From contig OZ024744.1 of assembly GCA_964016885.1 (NCBI GenBank), positions 131,006,001-131,070,000 of the forward strand: a DNA stretch of 64,000 nucleotides, given 5' to 3'. Under the pieces are notes generated by a model. It searched no databases and was not told the DNA's origin. It was given only the letters and a program-made list of their open reading frames with translations. The stretch is from Eledone cirrhosa (lineage: Eukaryota). Below are positions 1-64,000 of the stretch, piece by piece. Made by a program: the position numbers and the translations under genes. Position 1 is the first letter of the stretch; every line of letters begins with the position of its first letter.

Positions 1-2875
1 TTGGTGTTAAGTTAAGTTGGGGTTAATTTAAGTTGGGGTTAATTAAGTTGGGGTTAAGTTAAGTTGGGGTTAAGTTAAGTTGGGGTTTATTTAAGTTGGG
101 GTTAAGTTAAGTTGGGGTTCAGTTAAGTTGGGGTTCAGTTAAGTTGGGGTTAATTTAAGTTGGGGTTAAGATGGGGTTAAATTAAGTTGGGGTTAAGTTA
201 AGTTTGGGTTAAGTTAAGTTGGGGTTAAGTTAAGTTGGGGTTAAGTTAAGTCGGGGTTAAGTTAAGTCGGGGTTAAGTTAAGTTAGGGTTCAGTTAAGTT
301 GGGGTTAAGTTAAGTTGGGGTTGAGTTAAGTTGGGGTTGAGTTAAATTGGGGTTGAGTTAAGTTGGGGTTGAGTTAAGTTGGTGTTGACTTAAGTTGGGG
401 TTAAGTTAAGTTGGGGTTAAGTTAAGTTGCAGTTAAGTTAAGTTGAGGTTAAGTTAAGGTGCGGTTAAGTTAAGTTGGGGTTAAGTTAAGTTGGGGCTAA
501 GTTAAGTTGGGGCTAATTTAAGTTGGGGCTAAGTTACGTTGGGGTTAGGTTAAGTTGGGGTTAAGTTAAGTCGGGGTTAAGTTAAGTTGGCGTTAAGTTA
601 ATTTGGGGTTAATTTAAGTTGGGGTTAAGTTAAGTTGGGGTTAAGTTAAGTTGGGGTTAAGTTAAGTTGGGGTTATGTTAAGTTGGGGTTAAGTTAAGTT
701 GGGGTTAAGTTAAGTTGGGGCTAAGTTAAGTTGGGGCTGAGTTAAGTTGGGGTTAAGTTAAGTTGGGGTTAAGTTAAGTTTGGGATAAGTTAAGTTGGGG
801 TTAAGTTAAGTTGGGGTTTATTTAAGTTGGGGTTAATTTAAGTTGGGGTTCAGTTAAGTTGGGGTTCAGTTAAGTTGGGGTTAAGTTAAGTTGGGGTTTA
901 TTTAAGTTGGGGTTAATTTAAGTCGGGGTTAAGTTAAGTCGGGGTTCAGTTAATATAGGGTTAAGTTAAGTTGGGGTTAAGTTAAGTTGGGGTTGTGTTA
1001 AGTTGGGGTTGAGTTAAATTGGGGTTGAGTTAAGTTGGGGTTGAGTTAAGTTGGTGTTCAGTTAAGTTGGGGTTAAGTTAAGTTGGGGTTAATTTAAGTT
1101 GCAGTTAAGTTAAGTTGAGGTTAAGTTAAGGTGGGGTTAAGTTAAGTTGGGGTTAGTTTAAGTTGGGGCTAAGCTAAGTTGGGGCTAAGTTAAGTTGGGG
1201 CTAAGTTAAGTTGGGGTTAAGTTAAGTTGGGGTATATTAAGTTGGGGTTAAGTTAAGTTGGGGTTAAGTTAAGTTGGGGTTAAGTTAAGTTGGGGCTGAG
1301 TTAAGTTGGGGCTGAGTTAAGTTGGGGCTGAGTTAAGTTGGGGTTAAGTTAAGTTGGGGTATATTAAGTTGGGGTTAAGTTAAGTTGGGGTTAAGTTAAG
1401 TTGGGGCTGAGTTAAGTTGGGGCTTAGTTAAGTTGGGGTTAAGTTAAGTTGGGGTTAAGTTAAGTTGGGGTTAAGTTAAGTTGGGGTTAAGTTAAGTTGA
1501 GGTTAAGTTAAGTTGGGGTTAAATTAAGTTGGGGTTAAGTTAAGTTGGGGTTAAGTTAAGTTGGGGTTAAGTTAAGTTGGGGATATGTTAAGTTGGGGAT
1601 GAGTTAAATTGGGGTTAAGTTAAGTTGGGTTTAAGTTAAGTTGGGGTTAAGTTAAGTTGGGGTTAAGTTAAGTTGGGGTTAAGTTAAGTTGGTTAGTTAA
1701 GTTGAGTTTAAGTTAAGTTGGGGTTAATTTAAATCGGGGTTAAGTTAAGTTAGGGTTAAGTTAAGTTGGGGTTGAGTTAAGTTGGGGTTGAGTTAAATTG
1801 GGGTTGAGTTAAGTTGGGGTTGAGTTAAGTTGGTGTTGAGTTAAGTTGGGGTTAAGTTAAGTTGGGGTTAAGTTAAGTTGTGGTTAAGTTAAGTTGAGGT
1901 TAAGTTAAGTTGGGGTTAAGTTAAGTTGGGGTTAATTTAAGTTGGGGCTAAGTTAAGTTGGGGCTAAGTTAAGTTGGGGTTAAGTTAAGTTGGGGTCAAC
2001 TTAAGTTGGGGTTAAGTTAAGTTGGCGTTAAGTTAAGTTGGGGTTAAGTTAAGTTGGGGTTAAGTTAAGTTGGTGTTAAGTTAAGTTGGGGCTGAGTTAA
2101 GTTGGGGCTGAGTTAAGTTGGGGCTGAGTTAAGTTGGGGTTCAGTCAAGTTGGGGTTAAGTTAAGTTGGGGTTATTTTAAGTTGGGGTTTAGTTAAGTTG
2201 GGGTTCATTTAAGTTGGGGTTAAGTTAAGTTTGGGTTAAGTTGGGGTTAAATTAATTTGGGGTTAAATGAAGTTGGGGTTAAGTTAAGTTGGGGTTAAGT
2301 TAAGTTGGGGTTAATTTAAGTTGGGGTTAAGTTAAGTTGCGGGTAATTTAAGTTGGGGTTAAGTTAAGTTGGGGTTAAGTTAAGTTGGGGTTAAGTTAAG
2401 TTTGGGTTAAGTTAAGTTGGGGTTAAGTTAATTTGGGGTTAAGTTGGGGTTAAGTTAAGTTGGGGTTTATTTAAGTTGGGGTTAAGTTAAGTTGGGGTTC
2501 AGTTAAGTTGGGGTTCAGTTAAGTTGGGGTTAAGTTAAGCTGGGGTTAAGATGGGGTTAAATTAAGTTGGGGTTAAGTTAAGTTGGTTAGTTAAGTTGAG
2601 GTTAAGTTAAGTTGGGCTTAAGTTAAGTTGGGGTTAATTTAAGTTGGGGTTAAGTTAAGTTGGGGTTAAGTTAAGTTGGGGTTAAGTCAAGTTGGGGTTA
2701 AGTTAAGTTGGGGTTGAGTTAAGTTGGGGTTGAGTGAAGTTGGGGTTAAGTTAAGTTGGGGTTAAGTTAAGTTGGGGTTAAGTTAAGTTGGGGTCAAGTT
2801 AAGTTAGGGTTAAGTTAAGTTGGGGTTAAGTTAAGTTGGCGTTAAGTTAATTTGTGGTTAAGTTAAGTTGGGGTT

Positions 2876-3075
2876 AACCCCAACTTAACTTAACCCCATT
2901 TTCACTCAAACCCAACTTAACTCAACCCCAACTTAACTTAACCCCAGCTTCACTCAACCCCAACTTAACTTAACCCCAACTTCACTCAACCCCAACTTAA
3001 CTCAACCCCAACTTAACTTAATCCCAACTTGACTTAACCCCAACTTAACTTAACCCCAACTTAACTTAACCCCAA
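2876..3075 (-). repeat. Inverted cassette 1, subfamily A, 200 bp
   Basis: AACCCCAACTTAACTT units from the GGGGTT|AACCCC dyad to CCCCAAAGTCGGGG; marker CCCCAGCTTCACTC. Confidence 0.93.
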
Positions 3076-4244
3076 AGTCGGGGTTAAGTTAAGTTGGGGG
3101 TAAGTTAAGTTGGGATTAAGTTGGGGTTAAGTTAAGTTAGGGTTAAGTTAAGTTGGGGTTAAGTTAAGTTGGGGTTAAGTTGGGGTTAAATTAAGTTGGG
3201 GCTAAGTTAATTTGTGGTTAAGTTAAGTTGGGGTTAAGTTAAGTTGGGGTTAAGTTAAGTTGCGTTTAAGTTGGGGTTAAGTTAAGTTAGGGTTAAGTTA
3301 AGTTGGGGTTAAGTTAAGTTGGGGTTAATTTAAATTGGGGTTAAGTTAACTTTGTGGTTAAGTTAAGTTGGGGTTAAGTTAAGTTGGGGTTAAGTTGGGA
3401 TTAATTTAAGTTGGGGCTAAGTTAATTTGTGGTTAAGTTAAGTTGGGGTTAAGTTAAGTTGGGGTTAAGTTAAGTTGCGGGTAATTTAAGTTGGCGTTAA
3501 GTTAAGTTGGGGTTAAGTTAAGTTGGGGTTAAGTTAAGTTGGGGTTAAGTTAAGTTGGGGTTTATTTAAGTTGGGGTTAAGTTAAGTTGGGGTTCAGTTA
3601 AGTTGGGGTTCAGTTAAGTTGGGGTTAAGTTAAGTTGGGGTTAAGATGGGGTTAAATTACGTTGGAGTTAAGTTAAGTTGGGGTTAAGTTAAGTTGGGGT
3701 TAAGTTAAGTTGGGGTTAAGTTAAGTCGGGGTTAATTTAAGTCGGGGTTAAGTTAAGTTAGGGTTCAGTTAAGTTGGGGTTAAGTTAAGTTGGGGTTGAG
3801 TTAGTTGGGGTCGAGTTAAATTGGGGTTGAGTTAAGTTGGGCTTGAGTTAAGTTGGTGTTGAGTTAAGTTGGGGTTAAGGTAAATTGGGGTTAATTTAAG
3901 TTGCAGTTAAGTTAAGTTGAGGTTAAGTTAAGGTGCGGTTAAGTTAAGTTGGGGTTAAGTTAAGTTGGGGCTAAGTTAAGTTGGGGCTAAGTTAAGTTGG
4001 GGCTAAGTTAAGTTGGGGTTAAGTTAAGTTGGGGTTAAGTTAAGTCGGGGTTAAGTTAAGTTGGGGTTAAGTTAAGTTGGGGTTAATTTAAGTTGGGGTT
4101 AAGTTAAGTTGGGGTTAAGTTAAGTTGGGGTTAAGTTAAGTTGGGTTTAAGTTAAGTTGGGGTTAAGTTAAGTTGGGGTTAAGTTAAGTTGGGGTTAAGT
4201 TAAGTTGGGGTTAAGTTAAGTTGGGGTTAAGTTAAGTTGGGGTT

Positions 4245-4371
4245 AACCCCAACTTAACTTAACCCCAACTTCACTCAACCCCAACTTAACTTAACCCCAA
4301 CTTCACTCAACCCCAACTTCCAACTTGACTTAACCCCAACTTAACTTAGCCCCAACTTAACTTAAGCCCAA
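4245..4371 (-). repeat. Inverted cassette 2, subfamily B short form, 127 bp
   Basis: Dyad start; internal deletion scar CTTCCAACTTGAC; ends AAGCCCAAAGTCGGGG. Confidence 0.93.
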
Positions 4372-5371
4372 AGTCGGGGTTAAGTTAAGTTTGCGTTAAG
4401 TTAAGTTAGGCTTAACTTAAGTTGGGGTTCAGTTAAGTTGGGGGTAAGTTAAGTTGGGGTTAAGTTAAGTTGCGGTTAAGTTGGGGTTAAGTTAAGTTAG
4501 GGTTAAGTTAATTTGGGGTTGAGTTAAGTTGGGGTTAATTAAGTGGTGGTTATGTTAAGTTGGGGTTAAGTTAAGTTGGGGTTAATTTAAATTGGGGTTA
4601 AGTTAACTTTGTGGTTAAGTTAAGTTGGGGTTAAGTTAAGTGGGGGTAAAGTTGGGGTTGAGTTAAGTTGGGGTTGAGTGAAGTTGGGGTTAAGTTAAGT
4701 TGGGGTTAAGTTAAGTTGGGGTTAAGATAAGTCGGGGTTAAGTTAAGTTGTGGTTGAGTTAAGTTGGGGTTAATTTAAGTTGGGGCTAAGTTAATTTGTG
4801 GTTAAGTTAAGTTGGGGTTAAGTTAAGTTGGGGTTAAGTTAAGTTGGGGTTAAGTTAAGTTGGGGTTAAGATGGGGTTCAATTAAGTTGGGGTTAAGTTA
4901 AGTTGGGGTCAAGTTAAGTTGGGGTTAAGTTAAGTTGGGGTTAAGTTAAGTCGGGGTTAAGTTAAGTCGGGTTTAAGTTAAGTTAGGGTTCAGTTAAGTT
5001 GGGGTTAAGTTAAGTTGGGGTTGAGTTAAGTTGGGGTTGAGTTAAATTGGGGTTGAGTTAAGTTGGGGTTGAGTTAAGTTGGTGTTGAGTTAAGTTGGGG
5101 TTAAGTTAAGTTGGGGTTAAGTTAAGTTGGGGTTAATTTAAGTTGGGGTTAATTTAAGTTGGGGTTAATTTAAGTTGGGGTTAAGTTAAGTTGGGGTTAA
5201 GTTAAGTTGGGGTTAAGTTAAGTTGGGTTTAAGTTAAGTTGGGGTTAAGTTAAGTTGGGGTCAAGTTAAGTTGGGGTTAAGTTAAGTTGGTTAGTTAAGT
5301 CGAGTTTAAGTTAAGTTGGGGTTAATTTAAGTTGGGGTTAAGTTAAGTTGGGGTTAAGTTAAGTTGGGGTT

Positions 5372-5571
5372 AACCCCAACTTAACTTAACCCCAACTTCA
5401 CTCAACCCCAACTTCACTCAACCCCAACTTAACTTAACCCCAACTTCACTCAACCCCAACTTAACTTAACCCCAACTTCACTCAACCCCAACTTAAGTCA
5501 ACCCCAACTTAACTTAACCCCAACTTGACTTAACCCCAACTTAAATTAGCCCCAACTTAACTTAAGCCCAA
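5372..5571 (-). repeat. Inverted cassette 3, subfamily B, 200 bp
   Basis: Dyad start; marker AAATTAGCCCC; ends AAGCCCAAAGTCGGGG. Confidence 0.93.
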
Positions 5572-6831
5572 AGTCGGGGTTAAGTTAAGTTGGCGTTATG
5601 TTAAGTCAGGCTTAACTTAAGTTGGGGTTCAGTTAAGTTGGGGGTAAGTTAAGTTGGGGGTAAGTTAAGTTGGGGTTAAGTTAAGTTGCGGTTAAGTTGG
5701 GGTTAAGTTAAGTTAGGGTTAAGTTAAGTTGGGGTTGAGTTAAGTTGGGGTTAATTAAGTGGTGGTTATGTTAAGTTGGGGTTAATTTAAATTGGGGTTA
5801 AGTTAACATTGTGGTTAAGTTAAGTTGGGGTTAAGTTAAGTTGGGGTTAAGTTGGGGTTGAGTTAAGTTGGGGTTGAGTGAAGTTGGGGTTAAGTTAAGT
5901 TGGGGTAAAGTTAAGTTGGGGTTAAGTTAAGTCGGGGTTAAGTTAAGTTGTGGTTGAGTTAAGTTGGGGTAAAGTTAAGTTGGGGTTAAGTTAAGTTGGG
6001 GTTAAGTTAAGTTGGGGTTGAGTTAAGTTGGGGTTGAGTTAATTTGGGGTTAAGTTAAGTTGGGGTTAAGTTAAGTTGGGTTTAAGTTAAGTTGGGGTTA
6101 AATTAAGTTGGGGTTAAATTAAGTTGGGGTTAAGTTAAGTTGGGGGTAAGTTAAGTTGGGGGCAAGTTAAGTTGGGGCTAAGTTAAGTTGGGGTTAAATT
6201 AAGTTGGGGTTACGTTAAGTTGGTGTTAAGTTAAGTTGGGGTTAATTTAAGTTGGGGTTAATTAAGTTGGGGTTAATTTAAGTTGGGGTTAAGTTAAGTT
6301 GGGGTTAATTTAAGTTGGGGTTGAGTTAAGTTGGGGTTAAGTTAAGTTGGGGTTATATTAAGTTGGGGTTAGGTTAAGTTGGGGTTAAGTTAAGTTGGGG
6401 TTAAGTTAAGTTGGGGTTTATTTAAGTTGGGGTTAAGTTAAGTTGGGGTTAATTTAAGTTGGGGTTGAGTTAAGTTGGTGTTGAGTTAAGTTGCGGTTAT
6501 GTTAAGTTGGGGTTAAGTTAAGTTGGGGTTAAGTTAAGTTGGGGCTGAGTTAAGTTGGGGCTGAGTTAAGTTGGGGTTAAGTTAAGTTGGGGTTAAGTTA
6601 AGTCGGGGTTAAGTTAAGTTGGGGTTAAGTTAAGTTGGGGTTAAGTTAAGTTGGGGTTAAGTTAAGTTGGGGTTAAGTTAAGTTGGGTTTAAGTTAAGTT
6701 GGGGTTAAGTTAAGATGGGGTCAAGTTAAGTTGGGGTTAAGTTAAGTTGGTTAGTTAAGTTGAGTTTAAGTTAAGTTGGGGTTAATTTATGTTGGGGTTA
6801 AGTTAAGTTGGGGTTAAGTTAAGTTGGGGTT

Positions 6832-7031
6832 AACCCCAACTTAACTTAACCCCAACTTCACTCAACCCCAACGTAACTCAACCCCAACTTAACTTAACCC
6901 CAACTTCACTCAACCCCAACTTAACTTAACCCCAACTTCACTCAACCCCAACTTAAGTCAACCCCAACTTAACTTAACCCCAACTTGACTTAACCCCAAC
7001 TTAACTTAGCACGAACTTAACTTAAGCCCAA
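6832..7031 (-). repeat. Inverted cassette 4, subfamily B, 200 bp
   Basis: Dyad start; markers ACGTAACTC and TAGCACGAAC; ends AAGCCCAAAGTCGGGG. Confidence 0.93.
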
Positions 7032-8316
7032 AGTCGGGGTTAAGTTAAGTTGGCGTTAAGTTAAGTTAGGCTTAACTTAAGTTGGGGTTCAGTTAAGTTG
7101 GGGGTAAGTTAAGTTGGGGGTAAGTTAAGTTGGGGTTAAGTTAAGTTGCGTTTAAGTTGGGGTTAAGTTAAGTTAGGGTTAAGTTAAGTTGGGATTAAGT
7201 TAAGTTGGGGATAATTTAAGTTGGGGTTAAGTTGGGGTTAATTTAACTTGGGGCTAAGTTAATTTGTGGTTAAGTTAAGTTGGGGTTAAGTTAAGTTGGG
7301 GTTAAGTTAAGTTGGGGTTGAGTTAAGTTGGGGTTGAGTTAATTTGGGGTTAATTTAAGTTGGGGTTAAGTTAAGTTGGGTTTAAGTTAAGTTGGGGTTA
7401 AATTAAGTTGGGGTTAAATTAAGTTGGGGTTAAGTTAAGTTGGGGGTAAGTTAAGTTGGGGGCAAGTTAAGTTGGGGCTAAGTTAAGTTGGGGTTAAATT
7501 AAGTTGGGGTTACGTTAAGTTGGTGTTAAGTTAAGTTGGGGTTAATTTAAGTTGGGGTTAATTAAGTTGGGGTTAAGTTAAGTTGGGGTTAAGTTAAGTT
7601 GGGGTTTATTTAAGTTGGGGTTAAGTTAAGTTGGGGTTCAGTTAAGTTGGGGTTCAGTTAAGTTGGGGTTAAGTTAAGTTGGGGTTAAGATGGGGTTAAA
7701 TTAAGTTGGGGTTAAGTTAAGTTGGGGTTAAGTTAAGTTGGGGTTAAGTTAAGTTGGGGTTAAGTTAAGTCGGGGTTAAGTTAAGTCGGGGTTAAGTTAA
7801 GTTAGGGTTCAGTTAAGTTGGGGTTAAGTTAAGTTGGGGTTGAGTTAAGTTGGGGTTGAGTTAAATTGGGGTTGAGTTAAGTTGGGGTTGAGTTAAGTTG
7901 GTGTTGAGTTAAGTTGCGGTTATGTTAAGTTGGGGTAAGTTAAGTTGGGGTTAAGTTAAGTTGGGGCTAAGTTAAGTTGGGGCTGAGTTAAGTTGGGGTT
8001 AAGTTAAGTTGGGGTTAAGTTAAGTCGGGGTTAAGTTAAGTTGGGGTTAAGTTAAGTTGGGGTTAAGTTAAGTTGGGGTTAATTAAGTTGGGGTTAAGTT
8101 AAGTTGGGGTTAAGTTTAGTTGGGTTTAAGTTAAGTTGGGGTTAAGTTAAGTTGGGGTCAAGTTAATTTGGGGTTAAGTTAAGTTGGTTAGTTAAGTTGA
8201 GTTTAAGTTAAGTTGGGGTTAATTTATGTTGGGGTTAAGTTAAGTTGGGGTTAAGTTAAGTTGGGGTTAAGTTAAGTTGGGGTTAAGTTAAGTTGGGGTT
8301 AAGTTAAGTTGGGGTT

Positions 8317-8516
8317 AACCCCAACTTAACTTAACCCCAACGTAACTCAACCCCAACGTAACTCAACCCCAACTTAACTTAACCCCAACTTCACTCAACC
8401 CCAACTTAACTTAACCCCAACTTCACTCAACCCCAACTTAAGTCAACCCCAACTTAACTTAACCCCAACTTGACTTAACCCCAACTTAACTTAGCACCAA
8501 CTTAACTTAAGCCCAA
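8317..8516 (-). repeat. Inverted cassette 5, subfamily B, 200 bp
   Basis: Dyad start; ACGTAACTC twice, TAGCACCAAC; ends AAGCCCAAAGTCGGGG. Confidence 0.93.
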
Positions 8517-9727
8517 AGTCGGGGTTAAGTTAAGTTGGCGTTAAGTTAAGTTAGGCTTAACTTAAGTTGGGGTTCAGTTAAGTTGGGGGTAAGTTAAGTT
8601 GGGGGTAAGTTAAGTTGTGGTTAAGTTAAGTTGCGTTTAAGTTGGGGTTAAGTTAAGTTAGGGTTAAGTTAAGTTGGGGTTAAGTTAAGTTGGGGTTAAT
8701 TTAAATTGGGGTTAAGTTAACTTTGTGGTTAAGTTAAGTTGGGGTTAAGTTAAGTTGGGGTTAAGTTGGGGCTAATTTAAGTTGGGGCTAAGTTAATTTG
8801 TGGTTAAGTTAAGTTGGGGTTAAGTTAAGTTGGGGTTAAGTTAAGTTGGGGTTGAGTTAAGTTGGGGTTGAGTTAATTTGGGGTTAATTTAAGTTGGGGT
8901 TAAGTTAAGTTGGGGCTAAGTTAAGTTGGGGCTAAGTTAAGTTGGGGCTAAGTTAAGTTGGGGTTAGGTTAAGTCGGGGTTAAGTTAAGTCGGGGTTAAG
9001 TTAAGTTGGCGTTAAGTTAAGTTGGGGTTAATTTAAGTTGGGGTTAAGTTAAGTTGGGGTTAATTTAAGTTGGGGTTAAGTTAAGTTGCGGGTAATTTAA
9101 GTTGGGGTTAAGTTAAGTTGGGGTTAAGTTAAGTTGGGGTTATGTTAAGTTGGTTAGTTAAGTTGAGTTTAAGTTAAGTTGGGGTTAATTTATGTTGGGG
9201 TTAAGTTAAGTTGGGGTTAAGTTAAGTTGGGGTTAATTTAAGTTGGGGTTAAGTTAAGTTGCGGGTAATTTAAGTTGGGGTTAAGTTAAGTTGGGGTTAA
9301 GTTAAGTTGGGGTTATGTTAAGTTGGGGTTAAGTTAAGTTGGGGTTAAGTTAAGTTGGGGCTAAGTTAAGTTGGGGCTGAGTTAAGTTGGGGTTAAGTTA
9401 AGTTGGGGTTAAGTTAAGTTGGGGATAAGTTAAGTTGGGGTTAAGTTAAGTTGGGGTTTATTTAAGTTGGGGTTAATTTAAGTTGGGGTTCAGTTAAGTT
9501 GGGGTTAAGTTAAGTTGGGGTTAAGTTAAGTTGGGGTTAAGTTAAGTTGGGGTTAAGTTAAGTTGGGTTTAAGTTAAGTTGGGGTTAAGTTAAGTTGGGG
9601 TCAAGTTAAGTTGGGGTTAAGTTAAGTTGGTTAGTTAATTTGAGTTTAAGTTAAGTTGGGGTTAATTTTTGTTGGGGTTAAGTTAAGTTGGGGTTAAGTT
9701 AAGTTGGGGTTAAGTTAAGTTGGGGTT

Positions 9728-9927
9728 AACCCCAACTTAACTTAACCCCAACTTCACTCAACCCCAACGTAACTCAACCCCAACTTAACTTAACCCCAAC
9801 TTCACTCAACCCCAACTTAACTTAACCCCAACTTCACTCAACCCCAACTTAAGTCAACCCCAACTTAACTTAACCCCAACTTGACTTAACCCCAACTTAA
9901 CTTAGCACCAACTTAACTTAAGCCCAA
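9728..9927 (-). repeat. Inverted cassette 6, subfamily B, 200 bp
   Basis: Dyad start; TAGCACCAAC; ends AAGCCCAAAGTCGGGG. Confidence 0.93.
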
Positions 9928-12900
9928 AGTCGGGGTTAAGTTAAGTTGGCGTTAAGTTAAGTTAGGCTTAACTTAAGTTGGGGTTCAGTTAAGTTGGGGG
10001 TAAGTTAAGTTGGGGGTAAGTTAAGTTGGGGTTAAGTTAAGTTGCGTTTAAGTTGGGGTTAAGTTAAGTTAGGGTTAAGTTAAGTTGGGGTTAATTTAAA
10101 TTGGGGTTAAGTTAACTTTGTGGTTAAGTTAAGTTGGGGTTAAGTTAAGTTGGGGTTAAGTTGGGGTTAATTTAAGTTGGGGCTAAGTTAATTTGTGGTT
10201 AAGTTAAGTTGGGGTTAAGTTAAGTTGGGGTTAAGTTAAGTTGGGGTTGAGTTAAGTTGGGGTTGAGTTAATTAGGGGTTAAATTAAGTTGGGGTTAAGT
10301 TAAGTTGGGGGTAAGTTAAGTTGGGGCTAAGTTAAGTTGGGGTTAAATTAAGTTGGGGTTACGTTAAGTTGGTGTTAAGTTAAGTTGGGGTTAATTTAAG
10401 TTGGGGTTAATTAAGTTGGGGTTAAGTTAAGTTGGGGTTAAGTTAAGTTGGGGTTTATTTAAGTTGGGGTTAAGTTAAGTTGGGGTTCAGTTAAGTTGGG
10501 GTTCAGTTAAGTTGGGGTTAATTTAAGTTGGGGTTAAGATGGGGTTAAATTAAGTTGGGGTTAAGTTAAGTTTGGGTTAAGTTAAGTTGGGGTTAAGTTA
10601 AGTTGGGGTTAAGTTAAGTCGGGGTTAAGTTAAGTCGGGGTTAAGTTAAGTTAGGGTTCAGTTAAGTTGGGGTTAAGTTAAGTTGGGGTTGAGTTAAGTT
10701 GGGGTTGAGTTAAATTGGGGTTGAGTTAAGTTGGGGTTGAGTTAAGTTGGTGTTGACTTAAGTTGGGGTTAAGTTAAGTTGGGGTTAAGTTAAGTTGCAG
10801 TTAAGTTAAGTTGAGGTTAAGTTAAGGTGCGGTTAAGTTAAGTTGGGGTTAAGTTAAGTTGGGGCTAAGTTAAGTTGGGGCTAATTTAAGTTGGGGCTAA
10901 GTTACGTTGGGGTTAGGTTAAGTTGGGGTTAAGTTAAGTCGGGGTTAAGTTAAGTTGGCGTTAAGTTAATTTGGGGTTAATTTAAGTTGGGGTTAAGTTA
11001 AGTTGGGGTTAAGTTAAGTTGGGGTTAAGTTAAGTTGGGGTTATGTTAAGTTGGGGTTAAGTTAAGTTGGGGTTAAGTTAAGTTGGGGCTAAGTTAAGTT
11101 GGGGCTGAGTTAAGTTGGGGTTAAGTTAAGTTGGGGTTAAGTTAAGTTTGGGATAAGTTAAGTTGGGGTTAAGTTAAGTTGGGGTTTATTTAAGTTGGGG
11201 TTAATTTAAGTTGGGGTTCAGTTAAGTTGGGGTTCAGTTAAGTTGGGGTTAAGTTAAGTTGGGGTTTATTTAAGTTGGGGTTAATTTAAGTCGGGGTTAA
11301 GTTAAGTCGGGGTTCAGTTAATATAGGGTTAAGTTAAGTTGGGGTTAAGTTAAGTTGCGGTTGTGTTAAGTTGGGGTTGAGTTAAATTGGGGTTGAGTTA
11401 AGTTGGGGTTGAGTTAAGTTGGTGTTCAGTTAAGTTGGGGTTAAGTTAAGTTGGGGTTAATTTAAGTTGCAGTTAAGTTAAGTTGAGGTTAAGTTAAGGT
11501 GGGGTTAAGTTAAGTTGGGGTTAGTTTAAGTTGGGGCTAAGCTAAGTTGGGGCTAAGTTAAGTTGGGGCTAAGTTAAGTTGGGGTTAAGTTAAGTTGGGG
11601 TATATTAAGTTGGGGTTAAGTTAAGTTGGGGTTAAGTTAAGTTGGGGTTAAGTTAAGTTGGGGCTGAGTTAAGTTGGGGCTGAGTTAAGTTGGGGCTGAG
11701 TTAAGTTGGGGTTAAGTTAAGTTGGGGTATATTAAGTTGGGGTTAAGTTAAGTTGGGGTTAAGTTAAGTTGGGGCTGAGTTAAGTTGGGGCTTAGTTAAG
11801 TTGGGGTTAAGTTAAGTTGGGGTTAAGTTAAGTTGGGGTTAAGTTAAGTTGGGGTTAAGTTAAGTTGAGGTTAAGTTAAGTTGGGGTTAAATTAAGTTGG
11901 GGTTAAGTTAAGTTGGGGTTAAGTTAAGTTGGGGTTAAGTTAAGTTGGGGATATGTTAAGTTGGGGATGAGTTAAATTGGGGTTAAGTTAAGTTGGGTTT
12001 AAGTTAAGTTGGGGTTAAGTTAAGTTGGGGTTAAGTTAAGTTGGGGTTAAGTTAAGTTGGTTAGTTAAGTTGAGTTTAAGTTAAGTTGGGGTTAATTTAA
12101 ATCGGGGTTAAGTTAAGTTAGGGTTAAGTTAAGTTGGGGTTGAGTTAAGTTGGGGTTGAGTTAAATTGGGGTTGAGTTAAGTTGGGGTTGAGTTAAGTTG
12201 GTGTTGAGTTAAGTTGGGGTTAAGTTAAGTTGGGGTTAAGTTAAGTTGTGGTTAAGTTAAGTTGAGGTTAAGTTAAGTTGGGGTTAAGTTAAGTTGGGGT
12301 TAATTTAAGTTGGGGCTAAGTTAAGTTGGGGCTAAGTTAAGTTGGGGTTAAGTTAAGTTGGGGTCAACTTAAGTTGGGGTTAAGTTAAGTTGGCGTTAAG
12401 TTAAGTTGGGGTTAAGTTAAGTTGGGGTTAAGTTAAGTTGGTGTTAAGTTAAGTTGGGGCTGAGTTAAGTTGGGGCTGAGTTAAGTTGGGGCTGAGTTAA
12501 GTTGGGGTTCAGTCAAGTTGGGGTTAAGTTAAGTTGGGGTTATTTTAAGTTGGGGTTTAGTTAAGTTGGGGTTCATTTAAGTTGGGGTTAAGTTAAGTTT
12601 GGGTTAAGTTGGGGTTAAATTAATTTGGGGTTAAATGAAGTTGGGGTTAAGTTAAGTTGGGGTTAAGTTAAGTTGGGGTTAATTTAAGTTGGGGTTAAGT
12701 TAAGTTGCGGGTAATTTAAGTTGGGGTTAAGTTAAGTTGGGGTTAAGTTAAGTTGGGGTTAAGTTAAGTTTGGGTTAAGTTAAGTTGGGGTTAAGTTAAT
12801 TTGGGGTTAAGTTGGGGTTAAGTTAAGTTGGGGTTTATTTAAGTTGGGGTTAAGTTAAGTTGGGGTTCAGTTAAGTTGGGGTTCAGTTAAGTTGGGGTTA

Positions 12901-13243
12901 AGTTAAGCTGGGGTTAAGATGGGGTTAAATTAAGTTGGGGTTAAGTTAAGTTGGTTAGTTAAGTTGAGGTTAAGTTAAGTTGGGCTTAAGTTAAGTTGGG
13001 GTTAATTTAAGTTGGGGTTAAGTTAAGTTGGGGTTAAGTTAAGTTGGGGTTAAGTCAAGTTGGGGTTAAGTTAAGTTGGGGTTGAGTTAAGTTGGGGTTG
13101 AGTGAAGTTGGGGTTAAGTTAAGTTGGGGTTAAGTTAAGTTGGGGTTAAGTTAAGTTGGGGTCAAGTTAAGTTAGGGTTAAGTTAAGTTGGGGTTAAGTT
13201 AAGTTGGCGTTAAGTTAATTTGTGGTTAAGTTAAGTTGGGGTT

Positions 13244-13443
13244 AACCCCAACTTAACTTAACCCCATTTTCACTCAAACCCAACTTAACTCAACCCCAAC
13301 TTAACTTAACCCCAGCTTCACTCAACCCCAACTTAACTTAACCCCAACTTCACTCAACCCCAACTTAACTCAACCCCAACTTAACTTAATCCCAACTTGA
13401 CTTAACCCCAACTTAACTTAACCCCAACTTAACTTAACCCCAA
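13244..13443 (-). repeat. Inverted cassette 7, subfamily A, 200 bp
   Basis: Matches cassette 1, including CCCCATTTTCACTCAAACCC and AATCCC. Confidence 0.93.
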
Positions 13444-14612
13444 AGTCGGGGTTAAGTTAAGTTGGGGGTAAGTTAAGTTGGGATTAAGTTGGGGTTAAGT
13501 TAAGTTAGGGTTAAGTTAAGTTGGGGTTAAGTTAAGTTGGGGTTAAGTTGGGGTTAAATTAAGTTGGGGCTAAGTTAATTTGTGGTTAAGTTAAGTTGGG
13601 GTTAAGTTAAGTTGGGGTTAAGTTAAGTTGCGTTTAAGTTGGGGTTAAGTTAAGTTAGGGTTAAGTTAAGTTGGGGTTAAGTTAAGTTGGGGTTAATTTA
13701 AATTGGGGTTAAGTTAACTTTGTGGTTAAGTTAAGTTGGGGTTAAGTTAAGTTGGGGTTAAGTTGGGATTAATTTAAGTTGGGGCTAAGTTAATTTGTGG
13801 TTAAGTTAAGTTGGGGTTAAGTTAAGTTGGGGTTAAGTTAAGTTGCGGGTAATTTAAGTTGGCGTTAAGTTAAGTTGGGGTTAAGTTAAGTTGGGGTTAA
13901 GTTAAGTTGGGGTTAAGTTAAGTTGGGGTTTATTTAAGTTGGGGTTAAGTTAAGTTGGGGTTCAGTTAAGTTGGGGTTCAGTTAAGTTGGGGTTAAGTTA
14001 AGTTGGGGTTAAGATGGGGTTAAATTACGTTGGAGTTAAGTTAAGTTGGGGTTAAGTTAAGTTGGGGTTAAGTTAAGTTGGGGTTAAGTTAAGTCGGGGT
14101 TAATTTAAGTCGGGGTTAAGTTAAGTTAGGGTTCAGTTAAGTTGGGGTTAAGTTAAGTTGGGGTTGAGTTAGTTGGGGTCGAGTTAAATTGGGGTTGAGT
14201 TAAGTTGGGCTTGAGTTAAGTTGGTGTTGAGTTAAGTTGGGGTTAAGGTAAATTGGGGTTAATTTAAGTTGCAGTTAAGTTAAGTTGAGGTTAAGTTAAG
14301 GTGCGGTTAAGTTAAGTTGGGGTTAAGTTAAGTTGGGGCTAAGTTAAGTTGGGGCTAAGTTAAGTTGGGGCTAAGTTAAGTTGGGGTTAAGTTAAGTTGG
14401 GGTTAAGTTAAGTCGGGGTTAAGTTAAGTTGGGGTTAAGTTAAGTTGGGGTTAATTTAAGTTGGGGTTAAGTTAAGTTGGGGTTAAGTTAAGTTGGGGTT
14501 AAGTTAAGTTGGGTTTAAGTTAAGTTGGGGTTAAGTTAAGTTGGGGTTAAGTTAAGTTGGGGTTAAGTTAAGTTGGGGTTAAGTTAAGTTGGGGTTAAGT
14601 TAAGTTGGGGTT

Positions 14613-14739
14613 AACCCCAACTTAACTTAACCCCAACTTCACTCAACCCCAACTTAACTTAACCCCAACTTCACTCAACCCCAACTTCCAACTTGACTTA
14701 ACCCCAACTTAACTTAGCCCCAACTTAACTTAAGCCCAA
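14613..14739 (-). repeat. Inverted cassette 8, subfamily B short form, 127 bp
   Basis: Matches cassette 2 at offset 10368. Confidence 0.93.
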
Positions 14740-16741
14740 AGTCGGGGTTAAGTTAAGTTTGCGTTAAGTTAAGTTAGGCTTAACTTAAGTTGGGGTTCAG
14801 TTAAGTTGGGGGTAAGTTAAGTTGGGGTTAAGTTAAGTTGCGGTTAAGTTGGGGTTAAGTTAAGTTAGGGTTAAGTTAATTTGGGGTTGAGTTAAGTTGG
14901 GGTTAATTAAGTGGTGGTTATGTTAAGTTGGGGTTAAGTTAAGTTGGGGTTAATTTAAATTGGGGTTAAGTTAACTTTGTGGTTAAGTTAAGTTGGGGTT
15001 AAGTTAAGTGGGGGTAAAGTTGGGGTTGAGTTAAGTTGGGGTTGAGTGAAGTTGGGGTTAAGTTAAGTTGGGGTTAAGTTAAGTTGGGGTTAAGATAAGT
15101 CGGGGTTAAGTTAAGTTGTGGTTGAGTTAAGTTGGGGTTAATTTAAGTTGGGGCTAAGTTAATTTGTGGTTAAGTTAAGTTGGGGTTAAGTTAAGTTGGG
15201 GTTAAGTTAAGTTGGGGTTGAGTTAAGTTGGGGTTGAGTTAATTTGGGGTTAAGTTAAGTTGGGGTTAAGTTAAGTTGGGTTTAAGTTAAGTTGGGGTTA
15301 AATTAAGTTGGGGTTAAATTAAGTTGGGGTTGAGTTAAGTTGGGGGTAAGTTAAGTTGGGGGCAAGTTAAGTTGGGGTTAATTTAAGTTGGGGTTAAATT
15401 AAGTTGGGGTTACGTTAAGTTGGTGTTAAGTTAAGTTGGGGTTAATTTAAGTTGGGGTTAATTAAGTTGGGGTTAAGTTAAGTTGGGGTTAAGTTAAGTT
15501 GGGGTTAAGTTAAGTTGGTGTTAAGTTAAGTTGGGGCTAAGTTAAGTTGGGGCTGAGTTAAGTTGGGGCTGAGTTAAGTTGGGGCTAAGTTAAGTTGGGG
15601 TTGAGTTATGTTGGGGTTAAGTTAAGTTGGGGTCAAGTTAAGTTGGGGTTAAGTTGGGGTTAAGTTAAGTTAGGTTTAAGTTAAGTTGGGGTTAAGTTAA
15701 GTTGGGGTTAAGTTAAGTTGGGGTTAAGTTAAGTTAGGTTTAAGTTAAGTTGGGGTTAAGTTAAGTTGGGGTTAAGTTAAGTTGGGGTTAAGTTAAGTTG
15801 GGGTTAAGTTAAGTTGAGGTTAAGTTAAGTTGGGGTTAAATTAAGTTGGGGTTAAGTTAAGTTGGGGTTAAGTTAAGTTGGGGATAAGTTAAGTTGGGGA
15901 TAATTTAAGTTGGGGTTAAGTTAAGTTGGGTTTAAGTTAAGTTGGGGTTAAGTTAAGTTGGGGTTAAGTTAAGTTGGGGTTAAGTTAAGTTGGGGTTAAG
16001 TTAAGTTGGGGTTCAGTTAAGTTGGGGTTCAGTTAAGTTGGGGTTAAGTTAAGTTGGGGTTAAGATGGGGCTAAATTAAGTTGGGGTTAAGTTAAGTTGG
16101 GGTTAAGTTAAGTTGGGGTTAAGCTAAGTTGGGGTTAAGTTAAGTCGGGGTTAAGTTAAGTCGGGGTTAAGTTAAGTTAGGGTTCAGTTAAGTTGGGGTT
16201 AAGTTAAGTTGGGGTTGAGTTAAGTTGGGGTTGAGTTAAATTGGGGTTAAGTTAAGTTGGGGTTGAGTTAAGTTGGTGTTGAGTTAAGTTGGGGTTAAGT
16301 TAAGTTGGGGTTAAGTTAAGTTGCAGTTAAGTTAAGTTGAGGTTAAGTTAAGGTGCGGTTAAGTTAAGTTGGGGTTAAGTTAAGTTGGGGCTAAGTTAAG
16401 TTGGGGCTAAGTTAAGTTGGGGCTAAGTTAAGTTGGGGTTAAGTTAAGTCGGGGTTAAGTTAAGTTGGGGTTAAGTTAAGTTGGGGTTAATTTAAGTTGG
16501 GGTTAAGTTAAGTTGGGGTTAAGTTAAGTTGGGGTTAAGTTAAGTTGGGGTTAAGTTAAGTTGGGTTTAAGTTAAGTTGGGGTTAAGTTAAGTTGGGGTC
16601 AAGTTAAGTTGGGGTTAAGTTAAGTTGGTTAGTTAAGTCGAGTTTAAGTTAAGTTGGGGTTAATTTAAGTTGGGGTTAAGTTAAGTTGGGGTTAAGTTAA
16701 GTTGGGGTTAAGTTAAGTTGGGGTTAAGTTAAGTTGGGGTT

Positions 16742-16941
16742 AACCCCAACTTAACTTAACCCCAACTTCACTCAACCCCAACGTAACTCAACCCCAACTT
16801 AACTTAACCCCAACTTCACTCAACCCCAACTTAACTTAACCCCAACTTCACTCAACCCCAACTTAAGTCAACCCCAACTTAACTTAACCCCAACTTGACT
16901 TAACCCCAACTTAAATTAGCCCCAACTTAACTTAAGCCCAA
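16742..16941 (-). repeat. Inverted cassette 9, subfamily B, 200 bp
   Basis: Dyad start; AAATTAGCCCC; ends AAGCCCAAAGTCGGGG. Confidence 0.93.
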
Positions 16942-18609
16942 AGTCGGGGTTAAGTTAAGTTGGCGTTATGTTAAGTCAGGCTTAACTTAAGTTGGGGTTC
17001 AGTTAAGTTGGCAGTAAGTTAAGTTGGGGGTAAGTTAAGTTGGGGTTAAATTAAGTTGCGGTTAAGTTGGGGTTAAGTTAAGTTAGGGTTAAGTTAAGTT
17101 GGGGTTGAGTTAAGTTGGGGTTAATTAAGTGGTGGTTATGTTAAGTTGGGGTTAATTTAAATTGGGGTTAAGTTAACTTTGTGGTTAAGTTCAGTTGGGG
17201 TTAAGTTAAGTTGGGGTTAAGTTGGGGTTGAGTTAAGTTGGGGTTGAGTGAAGTTGGGGTTAAGTTAAGTTGGGGTAAAGTTAAGTTGGGGTTAAGTTAA
17301 GTCGGGGTTGAGTTAAGTTGTGGTTGAGTTAAGTTGGGGTTAATTTAAGTTGGGGCTAAGTTAATTTGTGGTTAAGTTAAGTTGGGGTTAAGTTAAGTTG
17401 GGTTTAAGTTAAGTTGGGGTTAAATTAAGTTGGGGTTAAATTAAGTTGGGGTTAAGTTAAGTTGGGGGTAAGTTAAGTTGGGGGCAAGTTAAGTTGGGGC
17501 TAAGTTAAGTTGGGGTTAAATTAAGTTGGGGTTACGTTAAGTTGGTGTTAAGTTAAGTTGGGGTTAATTTAAGTTGGGGTTAATTAAGTTGGGGTTAATT
17601 TAAGTTGGGGTTAAGTTAAGTTGGGGTTAATTTAAGTTGGGGTTGAGTTAAGTTGGGGTTAATTTAAGTTGGGGTTATATTAAGTTGGGGTTAAGTTAAG
17701 TTGGGGTTAATTTAAGTTGGGGTTAAGTTAAGTTGGGGTTTATTTAAGTTGGGGTTAAGTTAAGTTGGGGTTCAGTTAAGTTGGGGTTCAGTTAAGTTGG
17801 GGTTAAGTTAAGTTGGGGTTAAGATGGGGTTAAATTAAGTTGGGGTTAAGTTAAGTTGGGGTCAAGTTAAGTTGGGGTTAAGTTAAGTTGGGGTTAAGTT
17901 AAGTCGGGGTTAAGTTAAGTCGGGGTTAAGTTAAGTTAGGGTTCAGTTAAGTTGGGGTTAAGTTAAGTTGGGGTTGAGTTAAGTTGGGGTTGAGTTAAAT
18001 TGGGGTTGAGTTAAGTTGGGGTTGAGTTAAGTTGGTGTTGAGTTAAGTTGGGGTTAAGTTAAGTTGGGGTTAAGTTAAGTTGCAGTTAAGTTAAGTTGAG
18101 GTTAAGTTAAGGTGCGGTTAAGTTAAGTTGGGGTTAAGTTAAGTTGGGGCTAAGTTAAGTTGGGGCTAAGTTAAGTTGGGGTTAAGTTAAGTTGGGGTTA
18201 AGTTAAGTCGGGGTTAAGTTAAGTTGGGGTTAAGTTAAGTTGGGGTTAAGTTAAGTTGGGGTTAAGTTAAGTTGGGGTTAAGTTAAGTTGGGTTTAAGTT
18301 AAGTTGGGGTTAAGTCAAGTTGGGGTTAAGTTAAGTTGGGGTTAAGTTTAGTTGGTTAGTTAAGTTGAGTTTAAGTTAAGTTGGGGTTAATTTAAGTTGG
18401 AGTTAAGTTAATATGGGGTTAAGTTAAGTTGGGGTTAAGTTAAGTTGGGTTTAAGTTAAGTTGGGGTTAAGTTAAGTTGGGGTCAAGTTAAGTTGGGGTT
18501 AAGTTAAGTTGGTTAGTTAAGTCGAGTTTAAGTTAAGTTGGGGTTAATTTAAGTTGGGGTTAAGTTAAGTTGGGGTTAAGATAAGTTGGGGTTAAGTTAA
18601 GTTGGGGTT

Positions 18610-18761
18610 AACCCCAACTTAACTTAACCCCAACTTCACTCAACCCCAACGTAACTCAACCCCAACTTAACTTAACCCCAACTTCACTCAACCCCAACTT
18701 AACTTAACCCCAACTTCACTCAACCCCAACTTATGTCAACCCCAACTTAACTTAAGCCCAA
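18610..18761 (-). repeat. Inverted cassette 10, subfamily B, 152 bp (200 minus 3 monomers)
   Basis: Dyad start; TTATGTCAAC; ends AAGCCCAAAGTCGGGG. Confidence 0.92.
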
Positions 18762-20208
18762 AGTCGGGGTTAAGTTAAGTTGGCGTTATGTTAAGTCAGG
18801 CTTAACTTAAGTTGGGGTTCAGTTAAGTTGGGGGTAAGTTAAGTTGGGGGTAAGTTAAGTTGGGGTTAAGTTAAGTTGCGGTTAGGTTGGGGTTAAGTTA
18901 AGTTAGGGTTAAGTTAAGTTGGGGTTGAGTTAAGTTGGGGTTAATTAAGTGGTGGTTATGTTAAGTTGGGGTTAATTTAAATTGGGGTTAAGTTAACATT
19001 GTGGTTAAGTTAAGTTGGGGTTAAGTTAAGTTGGGGTTAAGTTGGGGTTGAGTTAAGTTGGGGTTGAGTGAAGTTGGGGTTAAGTTAAGTTGGGGTAAAG
19101 TTAAGTTGGGGTTAAGTTAAGTCGGGGTTAAGTTAAGTTGTGGTTGAGTTAAGTTGGGGTTAATTTAAGTTGGGGCTAAGTTAATTTGTGGTTAAGTTAA
19201 GTTGGGGTTAAGTTAAGTTGGGGTTGAGTTAAGTTGGGGTTGAGTTAATTTGGGGTTAAGTTAAGTTGGGGTTAAGTTAAGTTGGGTTTAAGTTAAGTTG
19301 GGGTTAAATTAAGTTGGGGTTAAATTAAGTTGGGGTTAAGTTAAGTTGGGGGTAAGTTAAGTTGGGGGCAAGTTAAGTTGGGGCTAAGTTAAGTTGGGGT
19401 TAAATTAAGTTGGGGTTACGTTAAGTTGGTGTTAAGTTAAGTTGGGGTTAATTTAAGTTGGGGTTAATTAAGTTGGGGTTAATTTAAGTTGGGGTTAAGT
19501 TAAGTTGGGGTTAATTTAAGTTGGGGTTGAGTTAAGTTGGGGTTAAGTTAAGTTGGGGTTATATTAAGTTGGGGTTAAGTTAAGTTGGGGTTAAGTTAAG
19601 TTGGGGTTAAGTTAAGTTGGGGTTTATTTAAGTTGGGGTTAAGTTAAGTTGGGGTTCAGTTAAGTTGGGGTTCAGTTAAGTTGGGGTTAAGTTAAGTTGG
19701 GGTTAAGATGGGGTTCAATTAAGTTGGGGTTAAGTTAAGTTGGGGTCAAGTTAAGTTGGGGTTAAGTTAAGTTGGGGTTAAGTTAAGTCGGGGTTAAGTT
19801 AAGTCGGGTTTAAGTTAAGTTAGGGTTCAGTTAAGTTGGGGTTAAGTTAAGTTGGGGTTGAGTTAAGTTGGGGTTGAGTTAAATTGGGGTTGAGTTAAGT
19901 TGGGTTTGAGTTAAGTTGGTGTTGAGTTAAGTTGGGGTTAAGTTAAGTTGGGGTTAAGTTAAGTTGGGGTTAATTTAAGTTGGGGTTAATTTAAGTTGGG
20001 GTTAATTTAAGTTGGGGTTAAGTTAAGTTGGGGTTAAGTTAAGTTGGGGTTAAGTTAAGTTGGGTTTAAGTTAAGTTGGGGTTAAGTTAAGTTGGGGTCA
20101 AGTTAAGTTGGGGTTAAGTTAAGTTGGTTAGTTAAGTCGAGTTTAAGTTAAGTTGGGGTTAATTTAAGTTGGGGTTAAGTTAAGTTGGGGTTAAGTTAAG
20201 TTGGGGTT

Positions 20209-20408
20209 AACCCCAACTTAACTTAACCCCAACTTCACTCAACCCCAACTTCACTCAACCCCAACTTAACTTAACCCCAACTTCACTCAACCCCAACTTA
20301 ACTTAACCCCAACTTCACTCAACCCCAACTTAAGTCAACCCCAACTTAACTTAACCCCAACTTGACTTAACCCCAACTTAAATTAGCCCCAACTTAACTT
20401 AAGCCCAA
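20209..20408 (-). repeat. Inverted cassette 11, subfamily B, 200 bp
   Basis: Matches cassette 3 at offset 14837. Confidence 0.93.
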
Positions 20409-21604
20409 AGTCGGGGTTAAGTTAAGTTGGCGTTATGTTAAGTCAGGCTTAACTTAAGTTGGGGTTCAGTTAAGTTGGGGGTAAGTTAAGTTGGGGGTAA
20501 GTTAAGTTGGGGTTAAGTTAAGTTGCGGTTAAGTTGGGGTTAAGTTAAGTTAGGGTTAAGTTAAGTTGGGGTTGAGTTAAGTTGGGGTTAATTAAGTGGT
20601 GGTTATGTTAAGTTGGGGTTAATTTAAATTGGGGTTAAGTTAACATTGTGGTTAAGTTAAGTTGGGGTTAAGTTAAGTTGGGGTTAAGTTGGGGTTGAGT
20701 TAAGTTGGGGTTGAGTGAAGTTGGGGTTAAGTTAAGTTGGGGTAAAGTTAAGTTGGGGTTAAGTTAAGTCGGGGTTAAGTTAAGTTGTGGTTGAGTTAAG
20801 TTGGGGTAAAGTTAAGTTGGGGTTAAGTTAAGTTGGGGTTAAGTTAAGTTGGGGTTGAGTTAAGTTGGGGTTGAGTTAATTTGGGGTTAAGTTAAGTTGG
20901 GGTTAAGTTAAGTTGGGTTTAAGTTAAGTTGGGGTTAAATTAAGTTGGGGTTAAATTAAGTTGGGGTTAAATTAAGTTGGGGTTACGTTAAGTTGGTGTT
21001 AAGTTAAGTTGGGGTTAATTTAAGTTGGGGTTAATTAAGTTGGGGTTAATTTAAGTTGGGGTTAAGTTAAGTTGGGGTTAATTTAAGTTGGGGTTGAGTT
21101 AAGTTGGGGTTAAGTTAAGTTGGGGTTATATTAAGTTGGGGTTAGGTTAAGTTGGGGTTAAGTTAAGTTGGGGTTAAGTTAAGTTGGGGTTTATTTAAGT
21201 TGGGGTTAAGTTAAGTTGGGGTTAATTTAAGTTGGGGTTGAGTTAAGTTGGTGTTGAGTTAAGTTGCGGTTATGTTAAGTTGGGGTTAAGTTAAGTTGGG
21301 GTTAAGTTAAGTTGGGGCTGAGTTAAGTTGGGGCTGAGTTAAGTTGGGGTTAAGTTAAGTTGGGGTTAAGTTAAGTCGGGGTTAAGTTAAGTTGGGGTTA
21401 AGTTAAGTTGGGGTTAAGTTAAGTTGGGGTTAAGTTAAGTTGGGGTTAAGTTAAGTTGGGTTTAAGTTAAGTTGGGGTTAAGTTAAGATGGGGTCAAGTT
21501 AAGTTGGGGTTAAGTTAAGTTGGTTAGTTAAGTTGAGTTTAATTTAAGTTGGGGTTAATTTATGTTGGGGTTAAGTTAAGTTGGGGTTAAGTTAAGTTGG
21601 GGTT

Positions 21605-21804
21605 AACCCCAACTTAACTTAACCCCAACTTCACTCAACCCCAACGTAACTCAACCCCAACTTAACTTAACCCCAACTTCACTCAACCCCAACTTAACTT
21701 AACCCCAACTTCACTCAACCCCAACTTAAGTCAACCCCAACTTAACTTAACCCCAACTTGACTTAACCCCAACTTAACTTAGCACGAACTTAACTTAAGC
21801 CCAA
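21605..21804 (-). repeat. Inverted cassette 12, subfamily B, 200 bp
   Basis: Matches cassette 4 (TAGCACGAAC) at offset 14773. Confidence 0.93.
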
Positions 21805-23089
21805 AGTCGGGGTTAAGTTAAGTTGGCGTTAAGTTAAGTTAGGCTTAACTTAAGTTGGGGTTCAGTTAAGTTGGGGGTAAGTTAAGTTGGGGGTAAGTTA
21901 AGTTGGGGTTAAGTTAAGTTGCGTTTAAGTTGGGGTTAAGTTAAGTTAGGGTTAAGTTAAGTTGGGATTAAGTTAAGTTGGGGATAATTTAAGTTGGGGT
22001 TAAGTTGGGGTTAATTTAACTTGGGGCTAAGTTAATTTGTGGTTAAGTTAAGTTGGGGTTAAGTTAAGTTGGGGTTAAGTTAAGTTGGGGTTGAGTTAAG
22101 TTGGGGTTGAGTTAATTTGGGGTTAATTTAAGTTGGGGTTAAGTTAAGTTGGGTTTAAGTTAAGTTGGGGTTAAATTAAGTTGGGGTTAAATTAAGTTGG
22201 GGTTAAGTTAAGTTGGGGGTAAGTTAAGTTGGGGGCAAGTTAAGTTGGGGCTAAGTTAAGTTGGGGTTAAATTAAGTTGGGGTTACGTTAAGTTGGTGTT
22301 AAGTTAAGTTGGGGTTAATTTAAGTTGGGGTTAATTAAGTTGGGGTTAAGTTAAGTTGGGGTTAAGTTAAGTTGGGGTTTATTTAAGTTGGGGTTAAGTT
22401 AAGTTGGGGTTCAGTTAAGTTGGGGTTCAGTTAAGTTGGGGTTAAGTTAAGTTGGGGTTAAGATGGGGTTAAATTAAGTTGGGGTTAAGTTAAGTTGGGG
22501 TTAAGTTAAGTTGGGGTTAAGTTAAGTTGGGGTTAAGTTAAGTCGGGGTTAAGTTAAGTCGGGGTTAAGTTAAGTTAGGGTTCAGTTAAGTTGGGGTTAA
22601 GTTAAGTTGGGGTTGAGTTAAGTTGGGGTTGAGTTAAATTGGGGTTGAGTTAAGTTGGGGTTGAGTTAAGTTGGTGTTGAGTTAAGTTGCGGTTATGTTA
22701 AGTTGGGGTAAGTTAAGTTGGGGTTAAGTTAAGTTGGGGCTAAGTTAAGTTGGGGCTGAGTTAAGTTGGGGTTAAGTTAAGTTGGGGTTAAGTTAAGTCG
22801 GGGTTAAGTTAAGTTGGGGTTAAGTTAAGTTGGGGTTAAGTTAAGTTGGGGTTAATTAAGTTGGGGTTAAGTTAAGTTGGGGTTAAGTTTAGTTGGGTTT
22901 AAGTTAAGTTGGGGTTAAGTTAAGTTGGGGTCAAGTTAATTTGGGGTTAAGTTAAGTTGGTTAGTTAAGTTGAGTTTAAGTTAAGTTGGGGTTAATTTAT
23001 GTTGGGGTTAAGTTAAGTTGGGGTTAAGTTAAGTTGGGGTTAAGTTAAGTTGGGGTTAAGTTAAGTTGGGGTTAAGTTAAGTTGGGGTT

Positions 23090-23289
23090 AACCCCAACTT
23101 AACTTAACCCCAACGTAACTCAACCCCAACGTAACTCAACCCCAACTTAACTTAACCCCAACTTCACTCAACCCCAACTTAACTTAACCCCAACTTCACT
23201 CAACCCCAACTTAAGTCAACCCCAACTTAACTTAACCCCAACTTGACTTAACCCCAACTTAACTTAGCACCAACTTAACTTAAGCCCAA
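23090..23289 (-). repeat. Inverted cassette 13, subfamily B, 200 bp
   Basis: Matches cassette 5 at offset 14773. Confidence 0.93.
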
Positions 23290-24500
23290 AGTCGGGGTTA
23301 AGTTAAGTTGGCGTTAAGTTAAGTTAGGCTTAACTTAAGTTGGTGTTCAGTTAAGTTGGGGGTAAGTTAAGTTGGGGGTAAGTTAAGTTGTGGTTAAGTT
23401 AAGTTGCGTTTAAGTTGGGGTTAAGTTAAGTTAGGGTTAAGTTAAGTTGGGGTTAAGTTAAGTTGGGGTTAATTTAAATTGGGGTTAAGTTAACTTTGTG
23501 GTTAAGTTAAGTTGGGGTTAAGTTAAGTTGGGGTTAAGTTGGGGTTAATTTAAGTTGGGGCTAAGTTAATTTGTGGTTAAGTTAAGTTGGGGTTAAGTTA
23601 AGTTGGGGTTAAGTTAAGTTGGGGTTGAGTTAAGTTGGGGTTGAGTTAATTTGGGGTTAATTTAAGTTGGGGTTAAGTTAAGTTGGGGCTAAGTTAAGTT
23701 GGGGCTAAGTTAAGTTGGGGCTAAGTTAAGTTGGGGTTAGGTTAAGTCGGGGTTAAGTTAAGTCGGGGTTAAGTTAAGTTGGCGTTAAGTTAAGTTGGGG
23801 TTAATTTAAGTTGGGGTTAAGTTAAGTTGGGGTTAATTTAAGTTGGGGTTAAGTTAAGTTGCGGGTAATTTAAGTTGGGGTTAAGTTAAGTTGGGGTTAA
23901 GTTAAGTTGGGGTTATGTTAAGTTGGTTAGTTAAGTTGAGTTTAAGTTAAGTTGGGGTTAATTTATGTTGGGGTTAAGTTAAGTTGGGGTTAAGTTAAGT
24001 TGGGGTTAATTTAAGTTGGGGTTAAGTTAAGTTGCGGGTAATTTAAGTTGGGGTTAAGTTAAGTTGGGGTTAAGTTAAGTTGGGGTTATGTTAAGTTGGG
24101 GTTAAGTTAAGTTGGGGTTAAGTTAAGTTGGGGCTAAGTTAAGTTGGGGCTGAGTTAAGTTGGGGTTAAGTTAAGTTGGGGTTAAGTTAAGTTGGGGATA
24201 AGTTAAGTTGGGGTTAAGTTAAGTTGGGGTTTATTTAAGTTGGGGTTAATTTAAGTTGGGGTTCAGTTAAGTTGGGGTTAAGTTAAGTTGGGGTTAAGTT
24301 AAGTTGGGGTTAAGTTAAGTTGGGGTTAAGTTAAGTTGGGTTTAAGTTAAGTTGGGGTTAAGTTAAGTTGGGGTCAAGTTAAGTTGGGGTTAAGTTAAGT
24401 TGGTTAGTTAATTTGAGTTTAAGTTAAGTTGGGGTTAATTTTTGTTGGGGTTAAGTTAAGTTGGGGTTAAGTTAAGTTGGGGTTAAGTTAAGTTGGGGTT

Positions 24501-24700
24501 AACCCCAACTTAACTTAACCCCAACTTCACTCAACCCCAACGTAACTCAACCCCAACTTAACTTAACCCCAACTTCACTCAACCCCAACTTAACTTAACC
24601 CCAACTTCACTCAACCCCAACTTAAGTCAACCCCAACTTAACTTAACCCCAACTTGACTTAACCCCAACTTAACTTAGCACCAACTTAACTTAAGCCCAA
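24501..24700 (-). repeat. Inverted cassette 14, subfamily B, 200 bp
   Basis: Matches cassette 6 at offset 14773. Confidence 0.93.
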
Positions 24701-27700
24701 AGTCGGGGTTAAGTTAAGTTGGCGTTAAGTTAAGTTAGGCTTAACTTAAGTTGGGGTTCAGTTAAGTTGGGGGTAAGTTAAGTTGGGGGTAAGTTAAGTT
24801 GGGGTTAAGTTAAGTTGCGTTTAAGTTGGGGTTAAGTTAAGTTAGGGTTAAGTTAAGTTGGGGTTAATTTAAATTGGGGTTAAGTTAACTTTGTGGTTAA
24901 GTTAAGTTGGGGTTAAGTTAAGTTGGGGTTAAGTTGGGGTTAATTTAAGTTGGGGCTAAGTTAATTTGTGGTTAAGTTAAGTTGGGGTTAAGTTAAGTTG
25001 GGGTTAAGTTAAGTTGGGGTTGAGTTAAGTTGGGGTTGAGTTAATTAGGGGTTAAATTAAGTTGGGGTTAAGTTAAGTTGGGGGTAAGTTAAGTTGGGGC
25101 TAAGTTAAGTTGGGGTTAAATTAAGTTGGGGTTACGTTAAGTTGGTGTTAAGTTAAGTTGGGGTTAATTTAAGTTGGGGTTAATTAAGTTGGGGTTAAGT
25201 TAAGTTGGGGTTAAGTTAAGTTGGGGTTTATTTAAGTTGGGGTTAAGTTAAGTTGGGGTTCAGTTAAGTTGGGGTTCAGTTAAGTTGGGGTTAATTTAAG
25301 TTGGGGTTAAGATGGGGTTAAATTAAGTTGGGGTTAAGTTAAGTTTGGGTTAAGTTAAGTTGGGGTTAAGTTAAGTTGGGGTTAAGTTAAGTCGGGGTTA
25401 AGTTAAGTCGGGGTTAAGTTAAGTTAGGGTTCAGTTAAGTTGGGGTTAAGTTAAGTTGGGGTTGAGTTAAGTTGGGGTTGAGTTAAATTGGGGTTGAGTT
25501 AAGTTGGGGTTGAGTTAAGTTGGTGTTGACTTAAGTTGGGGTTAAGTTAAGTTGGGGTTAAGTTAAGTTGCAGTTAAGTTAAGTTGAGGTTAAGTTAAGG
25601 TGCGGTTAAGTTAAGTTGGGGTTAAGTTAAGTTGGGGCTAAGTTAAGTTGGGGCTAATTTAAGTTGGGGCTAAGTTACGTTGGGGTTAGGTTAAGTTGGG
25701 GTTAAGTTAAGTCGGGGTTAAGTTAAGTTGGCGTTAAGTTAAGTTGGGGTTAATTTAAGTTGGGGTTAAGTTAAGTTGGGGTTAAGTTAAGTTGGGGTTA
25801 AGTTAAGTTGGGGTTATGTTAAGTTGGGGTTAAGTTAAGTTGGGGTTAAGTTAAGTTGGGGCTAAGTTAAGTTGGGGCTGAGTTAAGTTGGGGTTAAGTT
25901 AAGTTGGGGTTAAGTTAAGTTTGGGATAAGTTAAGTTGGGGTTAAGTTAAGTTGGGGTTTATTTAAGTTGGGGTTAATTTAAGTTGGGGTTCAGTTAAGT
26001 TGGGGTTCAGTTAAGTTGGGGTTAAGTTAAGTTGGGGTTTATTTAAGTTGGGGTTAATTTAAGTCGGGGTTAAGTTAAGTCGGGGTTCAGTTAATATAGG
26101 GTTAAGTTAAGTTGGGGTTAAGTTAAGTTGGGGTTGTGTTAAGTTGGGGTTGAGTTAAATTGGGGTTGAGTTAAGTTGGGGTTGAGTTAAGTTGGTGTTC
26201 AGTTAAGTTGGGGTTAAGTTAAGTTGGGGTTAATTTAAGTTGCAGTTAAGTTAAGTTGAGGTTAAGTTAAGGTGGGGTTAAGTTAAGTTGGGGTTAGTTT
26301 AAGTTGGGGCTAAGCTAAGTTGGGGCTAAGTTAAGTTGGGGCTAAGTTAAGTTGGGGTTAAGTTAAGTTGGGGTATATTAAGTTGGGGTTAAGTTAAGTT
26401 GGGGTTAAGTTAAGTTGGGGTTAAGTTAAGTTGGGGCTGAGTTAAGTTGGGGCTGAGTTATGTTGGGGCTGAGTTAAGTTGGGGTTAAGTTAAGTTGGGG
26501 TATATTAAGTTGGGGTTAAGTTAAGTTGGGGTTAAGTTAAGTTGGGGTTAAGTTAAGTTGGGGCTGAGTTAAGTCGGGGCTTAGTTAAGGTGGGGCTGAG
26601 TTAAGTTGGGGTTAAGATAAGTTGGGGTTGAGTTAAGTTGGGGTTAAGTTAAGTTGGGGTTAAGTTAAGTTGGGGTTAAGTTGGGGTTAAGTTAAGTTAG
26701 GTTTAAGTTAAGTTGGGTTTAAGTTAAGTTGGGGTTAAGTTAAGTTGGGGTTAAGTTAAGTTGGGTTTAAGTTAAGTTGGGGTTAATTTAAGTTGGGGAT
26801 AAGTTAAGTCGGGGTTAAGTTAAGTTGGTGTTAAGTTAAGTTGGGGTTAAGTTAAGTTGGGGTTAAGTTAAGTTGGGGTTAAGTTAAGTTGGGGTTAAGT
26901 TAAGTTGAGGTTAAGTTAAGTTGGGGTTAAATTAAGTTGGGGTTAAGTTAAGTTGGGGTTAAGTTAAGTTGGGGTTAAGTTAAGTTGGGGATATGTTAAG
27001 TTGGGGATGAGTTAAATTGGGGTTAAGTTAAGTTGGGTTTAAGTTAAGTTGGGGTTAAGTTAAGTTGGGGTTAAGTTAAGTTGGGGTTAAGTTAAGTTGG
27101 TTAGTTAAGTTGAGTTTAAGTTAAGTTGGGGTTAATTTAAATCGGGGTTAAGTTAAGTTAGGGTTAAGTTAAGTTGGGGTTGAGTTAAGTTGGGGTTGAG
27201 TTAAATTGGGGTTGAGTTAAGTTGGGGTTGAGTTAAGTTGGTGTTGAGTTAAGTTGGGGTTAAGTTAAGTTGGGGTTAAGTTAAGTTGTGGTTAAGTTAA
27301 GTTGAGGTTAAGTTAAGTTGGGGTTAAGTTAAGTTGGGGTTAATTTAAGTTGGGGCTAAGTTAAGTTGGGGCTAAGTTAAGTTGGGGTTAAGTTAAGTTG
27401 GGGTCAACTTAAGTTGGGGTTAAGTTAAGTTGGCGTTAAGTTAAGTTGGGGTTAAGTTAAGTTGGGGTTAAGTTAAGTTGGTGTTAAGTTAAGTTGGGGC
27501 TGAGTTAAGTTGGGGCTGAGTTAAGTTGGGGCTGAGTTAAGTTGGGGTTCAGTCAAGTTGGGGTTAAGTTAAGTTGGGGTTATTTTAAGTTGGGGTTTAG
27601 TTAAGTTGGGGTTCATTTAAGTTGGGGTTAAGTTAAGTTTGGGTTAAGTTGGGGTTAAATTAATTTGGGGTTAAATGAAGTTGGGGTTAAGTTAAGTTGG

Positions 27701-28283
27701 GGTTAAGTTAAGTTGGGGTTAATTTAAGTTGGGGTTAAGTTAAGTTGCGGGTAATTTAAGTTGGGGTTAAGTTAAGTTGGGGTTAAGTTAAGTTGGGGTT
27801 AAGTTAAGTTTGGGTTAAGTTAAGTTGGGGTTAAGTTAATTTGGGGTTAAGTTGGGGTTAAGTTAAGTTGGGGTTTATTTAAGTTGGGGTTAAGTTAAGT
27901 TGGGGTTCAGTTAAGTTGGGGTTCAGTTAAGTTGGGGTTAAGTTAAGCTGGGGTTAAGATGGGGTTAAATTAAGTTGGGGTTAAGTTAAGTTGGTTAGTT
28001 AAGTTGAGGTTAAGTTAAGTTGGGCTTAAGTTAAGTTGGGGTTAATTTAAGTTGGGGTTAAGTTAAGTTGGGGTTAAGTTAAGTTGGGGTTAAGTCAAGT
28101 TGGGGTTAAGTTAAGTTGGGGTTGAGTTAAGTTGGGGTTGAGTGAAGTTGGGGTTAAGTTAAGTTGGGGTTAAGTTAAGTTGGGGTTAAGTTAAGTTGGG
28201 GTCAAGTTAAGTTAGGGTTAAGTTAAGTTGGGGTTAAGTTAAGTTGGCGTTAAGTTAATTTGTGGTTAAGTTAAGTTGGGGTT

Positions 28284-28483
28284 AACCCCAACTTAACTTA
28301 ACCCCATTTTCACTCAAACCCAACTTAACTCAACCCCAACTTAACTTAACCCCAGCTTCACTCAACCCCAACTTAACTTAACCCCAACTTCACTCAACCC
28401 CAACTTAACTCAACCCCAACTTAACTTAACCCCAACTTGACTTAACCCCAACTTAACTTAACCCCAACTTAACTTAACCCCAA
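28284..28483 (-). repeat. Inverted cassette 15, subfamily A, 200 bp
   Basis: CCCCATTTTCACTCAAACCC and CCCCAGCTTC markers; ends CCCCAAAGTCGGGG. Confidence 0.93.
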
Positions 28484-29825
28484 AGTCGGGGTTAAGTTAA
28501 GTTGGGGGTAAGTTAAGTTGGGATTAAGTTGGGGTTAAGTTAAGTTAGGGTTAAGTTAAGTTGGGGTTAAGTTAAGTTGGGGTTAAGTTGGGGTTAAATT
28601 AAGTTGGGGCTAAGTTAATTTGTGGTTAAGTTAAGTTGGGGTTAAGTTAAGTTGGGGTTAAGTTAAGTTGCGTTTAAGTTGGGGTTAAGTTAAGTTAGGG
28701 TTAAGTTAAGTTGGGGTTAAGTTAAGTTGGGGTTAATTTAAATTGGGGTTAAGTTAACTTTGTGGTTAAGTTAAGTTGGGGTTAAGTTAAGTTGGGGTTA
28801 AGTTGGGGTTAATTTAAGTTGGGGCTAAGTTAATTTGTGGTTAAGTTAAGTTGGGGTTAAGTTAAGTTGGGGTTAAGTTAAGTTGGGGTTGAGTTAAGTT
28901 GGGGTTGAGATAATTTGGGGTTAATTTAAGTTGGGGTTAAGTTAAGTTGGGTTTTAGTTAAGTTGGGGTTAAATTAAGTTGGGGTTAAATTAAGTTGGGG
29001 TTAAGTTAAGTTGGGGGTAAGTTAAGTTGGGGGCAAGTTAAGTTGGGGCTAAGTTAAGTTGGGGTTAAATTAAGTTGGGGTTACGTTAAGTTGGTGTTAA
29101 GTTAAGTTGGGGTTAATTTAAGTTGGGGTTAATTAAGTTGGGGTTAAGTTAAGTTGGGGTTAAGTTAAGTTGGGGTTTATTTAAGTTGGGGTTAAGTTAA
29201 GTTGGGGTTCAGTTAAGTTGGGGTTCAGTTAAGTTGGGGTTAAGTTAAGTTGGGGTTAAGATGGGGTTAAATTAAGTTGGGGTTAAGTTAAGTTGGGGTT
29301 AAGTTAAGTTGGGGTTAAGTTAAGTCGGGGTTAAGTTAAGTCGGGGTTAAGTTAAGTTAGGGTTGAGTTAAGTTGGGGTTAAGTTAAGTTGGGGTTGAGT
29401 TAAGTTGGGGTTGAGTTAAATTGGGGTTGAGTTAAGTTGGGGTTGAGTTAAGTTGGTGTTGAGTTAAGTTGCGGTTATGTTAAGTTGGGGTTAAGTTAAG
29501 TTGGGGTTAAGTTAAGTTGGGGCTAAGTTAAGTTGGGGCTGAGTTAAGTTGGGGTTAAGTTAAGTTGGGGTTAAGTTAAGTCGGGGTTAAGTTAAGTTGG
29601 GGTTAAGTTAAGTTGGGGTTAAGTTAAGTTGGGGTTAAGTTAAGTTGGGGTTAAGTTAAGTTGGGTTTAAGTAAAGTTGGGGTTAAGTTAAGTTGGGGTC
29701 AAGTTAAGTTTGGGTTAAGTTAAGTTGGTTAGTTAAGTTGAATTTAAGTTAAGTTGGGGTTAATTTATGTTGGGGTTAAGTTAAGTTGGGGTTAAGTTAA
29801 GTTGGGGTTAAGTTAAGTTGGGGTT

Positions 29826-30025
29826 AACCCCAACTTAACTTAACCCCAACTTCACTCAACCCCAACGTAACTCAACCCCAACTTAACTTAACCCCAACTT
29901 CACTCAACCCCAACTTAACTTAACCCCAACTTCACTCAACCCCAACTTAAGTCAACCCCAACTTAACTTAACCCCAACTTGACTTAACCCCAACTTAACT
30001 TAGCACCAACTTAACTTAAGCCCAA
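29826..30025 (-). repeat. Inverted cassette 16, subfamily B, 200 bp
   Basis: Dyad start; TAGCACCAAC; ends AAGCCCAAAGTCGGGG. Confidence 0.93.
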
Positions 30026-30869
30026 AGTCGGGGTTAAGTTAAGTTGGCGTTAAGTTAAGTTAGGCTTAACTTAAGTTGGGGTTCAGTTAAGTTGGGGGTA
30101 AGTTAAGTTGGGGGTAAGTTAAGTTGTGGTTAAGTTAAGTTGCGTTTAAGTTGGGGTTAAGTTAAGTTAGGGTTAAGTTAAGTTGGGGTTAAGTTAAGTT
30201 GGGGTTAATTTAAATTGGGGTTAAGTTAACTTTGTGGTTAAGTTAAGTTGGGGTTAAGTTAAGTTGGGGTTAAGTTGGGGTTAATTTAAGTTGGGGCTAA
30301 GTTAATTTGTGGTTAAGTTAAGTTGGGGTTAAGTTAAGTTGGGGTTAAGTTAAGTTGGGGTTGAGTTAAGTTGAGGTTGAGTTAATTTGGGGTTAATTTA
30401 AGTTGGGGTTAAGTTAAGTTGGGTTTAAGTTAAGTTGGGGTTAAATTAAGTTGGGGTTAAATTAAGTTGGGGTTAAGTTAAGTTGGGGGTAAGTTAAGTT
30501 GGGGGCAAGTTAAGTTGGGGCTAAGTTAAGTTGGGGTTAAATTAAGTTGGGGTTACGTTAAGTTGGTGTTAAGTTAAGTTGGGGTTAATTTAAGTTGGGG
30601 TTAATTAAGTTGGGGTTAAGTTAAGTTGGGGTTAAGTTAAGTTGGGGTATATTTAAGTTGGGGTTAAGTTAAGTTGGGGTTCAGTTAAGTTGGGGTTCAG
30701 TTAAGTTGGGGTTAAGTTAAGTTGGGGTTAAGATGGGGTTAAATTAAGTTGGGGTTAAGTTAAGTTGGGGTTAAGTTAAGTTGGGGTTAAATTAAGTTGG
30801 GGTTAAGTTAAATCGGGGTTAAGTTAAGTCGGGGTTAAGTTAAGTTAGGGTTCAGTTAAGTTGGGGTTA

Positions 30870-32500
30870 AGTTAAGTTGGGGTTGAGTTAAGTTGGGGTT
30901 GAGTTAAATTGGGGTTGAGTTAAGTTGGGGTTGAGTTAAATTGGGGTTAAGTTAAGTTGGGGTTAAGTTAAGTTGGGGCTAAGTTAAGTTGGGGCTGAGT
31001 TAAGTTGGGGTTAAGTTAAGTTGGGGTTAAGTTAAGTTGGGGATAAGTTAAGTTGGGGTTAAGTTAAGTTGGGGTTTATTTAAGTTGGGGTTAATTTAAG
31101 TTGCAGTTAAGTTAAGTTGAGGTTAAGTTAAGGTGCGGTTAAGTTAAGTTGGGGTTAAGTTAAGTTGGGGCTAAGTTAAGTTGGGGCTAAGTTAAGTTGG
31201 GGCTAAGTTAAGTTGGGGTTAGGTTAAGTTGGGGTTAAGTTAAGTCGGGGTTAAGTTAAGTTGGCGTTAAGTTAAGTTGGGGTTAATTTAAGTTGGGGTT
31301 AAGTTAAGTTGGGGTTAATTTAAGTTGGGGTTAAGTTAAGTTGAGGGTAATTTAAGTTGGGGTTAAGTTAAGTTGGGGTTAAGTTAAGTTGGGGTTATGT
31401 TAAGTTGGGGTTAAGTTAAGTTGGGGTTGAGTAAAGTTTTGGCTAAGTTAAGTTGGGGCTGAGTTAAGTTGGGGTTAAGTTAAGTTGGGGTTAAGTTAAG
31501 TTGGGGATAAGTTAAGTTGGGGTTAAGTTAAGTTGGGGTTTATTTAAGTTGGGGTTAATTTAAGTTGGGGTTCAGTTAAGTTGGGGTTAAGTTAAGTTGG
31601 GGTTAAGTTAAGTTGGGGTTAAGTTAAGTTGGGGTTAAGTTAAGTTGGGTTTAAGTTAAGTTGGGGTTAAGTTAAGTTGGGGTTAAGTTAAGTTGGGGTT
31701 GAGTTAAGTTGGGGTTGAGTTAAATTGGGGTTGAGTTAAGTTGGGGTTGAGTTAAATTGGGGTTAAGTTAAGTTGGGGTTAAGTTAAGTTGGGGCTAAGT
31801 TAAGTTGGGGCTGAGTTAAGTTGGGGTTAAGTTAAGTTGGGGTTAAGTTAAGTTGGGGATAAGTTAAGTTGGGGTTAAGTTAAGTTGGGGTTTATTTAAG
31901 TTGGGGTTAATTTAAGTTGCAGTTAAGTTAAGTTGAGGTTAAGTTAAGGTGCGGTTAAGTTAAGTTGGGGTTAAGTTAAGTTGGGGCTAAGTTAAGTTGG
32001 GGCTAAGTTAAGTTGGGGCTAAGTTAAGTTGGGGTTAGGTTAAGTTGGGGTTTAGTTAAGTCGGGGTTAAGTTAAGTTGGCGTTAAGTTAAGTTGGGGTT
32101 AATTTAAGTTGGGGTTAAGTTAAGTTGGGGTTAATTTAAGTTGGGGTTAAGTTAAGTTGAGGGTAATTTAAGTTGGGGTTAAGTTAAGTTGGGGTTAAGT
32201 TAAGTTGGGGTTATGTTAAGTTGGGGTTAAGTTAAGTTGGGGTTGAGTAAAGTTTTGGCTAAGTTAAGTTGGGGCTGAGTTAAGTTGGGGTTAAGTTAAG
32301 TTGGGGTTAAGTTAAGTTGGGGATAAGTTAAGTTGGGGTTAAGTTAAGTTGGGGTTTATTTAAGTTGGGGTTAATTTAAGTTGGGGTTCAGTTAAGTTGG
32401 GGTTAAGTTAAGTTGGGGTTAAGTTAAGTTGGGGTTAAGTTAAGTTGGGGTTAAGTTAAGTTGGGTTTAAGTTAAGTTGGGGTTAAGTTAAGTTGGGGTC
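30870..32500 (+). repeat. Direct tandem duplication, 816-bp period (51 monomers); boundaries approximate
   Basis: Private marker GTAAAGTTTTGGCT at 31431 and 32247; GAGGGTAATT also occurs twice. Confidence 0.8.
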
Positions 32501-33102
32501 AAGTTAAGTTGGGGTTAAGTTAAGTTGGTTAGTTAAGTTGAGTTTAAGTTAAGTTGGGGTTAATTTATGTTGGGGTTAAGTTAAGTTGGGGTTAAGTTAA
32601 GTTGGGGTTAATTTAAGTTGGGGTTAAGTTAAGTTGCGGGTAATTTAAGTTGGGGTTAAGTTAAGTTGGGGTTAAGTTAAGTTGGGGTTATGTTAAGTTG
32701 GGGTTAAGTTAAGTTGGGGTTAAGTTAAGTTGGGGCTAAGTTAAGTTGGGGCTGAGTTAAGTTGGGGTTAAGTTAAGTTGGGGTTAAGTTAAGTTGGGGA
32801 TAAGTTAAGTTGGGGTTAAGTTAAGTTGGGGTTTATTTAAGTTGGGGTTAATTTAAGTTGGGGTTCAGTTAAGTTGGGGTTAAGTTAAGTTGGGGTTAAG
32901 TTAAGTTGGGGTTAAGTTAAGTTGGGTTTAAGTTAAGTTGGGGTTAAGTTAAGTTGGGGTCAAGTTAAGTTGGGGTTAAGTTAAGTTGGTTAGTTAAGTT
33001 GAGTTTAAGTTAAGTTGGGGTTAATTTATGTTGGGGTTAAGTTAAGTTGGGGTTAAGTTAAGTTGGGGTTAAGTTAAGTTGGGGTTAAGTTAAGTTGGGG
33101 TT

Positions 33103-33302
33103 AACCCCAACTTAACTTAACCCCAACTTCACTCAACCCCAACGTAACTCAACCCCAACTTAACTTAACCCCAACTTCACTCAACCCCAACTTAACTTAA
33201 CCCCAACTTCACTCAACCCCAACTTAAGTCAACCCCAACTTAACTTAACCCCAACTTGACTTAACCCCAACTTAACTTAGCACCAACTTAACTTAAGCCC
33301 AA
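33103..33302 (-). repeat. Inverted cassette 17, subfamily B (AAAGCC junction), 200 bp
   Basis: Dyad start; ends AAGCCCAAAGCCGGGG. Confidence 0.93.
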
Positions 33303-36300
33303 AGCCGGGGTTAAGTTAATTTGGCGTTAAGTTAAGTTAGGCTTAACTTAAGTTGGGGTTCAGTTAAGTTGGGGGTAAGTTAAGTTGGGGGTAAGTTAAG
33401 TTGGGGTTAAGTTAAGTTGCGTTTAAGTTGGGGTTAAGTTAAGTTAGGGTTAAGTTAAGTTGGGGTTAAGTTAAGTTGGGGTTAATTTAAATTGGGGTTA
33501 AGTTAACTTTGTGGTTAAGTTAAGTTGGGGTTAAGTTAAGTTGGGGTTAAGTTGGGGTTAATTTAAGTTGGGGCTAAGTTAATTTGTGGTTAAGTTAAGT
33601 TGGGGTTAAGTTAAGTTGGGGTTAAGTTAAGTTGGGGTTGAGTTAAGTTGGGGTTGAGTTAATTTGGGGTTAAATTAAGTTGGGGTTAAGTTAAGTTGGG
33701 GGTAAGTTAAGTTGGGGCTAAGTTAAGTTGGGGTTAAATTAAGTTGGAGTTACGTTAAGTTGGTGTTAAGTTAAGTTGGGGTTAATTTAAGTTGGGGTTA
33801 ATTAAGTTGGGGTTAAGTTAAGTTGGGGTTAAGTTAAGTTGGGGTTTATTTAAGTTGGGGTTAAGTTAAGTTGGGGTTCAGTTAAGTTGGGGTTCAGTTA
33901 AGTTGGGGTTAAGTTAAGTTGGGGTTAAGATGGGGTTAAATTAAGTTGGGGTTAAGTTAAGTTGGGGTTAAGTTGAGTTGGGGTTAAGTTAAGTTGGGGT
34001 TAAGTTAAGTCGGGGTTAAGTTAAGTCGGGGTTAAGTTAAGTTAGGGTTCAGTTAAGTTGGGGTTAAGTTAAGTTGGGGTTGAGTTAAGTTGGGGTTGAG
34101 TTAAATTGGTGTTGAGTTAAGTTGGGGTTAAGTTAAGTTGGGGTTAAGTTAAGTTGCAGTTAAGTTAAGTTGAGGTTAAGTTAAGGTGCGGTTAAGTTAA
34201 GTTGGGGTTAAGTTAAGTTGGGGCTAAGTTAAGTTGGGGCTAAGTTAAGTTGGGGCTAAGTTACGTTGGGGTTAGGTTAAGTTGGGGTTAAGTTAAGTCG
34301 GGGTCAAGTTAAGTTGGCGTTAAGTTAAGTTGGGGTTAATTTAAGTTGGGGTTAAGTTAAGTTGGGGTTAATTTAAGTTGGGGTTAAGTTAAGTTGCGGG
34401 TAATTTAAGTTGGGGTTAAGTTAAGTTGGGGTTAAGTTAAGTTGGGGTTATGTTAAGTTGGGGTTAAGTTAAGTTGGGGTTAAGTTAAGTTGGGGCTAAG
34501 TTAAGTTGGGGCTGAGTTAAGTTGGGGTTAAGTTAAGTTGGGGATAAGTTAAGTTGGGGTTAAGTTAAGTTGGGGTTTATTTAAGTTGGGGTTAATTTAA
34601 GTTGGGGTTCAGTTAAGTTGGGGTTCAGTTAAGTTGGGGTTAAGTTAAGTTGGGGTTTATTTAAGTTGGGGTTAATTTAAGTCGGGGTTAAGTTAAGTCG
34701 GGGTTAAGTTAAGATAGGGTTAAGTTAAGTTGGGGTTAAGTTAAGTTGGGGTTGTGTTAAGTTGGGGTTGAGTTAAATTGGGGTTGAGTTAAGTTGGGGT
34801 AAAGTTAAGTTGGTGTTGAGTTAAGTTGGGGTTAAGTTAAGTTGGGGTTAATTTAAGTTGCAGTTAAGTTAAGTTGAGGTTAAGTTAAGGTGGGGTTAAG
34901 TTAAGTTGGGGTTAATTTAAGTTGGGGCTAAGCTAAGTTGGGGCTAATTTAAGTTGGGGCTAAGTTAAGTTGGGGTTAAGTTAGGTTGGGGTATATTAAG
35001 TTGGGGTTAAGTTAAGTTGGGGTTAAGTTAAGTTGGGGTTAAATTAAGTTGGTGTTAAGTTAAGTTGGGGCTGAGTTAAGTTGGGGCTGAGTTAAGTTGG
35101 GGCTGAGTTAAGTTGGGGTTAAGATAAGTTGGGGTTGAGTTAAGTTGGGGTTAAGTTAAGTTGGGGTTAAGTTAAGTTGGGGTTAAGTTGGGGTTAAGTT
35201 AAGTTAGGTTAAAGTTAAGTTGGGTTTAAGTTAAGTTGGGGTTAAGTTAAGTTGGGGTTAAGTTAAGTTGGGTTTAAGTTAAGTTGGGGTTAAGTTAAGT
35301 TGGGGTTAAGTTAAGTCGGGGTTAAGTTAAGTTGGGTTTAAGTTAAGTTGGGGTTAAGTTAAGTTGGGGTTAAGTTAAGTTGGGGTTAAGTTAAGTTGGT
35401 TAGTTAAGTTGAGTTTAAGTTAAGTTGGGGTTAATTTAAGTCGGGGTTAAGTTAAGTTAGGGTTAAGTTAAGTTGGGGTTGAGTTAAGTTGGGGTTGAGT
35501 TAAATTGGGGTTGAGTTAAGTTGGGGTTGAGTTAAGTTGGTGTTGAGTTAAGTTGGGGTTAAGTTAAGTTGGGGTTAAGTTAAGTGGTGGTTAAGTTAAG
35601 TTGAGGTTAAGTTAAGTTGGGGTTAAGTTAAGTTGGGGTTGAGTTAAGTTGGGGTTGAGTTAATTTGGGGTTAATTTAAGTTGGGGTTAAGTTAAGTTGG
35701 GTTTAAGTTAAGTTGGGGTTAAATTAAGTTGGGGTTAAATTAAGTTGGGGTTAAGTTAAGTTGGGGGTAAGTTAAGTTGGGGGCAAGTTAAGTTGAGGCT
35801 AAGTTAAGTTGGGGTTAAATTAAGTTGGGGTTACGTTTAGTTGGTGTTAAGTTAAGTTGGGGTTAATTTAAGTTGGGGTTAATTAAGTTGGGGTTAAGTT
35901 AAGTTGGGGTTAAGTTAAGATGGGGTTTATTTAAGTTGGGGTTAAGTTAAGTTGGGGTTCAGTTAAGTTGGGGTTCAGTTAAGTTGGGGTTAAGTTAAGT
36001 TGGGGTTAAGATGGGGTTAAATTAAGTTGGGGTTAAGTTAAGTTGGGGTTAAGTTAAGTTGGGGTTAAATTAAGTTGGGGTTAAGTTAAATCGGGGTTAA
36101 GTTAAGTCGGGGTTAAGTTAAGTTAGGGTTCAGTTAAGTTGGGGTTAAGTTAAGTTGGGGTTGAGTTAAGTTGGGGTTGAGTTAAATTGGGGTTGAGTTA
36201 AGTTGGGGTTGAGTTAAATTGGGGTTAAGTTAAGTTGGGGTTAAGTTAAGTTGGGGCTAAGTTAAGTTGGGGCTGAGTTAAGTTGGGGTTAAGTTAAGTT

Positions 36301-37548
36301 GGGGTTAAGTTAAGTTGGGGATAAGTTAAGTTGGGGTTAAGTTAAGTTGGGGTTTATTTAAGTTGGGGTTAATTTAAGTTGCAGTTAAGTTAAGTTGAGG
36401 TTAAGTTAAGGTGCGGTTAAGTTAAGTTGGGGTTAAGTTAAGTTGGGGCTAAGTTAAGTTGGGGCTAAGTTAAGTTGGGGCTAAGTTAAGTTGGGGTTAG
36501 GTTAAGTTGGGGTTAAGTTAAGTCGGGGATAAGTTAAGTTGGCGTTAAGTTAAGTTGGGGTTAATTTAAGTTGGGGTTAAGTTAAGTTGGGGTTAATTTA
36601 AGTTGGGGTTAAGTTAAGTTGCGGGTAATTTAAGTTGGGGTTAAGTTAAGTTGGGGTTAAGTTAAGTTGGGGTTATGTTAAGTTGGGGTTAAGTTAAGTT
36701 GGGGTTAAGTAAAGTTGGGGCTAAGTTAAGTTGGGGCTGAGTTAAGTTGGGGTTAAGTTAAGTTGGGGTTAAGTTAAGTTGGGGATAAGTTAAGTTGGGG
36801 TTAAGTTAAGTTGGGGTTTATTTAAGTTGGGGTTAATTTAAGTTGGGGTTCAGTTAAGTTGGGGTTAAGTTAAGTTGGGGTTAAGTTAAGTTGGGGTTAA
36901 GTTAAGTTGGGGTTAAGTTAAGTTGGGTTTAAGTTAAGTTGGGGTTAAGTTAAGTTGGGGTCAAGTTAAGTTGGGGTTAAGTTAAGTTGGTTAGTTAAGT
37001 TGAGTTTAAGTTAAGTTGGGGTTAATTTATGTTGGGGTTAAGTTAAGTTGGGGTTAAGTTAAGTTGGGGTTAATTTAAGTTGGGGTTAAGTTAAGTTGCG
37101 GGTAATTTAAGTTGGGGTTAAGTTAAGTTGGGGTTAAGTTAAGTTGGGGTTATGTTAAGTTGGGGTTAAGTTAAGTTGGGGTCAAGTTAAGTTGGGGCTA
37201 AGTTAAGTTGGGGCTGAGTTAAGTTGGGGTTAAGTTAAGTTGGGGTTAAGTTAAGTTGGGGATAAGTTAAGTTGGGGTTAAGTTAAGTTGGGGTTTATTT
37301 AAGTTGGGGTTAATTTAAGTTGGGGTTCAGTTAAGTTGGGGTTAAGTTAAGTTGGGGTTAAGTTAAGTTGGGGTTAAGTTAAGTTGGGGTTAAGTTAAGT
37401 TGGGTTTAAGTTAAGTTGGGGTTAAGTTAAGTTGGGGTCAAGTTAAGTTGGGGTTAAGTTAAGTTGGTTAGTTAAGTTGAGTTTAAGTTGAGTTGGGGTT
37501 AATTTATGTTGGGGTTAAGTTAAGTTGGGGTTAAGTTAAGTTGGGGTT

Positions 37549-37732
37549 AACCCCAACTTCACTCAACCCCAACGTAACTCAACCCCAACTTAACTTAACC
37601 CCAACTTCACTTAACCCCAACTTAACTTAACCCCAACTTCACTCAACCCCAACTTAAGTCAACCCCAACTTAACTTAACCCCAACTTGACTTAACCCCAA
37701 CTTAACTTAGCACCAACTTAACTTAAGCCCAA
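37549..37732 (-). repeat. Inverted cassette 18, subfamily B (AAAGCC junction), 184 bp
   Basis: First monomer missing; ends AAGCCCAAAGCCGGGG. Confidence 0.92.
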
Positions 37733-40677
37733 AGCCGGGGTTAAGTTAAGTTGGCGTTAAGTTAAGTTAGGCTTAACTTAAGTTGGGGTTCAGTTAAGTT
37801 GGGGGTAAGTTAAGTTGGGGGTAAGTTAAGTTGGGGTTAAGTTAAGTTGCGTTTAAGTTGGGGTTAAGTTAAGTTAGGGTTAAGTTAAGTTGGGGTTAAG
37901 TTAAGTTGGGGTTAATTTAAATTGGGGTTAAGTTAACTTTGTGGTTAAGTTAAGTTGGGGTTAAGTTAAGTTGGGGTTAAGTTGGGGTTAATTTAAGTTG
38001 GGGCTAAGTTAATTTGTGGTTAAGTTAAGTTGGGGTTAAGTTAAGTTGGGGTTAAGTTAAGTTGGGGTTGAGTTAAGTTGGGGTTGAGTTAATTTGGGGT
38101 TAAATTAAGTTGGGGTTAAGTTAAGTTGGGGGTAAGTTAAGTTGGGGCTAAGTTAAGTTGGGGTTAAATTAAGTTGGGGTTACGTTAAGTTGGTGTTAAG
38201 TTAAGTTGGGGTTTATTTAAGTTGGGGTTAAGTTAAGTTGGGGTTCAGTTAAGTTGGGGTTAAGTTAAGTTGGGGTTAAGATGGGGTTAAATTAAGTTGG
38301 GGTTAAGTTAAGTTGGGGTTAAGTTGAGTTGGGGTTAAGTTAAGTTGGGGTTAAGTTAAGTCGGGGTTAAGTTAAGTTAGGGTTCAGTTAAGTTGGGGTT
38401 AAGTTAAGTTGGGGTTGAGTTAAGTTGGGGTTGAGTTAAATTGGTGTTGAGTTAAGTTGGGGTTAAGTTAAGTTGGGGTTAAGTTAAGTTGCAGTTAAGT
38501 TAAGTTGAGGTTAAGTTAAGGTGCGGTTAACTTAAGTTGGGGTTAAGTTAAGTTGGGGCTAAGTTAAGTTGGGGCTAAGTTAAGTTGGGGCTAAGTTACG
38601 TTGGGGTTAGGTTAAGTTGGGGTTAAGTTAAGTCGGGGTTAAGTTAAGTTGGCGTTAAGTTAAGTTGGGGTTAATTTAAGTTGGGGTTAGGTTAAGTTGG
38701 GGTTAATTTAAGTTGGGGTTAAGTTAAGTTGCGGGTAATTTAAGTTGGGGTTAAGTTAAGTTGGGGTTAAGTTAAGTTGGGGTTAAGTTAAGTTGGGGTT
38801 AAGTTAAGTTGGGGATAAGTTAAGTTGGGGTTAAGTTAAGTTGGGGTTTATTTAAGTTGGGGTTAATTTAAGTTGGGGTTCAGTTAAGTTGGGGTTCAGT
38901 TAAGTTGGGGTTAAGTTAAGTTGGGGTTTATTTAAGTTGGGGTTAATTTAAGTCGGGGTTAAGTTAAGTCGGGGTTAAGTTAAGATAGGGTTAAGTTAAG
39001 TTGGGGTTAAGTTAAGTTGGGGTTGTGTTAAGTTGGGGTTGAGTTAAATTGGGGTTGAGTTAAGTTGGGGTTGAGTTAAGTTGGTGTTGAGTTAAGTTGG
39101 GGTTAAGTTAAGTTGGGGTTAATTTAAGTTGCAGTTAAGTTAAGTTGAGGTTAAGTTAAGGTGGGGTTAAGTTAAGTTGGGGTTAATTTAAGTTGGGGCT
39201 AAGCTAAGTTGGGGCTAATTTAAGTTGGGGCTAAGTTAAGTTGGGGTTAAGTTAGGTTGGGGTATATTAAGTTGGGGTTAAGTTAAGTTGGGGTTAAGTT
39301 AAGTTGGGGTTAAATTAAGTTGGTGTTAAGTTAAGTTGGGGCTGAGTTAAGTTGGGGCTGAGTTAAGTTGGGGCTGAGTTAAGTTGGGGTTAAGATAAGT
39401 TGGGGTTGAGTTAAGTTGGGGTTAAGTTAAGTTGGGGTTAAGTTAAGTTGGGGTTAAGTTGGGGTTAAGTTAAGTTAGGTTTAAGTTAAGTTGGGTTTAA
39501 GTTAAGTTGGGGTTAAGTTAAGTTGGGGTTAAGTTAAGTTGGGTTTAAGTTAAGTTGGGGTTAAGTTAAGTTGGGGTTAAGTTAAGTCGGGGTTAAGTTA
39601 AGTTGGGTTTAAGTTAAGTTGGGGTTAAGTTAAGTTGGGGTTAAGTTAAGTTGGGGTTAAGTTAAGTTGGTTAGTTAAGTTGAGTTTAAGTTAAGTTGGG
39701 GTTAATTTAAGTCGGCGTTAAGTTAAGTTAGGGTTAAGTTAAGTTGGGGTTGAGTTAAGTTGGGGTTGAGTTAAATTGAGGTTGAGTTAAGTTGGGGTTG
39801 AGTTAAGTTGGTGTTGAGTTAAGTTGGGGTTAAGTTAAGTTGGGGTTAAGTTAAGTGGTGGTTAAGTTAAGTTGAGGTTAAGTTAAGTTGGGGTTAAGTT
39901 AAGTTGGGGTTAATTTAAGTTGGGGCTAAGTTAAGTTGGGGCTAAGTTAAGTTGGGGTTAAGTTAAGTTGGGGTCAACTTAAGTCGGGGTTAAGTTAAGT
40001 TGGTGTTAAGTTAAGTTGGGGTTGAGTTAAGTTGCGGTTAAGTTAAGTTGGGGTTAAGTTAAGTTGGGGTTCAGTTAAGTTTGGGTTAAGTTGGGGTTAA
40101 ATTAATTTGGGGTTAAATGAAGTTGGGGTTAAGTTAAGTTGGGGTTAAGTTAAGTTGGGGTTAATTTAAGTTGGGGTTAAGTTAACTTGCGGGTAATTTA
40201 AGTTGGGGTTAAGTTAAGTTGGGGTTAAGTTAAGTTGGGGTTAAGTTAAGTTTGGGTTAAGTTAAGTTGGGGTTGAGTTAAATTGGGGTTAAGTTAAGTT
40301 GGGGTTAAGTTAAGTTGGGGTTTATTTAAGTTGGGGTTAAGTTAAGTTGGGGTTCAGTTAAGTTGGGGTTCAGTTAAGTTGGGGTTAAGTTAAGTTGGGG
40401 TTAAGATGGGGTTAAATTAAGTTGGGGTTAAGTTAAGTTGGTTAGTTAAGTTGAGGTTAAGTTAAGTTGGGCTTAAGTTAAGTTGGGGTTAATTTAAGTT
40501 GGGGTTAAGTTAAGTTGGGGTTCAGTTAAGTTGGGGTTAAGTCAAGTTGGGGTTAAGTTGGGGTTAAATTAAGTTGGGGTTAAGTTAAGTTGGGGTCAAG
40601 TTAAGTTAGGGTTAAGTTAAGTTGGGGTTAAGTTAAGTTGGGGTTAAGTTAATTTGTGGTTAAGTTAAGTTGGGGTT

Positions 40678-40876
40678 AACCCCAATTAACTTAACCCCAA
40701 CTTCACTCAAACCCAACTTAACTCAACCCCAACTTAACTTAACCCCAGCTTCACTCAACCCCAACTTAACTTAACCCCAACTTCACTCAACCCCAACTTA
40801 ACTCAACCCCAACTTAACTTAACCCCAACTTGACTTAACCCCAACTTAACTTAACCCCAACTTAACTTAACCCCAA
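40678..40876 (-). repeat. Inverted cassette 19, subfamily A, 199 bp
   Basis: 1-bp deletion in the first unit (CCCCAATTAAC); CCCCAGCTTC; ends CCCCAAAGTCGGGG. Confidence 0.92.
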
Positions 40877-43800
40877 AGTCGGGGTTAAGTTAAGTTGGGG
40901 GTAAGTTAAGTTGGGATTAAGTTAAGTTGCGGTTAAGTTGGGGTTAAGTTAAGTTGGGGTTAAGTTAAGTCGGGGTAAGTTAAGTCGGGGTGAAGTTAAG
41001 TTAGGGTTAAGTTAAGTTGGGGTTAAGTTAAAGTTGGGGTTGAGTTAAGTTGCGGTTGAGTTAAATTGGGGTTGAGTTAAGTTGGGGTTGAGTGAAGTTG
41101 GTGTTGAGTTAAGTTGGGGTTAAGTTAAGTTGGGGTTAAGTTATGTTGCGGTTAAGTTAAGTTGAGGTTAAGTTAAGTTGGGGTTAACTTAAGTGTGGGT
41201 TAAGTTAAGTTGGGGTTAAGTTAAGTTGGGGTTGAGTTAAGTTGGGGTTGAGTTAAATTGGGGTTGAGTTAAGTTGGGGTTGAGTTAAGTTGGGGTTAAG
41301 TTAAGTTGGGGTTAAGTTAAGTTGCGGTTAAGTTAAGTTGAGGTTAAGTTAAGTTGGGGTTAACTTAAGTGTGGGTTAAGTTAAGTTGGGGTTAAGTTAA
41401 GTTGGGGTTAAGTTAAGTTGGTGTTAAGTTAAGTTGGGGCTGAGTTAAGTTGGGGCTGAGTTAAGTTGGGGCTGAGTTAAGTTGGGGTTCAGTTAAGTTG
41501 GGGTTGGGTTAAGTTGCGGTTAAGTTAAGTTGGGGTTAAGTTAAGTTGGGGTTATGTTAAGTTGGGGTTAAGGTAGGTTGGGGTTAAGTTAAGTTGGGGT
41601 TGAGTTAAGTTGGGGTTGAGTTAAATTGGGGTTGAGTTAAGTTGGGGTTGAGTTAAGTTGGGGCTGAGTTAAGTTGGGGCTGAGTTAAGTTGGGGCTGAG
41701 TTAAGTTGGGGTTCAGTTAAGTTGGGGTTGAGTTAAGTTGCGCTTAAGTTAAGTTGGGGTTAAGTTAAGTTGGGGTTATGTTAAGTTGGGGTTTAGTTAA
41801 GTTGGGGTTCACTTAAGTTGGGGTTAAGTTAAGTTTAGGTTAAGTTGGGGTTAAATTAATTTGGGGTTAAGTTAAGTTGGGGTTAAGTTAAGTTGGGGTT
41901 AATTTAAGTTGGGGTTAATTTAAGTTGGGGTTAAGTTAAGTTGCGGGTAATTTAAGTTGGGGTTAAGTTAAGTTGGTGTTAAGTTAAGTTGGGGTTAAGT
42001 TAAGTTGGGGTTAAGTTAAGTTTGGGTTAAGTTAAGTTGGGGCTAATTTAAGTTGGGGCTGAGTTAAGTTGGGGTTAAGTTAAGTTGGGGTTAAGTTAAT
42101 TTGGGGTTAAGTTGGGGTTAAGTTAAGTTGGGGTTTATTTAAGTTGGGGTTAAGTTAAGTTGGGGTTCAGTTAAGTTGGGGTTCAGTTAAGTTGGGGTTA
42201 AGTTAAGTTGGGGTTAAGTTAAGTTGGTTAGTTAAGTTGAGGTTAAGTTAAGTTGGGGTTAAGTTAAGTTGGGGTTAAGTTAAGTTGGGGTTAATTTAAG
42301 TTAGGGTTAAGTTAAGTTGGGGTTAAGTTAAGTTGGGGTTATGTTAAGTTGGGGTTAAGTTAGGTTGGGGTTAAGTTAAGTTGTGGCTAAGTTAAGTTGG
42401 GGCTGAGTTAAGTTGGGGTTAAGTTAAGTTGGGGTTAAGTTAAGTTGGGGATAAGTTAAGTTGGGGTTAAGTTAAGTTGTGGCTTATTTAAGTTGGGGTT
42501 AATTTAAGTTGGGGTTCAGTTAAGTTGGGGTTCAGTTAAGTTGGGGTTAAGTTAAGTTGGGGTTTATTTAAGTTGGGGTTAATTTAAGTCGGGGTTAAGT
42601 TAAGTCGGGGTTAAGTTAAGTTAGGGTTAATTTAAGTTGGGGTTAAGTTAAGTTGGGGTTGTGTTAAGTTGGGGTTGAGTTAAATTGGGGTTGAGTTAAG
42701 TTGGGGTTGAGTTAAGTTGGTGTTGAGTTAAGTTGGGGTTAAGTTAAGTTGGGGTTAATTTAAGTTGCAGTTAAGTTAAGTTGAGGTTAAGTTAAGGTGG
42801 GGTTAAGTTAAGTTGGGGTTAATTTAAGTTGGGGCTAAGCTAAGTTGGGGCTAAGTTCAGTTGGGGCTAAGTTAAGTTGGGGTTAAGTTAAGTTGGGGTA
42901 TATTAAGTTGGGGTTAAGTTAAGTTGGGGTTTAGTTAAGTTGGGGTTAAGTTAAGTTGGTGTTAAGTTAAGTTGGGGCTGAGTTAAGTTGGGGCTGAGTT
43001 AAGTTGGGGCTGAGTTAAGTTGGGGTTAAGATAAGTTGGGGTTGAGTTAAGTTGGGGTTAAGTTAAGTTGGGGTTAAGTTAAGTTGGGGTTAAGTTGGGG
43101 TTAAGTTAAGTTAGGTTTAAGTTAAGTTGGGTTTAAGTTAAGTTGGGGTTAAGTTAAGTTGGGGTTAAGTTAAGTTGGGTTTAAGTTAAGTTGGGGTTAA
43201 GTTAAGTTGGGGTTAAGTTAAGTCGGGGTTAAGTTAAGTTGGGGTTAAGTTAAGTTGGGGTTAAGTTAAGTTGGGGTTAAGTTAAGTTGGGGTTAAGTTA
43301 AGTTGGTGTTAAGTTAAGTTGAGGTTAAGTTAAGTTGGGGTTAAATTAAGTTGGGGTTAAGTTAAGTTGGGGTTAAGTTAAGTTGGGGTTAAGTTAAGTT
43401 GGGGATATGTTAAGTTGGGGATGAGTTAAGTTGGGGTTAAGTTAAGTTGGGTTTAAGTTAAGTTGGGGTTAAGTTAAGTTGGGGTTAAGTTAAGTTGGGG
43501 TTAAGTTAAGTTGGTTAGTTAAGTTGAGTTTAAGTTAAGTTGGGGTTAATTTAAGTCGGGGTTAAGTTAAGTTAGGGTTAAGTTGGGGTTGAGTTAAGTT
43601 GGGGTTGAGTTAAATTGGGGTTGAGTTAAGTTGGGGTTGAGTTAAGTTGGTGTTGAGTTAAGTTGGGGTTAAGTTAAGTTGGGGTTAAGTTAAGTTGTGG
43701 TTAAGTTAAGTTGAGGTTAAGCTAAGTTGGGGTTAAGTTAAGTTGGGGTTAATTTAAGTTGGGGCTAAGTTAAGTTGGGGCTAAGTTAAGTTGGGGTTAA

Positions 43801-44628
43801 GTTAAGTTGGGGTCAACTTAAGTTGGGGTTAAGTTAAGTTGGCGTTAAGTTAAGTTGGGGTTAAGTTAAGTTGGGGTTAAGTTAAGTTGGTGTTAAGTTA
43901 AGTTGGGGCTGAGTTAAGTTGGGGCTGAGTTAAGTTGGGGCTGAGTTAAGTTGGGGTTAAGTTAAGTTGGGGTTATTTTAAGTTGGGGTTTAGTTAAGTT
44001 GGGGTTCATTTAAGTTGGGTTTAGGTTAAGTTTGGGTTAAGTTGGGGTTAAATTAATTTGGGGTTAAATGAAGTTGGGGTTAAGTTAAGTTGGGGTTAAG
44101 TTAAGTTGGGGTTAATTTAAGTTGGGGTTAAGTTAAGTTGCGGGTAATTTAAGTTGGGGTTAAGTTAAGTTGGGGTTAAGTTAAGTTGGGGTTAATTTAA
44201 GTTTGGGTTAAGTTAAGTTGGGGTTAAGTTAATTTGGGGTTAAGTTAAGTTGGGGTTAAGTTAAGTTGGGGTTTATTTAAGTTGGGGTTAAGTTAAGTTG
44301 GGGTTCAGTTAAGTTGGGGTTCAGTTAAGTTGGGGTTAAGTTAAGTTGGGGTTAAGATGGGGTTAAATTAAGTTGGGGTTAAGTTAAGTTGGTTAGTTAA
44401 GTTGAGGTTAAGTTAAGTTGGGGTTAATTTAAGTTGGGGTTAAGTTAAGTTGGGCTTAACTTAAGTTGGGGTTAATTTAAGTTGGGGTTAAGTTAAGTTG
44501 GGGTTCAGTTAAGTTGGGGTTAAGTCAAGTTGGGGTTAAGTTGGGGTTAAATTAAGTTGGGGTTAAGTTAAGTTGGGGTCAAGTTAAGTTAGGGTTAAGT
44601 TAAGTTGGGGTTAAGTTAAGTTGGGGTT

Positions 44629-44828
44629 AACCCCAACTTAACTTAACCCCAACTTCACTCAAACCCAACTTAACTCAACCCCAACTTAACTTAACCCCAG
44701 CTTCACTCAACCCCAACTTAACTTAACCCCAACTTCACTCAACCCCAACTTAACTCAACCCCAACTTAACTTAACCCCAACTTGACTTAACCCCAACTTA
44801 ACTTAACCCCAACTTAACTTAACCCAAA
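44629..44828 (-). repeat. Inverted cassette 20, subfamily A, 200 bp
   Basis: CCCCAGCTTC; ends CCCAAAAGTCGGGG. Confidence 0.93.
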
Positions 44829-46164
44829 AGTCGGGGTTAAGTTAAGTTGGGGGTAAGTTAAGTTGGGATTAAGTTAAGTTGCGGTTAAGTTGGGGTTAAG
44901 TTAAGTTGGGGTTAAGTTAAGTCGGGGTAATTTAAGTCGGGGTTAAGTTAAGTTAGGGTTAAGTTAAGTTGGGGTTAAGTTAAAGTTGGGGTTGAGTTAA
45001 GTTGCGGTTGAGTTAAATTGGGGTTGAGTTAAGTTGGGGTTGAGTGAAGTTGGTGTTGAGTTAAGTTGGGGTTAAGTTAAGTTGGGGTTAAGTTATGTTG
45101 CGGTTAAGTTAAGTTGAGGTTAAGTTAAGTTGGGGTTAACTTAAGTGTGGGTTAAGTTCAGTTGGGGTTAAGTTAAGTTGGGGTTGAGTTAAGTTGGGGT
45201 TGAGTTAAATTGGGGTTGAGTTAAGTTGGGGTTGAGTTAAGTTGGTGTTGAGTTAAGTTGGGGTTAAGTTAAGTTGGGGTTAAGTTAAGTTGCGGTTAAG
45301 TTAAGTTGAGGTTAAGTTAAGTTGGGGTTAACTTAAGTGTGGGTTAAGTTAAGTTGGGGTTAAGTTAAGTTGGGGTTAAGTTAAGTTGGTGTTAAGTTAA
45401 GTTGGGGCTGAGTTAAGTTGGGGCTGAGTTAAGTTGGGGCTGAGTTAAGTTGGGGTTCAGTTAAGTTGGGGTTGAGTTAAGTTGCGGTTAAGTTAAGTTG
45501 GGGTTAAGTTAAGTTGGGGTTATGTTAAGTTGGGGTTAAGGTAGGTTGGGGTTAAGTTAAGTTGGGGTTGAGTTAAGTTGGGGTTGAGTTAAATTGGGTT
45601 TGAGTTAAGTTGGGGTTGAGTTAAGTTGGTGTTGAGTTAAGTTGGGGTTAAGTTAAGTTGGGGTTAAGTTAAGTTGCGGGTAATTTAAGTTGGGGTTAAG
45701 TTAAGTTGGGGTTAAGTTAAGTTGGGGTTAATTTAAGTTTGGGTTAAGTTAAGTTGGGGTTAAGTTAATTTGGGGTTAAGTTAAGTTGGGGTTAAGTTAA
45801 GTTGGGGTTTATTTAAGTTGGGGTTAAGTTAAGTTGGGGTTCAGTTAAGTTGGGGTTCAGTTAAGTTGGGGTTAAGTTAAGTTGGGGTTAAGATGGGGTT
45901 AAATTAAGTTGGGGTTAAGTTAAGTTGGTTAGTTAAGTTGAGGTTAAGTTAAGTTGGGGTTAATTTAAGTTGGGGTTAAGTTAAGTTGGGCTTAACTTAA
46001 GTTGGGGTTAATTTAAGTTGGGGTTAAGTTAAGTTGGGGTTCAGTTAAGTTGGGGTTAAGTCAAGTTGGGGTTAAGTTGGGGTTAAATTAAGTTGGGGTT
46101 AAGTTAAGTTGGGGTCAAGTTAAGTTAGGGCTAAGTTAAGTTGGGGTTAAGTTAAGTTGGGGTT

Positions 46165-46364
46165 AACCCCAACTTAACTTAACCCCAACTTCACTCAAAC
46201 CCAACTTAACTCAACCCCAACTTAACTTAACCCCAGCTTCACTCAACCCCAACTTAACTTAACCCCAACTTCACTCAACCCCAACTTAACTCAACCCCAA
46301 CTTAACTTAACCCCAACTTGACTTAACCCCAACTTAACTTAACCCCAACTTAACTTAACCCCAA
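46165..46364 (-). repeat. Inverted cassette 21, subfamily A, 200 bp
   Basis: CCCCAGCTTC; ends CCCCAAAGTCGGGG. Confidence 0.93.
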
Positions 46365-48023
46365 AGTCGGGGTTAAGTTAAGTTGGGGGTAAGTTAAGTT
46401 GGGATTAAGTTAAGTTGCGGTTAAGTTGGGGTTAAGTTAAGTTGGGGTTAAGTTAAGTCGGGGTAATTTAAGTCGGGGTTAAGTTAAGTTAGGGTTAAGT
46501 TAAGTTGGGGTTAAGTTAAAGTTGGGGTTGAGTTAAGTTGCGGTTGAGTTAAATTGGGGTTGAGTTAAGTTGGGGTTGAGTGAAGTTGGTGTTGAGTTAA
46601 GTTGGGGTTAAGTTAAGTTGGGGTTAAGTTATGTTGCGGTTAAGTTAAGTTGAGGTTAAGTTAAGTTGGGGTTAACTTAAGTGTGGGTTAAGTTCAGTTG
46701 GGGTTAAGTTAAGTTGGGGTTGAGTTAAGTTGGGGTTGAGTTAAATTGGGGTTGAGTTAAGTTGGGGTTGAGTTAAGTTGGTGTTGAGTTAAGTTGGGGT
46801 TAAGTTAAGTTGGGGTTAAGTTAAGTTGCGGTTAAGTTAAGTTGAGGTTAAGTTAAGTTGGGGTTAACTTAAGTGTGGGTTAAGTTAAGTTGGGATTAAG
46901 TTAAGTTGGGGTTAAGTTAAGTTGGTGTTAAGTTAAGTTGGGGCTGAGTTAAGTTGGGGCTGAGTTAAGTTGGGGCTGAGTTAAGTTGGGGTTCAGTTAA
47001 GTTGGGGTTGAGTTAAGTTGCGGTTAAGTTAAGTTGGGGTTAAGTTAAGTTGGGGTTATGTTAAGTTGGGGTTAAGGTAGGTTGGGGTTAAGTTAAGTTG
47101 GGGTTGAGTTAAGTTGGGGTTGAGTTAAATTGGGGTTGAGTTAAGTTGGGGTTGAGTTAAGTTGGTGTTGAGTTAAGTTGGGGTTAAGTTAAGTTGGGGT
47201 TAAGTTAAGTTGCGATTAAGTTAAGTTGAGGTTAAGTTAAGTTGGGGTTAACTTAAGTGTGGGTTAAGTTAAGTTAAGGTTAAGTTAAGTTGGGGTTAAG
47301 TTAAGTTGGGGTTAAGTTAAGTTGGGGTTAAGTTAAGTTGGTGTTAAGTTAAGTTGGGGCTGAGTTAAGTTGGGGCTGAGTTAAGTTGGGGCTGAGTTAA
47401 GTTGGGGTTCAGTTAAGTTGGGGTTGAGTTAAGTTGCGGTTAAGTTAAGTTGGGGTTAAGTTAAGTTGGGGTTATGTTAAGTTGGGGTTTAGTTAAGTTG
47501 GGGTTCATTTAAGTTGGGGTTAAGTTAAGTTTAGGTTAAGTTGGGGTTAAATTAATTTGGGGTTAAGTTAAGTTGGGGTTAAGTTAAGTTGGGGTTAATT
47601 TAAGTTGGGGTTAATTTAAGTTGGGGTTAAGTTAAGTTGCGGGTAATTTAAGTTGGGGTTAAGTTAAGTTGGGGTTAAGTTAAGTTGGGGTTAAGTTAAG
47701 TTGGGGTTAAGTTAAGTTAAGTTGGGGCTAATTTAAGTTGGGGCTGAGTTAAGTTGGGGTTAAGTTAAGTTGGGGTTAAGTTAATTTGGGGTTAAGTTGG
47801 GGTTAAGTTAAGTTGGGGTTTATTTAAGTTGGGGTTAAGTTAAGTTGGGGTTCAGTTAAGTTGGGGTTCAGTTAAGTTGGGGTTAAGTTAAGTTGGGGTT
47901 AAGATGGGGTTAAATTAAGTTGGGGTTAAGTTAAGTTGGGCTTAAGTTAAGTTGGGGTTAATTTAAGTTGGGGTTAAGTTAAGTTGGGGTTAAGTTAATT
48001 TGTGGTTAAGTTAAGTTGGGGTT

Positions 48024-48223
48024 AACCCCAACTTAACTTAACCCCAACTTCACTCAAACCCAACTTAACTCAACCCCAACTTAACTTAACCCCAGCTTCA
48101 CTCAACCCCAACTTAACTTAACCCCAACTTCACTCAACCCCAACTTAACTCCACCGCAACTTAACTTAACCCCAACTTGACTTAGCCCCAACTTAACTTA
48201 ACCCCAACTTAACTTAACCCCAA
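48024..48223 (-). repeat. Inverted cassette 22, subfamily A, 200 bp
   Basis: CCCCAGCTTC plus private CCACCGC; ends CCCCAAAGTCGGGG. Confidence 0.93.
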
Positions 48224-50909
48224 AGTCGGGGTTAAGTTAAGTTGGGGGTAAGTTAAGTTGGGATTAAGTTAAGTTGCGGTTAAGTTGGGGTTAAGTTAAG
48301 TTGGGGTTAAGTTAAGTCGGGGTAAGTTAAGTCGGGGTTAAGTTAAGTTAGGGTTAAGTTAAGTTGGGGTTAAGTTAAAGTTGGGGTTGAGTTAAGTTGC
48401 GGTTGAGTTAAATTGGGGTTGAGTTAAGTTGGGGTTGAGTGAAGTTGGTGTTGAGTTAAGTTGGGGTTAAGTTAAGTTGGGGTTAAGTTATGTTGCGGTT
48501 AAGTTAAGTTGAGTTTAAGTTAAGTTGGGGTTAACTTAAGTGTGGGTTAAGTTCAGTTGGGGTTAAGTTAAGTTGGGGTTGAGTTAAGTTGGGGTTGAGT
48601 TAAATTGGGGTTGAGTTAAGTTGGGGTTGAGTTAAGTTGGTGTTGAATTAAGTTGGGGTTAGGTTAAGTTGGGGTTAAGTTAAGTTGCGGTTAAGTTAAG
48701 TTGAGGTTAAGTTAAGTTGGGGTTAACTTAAGTGTGGGTTAAGTTAAGTTGGGGTTAAGTTAAGTTGGGGTTAAGTTAAGTTGGTGTTAAGTTAAGTTGG
48801 GGCTGAGTTAAGTTGGGGCTGAGTTAAGTTGGGGCTGAGTTAAGTTGGGGTTCAGTTAAGTTGGGGTTGAGTTAAGTTGCGGTTAAGTTAAGTTGGGGTT
48901 AAGTTAAGTTGGGGTTATGTTAAGTTGGGGTTAAGGTAGGTTGGGGTTAAGTTAAGTTGGGGTTGAGTTAAGTTGGGGTTGAGTTAAATTGGGGTTGAGT
49001 TAAGTTGGGGTTGAGTTAAGTTGGTGTTGAGTTAAGTTGGGGTTAAGTTAAGTTGGGGTTAAGTTAAGTTGCGATTAAGTTAAGTTGAGGTTAAGTTAAG
49101 TTGGGGTTAACTTAAGTGTGGGTTAAGTTAAGTTAAGGTTAAGTTAAGTTGGGGTTAAGTTAAGTTGGGGTTAAGTTAAGTTGGGGTTAAGTTAAGTTGG
49201 TGTTAAGTTAAGTTGGGGCTGAGTTAAGTTGGGGCTGAGTTAAGTTGGGGCTGAGTTAAGTTGGGGTTCAGTTAAGTTGGGGTTGAGTTAAGTTGCGGTT
49301 AAGTTAAGTTGGGGTTAAGTTAAGTTGGGGTTATGTTAAGTTGGGGTTTAGTTAAGTTGGGGTTCATTTAAGTTGGGGTTAAGTTAAGTTTAGGTTAAGT
49401 TGGGGTTAAATTAATTTGGGGTTAAGTTAAGTTGGGGTTAAGTTAAGTTGGGGTTAATTTAAGTTGGGGTTAATTTAAGTTGGGGTTAAGTTAAGTTGCG
49501 GGTAATTTAAGTTGGGGTTAAGTTAAGTTGGGGTTAAGTTAAGTTGGGATTAAGTTAAGTTGGGGTTAAGTTAAGTTTGGGTTAAGTTAAGTTGGGGCTA
49601 ATTTAAGTTGGGGCTGAGTTAAGTTGGGGTTAAGTTAAGTTGGGGTTAAGTTAATTTGGGGTTAAGTTGGGGTTAAGTTAAGTTGCGGTTTATTTAAGTT
49701 GGGGTTAAGTTAAGTTGGGGTTCAGTTAAGTTGGGGTTCAGTTAAGTTGGGGTTAAGTTAAGTTGGGGTTAAGTTAAGTTGGTTAGTTAAGTTGAGGTTA
49801 AGTTAAGTTGGGGTTAAGTTAAGTTGGGGTTAAGTTAAGTTGGGGTTAATTTAAGTTGGGGCTAAGTTAAGTTGGGGCTAAGTTAAGTTGGAGCTAAGTT
49901 AAGTTGGGTTTAAGTTAAGGTGGGGTTAAGTTAAGTTGAGGTTAAGTTAAGTTGGGGCTGAGTTAAGTTGGGGCTGAGTTAAGTTGGGGCTGAGTTAAGT
50001 TGGGGTTGAGTTAAGTTGGGGTTGAGTTACGTTGCGGTTAAGTTAAGTTGGGGTTAAGTTAAGTTGGGGTTATGTTAAGTTGGGGTTAAGTTAAGTTGGG
50101 GTTGAGTTAAGTTGGGGTTGAGTTAAATTGGGGTTGAGTTAAGTTGGGGTTGAGTTAAGTTGGTGTTGAGTTAAGTTGGGATTAAGTTAAGTTGGGGTTA
50201 AGTTAAGTTGCGGTTAAGTTAAGGTGAGGTTAAGTTAAGTTGGGGTTAACTTAAGTTGGGGTTAAGTTAAGTTGGGGTTAAGTTAAGTTGGGGTTAAGTT
50301 AAGTTGGTGTTAAGTTAAGTTGGGGCTGAGTTAAGTTGGGGCTGAGTTAAGTTGGGGCTGAGTTAAGTTGGGGTTCAGTTAAGTTGGGGTTGAGTTAAGT
50401 TGCGGTTAATTTAAGTTGGGGTTAAGTTAAGTTGGGGTTCATTTAAGTTGGGGTTAAGTTAAGTTTGGGTTAAGTTGGGGTTAAATTAATTTGGGGTTAA
50501 GTTAAGTTGGGGTTAAGTTAAGTTGGGGTTAAGTTAAGTTGGGGTTAATTTAAGTTGGGGTTAATTTAAGTTGCGGGTAATTTAAGTTGGGGTTAAGTTA
50601 AGTTGGGGTTAAGTTAAGTTGGGGTTAAGTTAAGTTGGGGTTAAGTTAAGTTGGGTTTAAGTTAAGTTGGGGCTGAGTTAAGTTGGGGTTAATTTAAGTT
50701 GGGGTTAAGTTAAGTTGGGGTTAAGTTAAGTTGGGGTTTATTTAAGTTGGGGTTAAGTTAAGTTGGGGTTCAGTTAAGTTGGGGTTCAGTTAAGTTGGGG
50801 TTAAGTTAAGTTGGGGTTAAGATGGGGTTAAATTAAGTTGGGGTTAAGTTAAGTTGGGGTTAAGTTAAGTTGGGGTTAAGTTAAGTTGGGGTTAAGTTAA
50901 GTTGGGGTT

Positions 50910-51052
50910 AACCCCAACTTAACTTAACCGCAACTTCACTCAACCCCAACGTAACTCAGCCCCAACTTAACTTAACCCCAACTTCACTCAACCCCAACTT
51001 CCAACTTGACTTAACCCCAACTTAACTTAGCCCCAACTTAACTTAAGCCCAA
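50910..51052 (-). repeat. Inverted cassette 23, subfamily B short form, 143 bp
   Basis: Same CTTCCAACTTGAC scar as cassettes 2 and 8; ends AAGCCCAAAGTCGGGG. Confidence 0.92.
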
Positions 51053-54000
51053 AGTCGGGGTTAAGTTAAGTTGGCGTTAAGTTAAGTTAGGCTTAACTTA
51101 AGTTGGGGTTCAGTTAAGTTGGGGGTAAGTTAAGTTGGGGGTAAGTTAAGTTGGGGTTAAGTTAAGTTGCGGTTAAGTTGGGGTTAAGTTAAGTTAGGGT
51201 TAAGTTAAGTTGGGGTTGAGTTAAGTTGGGGTTAATTAAGTGGTGGTTATGTTAAGTTGGGGTTAAGTTAAGTTGGGGTTAATTTAAATTGGGGTTAAGT
51301 TAACTTTGTGGTTAAGTTAAGTTGGGGTTAAGTTAAGTTGGGGTAAAGTTGGGGTTGAGTTAAGTTGGGGTTGAGTGAAGTTGGGGTTAAGTTAAGTTGG
51401 GGTTAAGTTAAGTTGGGGTTAAGATAAGTCGGGGTTAAATTAAGTTGTGGTTGAGTTAAGTTGGGGTTAATTTAAGTTGGGGCTAAGTTAATTTGTGGTT
51501 AAGTTAAGTTGGGGTTAAGTTAAGTTGGGGTTAAGTTAAGTCGGGGTAAGTTAAGTCGGGGTTAAGTTAAGTTAGGGTTAAGTTAAGTTGGGGTTAAGTT
51601 AAGTTGGGGTTGAGTTAAGTTGGGGTTGAGTTAAATTGGGGTTGAGTTAAGTTGGTGTTGAGTTAAGTTGGTGTTGAGTTAAGTTGGGGTTAAGTTAAGT
51701 TGGGGTTAAGTTAAGTTGCGGTTAAGTTAAGTTGAGGTTAAGTTAAGTTGGGGTTAACTTAAGTGTGGGTTAAGTTAAGTTGGGGTTAAGTTAAGTTGGG
51801 GTTAAGTTAAGTTGGTGTTAAGTTAAATTGGGGTTGAGTTAAGTTGGGGCTGAGTTAAGTTGGGGCTGAGTTAAGTTGTGGTTCAGTTAAGTTGGGGTTG
51901 AGTTAAGTTGCGGTTAAGTTAAGTTGGGGTTAAGTTAAGTTGGGGTTATGTTAAGTTGGGGTTAAGGTAGGTTGGGGTTAAGTTAAGTTGGGGTTGAGTT
52001 AAGTTGGGGTTGAGTTAAATTGGGGTTGAGTTAAGTTGGGGTTGAGTTAAGTTGGTGTTGAGTTAAGTTGGGGTTAAGTTAAGTTGGGGTTAAGTTAAGT
52101 TGCGGTTAAGTTAAGTTGGGGTTAAGTTAAGTTGGGGTTAAGTTAAGTTGGGGTTAAGTTAAGTTGGGGTTAAGTTAAGTTGGTGTTAAGTTAAGTTGGG
52201 GCTGAGTTAAGTTGGGGCTGAGTTAAGTTGGGGCTGAGTTAAGTTGGGGTTCAGTTAAGTTGGGGTTAAGTTAAGTTGGGGTTATGTTAAGTTGGGGTTT
52301 AGTTAAGTTGGGGTTCATTTAAGTTGGGGTTAAGTTAAGTTTAGGTTAAGTTGGGGTTAAATTAATTTGGGGTTAAGTTAAGTTGGGGTTAAGTTAAGTT
52401 GGGGTTAATTTAAGTTGGGGTTAATTTAAGTTGGGGTTAAGTTAAGTTGCGGGTAATTTAAGTTGGGGTTAAGTTAAGTTGGGGTTAAGTTAAGTTGGGG
52501 TTAAGTTAAGTTGGGGTTAAGTTAAGTTTGGGTTAAGTTAAGTTGGGGCTAATTTAAGTTGGGGCTGAGTTAAGTTGGGGTTAAGTTAAGTTGGGGTTAA
52601 GTTAATTTGGGGTTAAGTTGGGGTTAAGTTAAGTTGGGGTTTATTTAAGTTGGGGTTAAGTTAAGTTGGGGTTCAGTTAAGTTGGGGTTCAGTTAAGTTG
52701 GGGTTAAGTTAAGTTGGGGTTAAGTTAAGTTGGTTAGTTAAGTTGAGGTTAAGTTAAGTTGGGGTTAAGTTAAGTTGGGGTTAAGTTAAGTTGGGGTTAA
52801 TTTAAGTTAGGGTTAAGTTAAGTTGGGGTTCAGTTAAGTTGGGGTTAAGTCAAGTTGGGGTTAAGTTGGGGTTAAATTAAGTTGGGGCTAAGTTAAGTTG
52901 GGGCTAAGTTAAGTTGGGGCTAAGTTAAGTTGGGGTTCAGTTAAGTTGGGGTTAAGTTAAGTTTGGGTTAAGTTGGGGTTAATTTAAGTTGGGGTTAATT
53001 TAAGTTGCGGTTAAGTTAAGTTGGGGTTAAGTTAAGTGGTGGTTATGTTAAGTTGGGGTTAAGTTAAGTTGGGGTTAATTTAAATTGGGGTTAAGTTAAC
53101 TTTGTGGTTAAGTTAAGTTGGGGTTAAGTTAAGTTGGGGTTAAGTTAAGTTGGGGTTGCGTTAAGTCGGGGTTGAGTGAAGTTGGGGTTAAGTTAAGTTG
53201 GGGTTAATTTAAGTTGGGGTTAAGTTAAGTCGGGCTTAAGTTAAGTTGGGGTTAAGTTAATTTGGGGTTAAGTTAAGTTGGGGTTAAGTTAAGTTGGGGT
53301 TGAGTTAAGTTGGGGTTGAGTTAATTTAGGGTTAAGTTAAGTTGGGGTTAAGTTAAGTTGGGTTTAAGTTAAGTTGGGGTTAAATTAAGTTGGGGTTAAA
53401 TTAAGTTGGGGTTAAGTTAAGTTGGGGGTAAGTTAAGTTGGGGGCAAGTTAAGTTGGGGTTAAGTTAAGTTGGGGTTAAATTAAGTTGGGGTTAAGTTTA
53501 GTTGGTGTTAAGTTAAGTTGGGGTTTATTTAAGTTGGGGTTAATTAAGTTGGGGCTGAGTTAAGTTGGGGCTGAATTAAGTTGGGGTTAAGTTAAGTTGG
53601 GGTTGAGTTAAGTTGGGGTTAAGTTAAGTTGGGGTTAAGTTAAGTTGGGGTTCAGTTAAGTTGGGGTTAAGTTGGGGTTAAATTAATTTGGGGTTAAGTT
53701 AAGTTGGGGTTTAGTTTAGTTGGGGTTAAATTAAGTTGGGGTTAATTTAAGTTGGGGTTAAGTTAAGTTGCGGGTAATTTAAGTTGGGGTTAAGTTAAGT
53801 TGGGGTTAAGTTAAGTTGGGGTTAAGTTAAGTTGGGGTTAAGTTAAGTTGGGGGTAAGTTAAGTTGGGGGTAAGTTAAGTTGGGGTTAAGTTAAGTTGGG
53901 GTTAAGTTAAGTTAGGGTTAAGTTAAGTTGGGGTTGAGTTAAGTTGGGGTTAAGTTAAGTTGGGGTTATGTTAAGTTGGGGTTAAGTTAAGTTGGTTCGT

Positions 54001-54219
54001 TAAGTTGAGTTTAAGTTAAGTGGGGTTAATTTAAGTTGGGGTTAAGTTAAGTTGGGGTTAAGTTAAGTTGGGGTTAAGTTAAGTTGGGGTTAAGTTAAGT
54101 TGGGGTTCAGTTAAGTTGGGGTTAAGTCAAGTTGGGGTTAAGTTAAGTTGGGGTTATGTTAATTTGGGGTTAAGTTAAGTTGGGGTTAAGTTAATTTGTG
54201 GTTAAGTTAAGTTGTGGTT

Positions 54220-54531
54220 AACCCCAACTTCACTCAACCCCACCTTAACTCAACCCCAACTTAACTTAAGCCCAACTTCACTCAACCCCAACTTAACTTA
54301 ACCCCAACTTCACTCAACCCCAACTTAACTCAACCCCAACTTAACTTAACCCCAACTTAACTTAACCCTAACTTAACTTAACCCCAACTTAACTTAACTT
54401 CGACTTAACTTAACCCCAACTTAAATTAACCCCAACTTAACTTAACCCCAACTTAACTTAACCCCAACTTAAATTAACCCCAACTTGACTTAACCCCAAA
54501 TTAACTTAACCCCAACTTAACTTAACCCCAA
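54220..54531 (-). repeat. Inverted cassette 24, subfamily C long form, 312 bp
   Basis: Starts GTGGTT|AACCCC; ends CCCCAAATTCGGGG. Confidence 0.92.
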
Positions 54532-55519
54532 ATTCGGGGTTAAGTTAAGTTGGGGTTAAATTAAGTTAGGCTTAACTTAAGTTGGGGTTAAGTTAATTTG
54601 GGGTTAAGTTCGGGTTAAGTTAAGTTAGGGTTAAGTTAAGTTGGGGTTGAGTTAAGTTGGGGTTAAGTTAAGTTGGGGTTAAGTTAAGTTGGGGTCAAGT
54701 TAAGTTGGGGTTAAAATTAAGTTGGGGTTAAATCAAGTTGGGGTTAAGTTAAAGTGGGGTTAATTTAGTTGGGGTTAAGTTAAGTTGGGGCTAAGTTAAG
54801 TTGGGGCTAAGTTAAGTTGGGACTAAGTTAAGTTGGGGTTAAGTTAAGTTGGGGTTAAGTTAAGTTGGGGTTAATTTAAGTTGGGATTGAGTTAAGTTGG
54901 GGTTAAGTTAAGTTGGGGTTATATTAAGTTGAGGTTAAGTTAAGTTGGGGTTAAGTTAAGTTGGGGTTCAGTTAAGTTGCGGTTAAGTTAAGTTGGGGTT
55001 AAGTTAAGTTGGGGTTAAGTTAAGTTGGGGTTAAGTTAAGTTGGGGTCAAGTTAAGTTGGGGTTAAGTTAAGTTGGGGTTAAATTAAGTTGGGGTTAATT
55101 TAAGTTGGGGTTAATTTAAGCTGGGGTTAAGTTAAGTTGGGGATAATTTAAGTTGGGGATAAGTTAAGTTGGGGTTAAGTTAAGTTGGGTTTAAGTTAAG
55201 TTGGGGTTAAGTTAAGTTGCGGTTAAGTTAAGTTGGTTAGTTAAGTTGAGTTTAAGTTAAGTTGGGGTTAATTTAAGTTGGGGTTAAGTACGTTGGGGTT
55301 AAGTTAAGTTGGGGCTAAGTTAAGTTGGGGTTCAGTTAAGTTGGGGTTAAATCAATTTGGGGTTAAGTTGGGGTTAAATTAATTTGGGGTTAAGTTAAGT
55401 TGGGGTTAAGTTAAGTTGGGGTTAAGTTAAGTTGGGGTTAAGTTAAGTTGGGGTTAAGTTAAGTTGAAGTTAAGTTAAGTTTGGGTTGAGTTAAGTTGGG
55501 GTTGAGTTAAATTGGGGTT

Positions 55520-56007
55520 AACTCCAACTTAAGTTAACCCCAACTTAACTTAACCCCAACTTCACTCAACCCCAACTTAACTTAACCCCAACTTCACTCA
55601 ACCCCAACTTAACTCAACCCCAACCTAACTTAACCCCAACTTCACTCAACCCCAACTTATCTTAACCCCAACTTCACTCAACCCCAACTTAACTCAACCC
55701 CAACTTAACTTAACCCCAACTTAACTTAACCCTAACTTAACTTAACCCCGACTTAACTTAACCTCGACTTAACTTAACCCCAACTTAATTTAACCCCAAC
55801 TTAACTTAACCCCAACTTAACTTAACCACAAATTAACTTAACCCCAACTTCAATTAACCCCAACTTAACTTAACCCCAACTTAACTTAACCCCAACTTAA
55901 CTTAACCCCAACTTAACTCACACCCAACTTACCTTACCCCCAACTTAACTTAACCCCAACTTGACTTAACCCCAACTTAACTTAACCCCAACTTAACTTA
56001 ACCCCAA
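55520..56007 (-). repeat. Inverted cassette 25, subfamily C, longest at 488 bp
   Basis: Starts GGGGTT|AACTCC; ends CCCCAAATTCGGGG. Confidence 0.92.
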
Positions 56008-57949
56008 ATTCGGGGTTAAGTTATGTTGGGGTTAAGTTAAGTTAGGCCTAACTTAAGTTGGAGTTAAGTTAAGTTGGGGGTAAGTTAAGTTGGGGGTAAG
56101 TTAAGTTGGGGTTAAGTTAAGTTGGGGTTAAGTTGGGGTTAAGTTAAGTTAGGGTTAAGTTAAGTTGGGGTTGAGTTAAGTTGGGGTTAAGTTAAGTGGT
56201 GGTTATGTTAAGTTGGGGTGAAGTTAACTGGGGTTAATTTAAATTGGTGTTAAGTTAACTTTGTGGTTAAGTTAAGTTGGGGTTAAGTTAAGTTGGGGTT
56301 AAGTTAAGTTGGGGTTGAGTTAAGTTGGGGTTGAGTGAAGTTGGGGTTAAGTTAAGTTGGGGTTAATTTAAGTTGGGGTTAAATTAAGTTGGGGTTAAGT
56401 TAAGTTGGGGGTAAGATAAGTTGGGAGCAAGTTAAGTTGGGGTTAAGTTAAGTTGGGGTTAAATTAAGTTGGGGTTAAGTTAAGTTGGGGTTATATTAAG
56501 TTGGGGTTAAGTTAAGTTGGGGTTAAGTTAAGTTGGGGTTCAGTTAAGTTGCGGTTAAGTTAAGTTGGGGTTAAGTTAAGTTGGGGTTAAGTTAAGTTGG
56601 GGTCAAGTTAAGTTGGGGTTATGTTAAGTTGGGGTTTAGTTAAGTTGGTGTTCATTTAAGTTGGGGTTAAGTTAAGTTTGGGTTAAGTTGGGGTTAAATT
56701 AAGTTGGGGTTAAGTTAAGTTGGGGTTAAGTTAAGTTGGGGTTAAGTTAAGTTGGGGTTAAGTTAAGTTGGGGTTAATTTAAGTTGGGGTTAAGTTAAGT
56801 TGCGGGTAATTTAAGTTGGGGTTAAGTTAAGTTGGGGTTAAGTTAAGTTGGGGTTAAGTTAAGTTGGGGTTAAGGTAAGTTGGGGTTAAGTTAAATTGGG
56901 GCTAAGTTAAGTTGGGGCTGAGTTAAGTTGGGGTTAAGTTAAGTTGGGGTTAAGTTAAGTTGGGGTTAAGTTAAGTTGGGGTTAAGTTAAGTTGGGGTTG
57001 AGTTAAGTTGGGGTTAAGTTAAGTAGGGGTAAGTTAAGTTGGGGTTCAGTTAAGTTGGGGTTAAGTTAAGTTGGGGTTAAGTTAAGTTGGGGTTAAGTTA
57101 AGTCGGGGTTAAGTTAAGTCGGGGTTAAGTTAAGTTAGGGTTAAGTTAAGTTGGAGTTAAGTTAAGTTGGGGTTGAGTTAAGTTGGGGTTGAGTTAAATT
57201 GGGGTTGAGTTAAGTTGGGGTTGAGTTAAGTTGGTGTTGAGTTAAGTTGGGGTTAAATTGAGTTGGGGTTAAATTAAGTTGGGGTTAAGTAAATTTGGGG
57301 GTAAGTTAAGTTGGGGGCAAGTTAAGTTGGGGCTAATTTAAGTTGGGGTTAAATTAAGTTGGGGTTACGTTAAGTTGGTGTTAAGTTAAGTTGGGGTTAA
57401 TTTAAGTTGGGGTTAATTAAGTTAGGGTTAAGTTAAGTTGGGGTTAAGTTAAGTTGGGGTTAATTTAAGTTGGGGTTGAGTTAAGTTAGGGTTAAGTTAA
57501 GTTGGGGTTATATTAAGTTGGGGTTAAGTTAAGTTGGGGTTAAGTTAAGTTGGGGTTCAGTTAAGTTGCGGTTAAGTTAAGTTGGGGTTAAGTTAAGTTG
57601 GGGTTAAGTTAAGTTGGGGTTAAGTTAAGTTGGAGTCAAGTTAAGTTGGGGTTAAGTTAAGTTGGGGTTAAGTTAAGTTGGTTAGTTAAGTTGAGTTTAA
57701 GTTAAGTTGGGGTTAATTTAAGTTGGGGTTAAGTTAAGTTGGGGTTAAGTTAAGTTGGGGTTAAGTTAAGTTGGGGTTAAGTTAAGTTGGGGTTCAGTTA
57801 AGTTGGGGTTAAGTCAAGTTGGGGTTAATTTGGGGTTAAATTAATTTGGGGTTAAGTTAAGTTGGGGTTAAGTTAAGTTGGGGTTATGTTAAGTTGGGGT
57901 TAAGTTAAGTTGGGTTTAAGTTAATTCGTGGTTAAGTTAAGTTGTGGTT

Positions 57950-58309
57950 AACCCCAACTTCACTCAACCCCACCTTAACTCAACCCCATATTAACTTAAC
58001 CCCAACTTCACTCAACCCCAACTTAACTTAACCCCAACTTCACTCAACCCCAACTTAAATCAACCCCAACTTAACATAACCCCAACTTAACTTAACCCTA
58101 ACTTAACTTAACCCCGACTTAACTTAACTTCGAATTAACTTAACCCCAACTTAACTTAACCCCAACTTAACTTAACCCCAACTTAACTTAACCACAAATT
58201 AACTTAACCCCAACTTAACTCACACCCAACTTAACTTACCCCCAACTTAACTTAACCCCAACTTGACTTAACCCCAAATTAACTTAACCCCAACTTAACT
58301 TAACCCCAA
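57950..58309 (-). repeat. Inverted cassette 26, subfamily C long form, 360 bp
   Basis: Starts GTGGTT|AACCCC; ends CCCCAAATTCGGGG. Confidence 0.92.
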
Positions 58310-58903
58310 ATTCGGGGTTAAGTTAAGTTGGGGTTAAGTTAAGTTAGGCTTAACTTAAGTTGGGGTTAAGTTAAGTTGGGGGTAAGTTAAGTTCTGGGTA
58401 AGTTAAGTTGGGGTTAAGTTAAGTTGGGGTTAAGTTGGGGTTAAGTTAAGTTAGGGTTAAGTTAAGTTGGGGTTGAGTTAAGTTGGGGTTAAGTTAAGTT
58501 AGGGTTAATTTAAGTTGGGGCTAAGTTAAGTTGGGGCTGAGTTAAGTTGGGGTTAAGTTAAGTTGGGGTTAAGTTAAGTTGGGGATAAGTTAAGTTGGGG
58601 TTAAGTTAAGTTGGGGTTTATTTAAGTTGGGGTTAATTTAAGTTGGGGTTCAGTTAAGTTGGGGTTAAGTTAAGTTGGGGTTAAGTTAAGTTGGGGTTAA
58701 GTTAAGTTGGTGTTAAGTTAAGTTGGGTTTAAGTTAAGTTGGGGTTAAGTTAAGTTGGGGTCAAGTTAAGTTGGGGTTAAGTTAAGTTGGTTAGTTAAGT
58801 TGAGTTTAAGTTAAGTTGGGGTTAATTTATGTTGGGGTTAAGTTAAGTTGGGGTTAAGTTAAGTTGGGGTTAAGTTAAGTTGGGGTTAAGTTAAGTTGGG
58901 GTT

Positions 58904-59103
58904 AACCCCAACTTAACTTAACCCCAACTTCACTCAACCCCAACGTAACTCAACCCCAACTTAACTTAACCCCAACTTCACTCAACCCCAACTTAACTTA
59001 ACCCCAACTTCACTCAACCCCAACTTAAGTCAACCCCAACTTAACTTAACCCCAACTTGACTTAACCCCAACTTAACTTAGCACCAACTTAACTTAAGCC
59101 CAA
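58904..59103 (-). repeat. Inverted cassette 27, subfamily B (AAAGCC junction), 200 bp
   Basis: Matches cassette 17; ends AAGCCCAAAGCCGGGG. Confidence 0.93.
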
Positions 59104-62100
59104 AGCCGGGGTTAAGTTAAGTTGGCGTTAAGTTAAGTTAGGCTTAACTTAAGTTGGGGTTCAGTTAAGTTGGGGGTAAGTTAAGTTGGGGGTAAGTTAA
59201 GTTGGGGTTAAGTTAAGTTGCGTTTAAGTTGGGGTTAAGTTAAGTTAGGGTTAAGTTAAGTTGGGGTTAAGTTAAGTTGGGGTTAATTTAAATTGGGGTT
59301 AAGTTAACTTTGTGGTTAAGTTAAGTTGGGGTTAAGTTAAGTTGGGGTTAAGTTGGGGTTAATTTAAGTTGGGGCTAAGTTAATTTGTGGTTAAGTTAAG
59401 TTGGGGTTAAGTTAAGTTGGGGTTAAGTTAAGTTGGGGTTGAGTTAAGTTGGGGTTGAGTTAATTTGGGGTTAAATTAAGTTGGGGTTAAGTTAAGTTGG
59501 GGGTAAGTTAAGTTGGGGCTAAGTTAAGTTGGGGTTAAATTAAGTTGGGGTTACGTTAAGTTGGTGTTAAGTTAAGTTGGGGTTAATTTAAGTTGGGGTT
59601 AATTAAGTTGGGGTTAAGTTAAGTTGGGGTTAAGTTAAGTTGGGGTTTATTTAAGTTGGGGTTAAGTTAAGTTGGGGTTCAGTTAAGTTGGGGTTAAGTT
59701 AAGTTGGGGTTAAGATGGGGTTAAATTAAGTTGGGGTTAAGTTAAGTTGGGGTTAAGTTAAGTCGGGGTTAAGTTAAGGTAGGGTTCAGTTAAGTTGGGG
59801 TTAAGTTAAGTTGGGGTTGAGTTAAGTTGGGGTTGAGTTAAATTGGTGTTGAGTTAAGTTGGGGTTAAGTTAAGTTGGGGTTAAGTTAAGTTGCAGTTAA
59901 GTTAAGTTGAGGTTAAGTTAAGGTGCGGTTAAGTTAAGTTGGGGCTAAGTTAAGTTGGGGCTAAGTTAAGTTGGGGCTAAGTTACGTTGGGGTTAGGTTA
60001 AGTTGGGGTTAAGTTAAGTCGGGGTTAAGTTAAGTTGGCGTTAAGTTAAGTTGGGGTTAATTTAAGTTGGGGTTAGGTTAAGTTGGGGTTAATTTAAGTT
60101 GGGGTTAAGTTAAGTTGCGGGTAATTTAAGTTGGGGTTAAGTTAAGTTGGGGTTAAGTTAAGTTGGGGATAAGTTAAGTTGGGGTTAAGTTAAGTTGGGG
60201 TTTATTTAAGTTGGGGTTAATTTAAGTTGGGGTTCAGTTAAGTTGGGGTTCAGTTAAGTTGGGGTTAAGTTAAGTTGGGGTTTATTTAAGTTGGGGTTAA
60301 TTTAAGTCGGGGTTAAGTTAAGTCGGGGTTAAGTTAAGATAGGGTTAAGTTAAGTTGGGGTTAAGTTAAGTTGGGGTTGTGTTAAGTTGGGGTTGAGTTA
60401 AATTGGGGTTGAGTTAAGTTGGGGTTGAGTTAAGTTGGTGTTGAGTTAAGTTGGGGTTAAGTTAAGTTGGGGTTAATTTAAGTTGCAGTTAAGTTAAGTT
60501 GAGGTTAAGTTAAGGTGAGGTTAAGTTAAGTTGGGGTTAATTTAAGTTGGGGCTAAGCTAAGTTGGGGCTAATTTAAGTTGGGGCTAAGTTAAGTTGGGG
60601 TTAAGTTAGGTTGGGGTATATTAAGTTGGGGTTAAGTTAAGTTGGGGTTAAGTTAAGTTGGGGTTAAATTAAGTTGGTGTTAAGTTAAGTTGGGGCTGAG
60701 TTAAGTTGGGGCTGAGTTAAGTTGGGGCTGAGTTAAGTTGGGGTTAAGATAAGTTGGGGTTGAGTTAAGTTGGGGTTAAGTTAAGTTGGGGTTAAGTTAA
60801 GTTGGGGTTAAGTTGGGGTTAAGTTAAGTTAGGTTTAAGTTAAGTTGGGTTTAAGTTAAGTTGGGGTTAAGTTAAGTTGGGGTTAAGTTAAGTTGGGTTT
60901 AAGTTAAGTTGGGGTTAAGTTAAGTTGGGGTTAAGTTAAGTCGGGGTTAAGTTAAGTTGGGTTTAAGTTAAGTTGGGGTTAAGTTAAGTTGGGGTTAAGT
61001 TAAGTTGGGGTTAAGTTAAGTTGGTTAGTTAAGTTGAGTTTAAGTTAAGTTGGGGTTAATTTAAGTCGGGGTTAAGTTAAGTTAGGGTTAAGTTAAGTTG
61101 GGGTTGAGTTAAGTTGGGGTTGAGTTAAATTGGGGTTGAGTTAAGTTGGGGTTGAGTTAAGTTGGTGTTGAGTTAAGTTGGGGTTAAGTTAAGTTGGGGT
61201 TAAGTTAAGTGGTGGTTAAGTTAAGTTGAGGTTAAGTTAAGTTGGGGTTAAGTTAAGTTGGGGTTAATTTAAGTTGGGGCTAAGTTAAGTTGGGGCTAAG
61301 TTAAGTTGGGGTTAAGTTAAGTTGGGGTCAACTTAAGTTGGGGTTAAGTTAAGTTGGCGTTAAGTTAAGTTGGGGTTAAGTTAAGTTGGGGTTAAGTTAA
61401 GTTGGTGTTAAGTTAAGTTGGGGCTGAGTTAAGTTGGGGCTGAGTTAAGTTGGGGCTGAGTTAAGTTGGGGTTCAGTCAAGTTGGGGTTGAGTTAAGTTG
61501 CGGTTAAGTTAAGTTGGGGTTAAGTTAAGTTGGGGTTATTTTAAGTTGGGGTTTAGTTAAGTTGGGGTTCATTTAAGTTGGGGTTAAATGAAGTTGGGGT
61601 TAAGTTAAGTTGGGGTTAAGTTAAGTTGGGGTTAATTTAAGTTGGGGTTAAGTTAACTTGCGGGTAATTTAAGTTGGGGTTAAGTTAAGTTGGCGTTAAG
61701 TTAAGTTGGGGTTAAGTTAAGTTTGGGTTAAGTTAAGTTGGGGTTGAGTTAATTTGGGGTTAAGTTAAGTTGGGGTTAAGTTAAGTTGGGGTTTATTTAA
61801 GTTGGGGTTAAGTTAAGTTGGGGTTCAGTTAAGTTGGGGTTCAGTTAAGTTGGGGTTAAGTTAAGTTGGGGTTAAGATGGGGTTAAATTAAGTTGGGGTT
61901 AAGTTAAGTTGGTTAGTTAAGTTGAGGTTAAGTTAAGTTGGGCTTAAGTTAAGTTGGGGTTAATTTAAGTTGGGGTTAAGTTAAGTTGGGGTTCAGTTAA
62001 GTTGGGGTTAAGTCAAGTTGGGGTTAAGTTGGGGTTAAATTAAGTTGGGGTTAAGTTAAGTTGGGGTCAAGTTAAGTTAGGGTTAAGTTAAGTTGGGGTT

Positions 62101-62148
62101 AAGTTAAGTTGGGGTTAAGTTAATTTGTGGTTAAGTTAAGTTGGGGTT

Positions 62149-62348
62149 AACCCCAACTTAACTTAACCCCAACTTCACTCAAACCCAACTTAACTCAACC
62201 CCAACTTAACTTAACCCCAGCTTCACTCAACCCCAACTTAACTTAACCCCAACTTCACTCAACCCCAACTTAACTCAACCCCAACTTAACTTAACCCCAA
62301 CTTGACTTAACCCCAACTTAACTTAACCCCAACTTAACTTAACCCCAA
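62149..62348 (-). repeat. Inverted cassette 28, subfamily A, 200 bp
   Basis: CCCCAGCTTC; ends CCCCAAAGTCGGGG; downstream flank matches that of cassette 19. Confidence 0.93.
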
Positions 62349-64000
62349 AGTCGGGGTTAAGTTAAGTTGGGGGTAAGTTAAGTTGGGATTAAGTTAAGTT
62401 GCGGTTAAGTTGGGGTTAAGTTAAGTTGGGGTTAAGTTAAGTCGGGGTAAGTTAAGTCGGGGTTAAGTTAAGTTAGGGTTAAGTTAAGTTGGGGTTAAGT
62501 TAAAGTTGGGGTTGAGTTAAGTTGCGGTTGAGTTAAATTGGGGTTGAGTTAAGTTGGGGTTGAGTGAAGTTGGTGTTGAGTTAAGTTGGGGTTAAGTTAA
62601 GTTGGGGTTAAGTTATGTTGCGGTTAAGTTAAGTTGAGGTTAAGTTAAGTTGGGGTTAACTTAAGTGTGGGTTAAGTTAAGTTGGGGTTAAGTTAAGTTG
62701 GGGTTGAGTTAAGTTGGGGTAGAGTTAAATTGGGGTTGAGTTAAGTTAGGGTTGAGTTAAGTTGGGGCTGAGTTAAGTTGGGGCTGAGTTAAGTTGGGGC
62801 TGAGTTAAGTTGGGGTTCAGTTAAGTTGGGGTTGAGTTAAGTTGCGCTTAAGTTAAGTTGGGGTTAAGTTAAGTTGGGGTTATGTTAAGTTGGGGTTTAG
62901 TTAAGTTGGGGTTCATTTAAGTTGGGGTTAAGTTAAGTTTAGGTTAAGTTGGGGTTAAATTAATTTGGGGTTAAGTTAAGTTGGGGTTAAGTTAAGTTGG
63001 GGTTAATTTAAGTTGGGGTTAATTTAAGTTGGGGTTAAGTTAAGTTGCGGGTAATTTAAGTTGGGGTTAAGTTAAGTTGGTGTTAAGTTAAGTTGGGGTT
63101 AAGTTAAGTTGGGGTTAATTTAAGTTTGGGTTAAGTTAAGTTGGGGCTAATTTAAGTTGGGGCTGAGTTAAGTTGGGGTTAAGTTAAGTTGGGGTTAAGT
63201 TAATTTGGGGTTAAGTTGGGGTTAAGTTAAGTTGGGGTTTATTTAAGTTGGGGTTAAGTTAAGTTGGGGTTCAGTTAAGTTGGGGTTCAGTTAAGTTGGG
63301 GTTAAGTTAAGTTGGGGTTAAGTTAAGTTGGTTAGTTAAGTTGAGGTTAAGTTAAGTTGGGGTTAAGTTAAGTTGGGGTTAAGTTAAGTTGGGGTTAATT
63401 AAAGTTAGGGTTAAGTTAAGTTGGGGTTAAGTTAAGTTGGGGTTATGTTAAGTTGGGGTTAAGTTAGGTTGGGGTTAAGTTAAGTTGTGGCTAAGTTAAG
63501 TTGGGGCTGAGTTAAGTTGGGGTTAAGTTAAGTTGGGGTTAAGTTAAGTTGGGGATAAGTTAAGTTGGGGTTAAGTTAAGTTGTGGTTTATTTAAGTTGG
63601 GGTTAATTTAAGTTGGGGTTCAGTTAAGTTGGGGTTCAGTTAAGTTGGGGTTAAGTTAAGTTGGGGTTTATTTAAGTTGGGGTTAATTTAAGTCGGGGTT
63701 AAGTTAAGTCGGGGTTAAGTTAAGTTAGGGTTAAGTTAAGTTGGGGTTAAGTTAAGTTGGGGTTGTGTTAAGTTGGGGTTGAGTTAAATTGGGGTTGAGT
63801 TAAGTTGGGGTTGAGTTAAGTTGGTGTTGAGTTAAGTTGGGGTTAAGTTAAGTTGGGGTTAATTTAAGTTGCAGTTAAGTTAAGTTGAGGTTAAGTTAAG
63901 GTGGGGTTAAGTTAAGTTGGGGTTAAGTTAAGTTGGGGTATATTAAGTTGGGGTTAAGTTAAGTTGGGGTTAAGTTAAGTTGGGGTTAAGTTAAGTTGGT

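What the first reader, a model, noticed from the sequence alone, without database searches (positions are those of the whole stretch)
2876..62348. Satellite punctuated by 28 stereotyped ~200-bp inverted cassettes with fixed junctions
Seen: every 0.95-4.4 kb (often about 1.4-1.5 kb) the array flips strand for a short block and flips back. 19 of 28 blocks are exactly 200 bp (12.5 monomers). All share one entry junction (GGTT|AAC; full GGGGTTAACCCC in 25) and one exit junction (AAAGTCGGGG x22, AAAGCCGGGG x3, AAATTCGGGG x3). Inference: one ancestral inversion was amplified and kept at high density. Established: long near-perfect palindromes are generally unstable and deletion-prone, so keeping about 56 inversion junctions in 64 kb is unexpected. 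It may reflect function (cruciform-marked centromere or subtelomere, dsRNA source) or an amplification mechanism that uses the junction.
Basis: partly seen in the sequence, partly recalled or inferred. Interest (0 to 1): 0.75.

Follow-up and report, generated by a model that had tools for sequence, protein, structure and literature searches.

The report
Passenger inversion inside a satellite array
A stretch of a 16-base DNA repeat carries 28 short back-to-front patches with the same two joints, part of about 850 in this genome, which likely descend from one old copying slip and were likely carried along as the repeat duplicated itself, with no sign so far that they have a job.

Summary
Observation confirmed: 28 inverted blocks, 19 of them 200 bp, one entry and one exit junction family. 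The exit junction occurs 848 times genome-wide; all listed copies lie on contig C28, in an ~8.4-Mb array of an animal genome. "200 bp" is local: lengths run 127-488 bp. Cassettes travel with both flanks (Mantel 0.77/0.65) inside 1-4 kb higher-order units; over 3 Mb of the same array has none. Matched forward segments have equal copy numbers, the junctions are not detectably more conserved and are not breakpoint hotspots. Unfitted neutral simulations reach the observed density and regularity in a minority of runs. Perfect arms are only 27 bp in most copies. Best reading: one ancestral template-switch inversion, passively amplified; it occasionally serves as an inverted-repeat substrate (three events seen, one ending a ~560-kb reversed block). 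Closest: Tribolium conserved satellite inversion sites; human HSat3B5. Raw reads and CENP-A data were not tested. The scan reported this family before from five other windows of the same array.

The parts
1..64000 (+). 16-bp satellite array (TTGGGGTTAAGTTAAG)n, G-rich strand on +; part of an ~8.4-Mb array at C28 ~126.9-135.35 Mb; organised in variable 1-4 kb higher-order units
2876..3075 (-). cassette 1, 200 bp, AACCCC-exit subfamily
4245..4371 (-). cassette 2, 127 bp (internal deletion)
5372..5571 (-). cassette 3, 200 bp, AAGCCC-exit subfamily
6832..7031 (-). cassette 4, 200 bp
8317..8516 (-). cassette 5, 200 bp
9728..9927 (-). cassette 6, 200 bp; entry palindrome centred between 9727 and 9728 (27-bp perfect arms), exit hairpin with 6-nt loop at 9926-9931
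13244..13443 (-). cassette 7, 200 bp (copy of cassette 1 at offset 10368)
14613..14739 (-). cassette 8, 127 bp
16742..16941 (-). cassette 9, 200 bp
18610..18761 (-). cassette 10, 152 bp
20209..20408 (-). cassette 11, 200 bp
21605..21804 (-). cassette 12, 200 bp (copy of cassette 4 at offset 14773)
23090..23289 (-). cassette 13, 200 bp
24501..24700 (-). cassette 14, 200 bp
28052..28171 (+). 120-bp forward segment that is the exact reverse complement of 28364-28483, the exit-side part of cassette 15; likely an arm-to-arm conversion tract
28284..28483 (-). cassette 15, 200 bp
29826..30025 (-). cassette 16, 200 bp
33103..33302 (-). cassette 17, 200 bp, AAAGCC exit
37549..37732 (-). cassette 18, 184 bp, AAAGCC exit
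40678..40876 (-). cassette 19, 199 bp
44629..44828 (-). cassette 20, 200 bp
46165..46364 (-). cassette 21, 200 bp
48024..48223 (-). cassette 22, 200 bp
50910..51052 (-). cassette 23, 143 bp
54220..54531 (-). cassette 24, 312 bp, long subfamily (GTGGTT entry, AAATTC exit)
55520..56007 (-). cassette 25, 488 bp, long subfamily
57950..58309 (-). cassette 26, 360 bp, long subfamily
58904..59103 (-). cassette 27, 200 bp, AAAGCC exit
62149..62348 (-). cassette 28, 200 bp

Best explanation
The 28 blocks are copies of one short back-to-front segment of the satellite that likely arose once by a double template switch during replication or repair and was then likely multiplied as a passenger of ordinary tandem and block duplications. 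It sits in a variable 1-4 kb higher-order unit and is copied with both flanks; in-register slippage inside it changes its length, mostly by multiples of 16 bp, without touching the junctions. It likely persists because its perfect arms are short (about 27 bp) and because direct-repeat exchange can only copy or remove it whole. As a by-product it likely acts now and then as an inverted-repeat substrate for conversion between arms and for larger inversions. Shown: anatomy, common descent markers, co-duplication with flanks, patchy distribution. Inferred: the template-switch origin, neutrality, and the mechanism of the three secondary events.
For: In 1.064 Mb examined, 250 entry and 257 exit switches fall into the two junction families (permissive patterns); the rest are 7 switches across non-satellite gaps and 3 copies of a ~10-bp false switch. 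Cassette interiors share one variant order across all domains. Cassette distance tracks flank distance among 44 distinct 200-bp cassettes (of 91): Mantel rho 0.77 upstream and 0.65 downstream, null maxima 0.28 and 0.34. Blocks of 4.7 and 5.5 kb at 99.9% identity carry several cassettes each. The genome-wide exit list jumps from 124.69 to 130.25 Mb although the satellite fills 127.0-130.24 Mb; 19 of 19 ten-kb samples at 127.0-130.24, 133.36-134.4 and 135.05-135.3 Mb and 3 of 3 on C2 and C3 have no cassette. Like for like, 12-monomer cassette windows have a median of 53 recognisable copies (CV 1.20), random forward windows 47 (CV 1.16); 7 of 253 indel or multi-change forward variants have at least as many copies as the cassette. 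Derived alleles at the entry and exit match the interior rate (1 vs 1.5 and 2 vs 1.5 expected). Flank lineages at 10 monomers: 3 up and 3 down for the cassette, 1-8 and 2-10 for 12 control markers. Neutral simulations with large blocks give 149 or more copies in 1-29 of 60 runs and CV of 0.44 or less in 3-16 of 60, with the cassette among the most regular 5% of markers in 11-41 of 51-58 runs. Junction phase does not fit a clean two-break flip (sequence), and the size fits small inverted triplications (PMC13334657).
Against: The cassette has the most regular spacing of 55 tokens with 40 or more copies in the 294 kb (CV 0.44). Simulations were not fitted; those with smaller blocks gave median CV 0.87-2.14, and even the large-block sets reach 0.44 in a minority of runs. 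The entry is preceded by a purer run than chance (2.6 vs 0.5 consensus monomers) and 27-bp perfect arms are longer than 95% of random in-register pairs; this is one lineage's inheritance in my reading, but conversion or selection could also give it. The conservation test has low power (30 distinct sequences). The source segment of the original event could not be identified for most cassette types, so the DUP/INV/DUP anatomy is not shown. No raw reads, chromatin or RNA data were examined.
Confidence: 0.76

Rival explanations
1. The cassettes are maintained by selection as hairpin or cruciform landmarks that mark a centromeric or heterochromatic subdomain, or as a source of double-stranded RNA, as proposed for Tribolium inversion sites.
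For: Both junctions fold into strong hairpins (-22 to -39 kcal/mol per 80 nt against -4 for plain satellite). Spacing is the most regular of 55 tokens. The cassettes cluster in a 2.5-Mb domain in the middle of the array. Same satellite lies near the middle of C2 and C3.
Against: Any inversion in a satellite gives such hairpins. All listed copies are on one contig, and the mid-chromosome arrays sampled on C2 and C3 have none. Density varies from 0 to 6 per 10 kb inside the domain. No excess conservation at the junctions; centre mutations are tolerated and copied.
Confidence: 0.09
2. The entry palindrome drives its own amplification: cruciform cleavage or fork stalling at the junction triggers repair that duplicates cassette-bearing units.
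For: Zero-spacer 54-bp perfect palindrome in 100 of 149 copies. Cruciform-forming repeats stall forks and are cleaved (PMC12887540, passages). Some duplicated segments end in the pure run just before an entry. Three secondary exchange events involve cassettes.
Against: Flank breakpoints near the cassette are no denser than near 12 control markers. None of 387 exit junctions of the tested pattern is individually flipped. Cassette-free parts of the array expanded to megabases without it.
Confidence: 0.08
3. The cassettes are assembly or library artefacts (fold-back chimeras, or one real cassette over-expanded by the assembler).
For: Some blocks are 99.9% identical. The region has assembly gaps at about 124.69 and 132.79 Mb. 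Raw reads were not examined.
Against: Chimeras would not share two junction sequences, nested subfamilies, regional lengths and a cassette history congruent with both flanks. 44 distinct cassette-plus-flank versions among 91 copies. The exact copy number and the orientation of the block beside the gap could still be off.
Confidence: 0.04
4. The cassette is a non-autonomous transposon (piggyBac-like or fold-back) that inserts at TTAA sites of the satellite.
For: The entry reads GGGG-TTAA-CCCC, which resembles piggyBac ends at a TTAA target (recalled, not from a call).
Against: Upstream flanks are inherited with the cassette (rho 0.77; shared 13-mer marker a few monomers upstream); only one of the two TTAA positions of the monomer is used; polarity relative to the bulk strand never changes; no foreign sequence lies in the cassette.
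Confidence: 0.02

Closest known systems
Conserved inversion sites in Tribolium madens TmSat1/TmSat2 (INV_1a, INV_1b, INV_2; PMC13081366, passages seen) and T. freemani TfSat01 (six types; PMC12581902, passages seen)
   Same: Hundreds to thousands of near-identical strand-switch junctions inside satellite arrays, no foreign sequence at the junction, predicted hairpins with small loops.
   Different: Tribolium arrays form roughly symmetric multi-kb dyads on many or all chromosomes at putative centromeres. Here the inverted arm is short (127-488 bp), two junctions always come as an out-and-back pair in fixed polarity, all listed copies are on one contig, and most of the same satellite lacks them.
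Human HSat3B5 (chr9) and beta-satellite arrays with over 200 inversion breakpoints (bioRxiv 10.1101/2021.07.12.452052, passages seen)
   Same: A short-period satellite array of megabase size with hundreds of strand switches.
   Different: The passages seen give only the count. That the published version traces them to a few duplicated junctions is recalled and could not be checked (not held). Unit, species and cassette geometry differ.
Small inverted triplications, SIT (PMC13334657, abstract and Discussion read)
   Same: Forward-inverted-forward structure with a centre of about 160 bp, attributed to two template switches; junction microhomology (TTAA at the entry here).
   Different: SITs are rare, unstable single events in yeast mutants and tumours; this one is inherited and present in about 850 copies. 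The flanking duplications that define an SIT cannot be shown inside a satellite, and the entry has no spacer.

Membership tests
Amplified satellite inversion sites (Tribolium type) | Many near-identical strand-switch junctions in a satellite array | tested here: met
   786 entries and 848 exits genome-wide; 250 and 257 in two families in 1.064 Mb
Amplified satellite inversion sites (Tribolium type) | No extraneous sequence at the junction; hairpin stem almost to the tip | tested here: met
   zero spacer at entry, 6-nt loop at exit
Tribolium macro-dyad symmetry | Multi-kb, roughly symmetric inverted subarrays | tested here: not met
   inverted arm 127-488 bp between forward runs of 0.3-4 kb or more
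Tribolium macro-dyad symmetry | Same inversion types on several chromosomes | tested here: not met
   lists start at C28 and the samples on C2 and C3 have none; only the first 100 places are listed, so later contigs are not excluded
Tribolium macro-dyad symmetry | Location in (peri)centromeric chromatin | not testable with these tools
   no CENP-A or cytological data; array lies 1.1-9.6 Mb from the end of C28
Small inverted triplication (SIT) | Inverted centre of about 160 bp between direct-orientation copies | tested here: met
   127-488 bp centre, forward satellite on both sides
Small inverted triplication (SIT) | Flanks are duplicates of the inverted centre (DUP/IN/DUP) | tested here: inconclusive
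   no source above shuffled null for most cassette types; a 120-bp upstream match in one sub-lineage covers only the exit side
Simple two-break inversion | Entry and exit phases are reciprocal, with no gain or loss | tested here: not met
   an entry at GGTT|AAC predicts an exit AACTT|AAGTT; the exit seen is CCCCAA|AGTCGGGG, 6-8 bases out of phase (sequence)
piggyBac-like or fold-back transposon | Independent insertions into unrelated flanks, either polarity | tested here: not met
   flanks congruent with cassette; 0 of 387 exits flipped
Telomere array | Unit is the organism's telomere repeat and the array is at the chromosome end | tested here: not met
   genome has 41,132 matches to (TTAGGG)8; the array ends about 1.1 Mb before the contig end, which is a 30-bp satellite. 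That TTAGGG is the telomere repeat here is inferred

The most novel reading that the evidence does not exclude
The cassette-bearing 2.5-Mb subdomain is the functional (CENP-A or heterochromatin-nucleating) core of the array, marked every ~2 kb by a retained zero-spacer palindrome, while the same cassettes act as built-in U-turns that remodel the array by arm-to-arm conversion and large inversions. With cassette-free satellite of the same unit next door as an internal control, it would be a direct test of the idea that dyad symmetry, not sequence, marks centromeres.
Probability: 0.08. Interest if true: 0.7.

Novelty: new member of a known kind. Interest (0 to 1): 0.25.

Why it matters
As read here it is an ordinary product of satellite turnover, useful mainly as a caution: hundreds of identical inversion junctions can come from one event plus duplication, so junction conservation alone (the argument used for Tribolium) does not show function. 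It also gives a natural control, the same satellite with and without cassettes on one chromosome, and shows that an old micro-inversion can template later exchanges and larger inversions.

Tried and rejected
Transposon reading from the TTAA-centred entry: rejected. Fixed 200-bp length as a functional constant: rejected. Breakpoint hotspot at the junctions: not found. Excess conservation at the junctions: not found, low power. Source of the original inversion: not found for most types (26 cassette types scored, every third distinct type plus the 448-bp one, 12 shuffles each). First neutral simulations with small blocks did not reproduce the low CV in the median; large-block sets did in a minority of runs. 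One search used a mistyped pattern and found nothing; one search is the corrected one. Sequencing-run search: three runs of one sample hold 54-58% of the sampled words and may be the source of the assembly; the share cannot tell junction words from plain satellite; a fourth run at 0.12 is no evidence. Junction support in raw reads remains untested. Rfam on four neighbouring loci gave only histone 3' stem-loops. No paper holds the monomer string (five rotations); two phrase searches for amplified short satellite inversions gave 0 and 1 irrelevant paper. Supplements of the Tribolium and human papers were not opened and may hold junction-level detail.
Full report
Observation. The whole window is an array of the 16-mer TTGGGGTTAAGTTAAG.

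Setting. The window lies at C28:131.006-131.070 Mb of a 3.0-Gb genome; C28 is 136.5 Mb. Histone 3' stem-loops nearby indicate an animal, and (TTAGGG)8 has 41,132 matches, so the 16-mer is likely not the telomere repeat, though it resembles it. Samples place the array from between 126.81 and 127.0 Mb to between 135.31 and 135.4 Mb. The same unit occurs near the middle of C2 (as a composite with a ~270-bp spacer) and C3. The entry 18-mer has 786 matches and the exit pattern 848 (821 forward, 27 reverse), with 0 for reversed controls. Only the first 100 places are listed; they are all on C28, and the list jumps from 124.69 to 130.25 Mb. Cassette domains are 124.6-124.69 (reversed), 130.25-132.79, 132.8-133.355 (reversed) and about 134.6-134.9 Mb; 19 of 19 ten-kb samples from the other parts of the array and 3 of 3 from C2 and C3 have no cassette.

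One origin. In 1.064 Mb examined, 250 entry and 257 exit switches match the two junction families; 7 switches cross non-satellite gaps and 6 calls are three copies of a ~10-bp false switch (the patterns are permissive). Interiors share an order of diagnostic monomers in all domains. Length is regional: 175, 200 and 216 bp at 130.25-131.25, 392-488 at 131.25-131.75, 137-448 at 132.0-132.8; 66 of 110 lengths are 8 modulo 16. The polarity relative to the bulk strand is fixed, also in reversed domains; 0 of 387 exits of one pattern are flipped. The two junctions are not reciprocal in phase, so the event was not a clean two-break flip; two template switches, as proposed for small inverted triplications (PMC13334657, abstract and Discussion), fit best, but a flip with end processing is not excluded and the source segment was not found.

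How it multiplied. Monomer strings show a variable higher-order unit with one cassette each. Blocks of 4.7 and 5.5 kb at 99.9% identity, at offsets of 10.4 and 14.8 kb, carry several cassettes. Among 44 distinct 200-bp cassettes with flanks (of 91 copies in 294 kb), cassette distance follows upstream and downstream distance (rho 0.77 and 0.65), which rules against independent insertion.

Is the density special? In 294 kb there are 149 cassettes, mean spacing 1961 bp, CV 0.44, the lowest of 55 tokens with 40 or more copies; 7 of 253 indel or multi-change forward variants are at least as common. The low CV partly reflects that an inversion is recognised whatever its point changes: scored like for like, cassette windows (median 53 copies, CV 1.20, n 40) equal random forward windows (47, CV 1.16, n 150). 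In neutral simulations where direct-repeat exchange copies or deletes the cassette only whole, small-block settings gave median CV 0.87-2.14, and six large-block settings gave 149 or more copies in 1-29 of 60 runs and CV of 0.44 or less in 3-16 of 60, with the cassette often the most regular marker. These runs were not fitted; they show that neutrality can do it, not that it did. Junction columns carry as many derived alleles as the interior, with low power. Flank breakpoints near the cassette are not denser than near 12 control markers.

Palindromes. The entry is a zero-spacer palindrome with 27-bp perfect arms in 100 of 149 copies, at most 43 bp elsewhere; mirror identity is 0.91 over 64 bp; the exit has a 6-nt loop and is broken after 3 bp in 122 of 149. 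Both fold well as single strands, as any inversion in a satellite must.

Secondary events. Three cases suggest that the cassette sometimes recombines with forward sequence. A 448-bp cassette at 132.6 Mb contains an inverted copy of about 12 monomers of the forward unit (score 75, shuffled maximum 29). Window 28052-28171 is the exact reverse complement of 28364-28483; the diagnostic part of this motif occurs forward 11 times, all at 130.9-131.2 Mb, and the direction cassette-to-flank is inferred from that narrow range. The reversed block that ends at 133,355,375 does so at a cassette exit, after which cassette sequence gives way to ordinary forward array within about 40 bp; its other end is an assembly gap, so its size (about 560 kb) and mechanism are uncertain.

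Comparison. Tribolium madens and T. freemani have thousands of conserved satellite inversion sites, confirmed there in raw reads and proposed to be functional (PMC13081366, PMC12581902; passages). Human HSat3B5 and beta satellite hold over 200 inversion breakpoints (bioRxiv 10.1101/2021.07.12.452052, passages). The present case is of that kind, but asymmetric, paired and, as far as listed, confined to one contig. The monomer string was not found in the paper library. The scan's earlier notes on five other windows of this array reach the same reading; they are not independent support.

Verdict. Real, and most likely a single old micro-inversion carried as a passenger to about 850 copies (0.76). 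Function (0.09), junction-driven amplification (0.08), artefact (0.04) and transposon (0.02) are less likely. Raw-read and chromatin tests remain open. Interest 0.25.

Noticed in passing
L018, L019 (G000:C2:209.3 and 209.6 Mb): The same 16-mer forms a composite satellite: about 250 bp of the repeat alternate with a conserved ~270-bp non-repeat spacer, over at least 0.5 Mb near the middle of a 416-Mb contig; a centromere candidate.
   Followed up: no
L001, L002:1-9473 (C28 124.56-124.60 Mb): A related, more diverged 32-bp satellite abuts the 16-mer array; the boundary runs through a cassette (about 200 bp of cassette, then the entry palindrome), so the array edge may have formed by exchange between a cassette and the 32-mer array.
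   Followed up: partly
L003:1-2729, L016:1341-6250, L027, L030, L031, L052: An AT-rich 36-37-bp repeat element with an internal palindrome interrupts the satellite; at 132.1-132.8 Mb it replaces the entry junction of one cassette lineage and is co-amplified with it.
   Followed up: partly
window 5598-5611 and equivalents 2-3 monomers downstream of most exits: GTTAAG is read as CTTAAC, its reverse complement; a possible 6-bp micro-inversion as old as the cassette, or two G-to-C changes.
   Followed up: no
L005, L021-L023 (C28 124.75-125.8 Mb): Tandem units with rearranged 54-, 263- and 319-bp repeats that look like rRNA gene fragments (recalled resemblance; Rfam gave no rRNA hit on L005), a histone 3' stem-loop, a 172-bp repeat and short TTAGGG-like runs.
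   Followed up: no
G000:C1 from 217.84 Mb: A long interstitial (TTAGGG)n-rich block of at least 130 kb.
   Followed up: no
L038 and L040 (C28 135.5 Mb and contig end): A 48-bp satellite follows the array, and the contig ends in a 30-bp C-rich satellite rather than telomere repeat.
   Followed up: no
L004:~6500 and L084:~3900: 200-N assembly gaps at the end of the 124.6-Mb domain and at the left end of the reversed 132.8-133.355 Mb block.
   Followed up: partly
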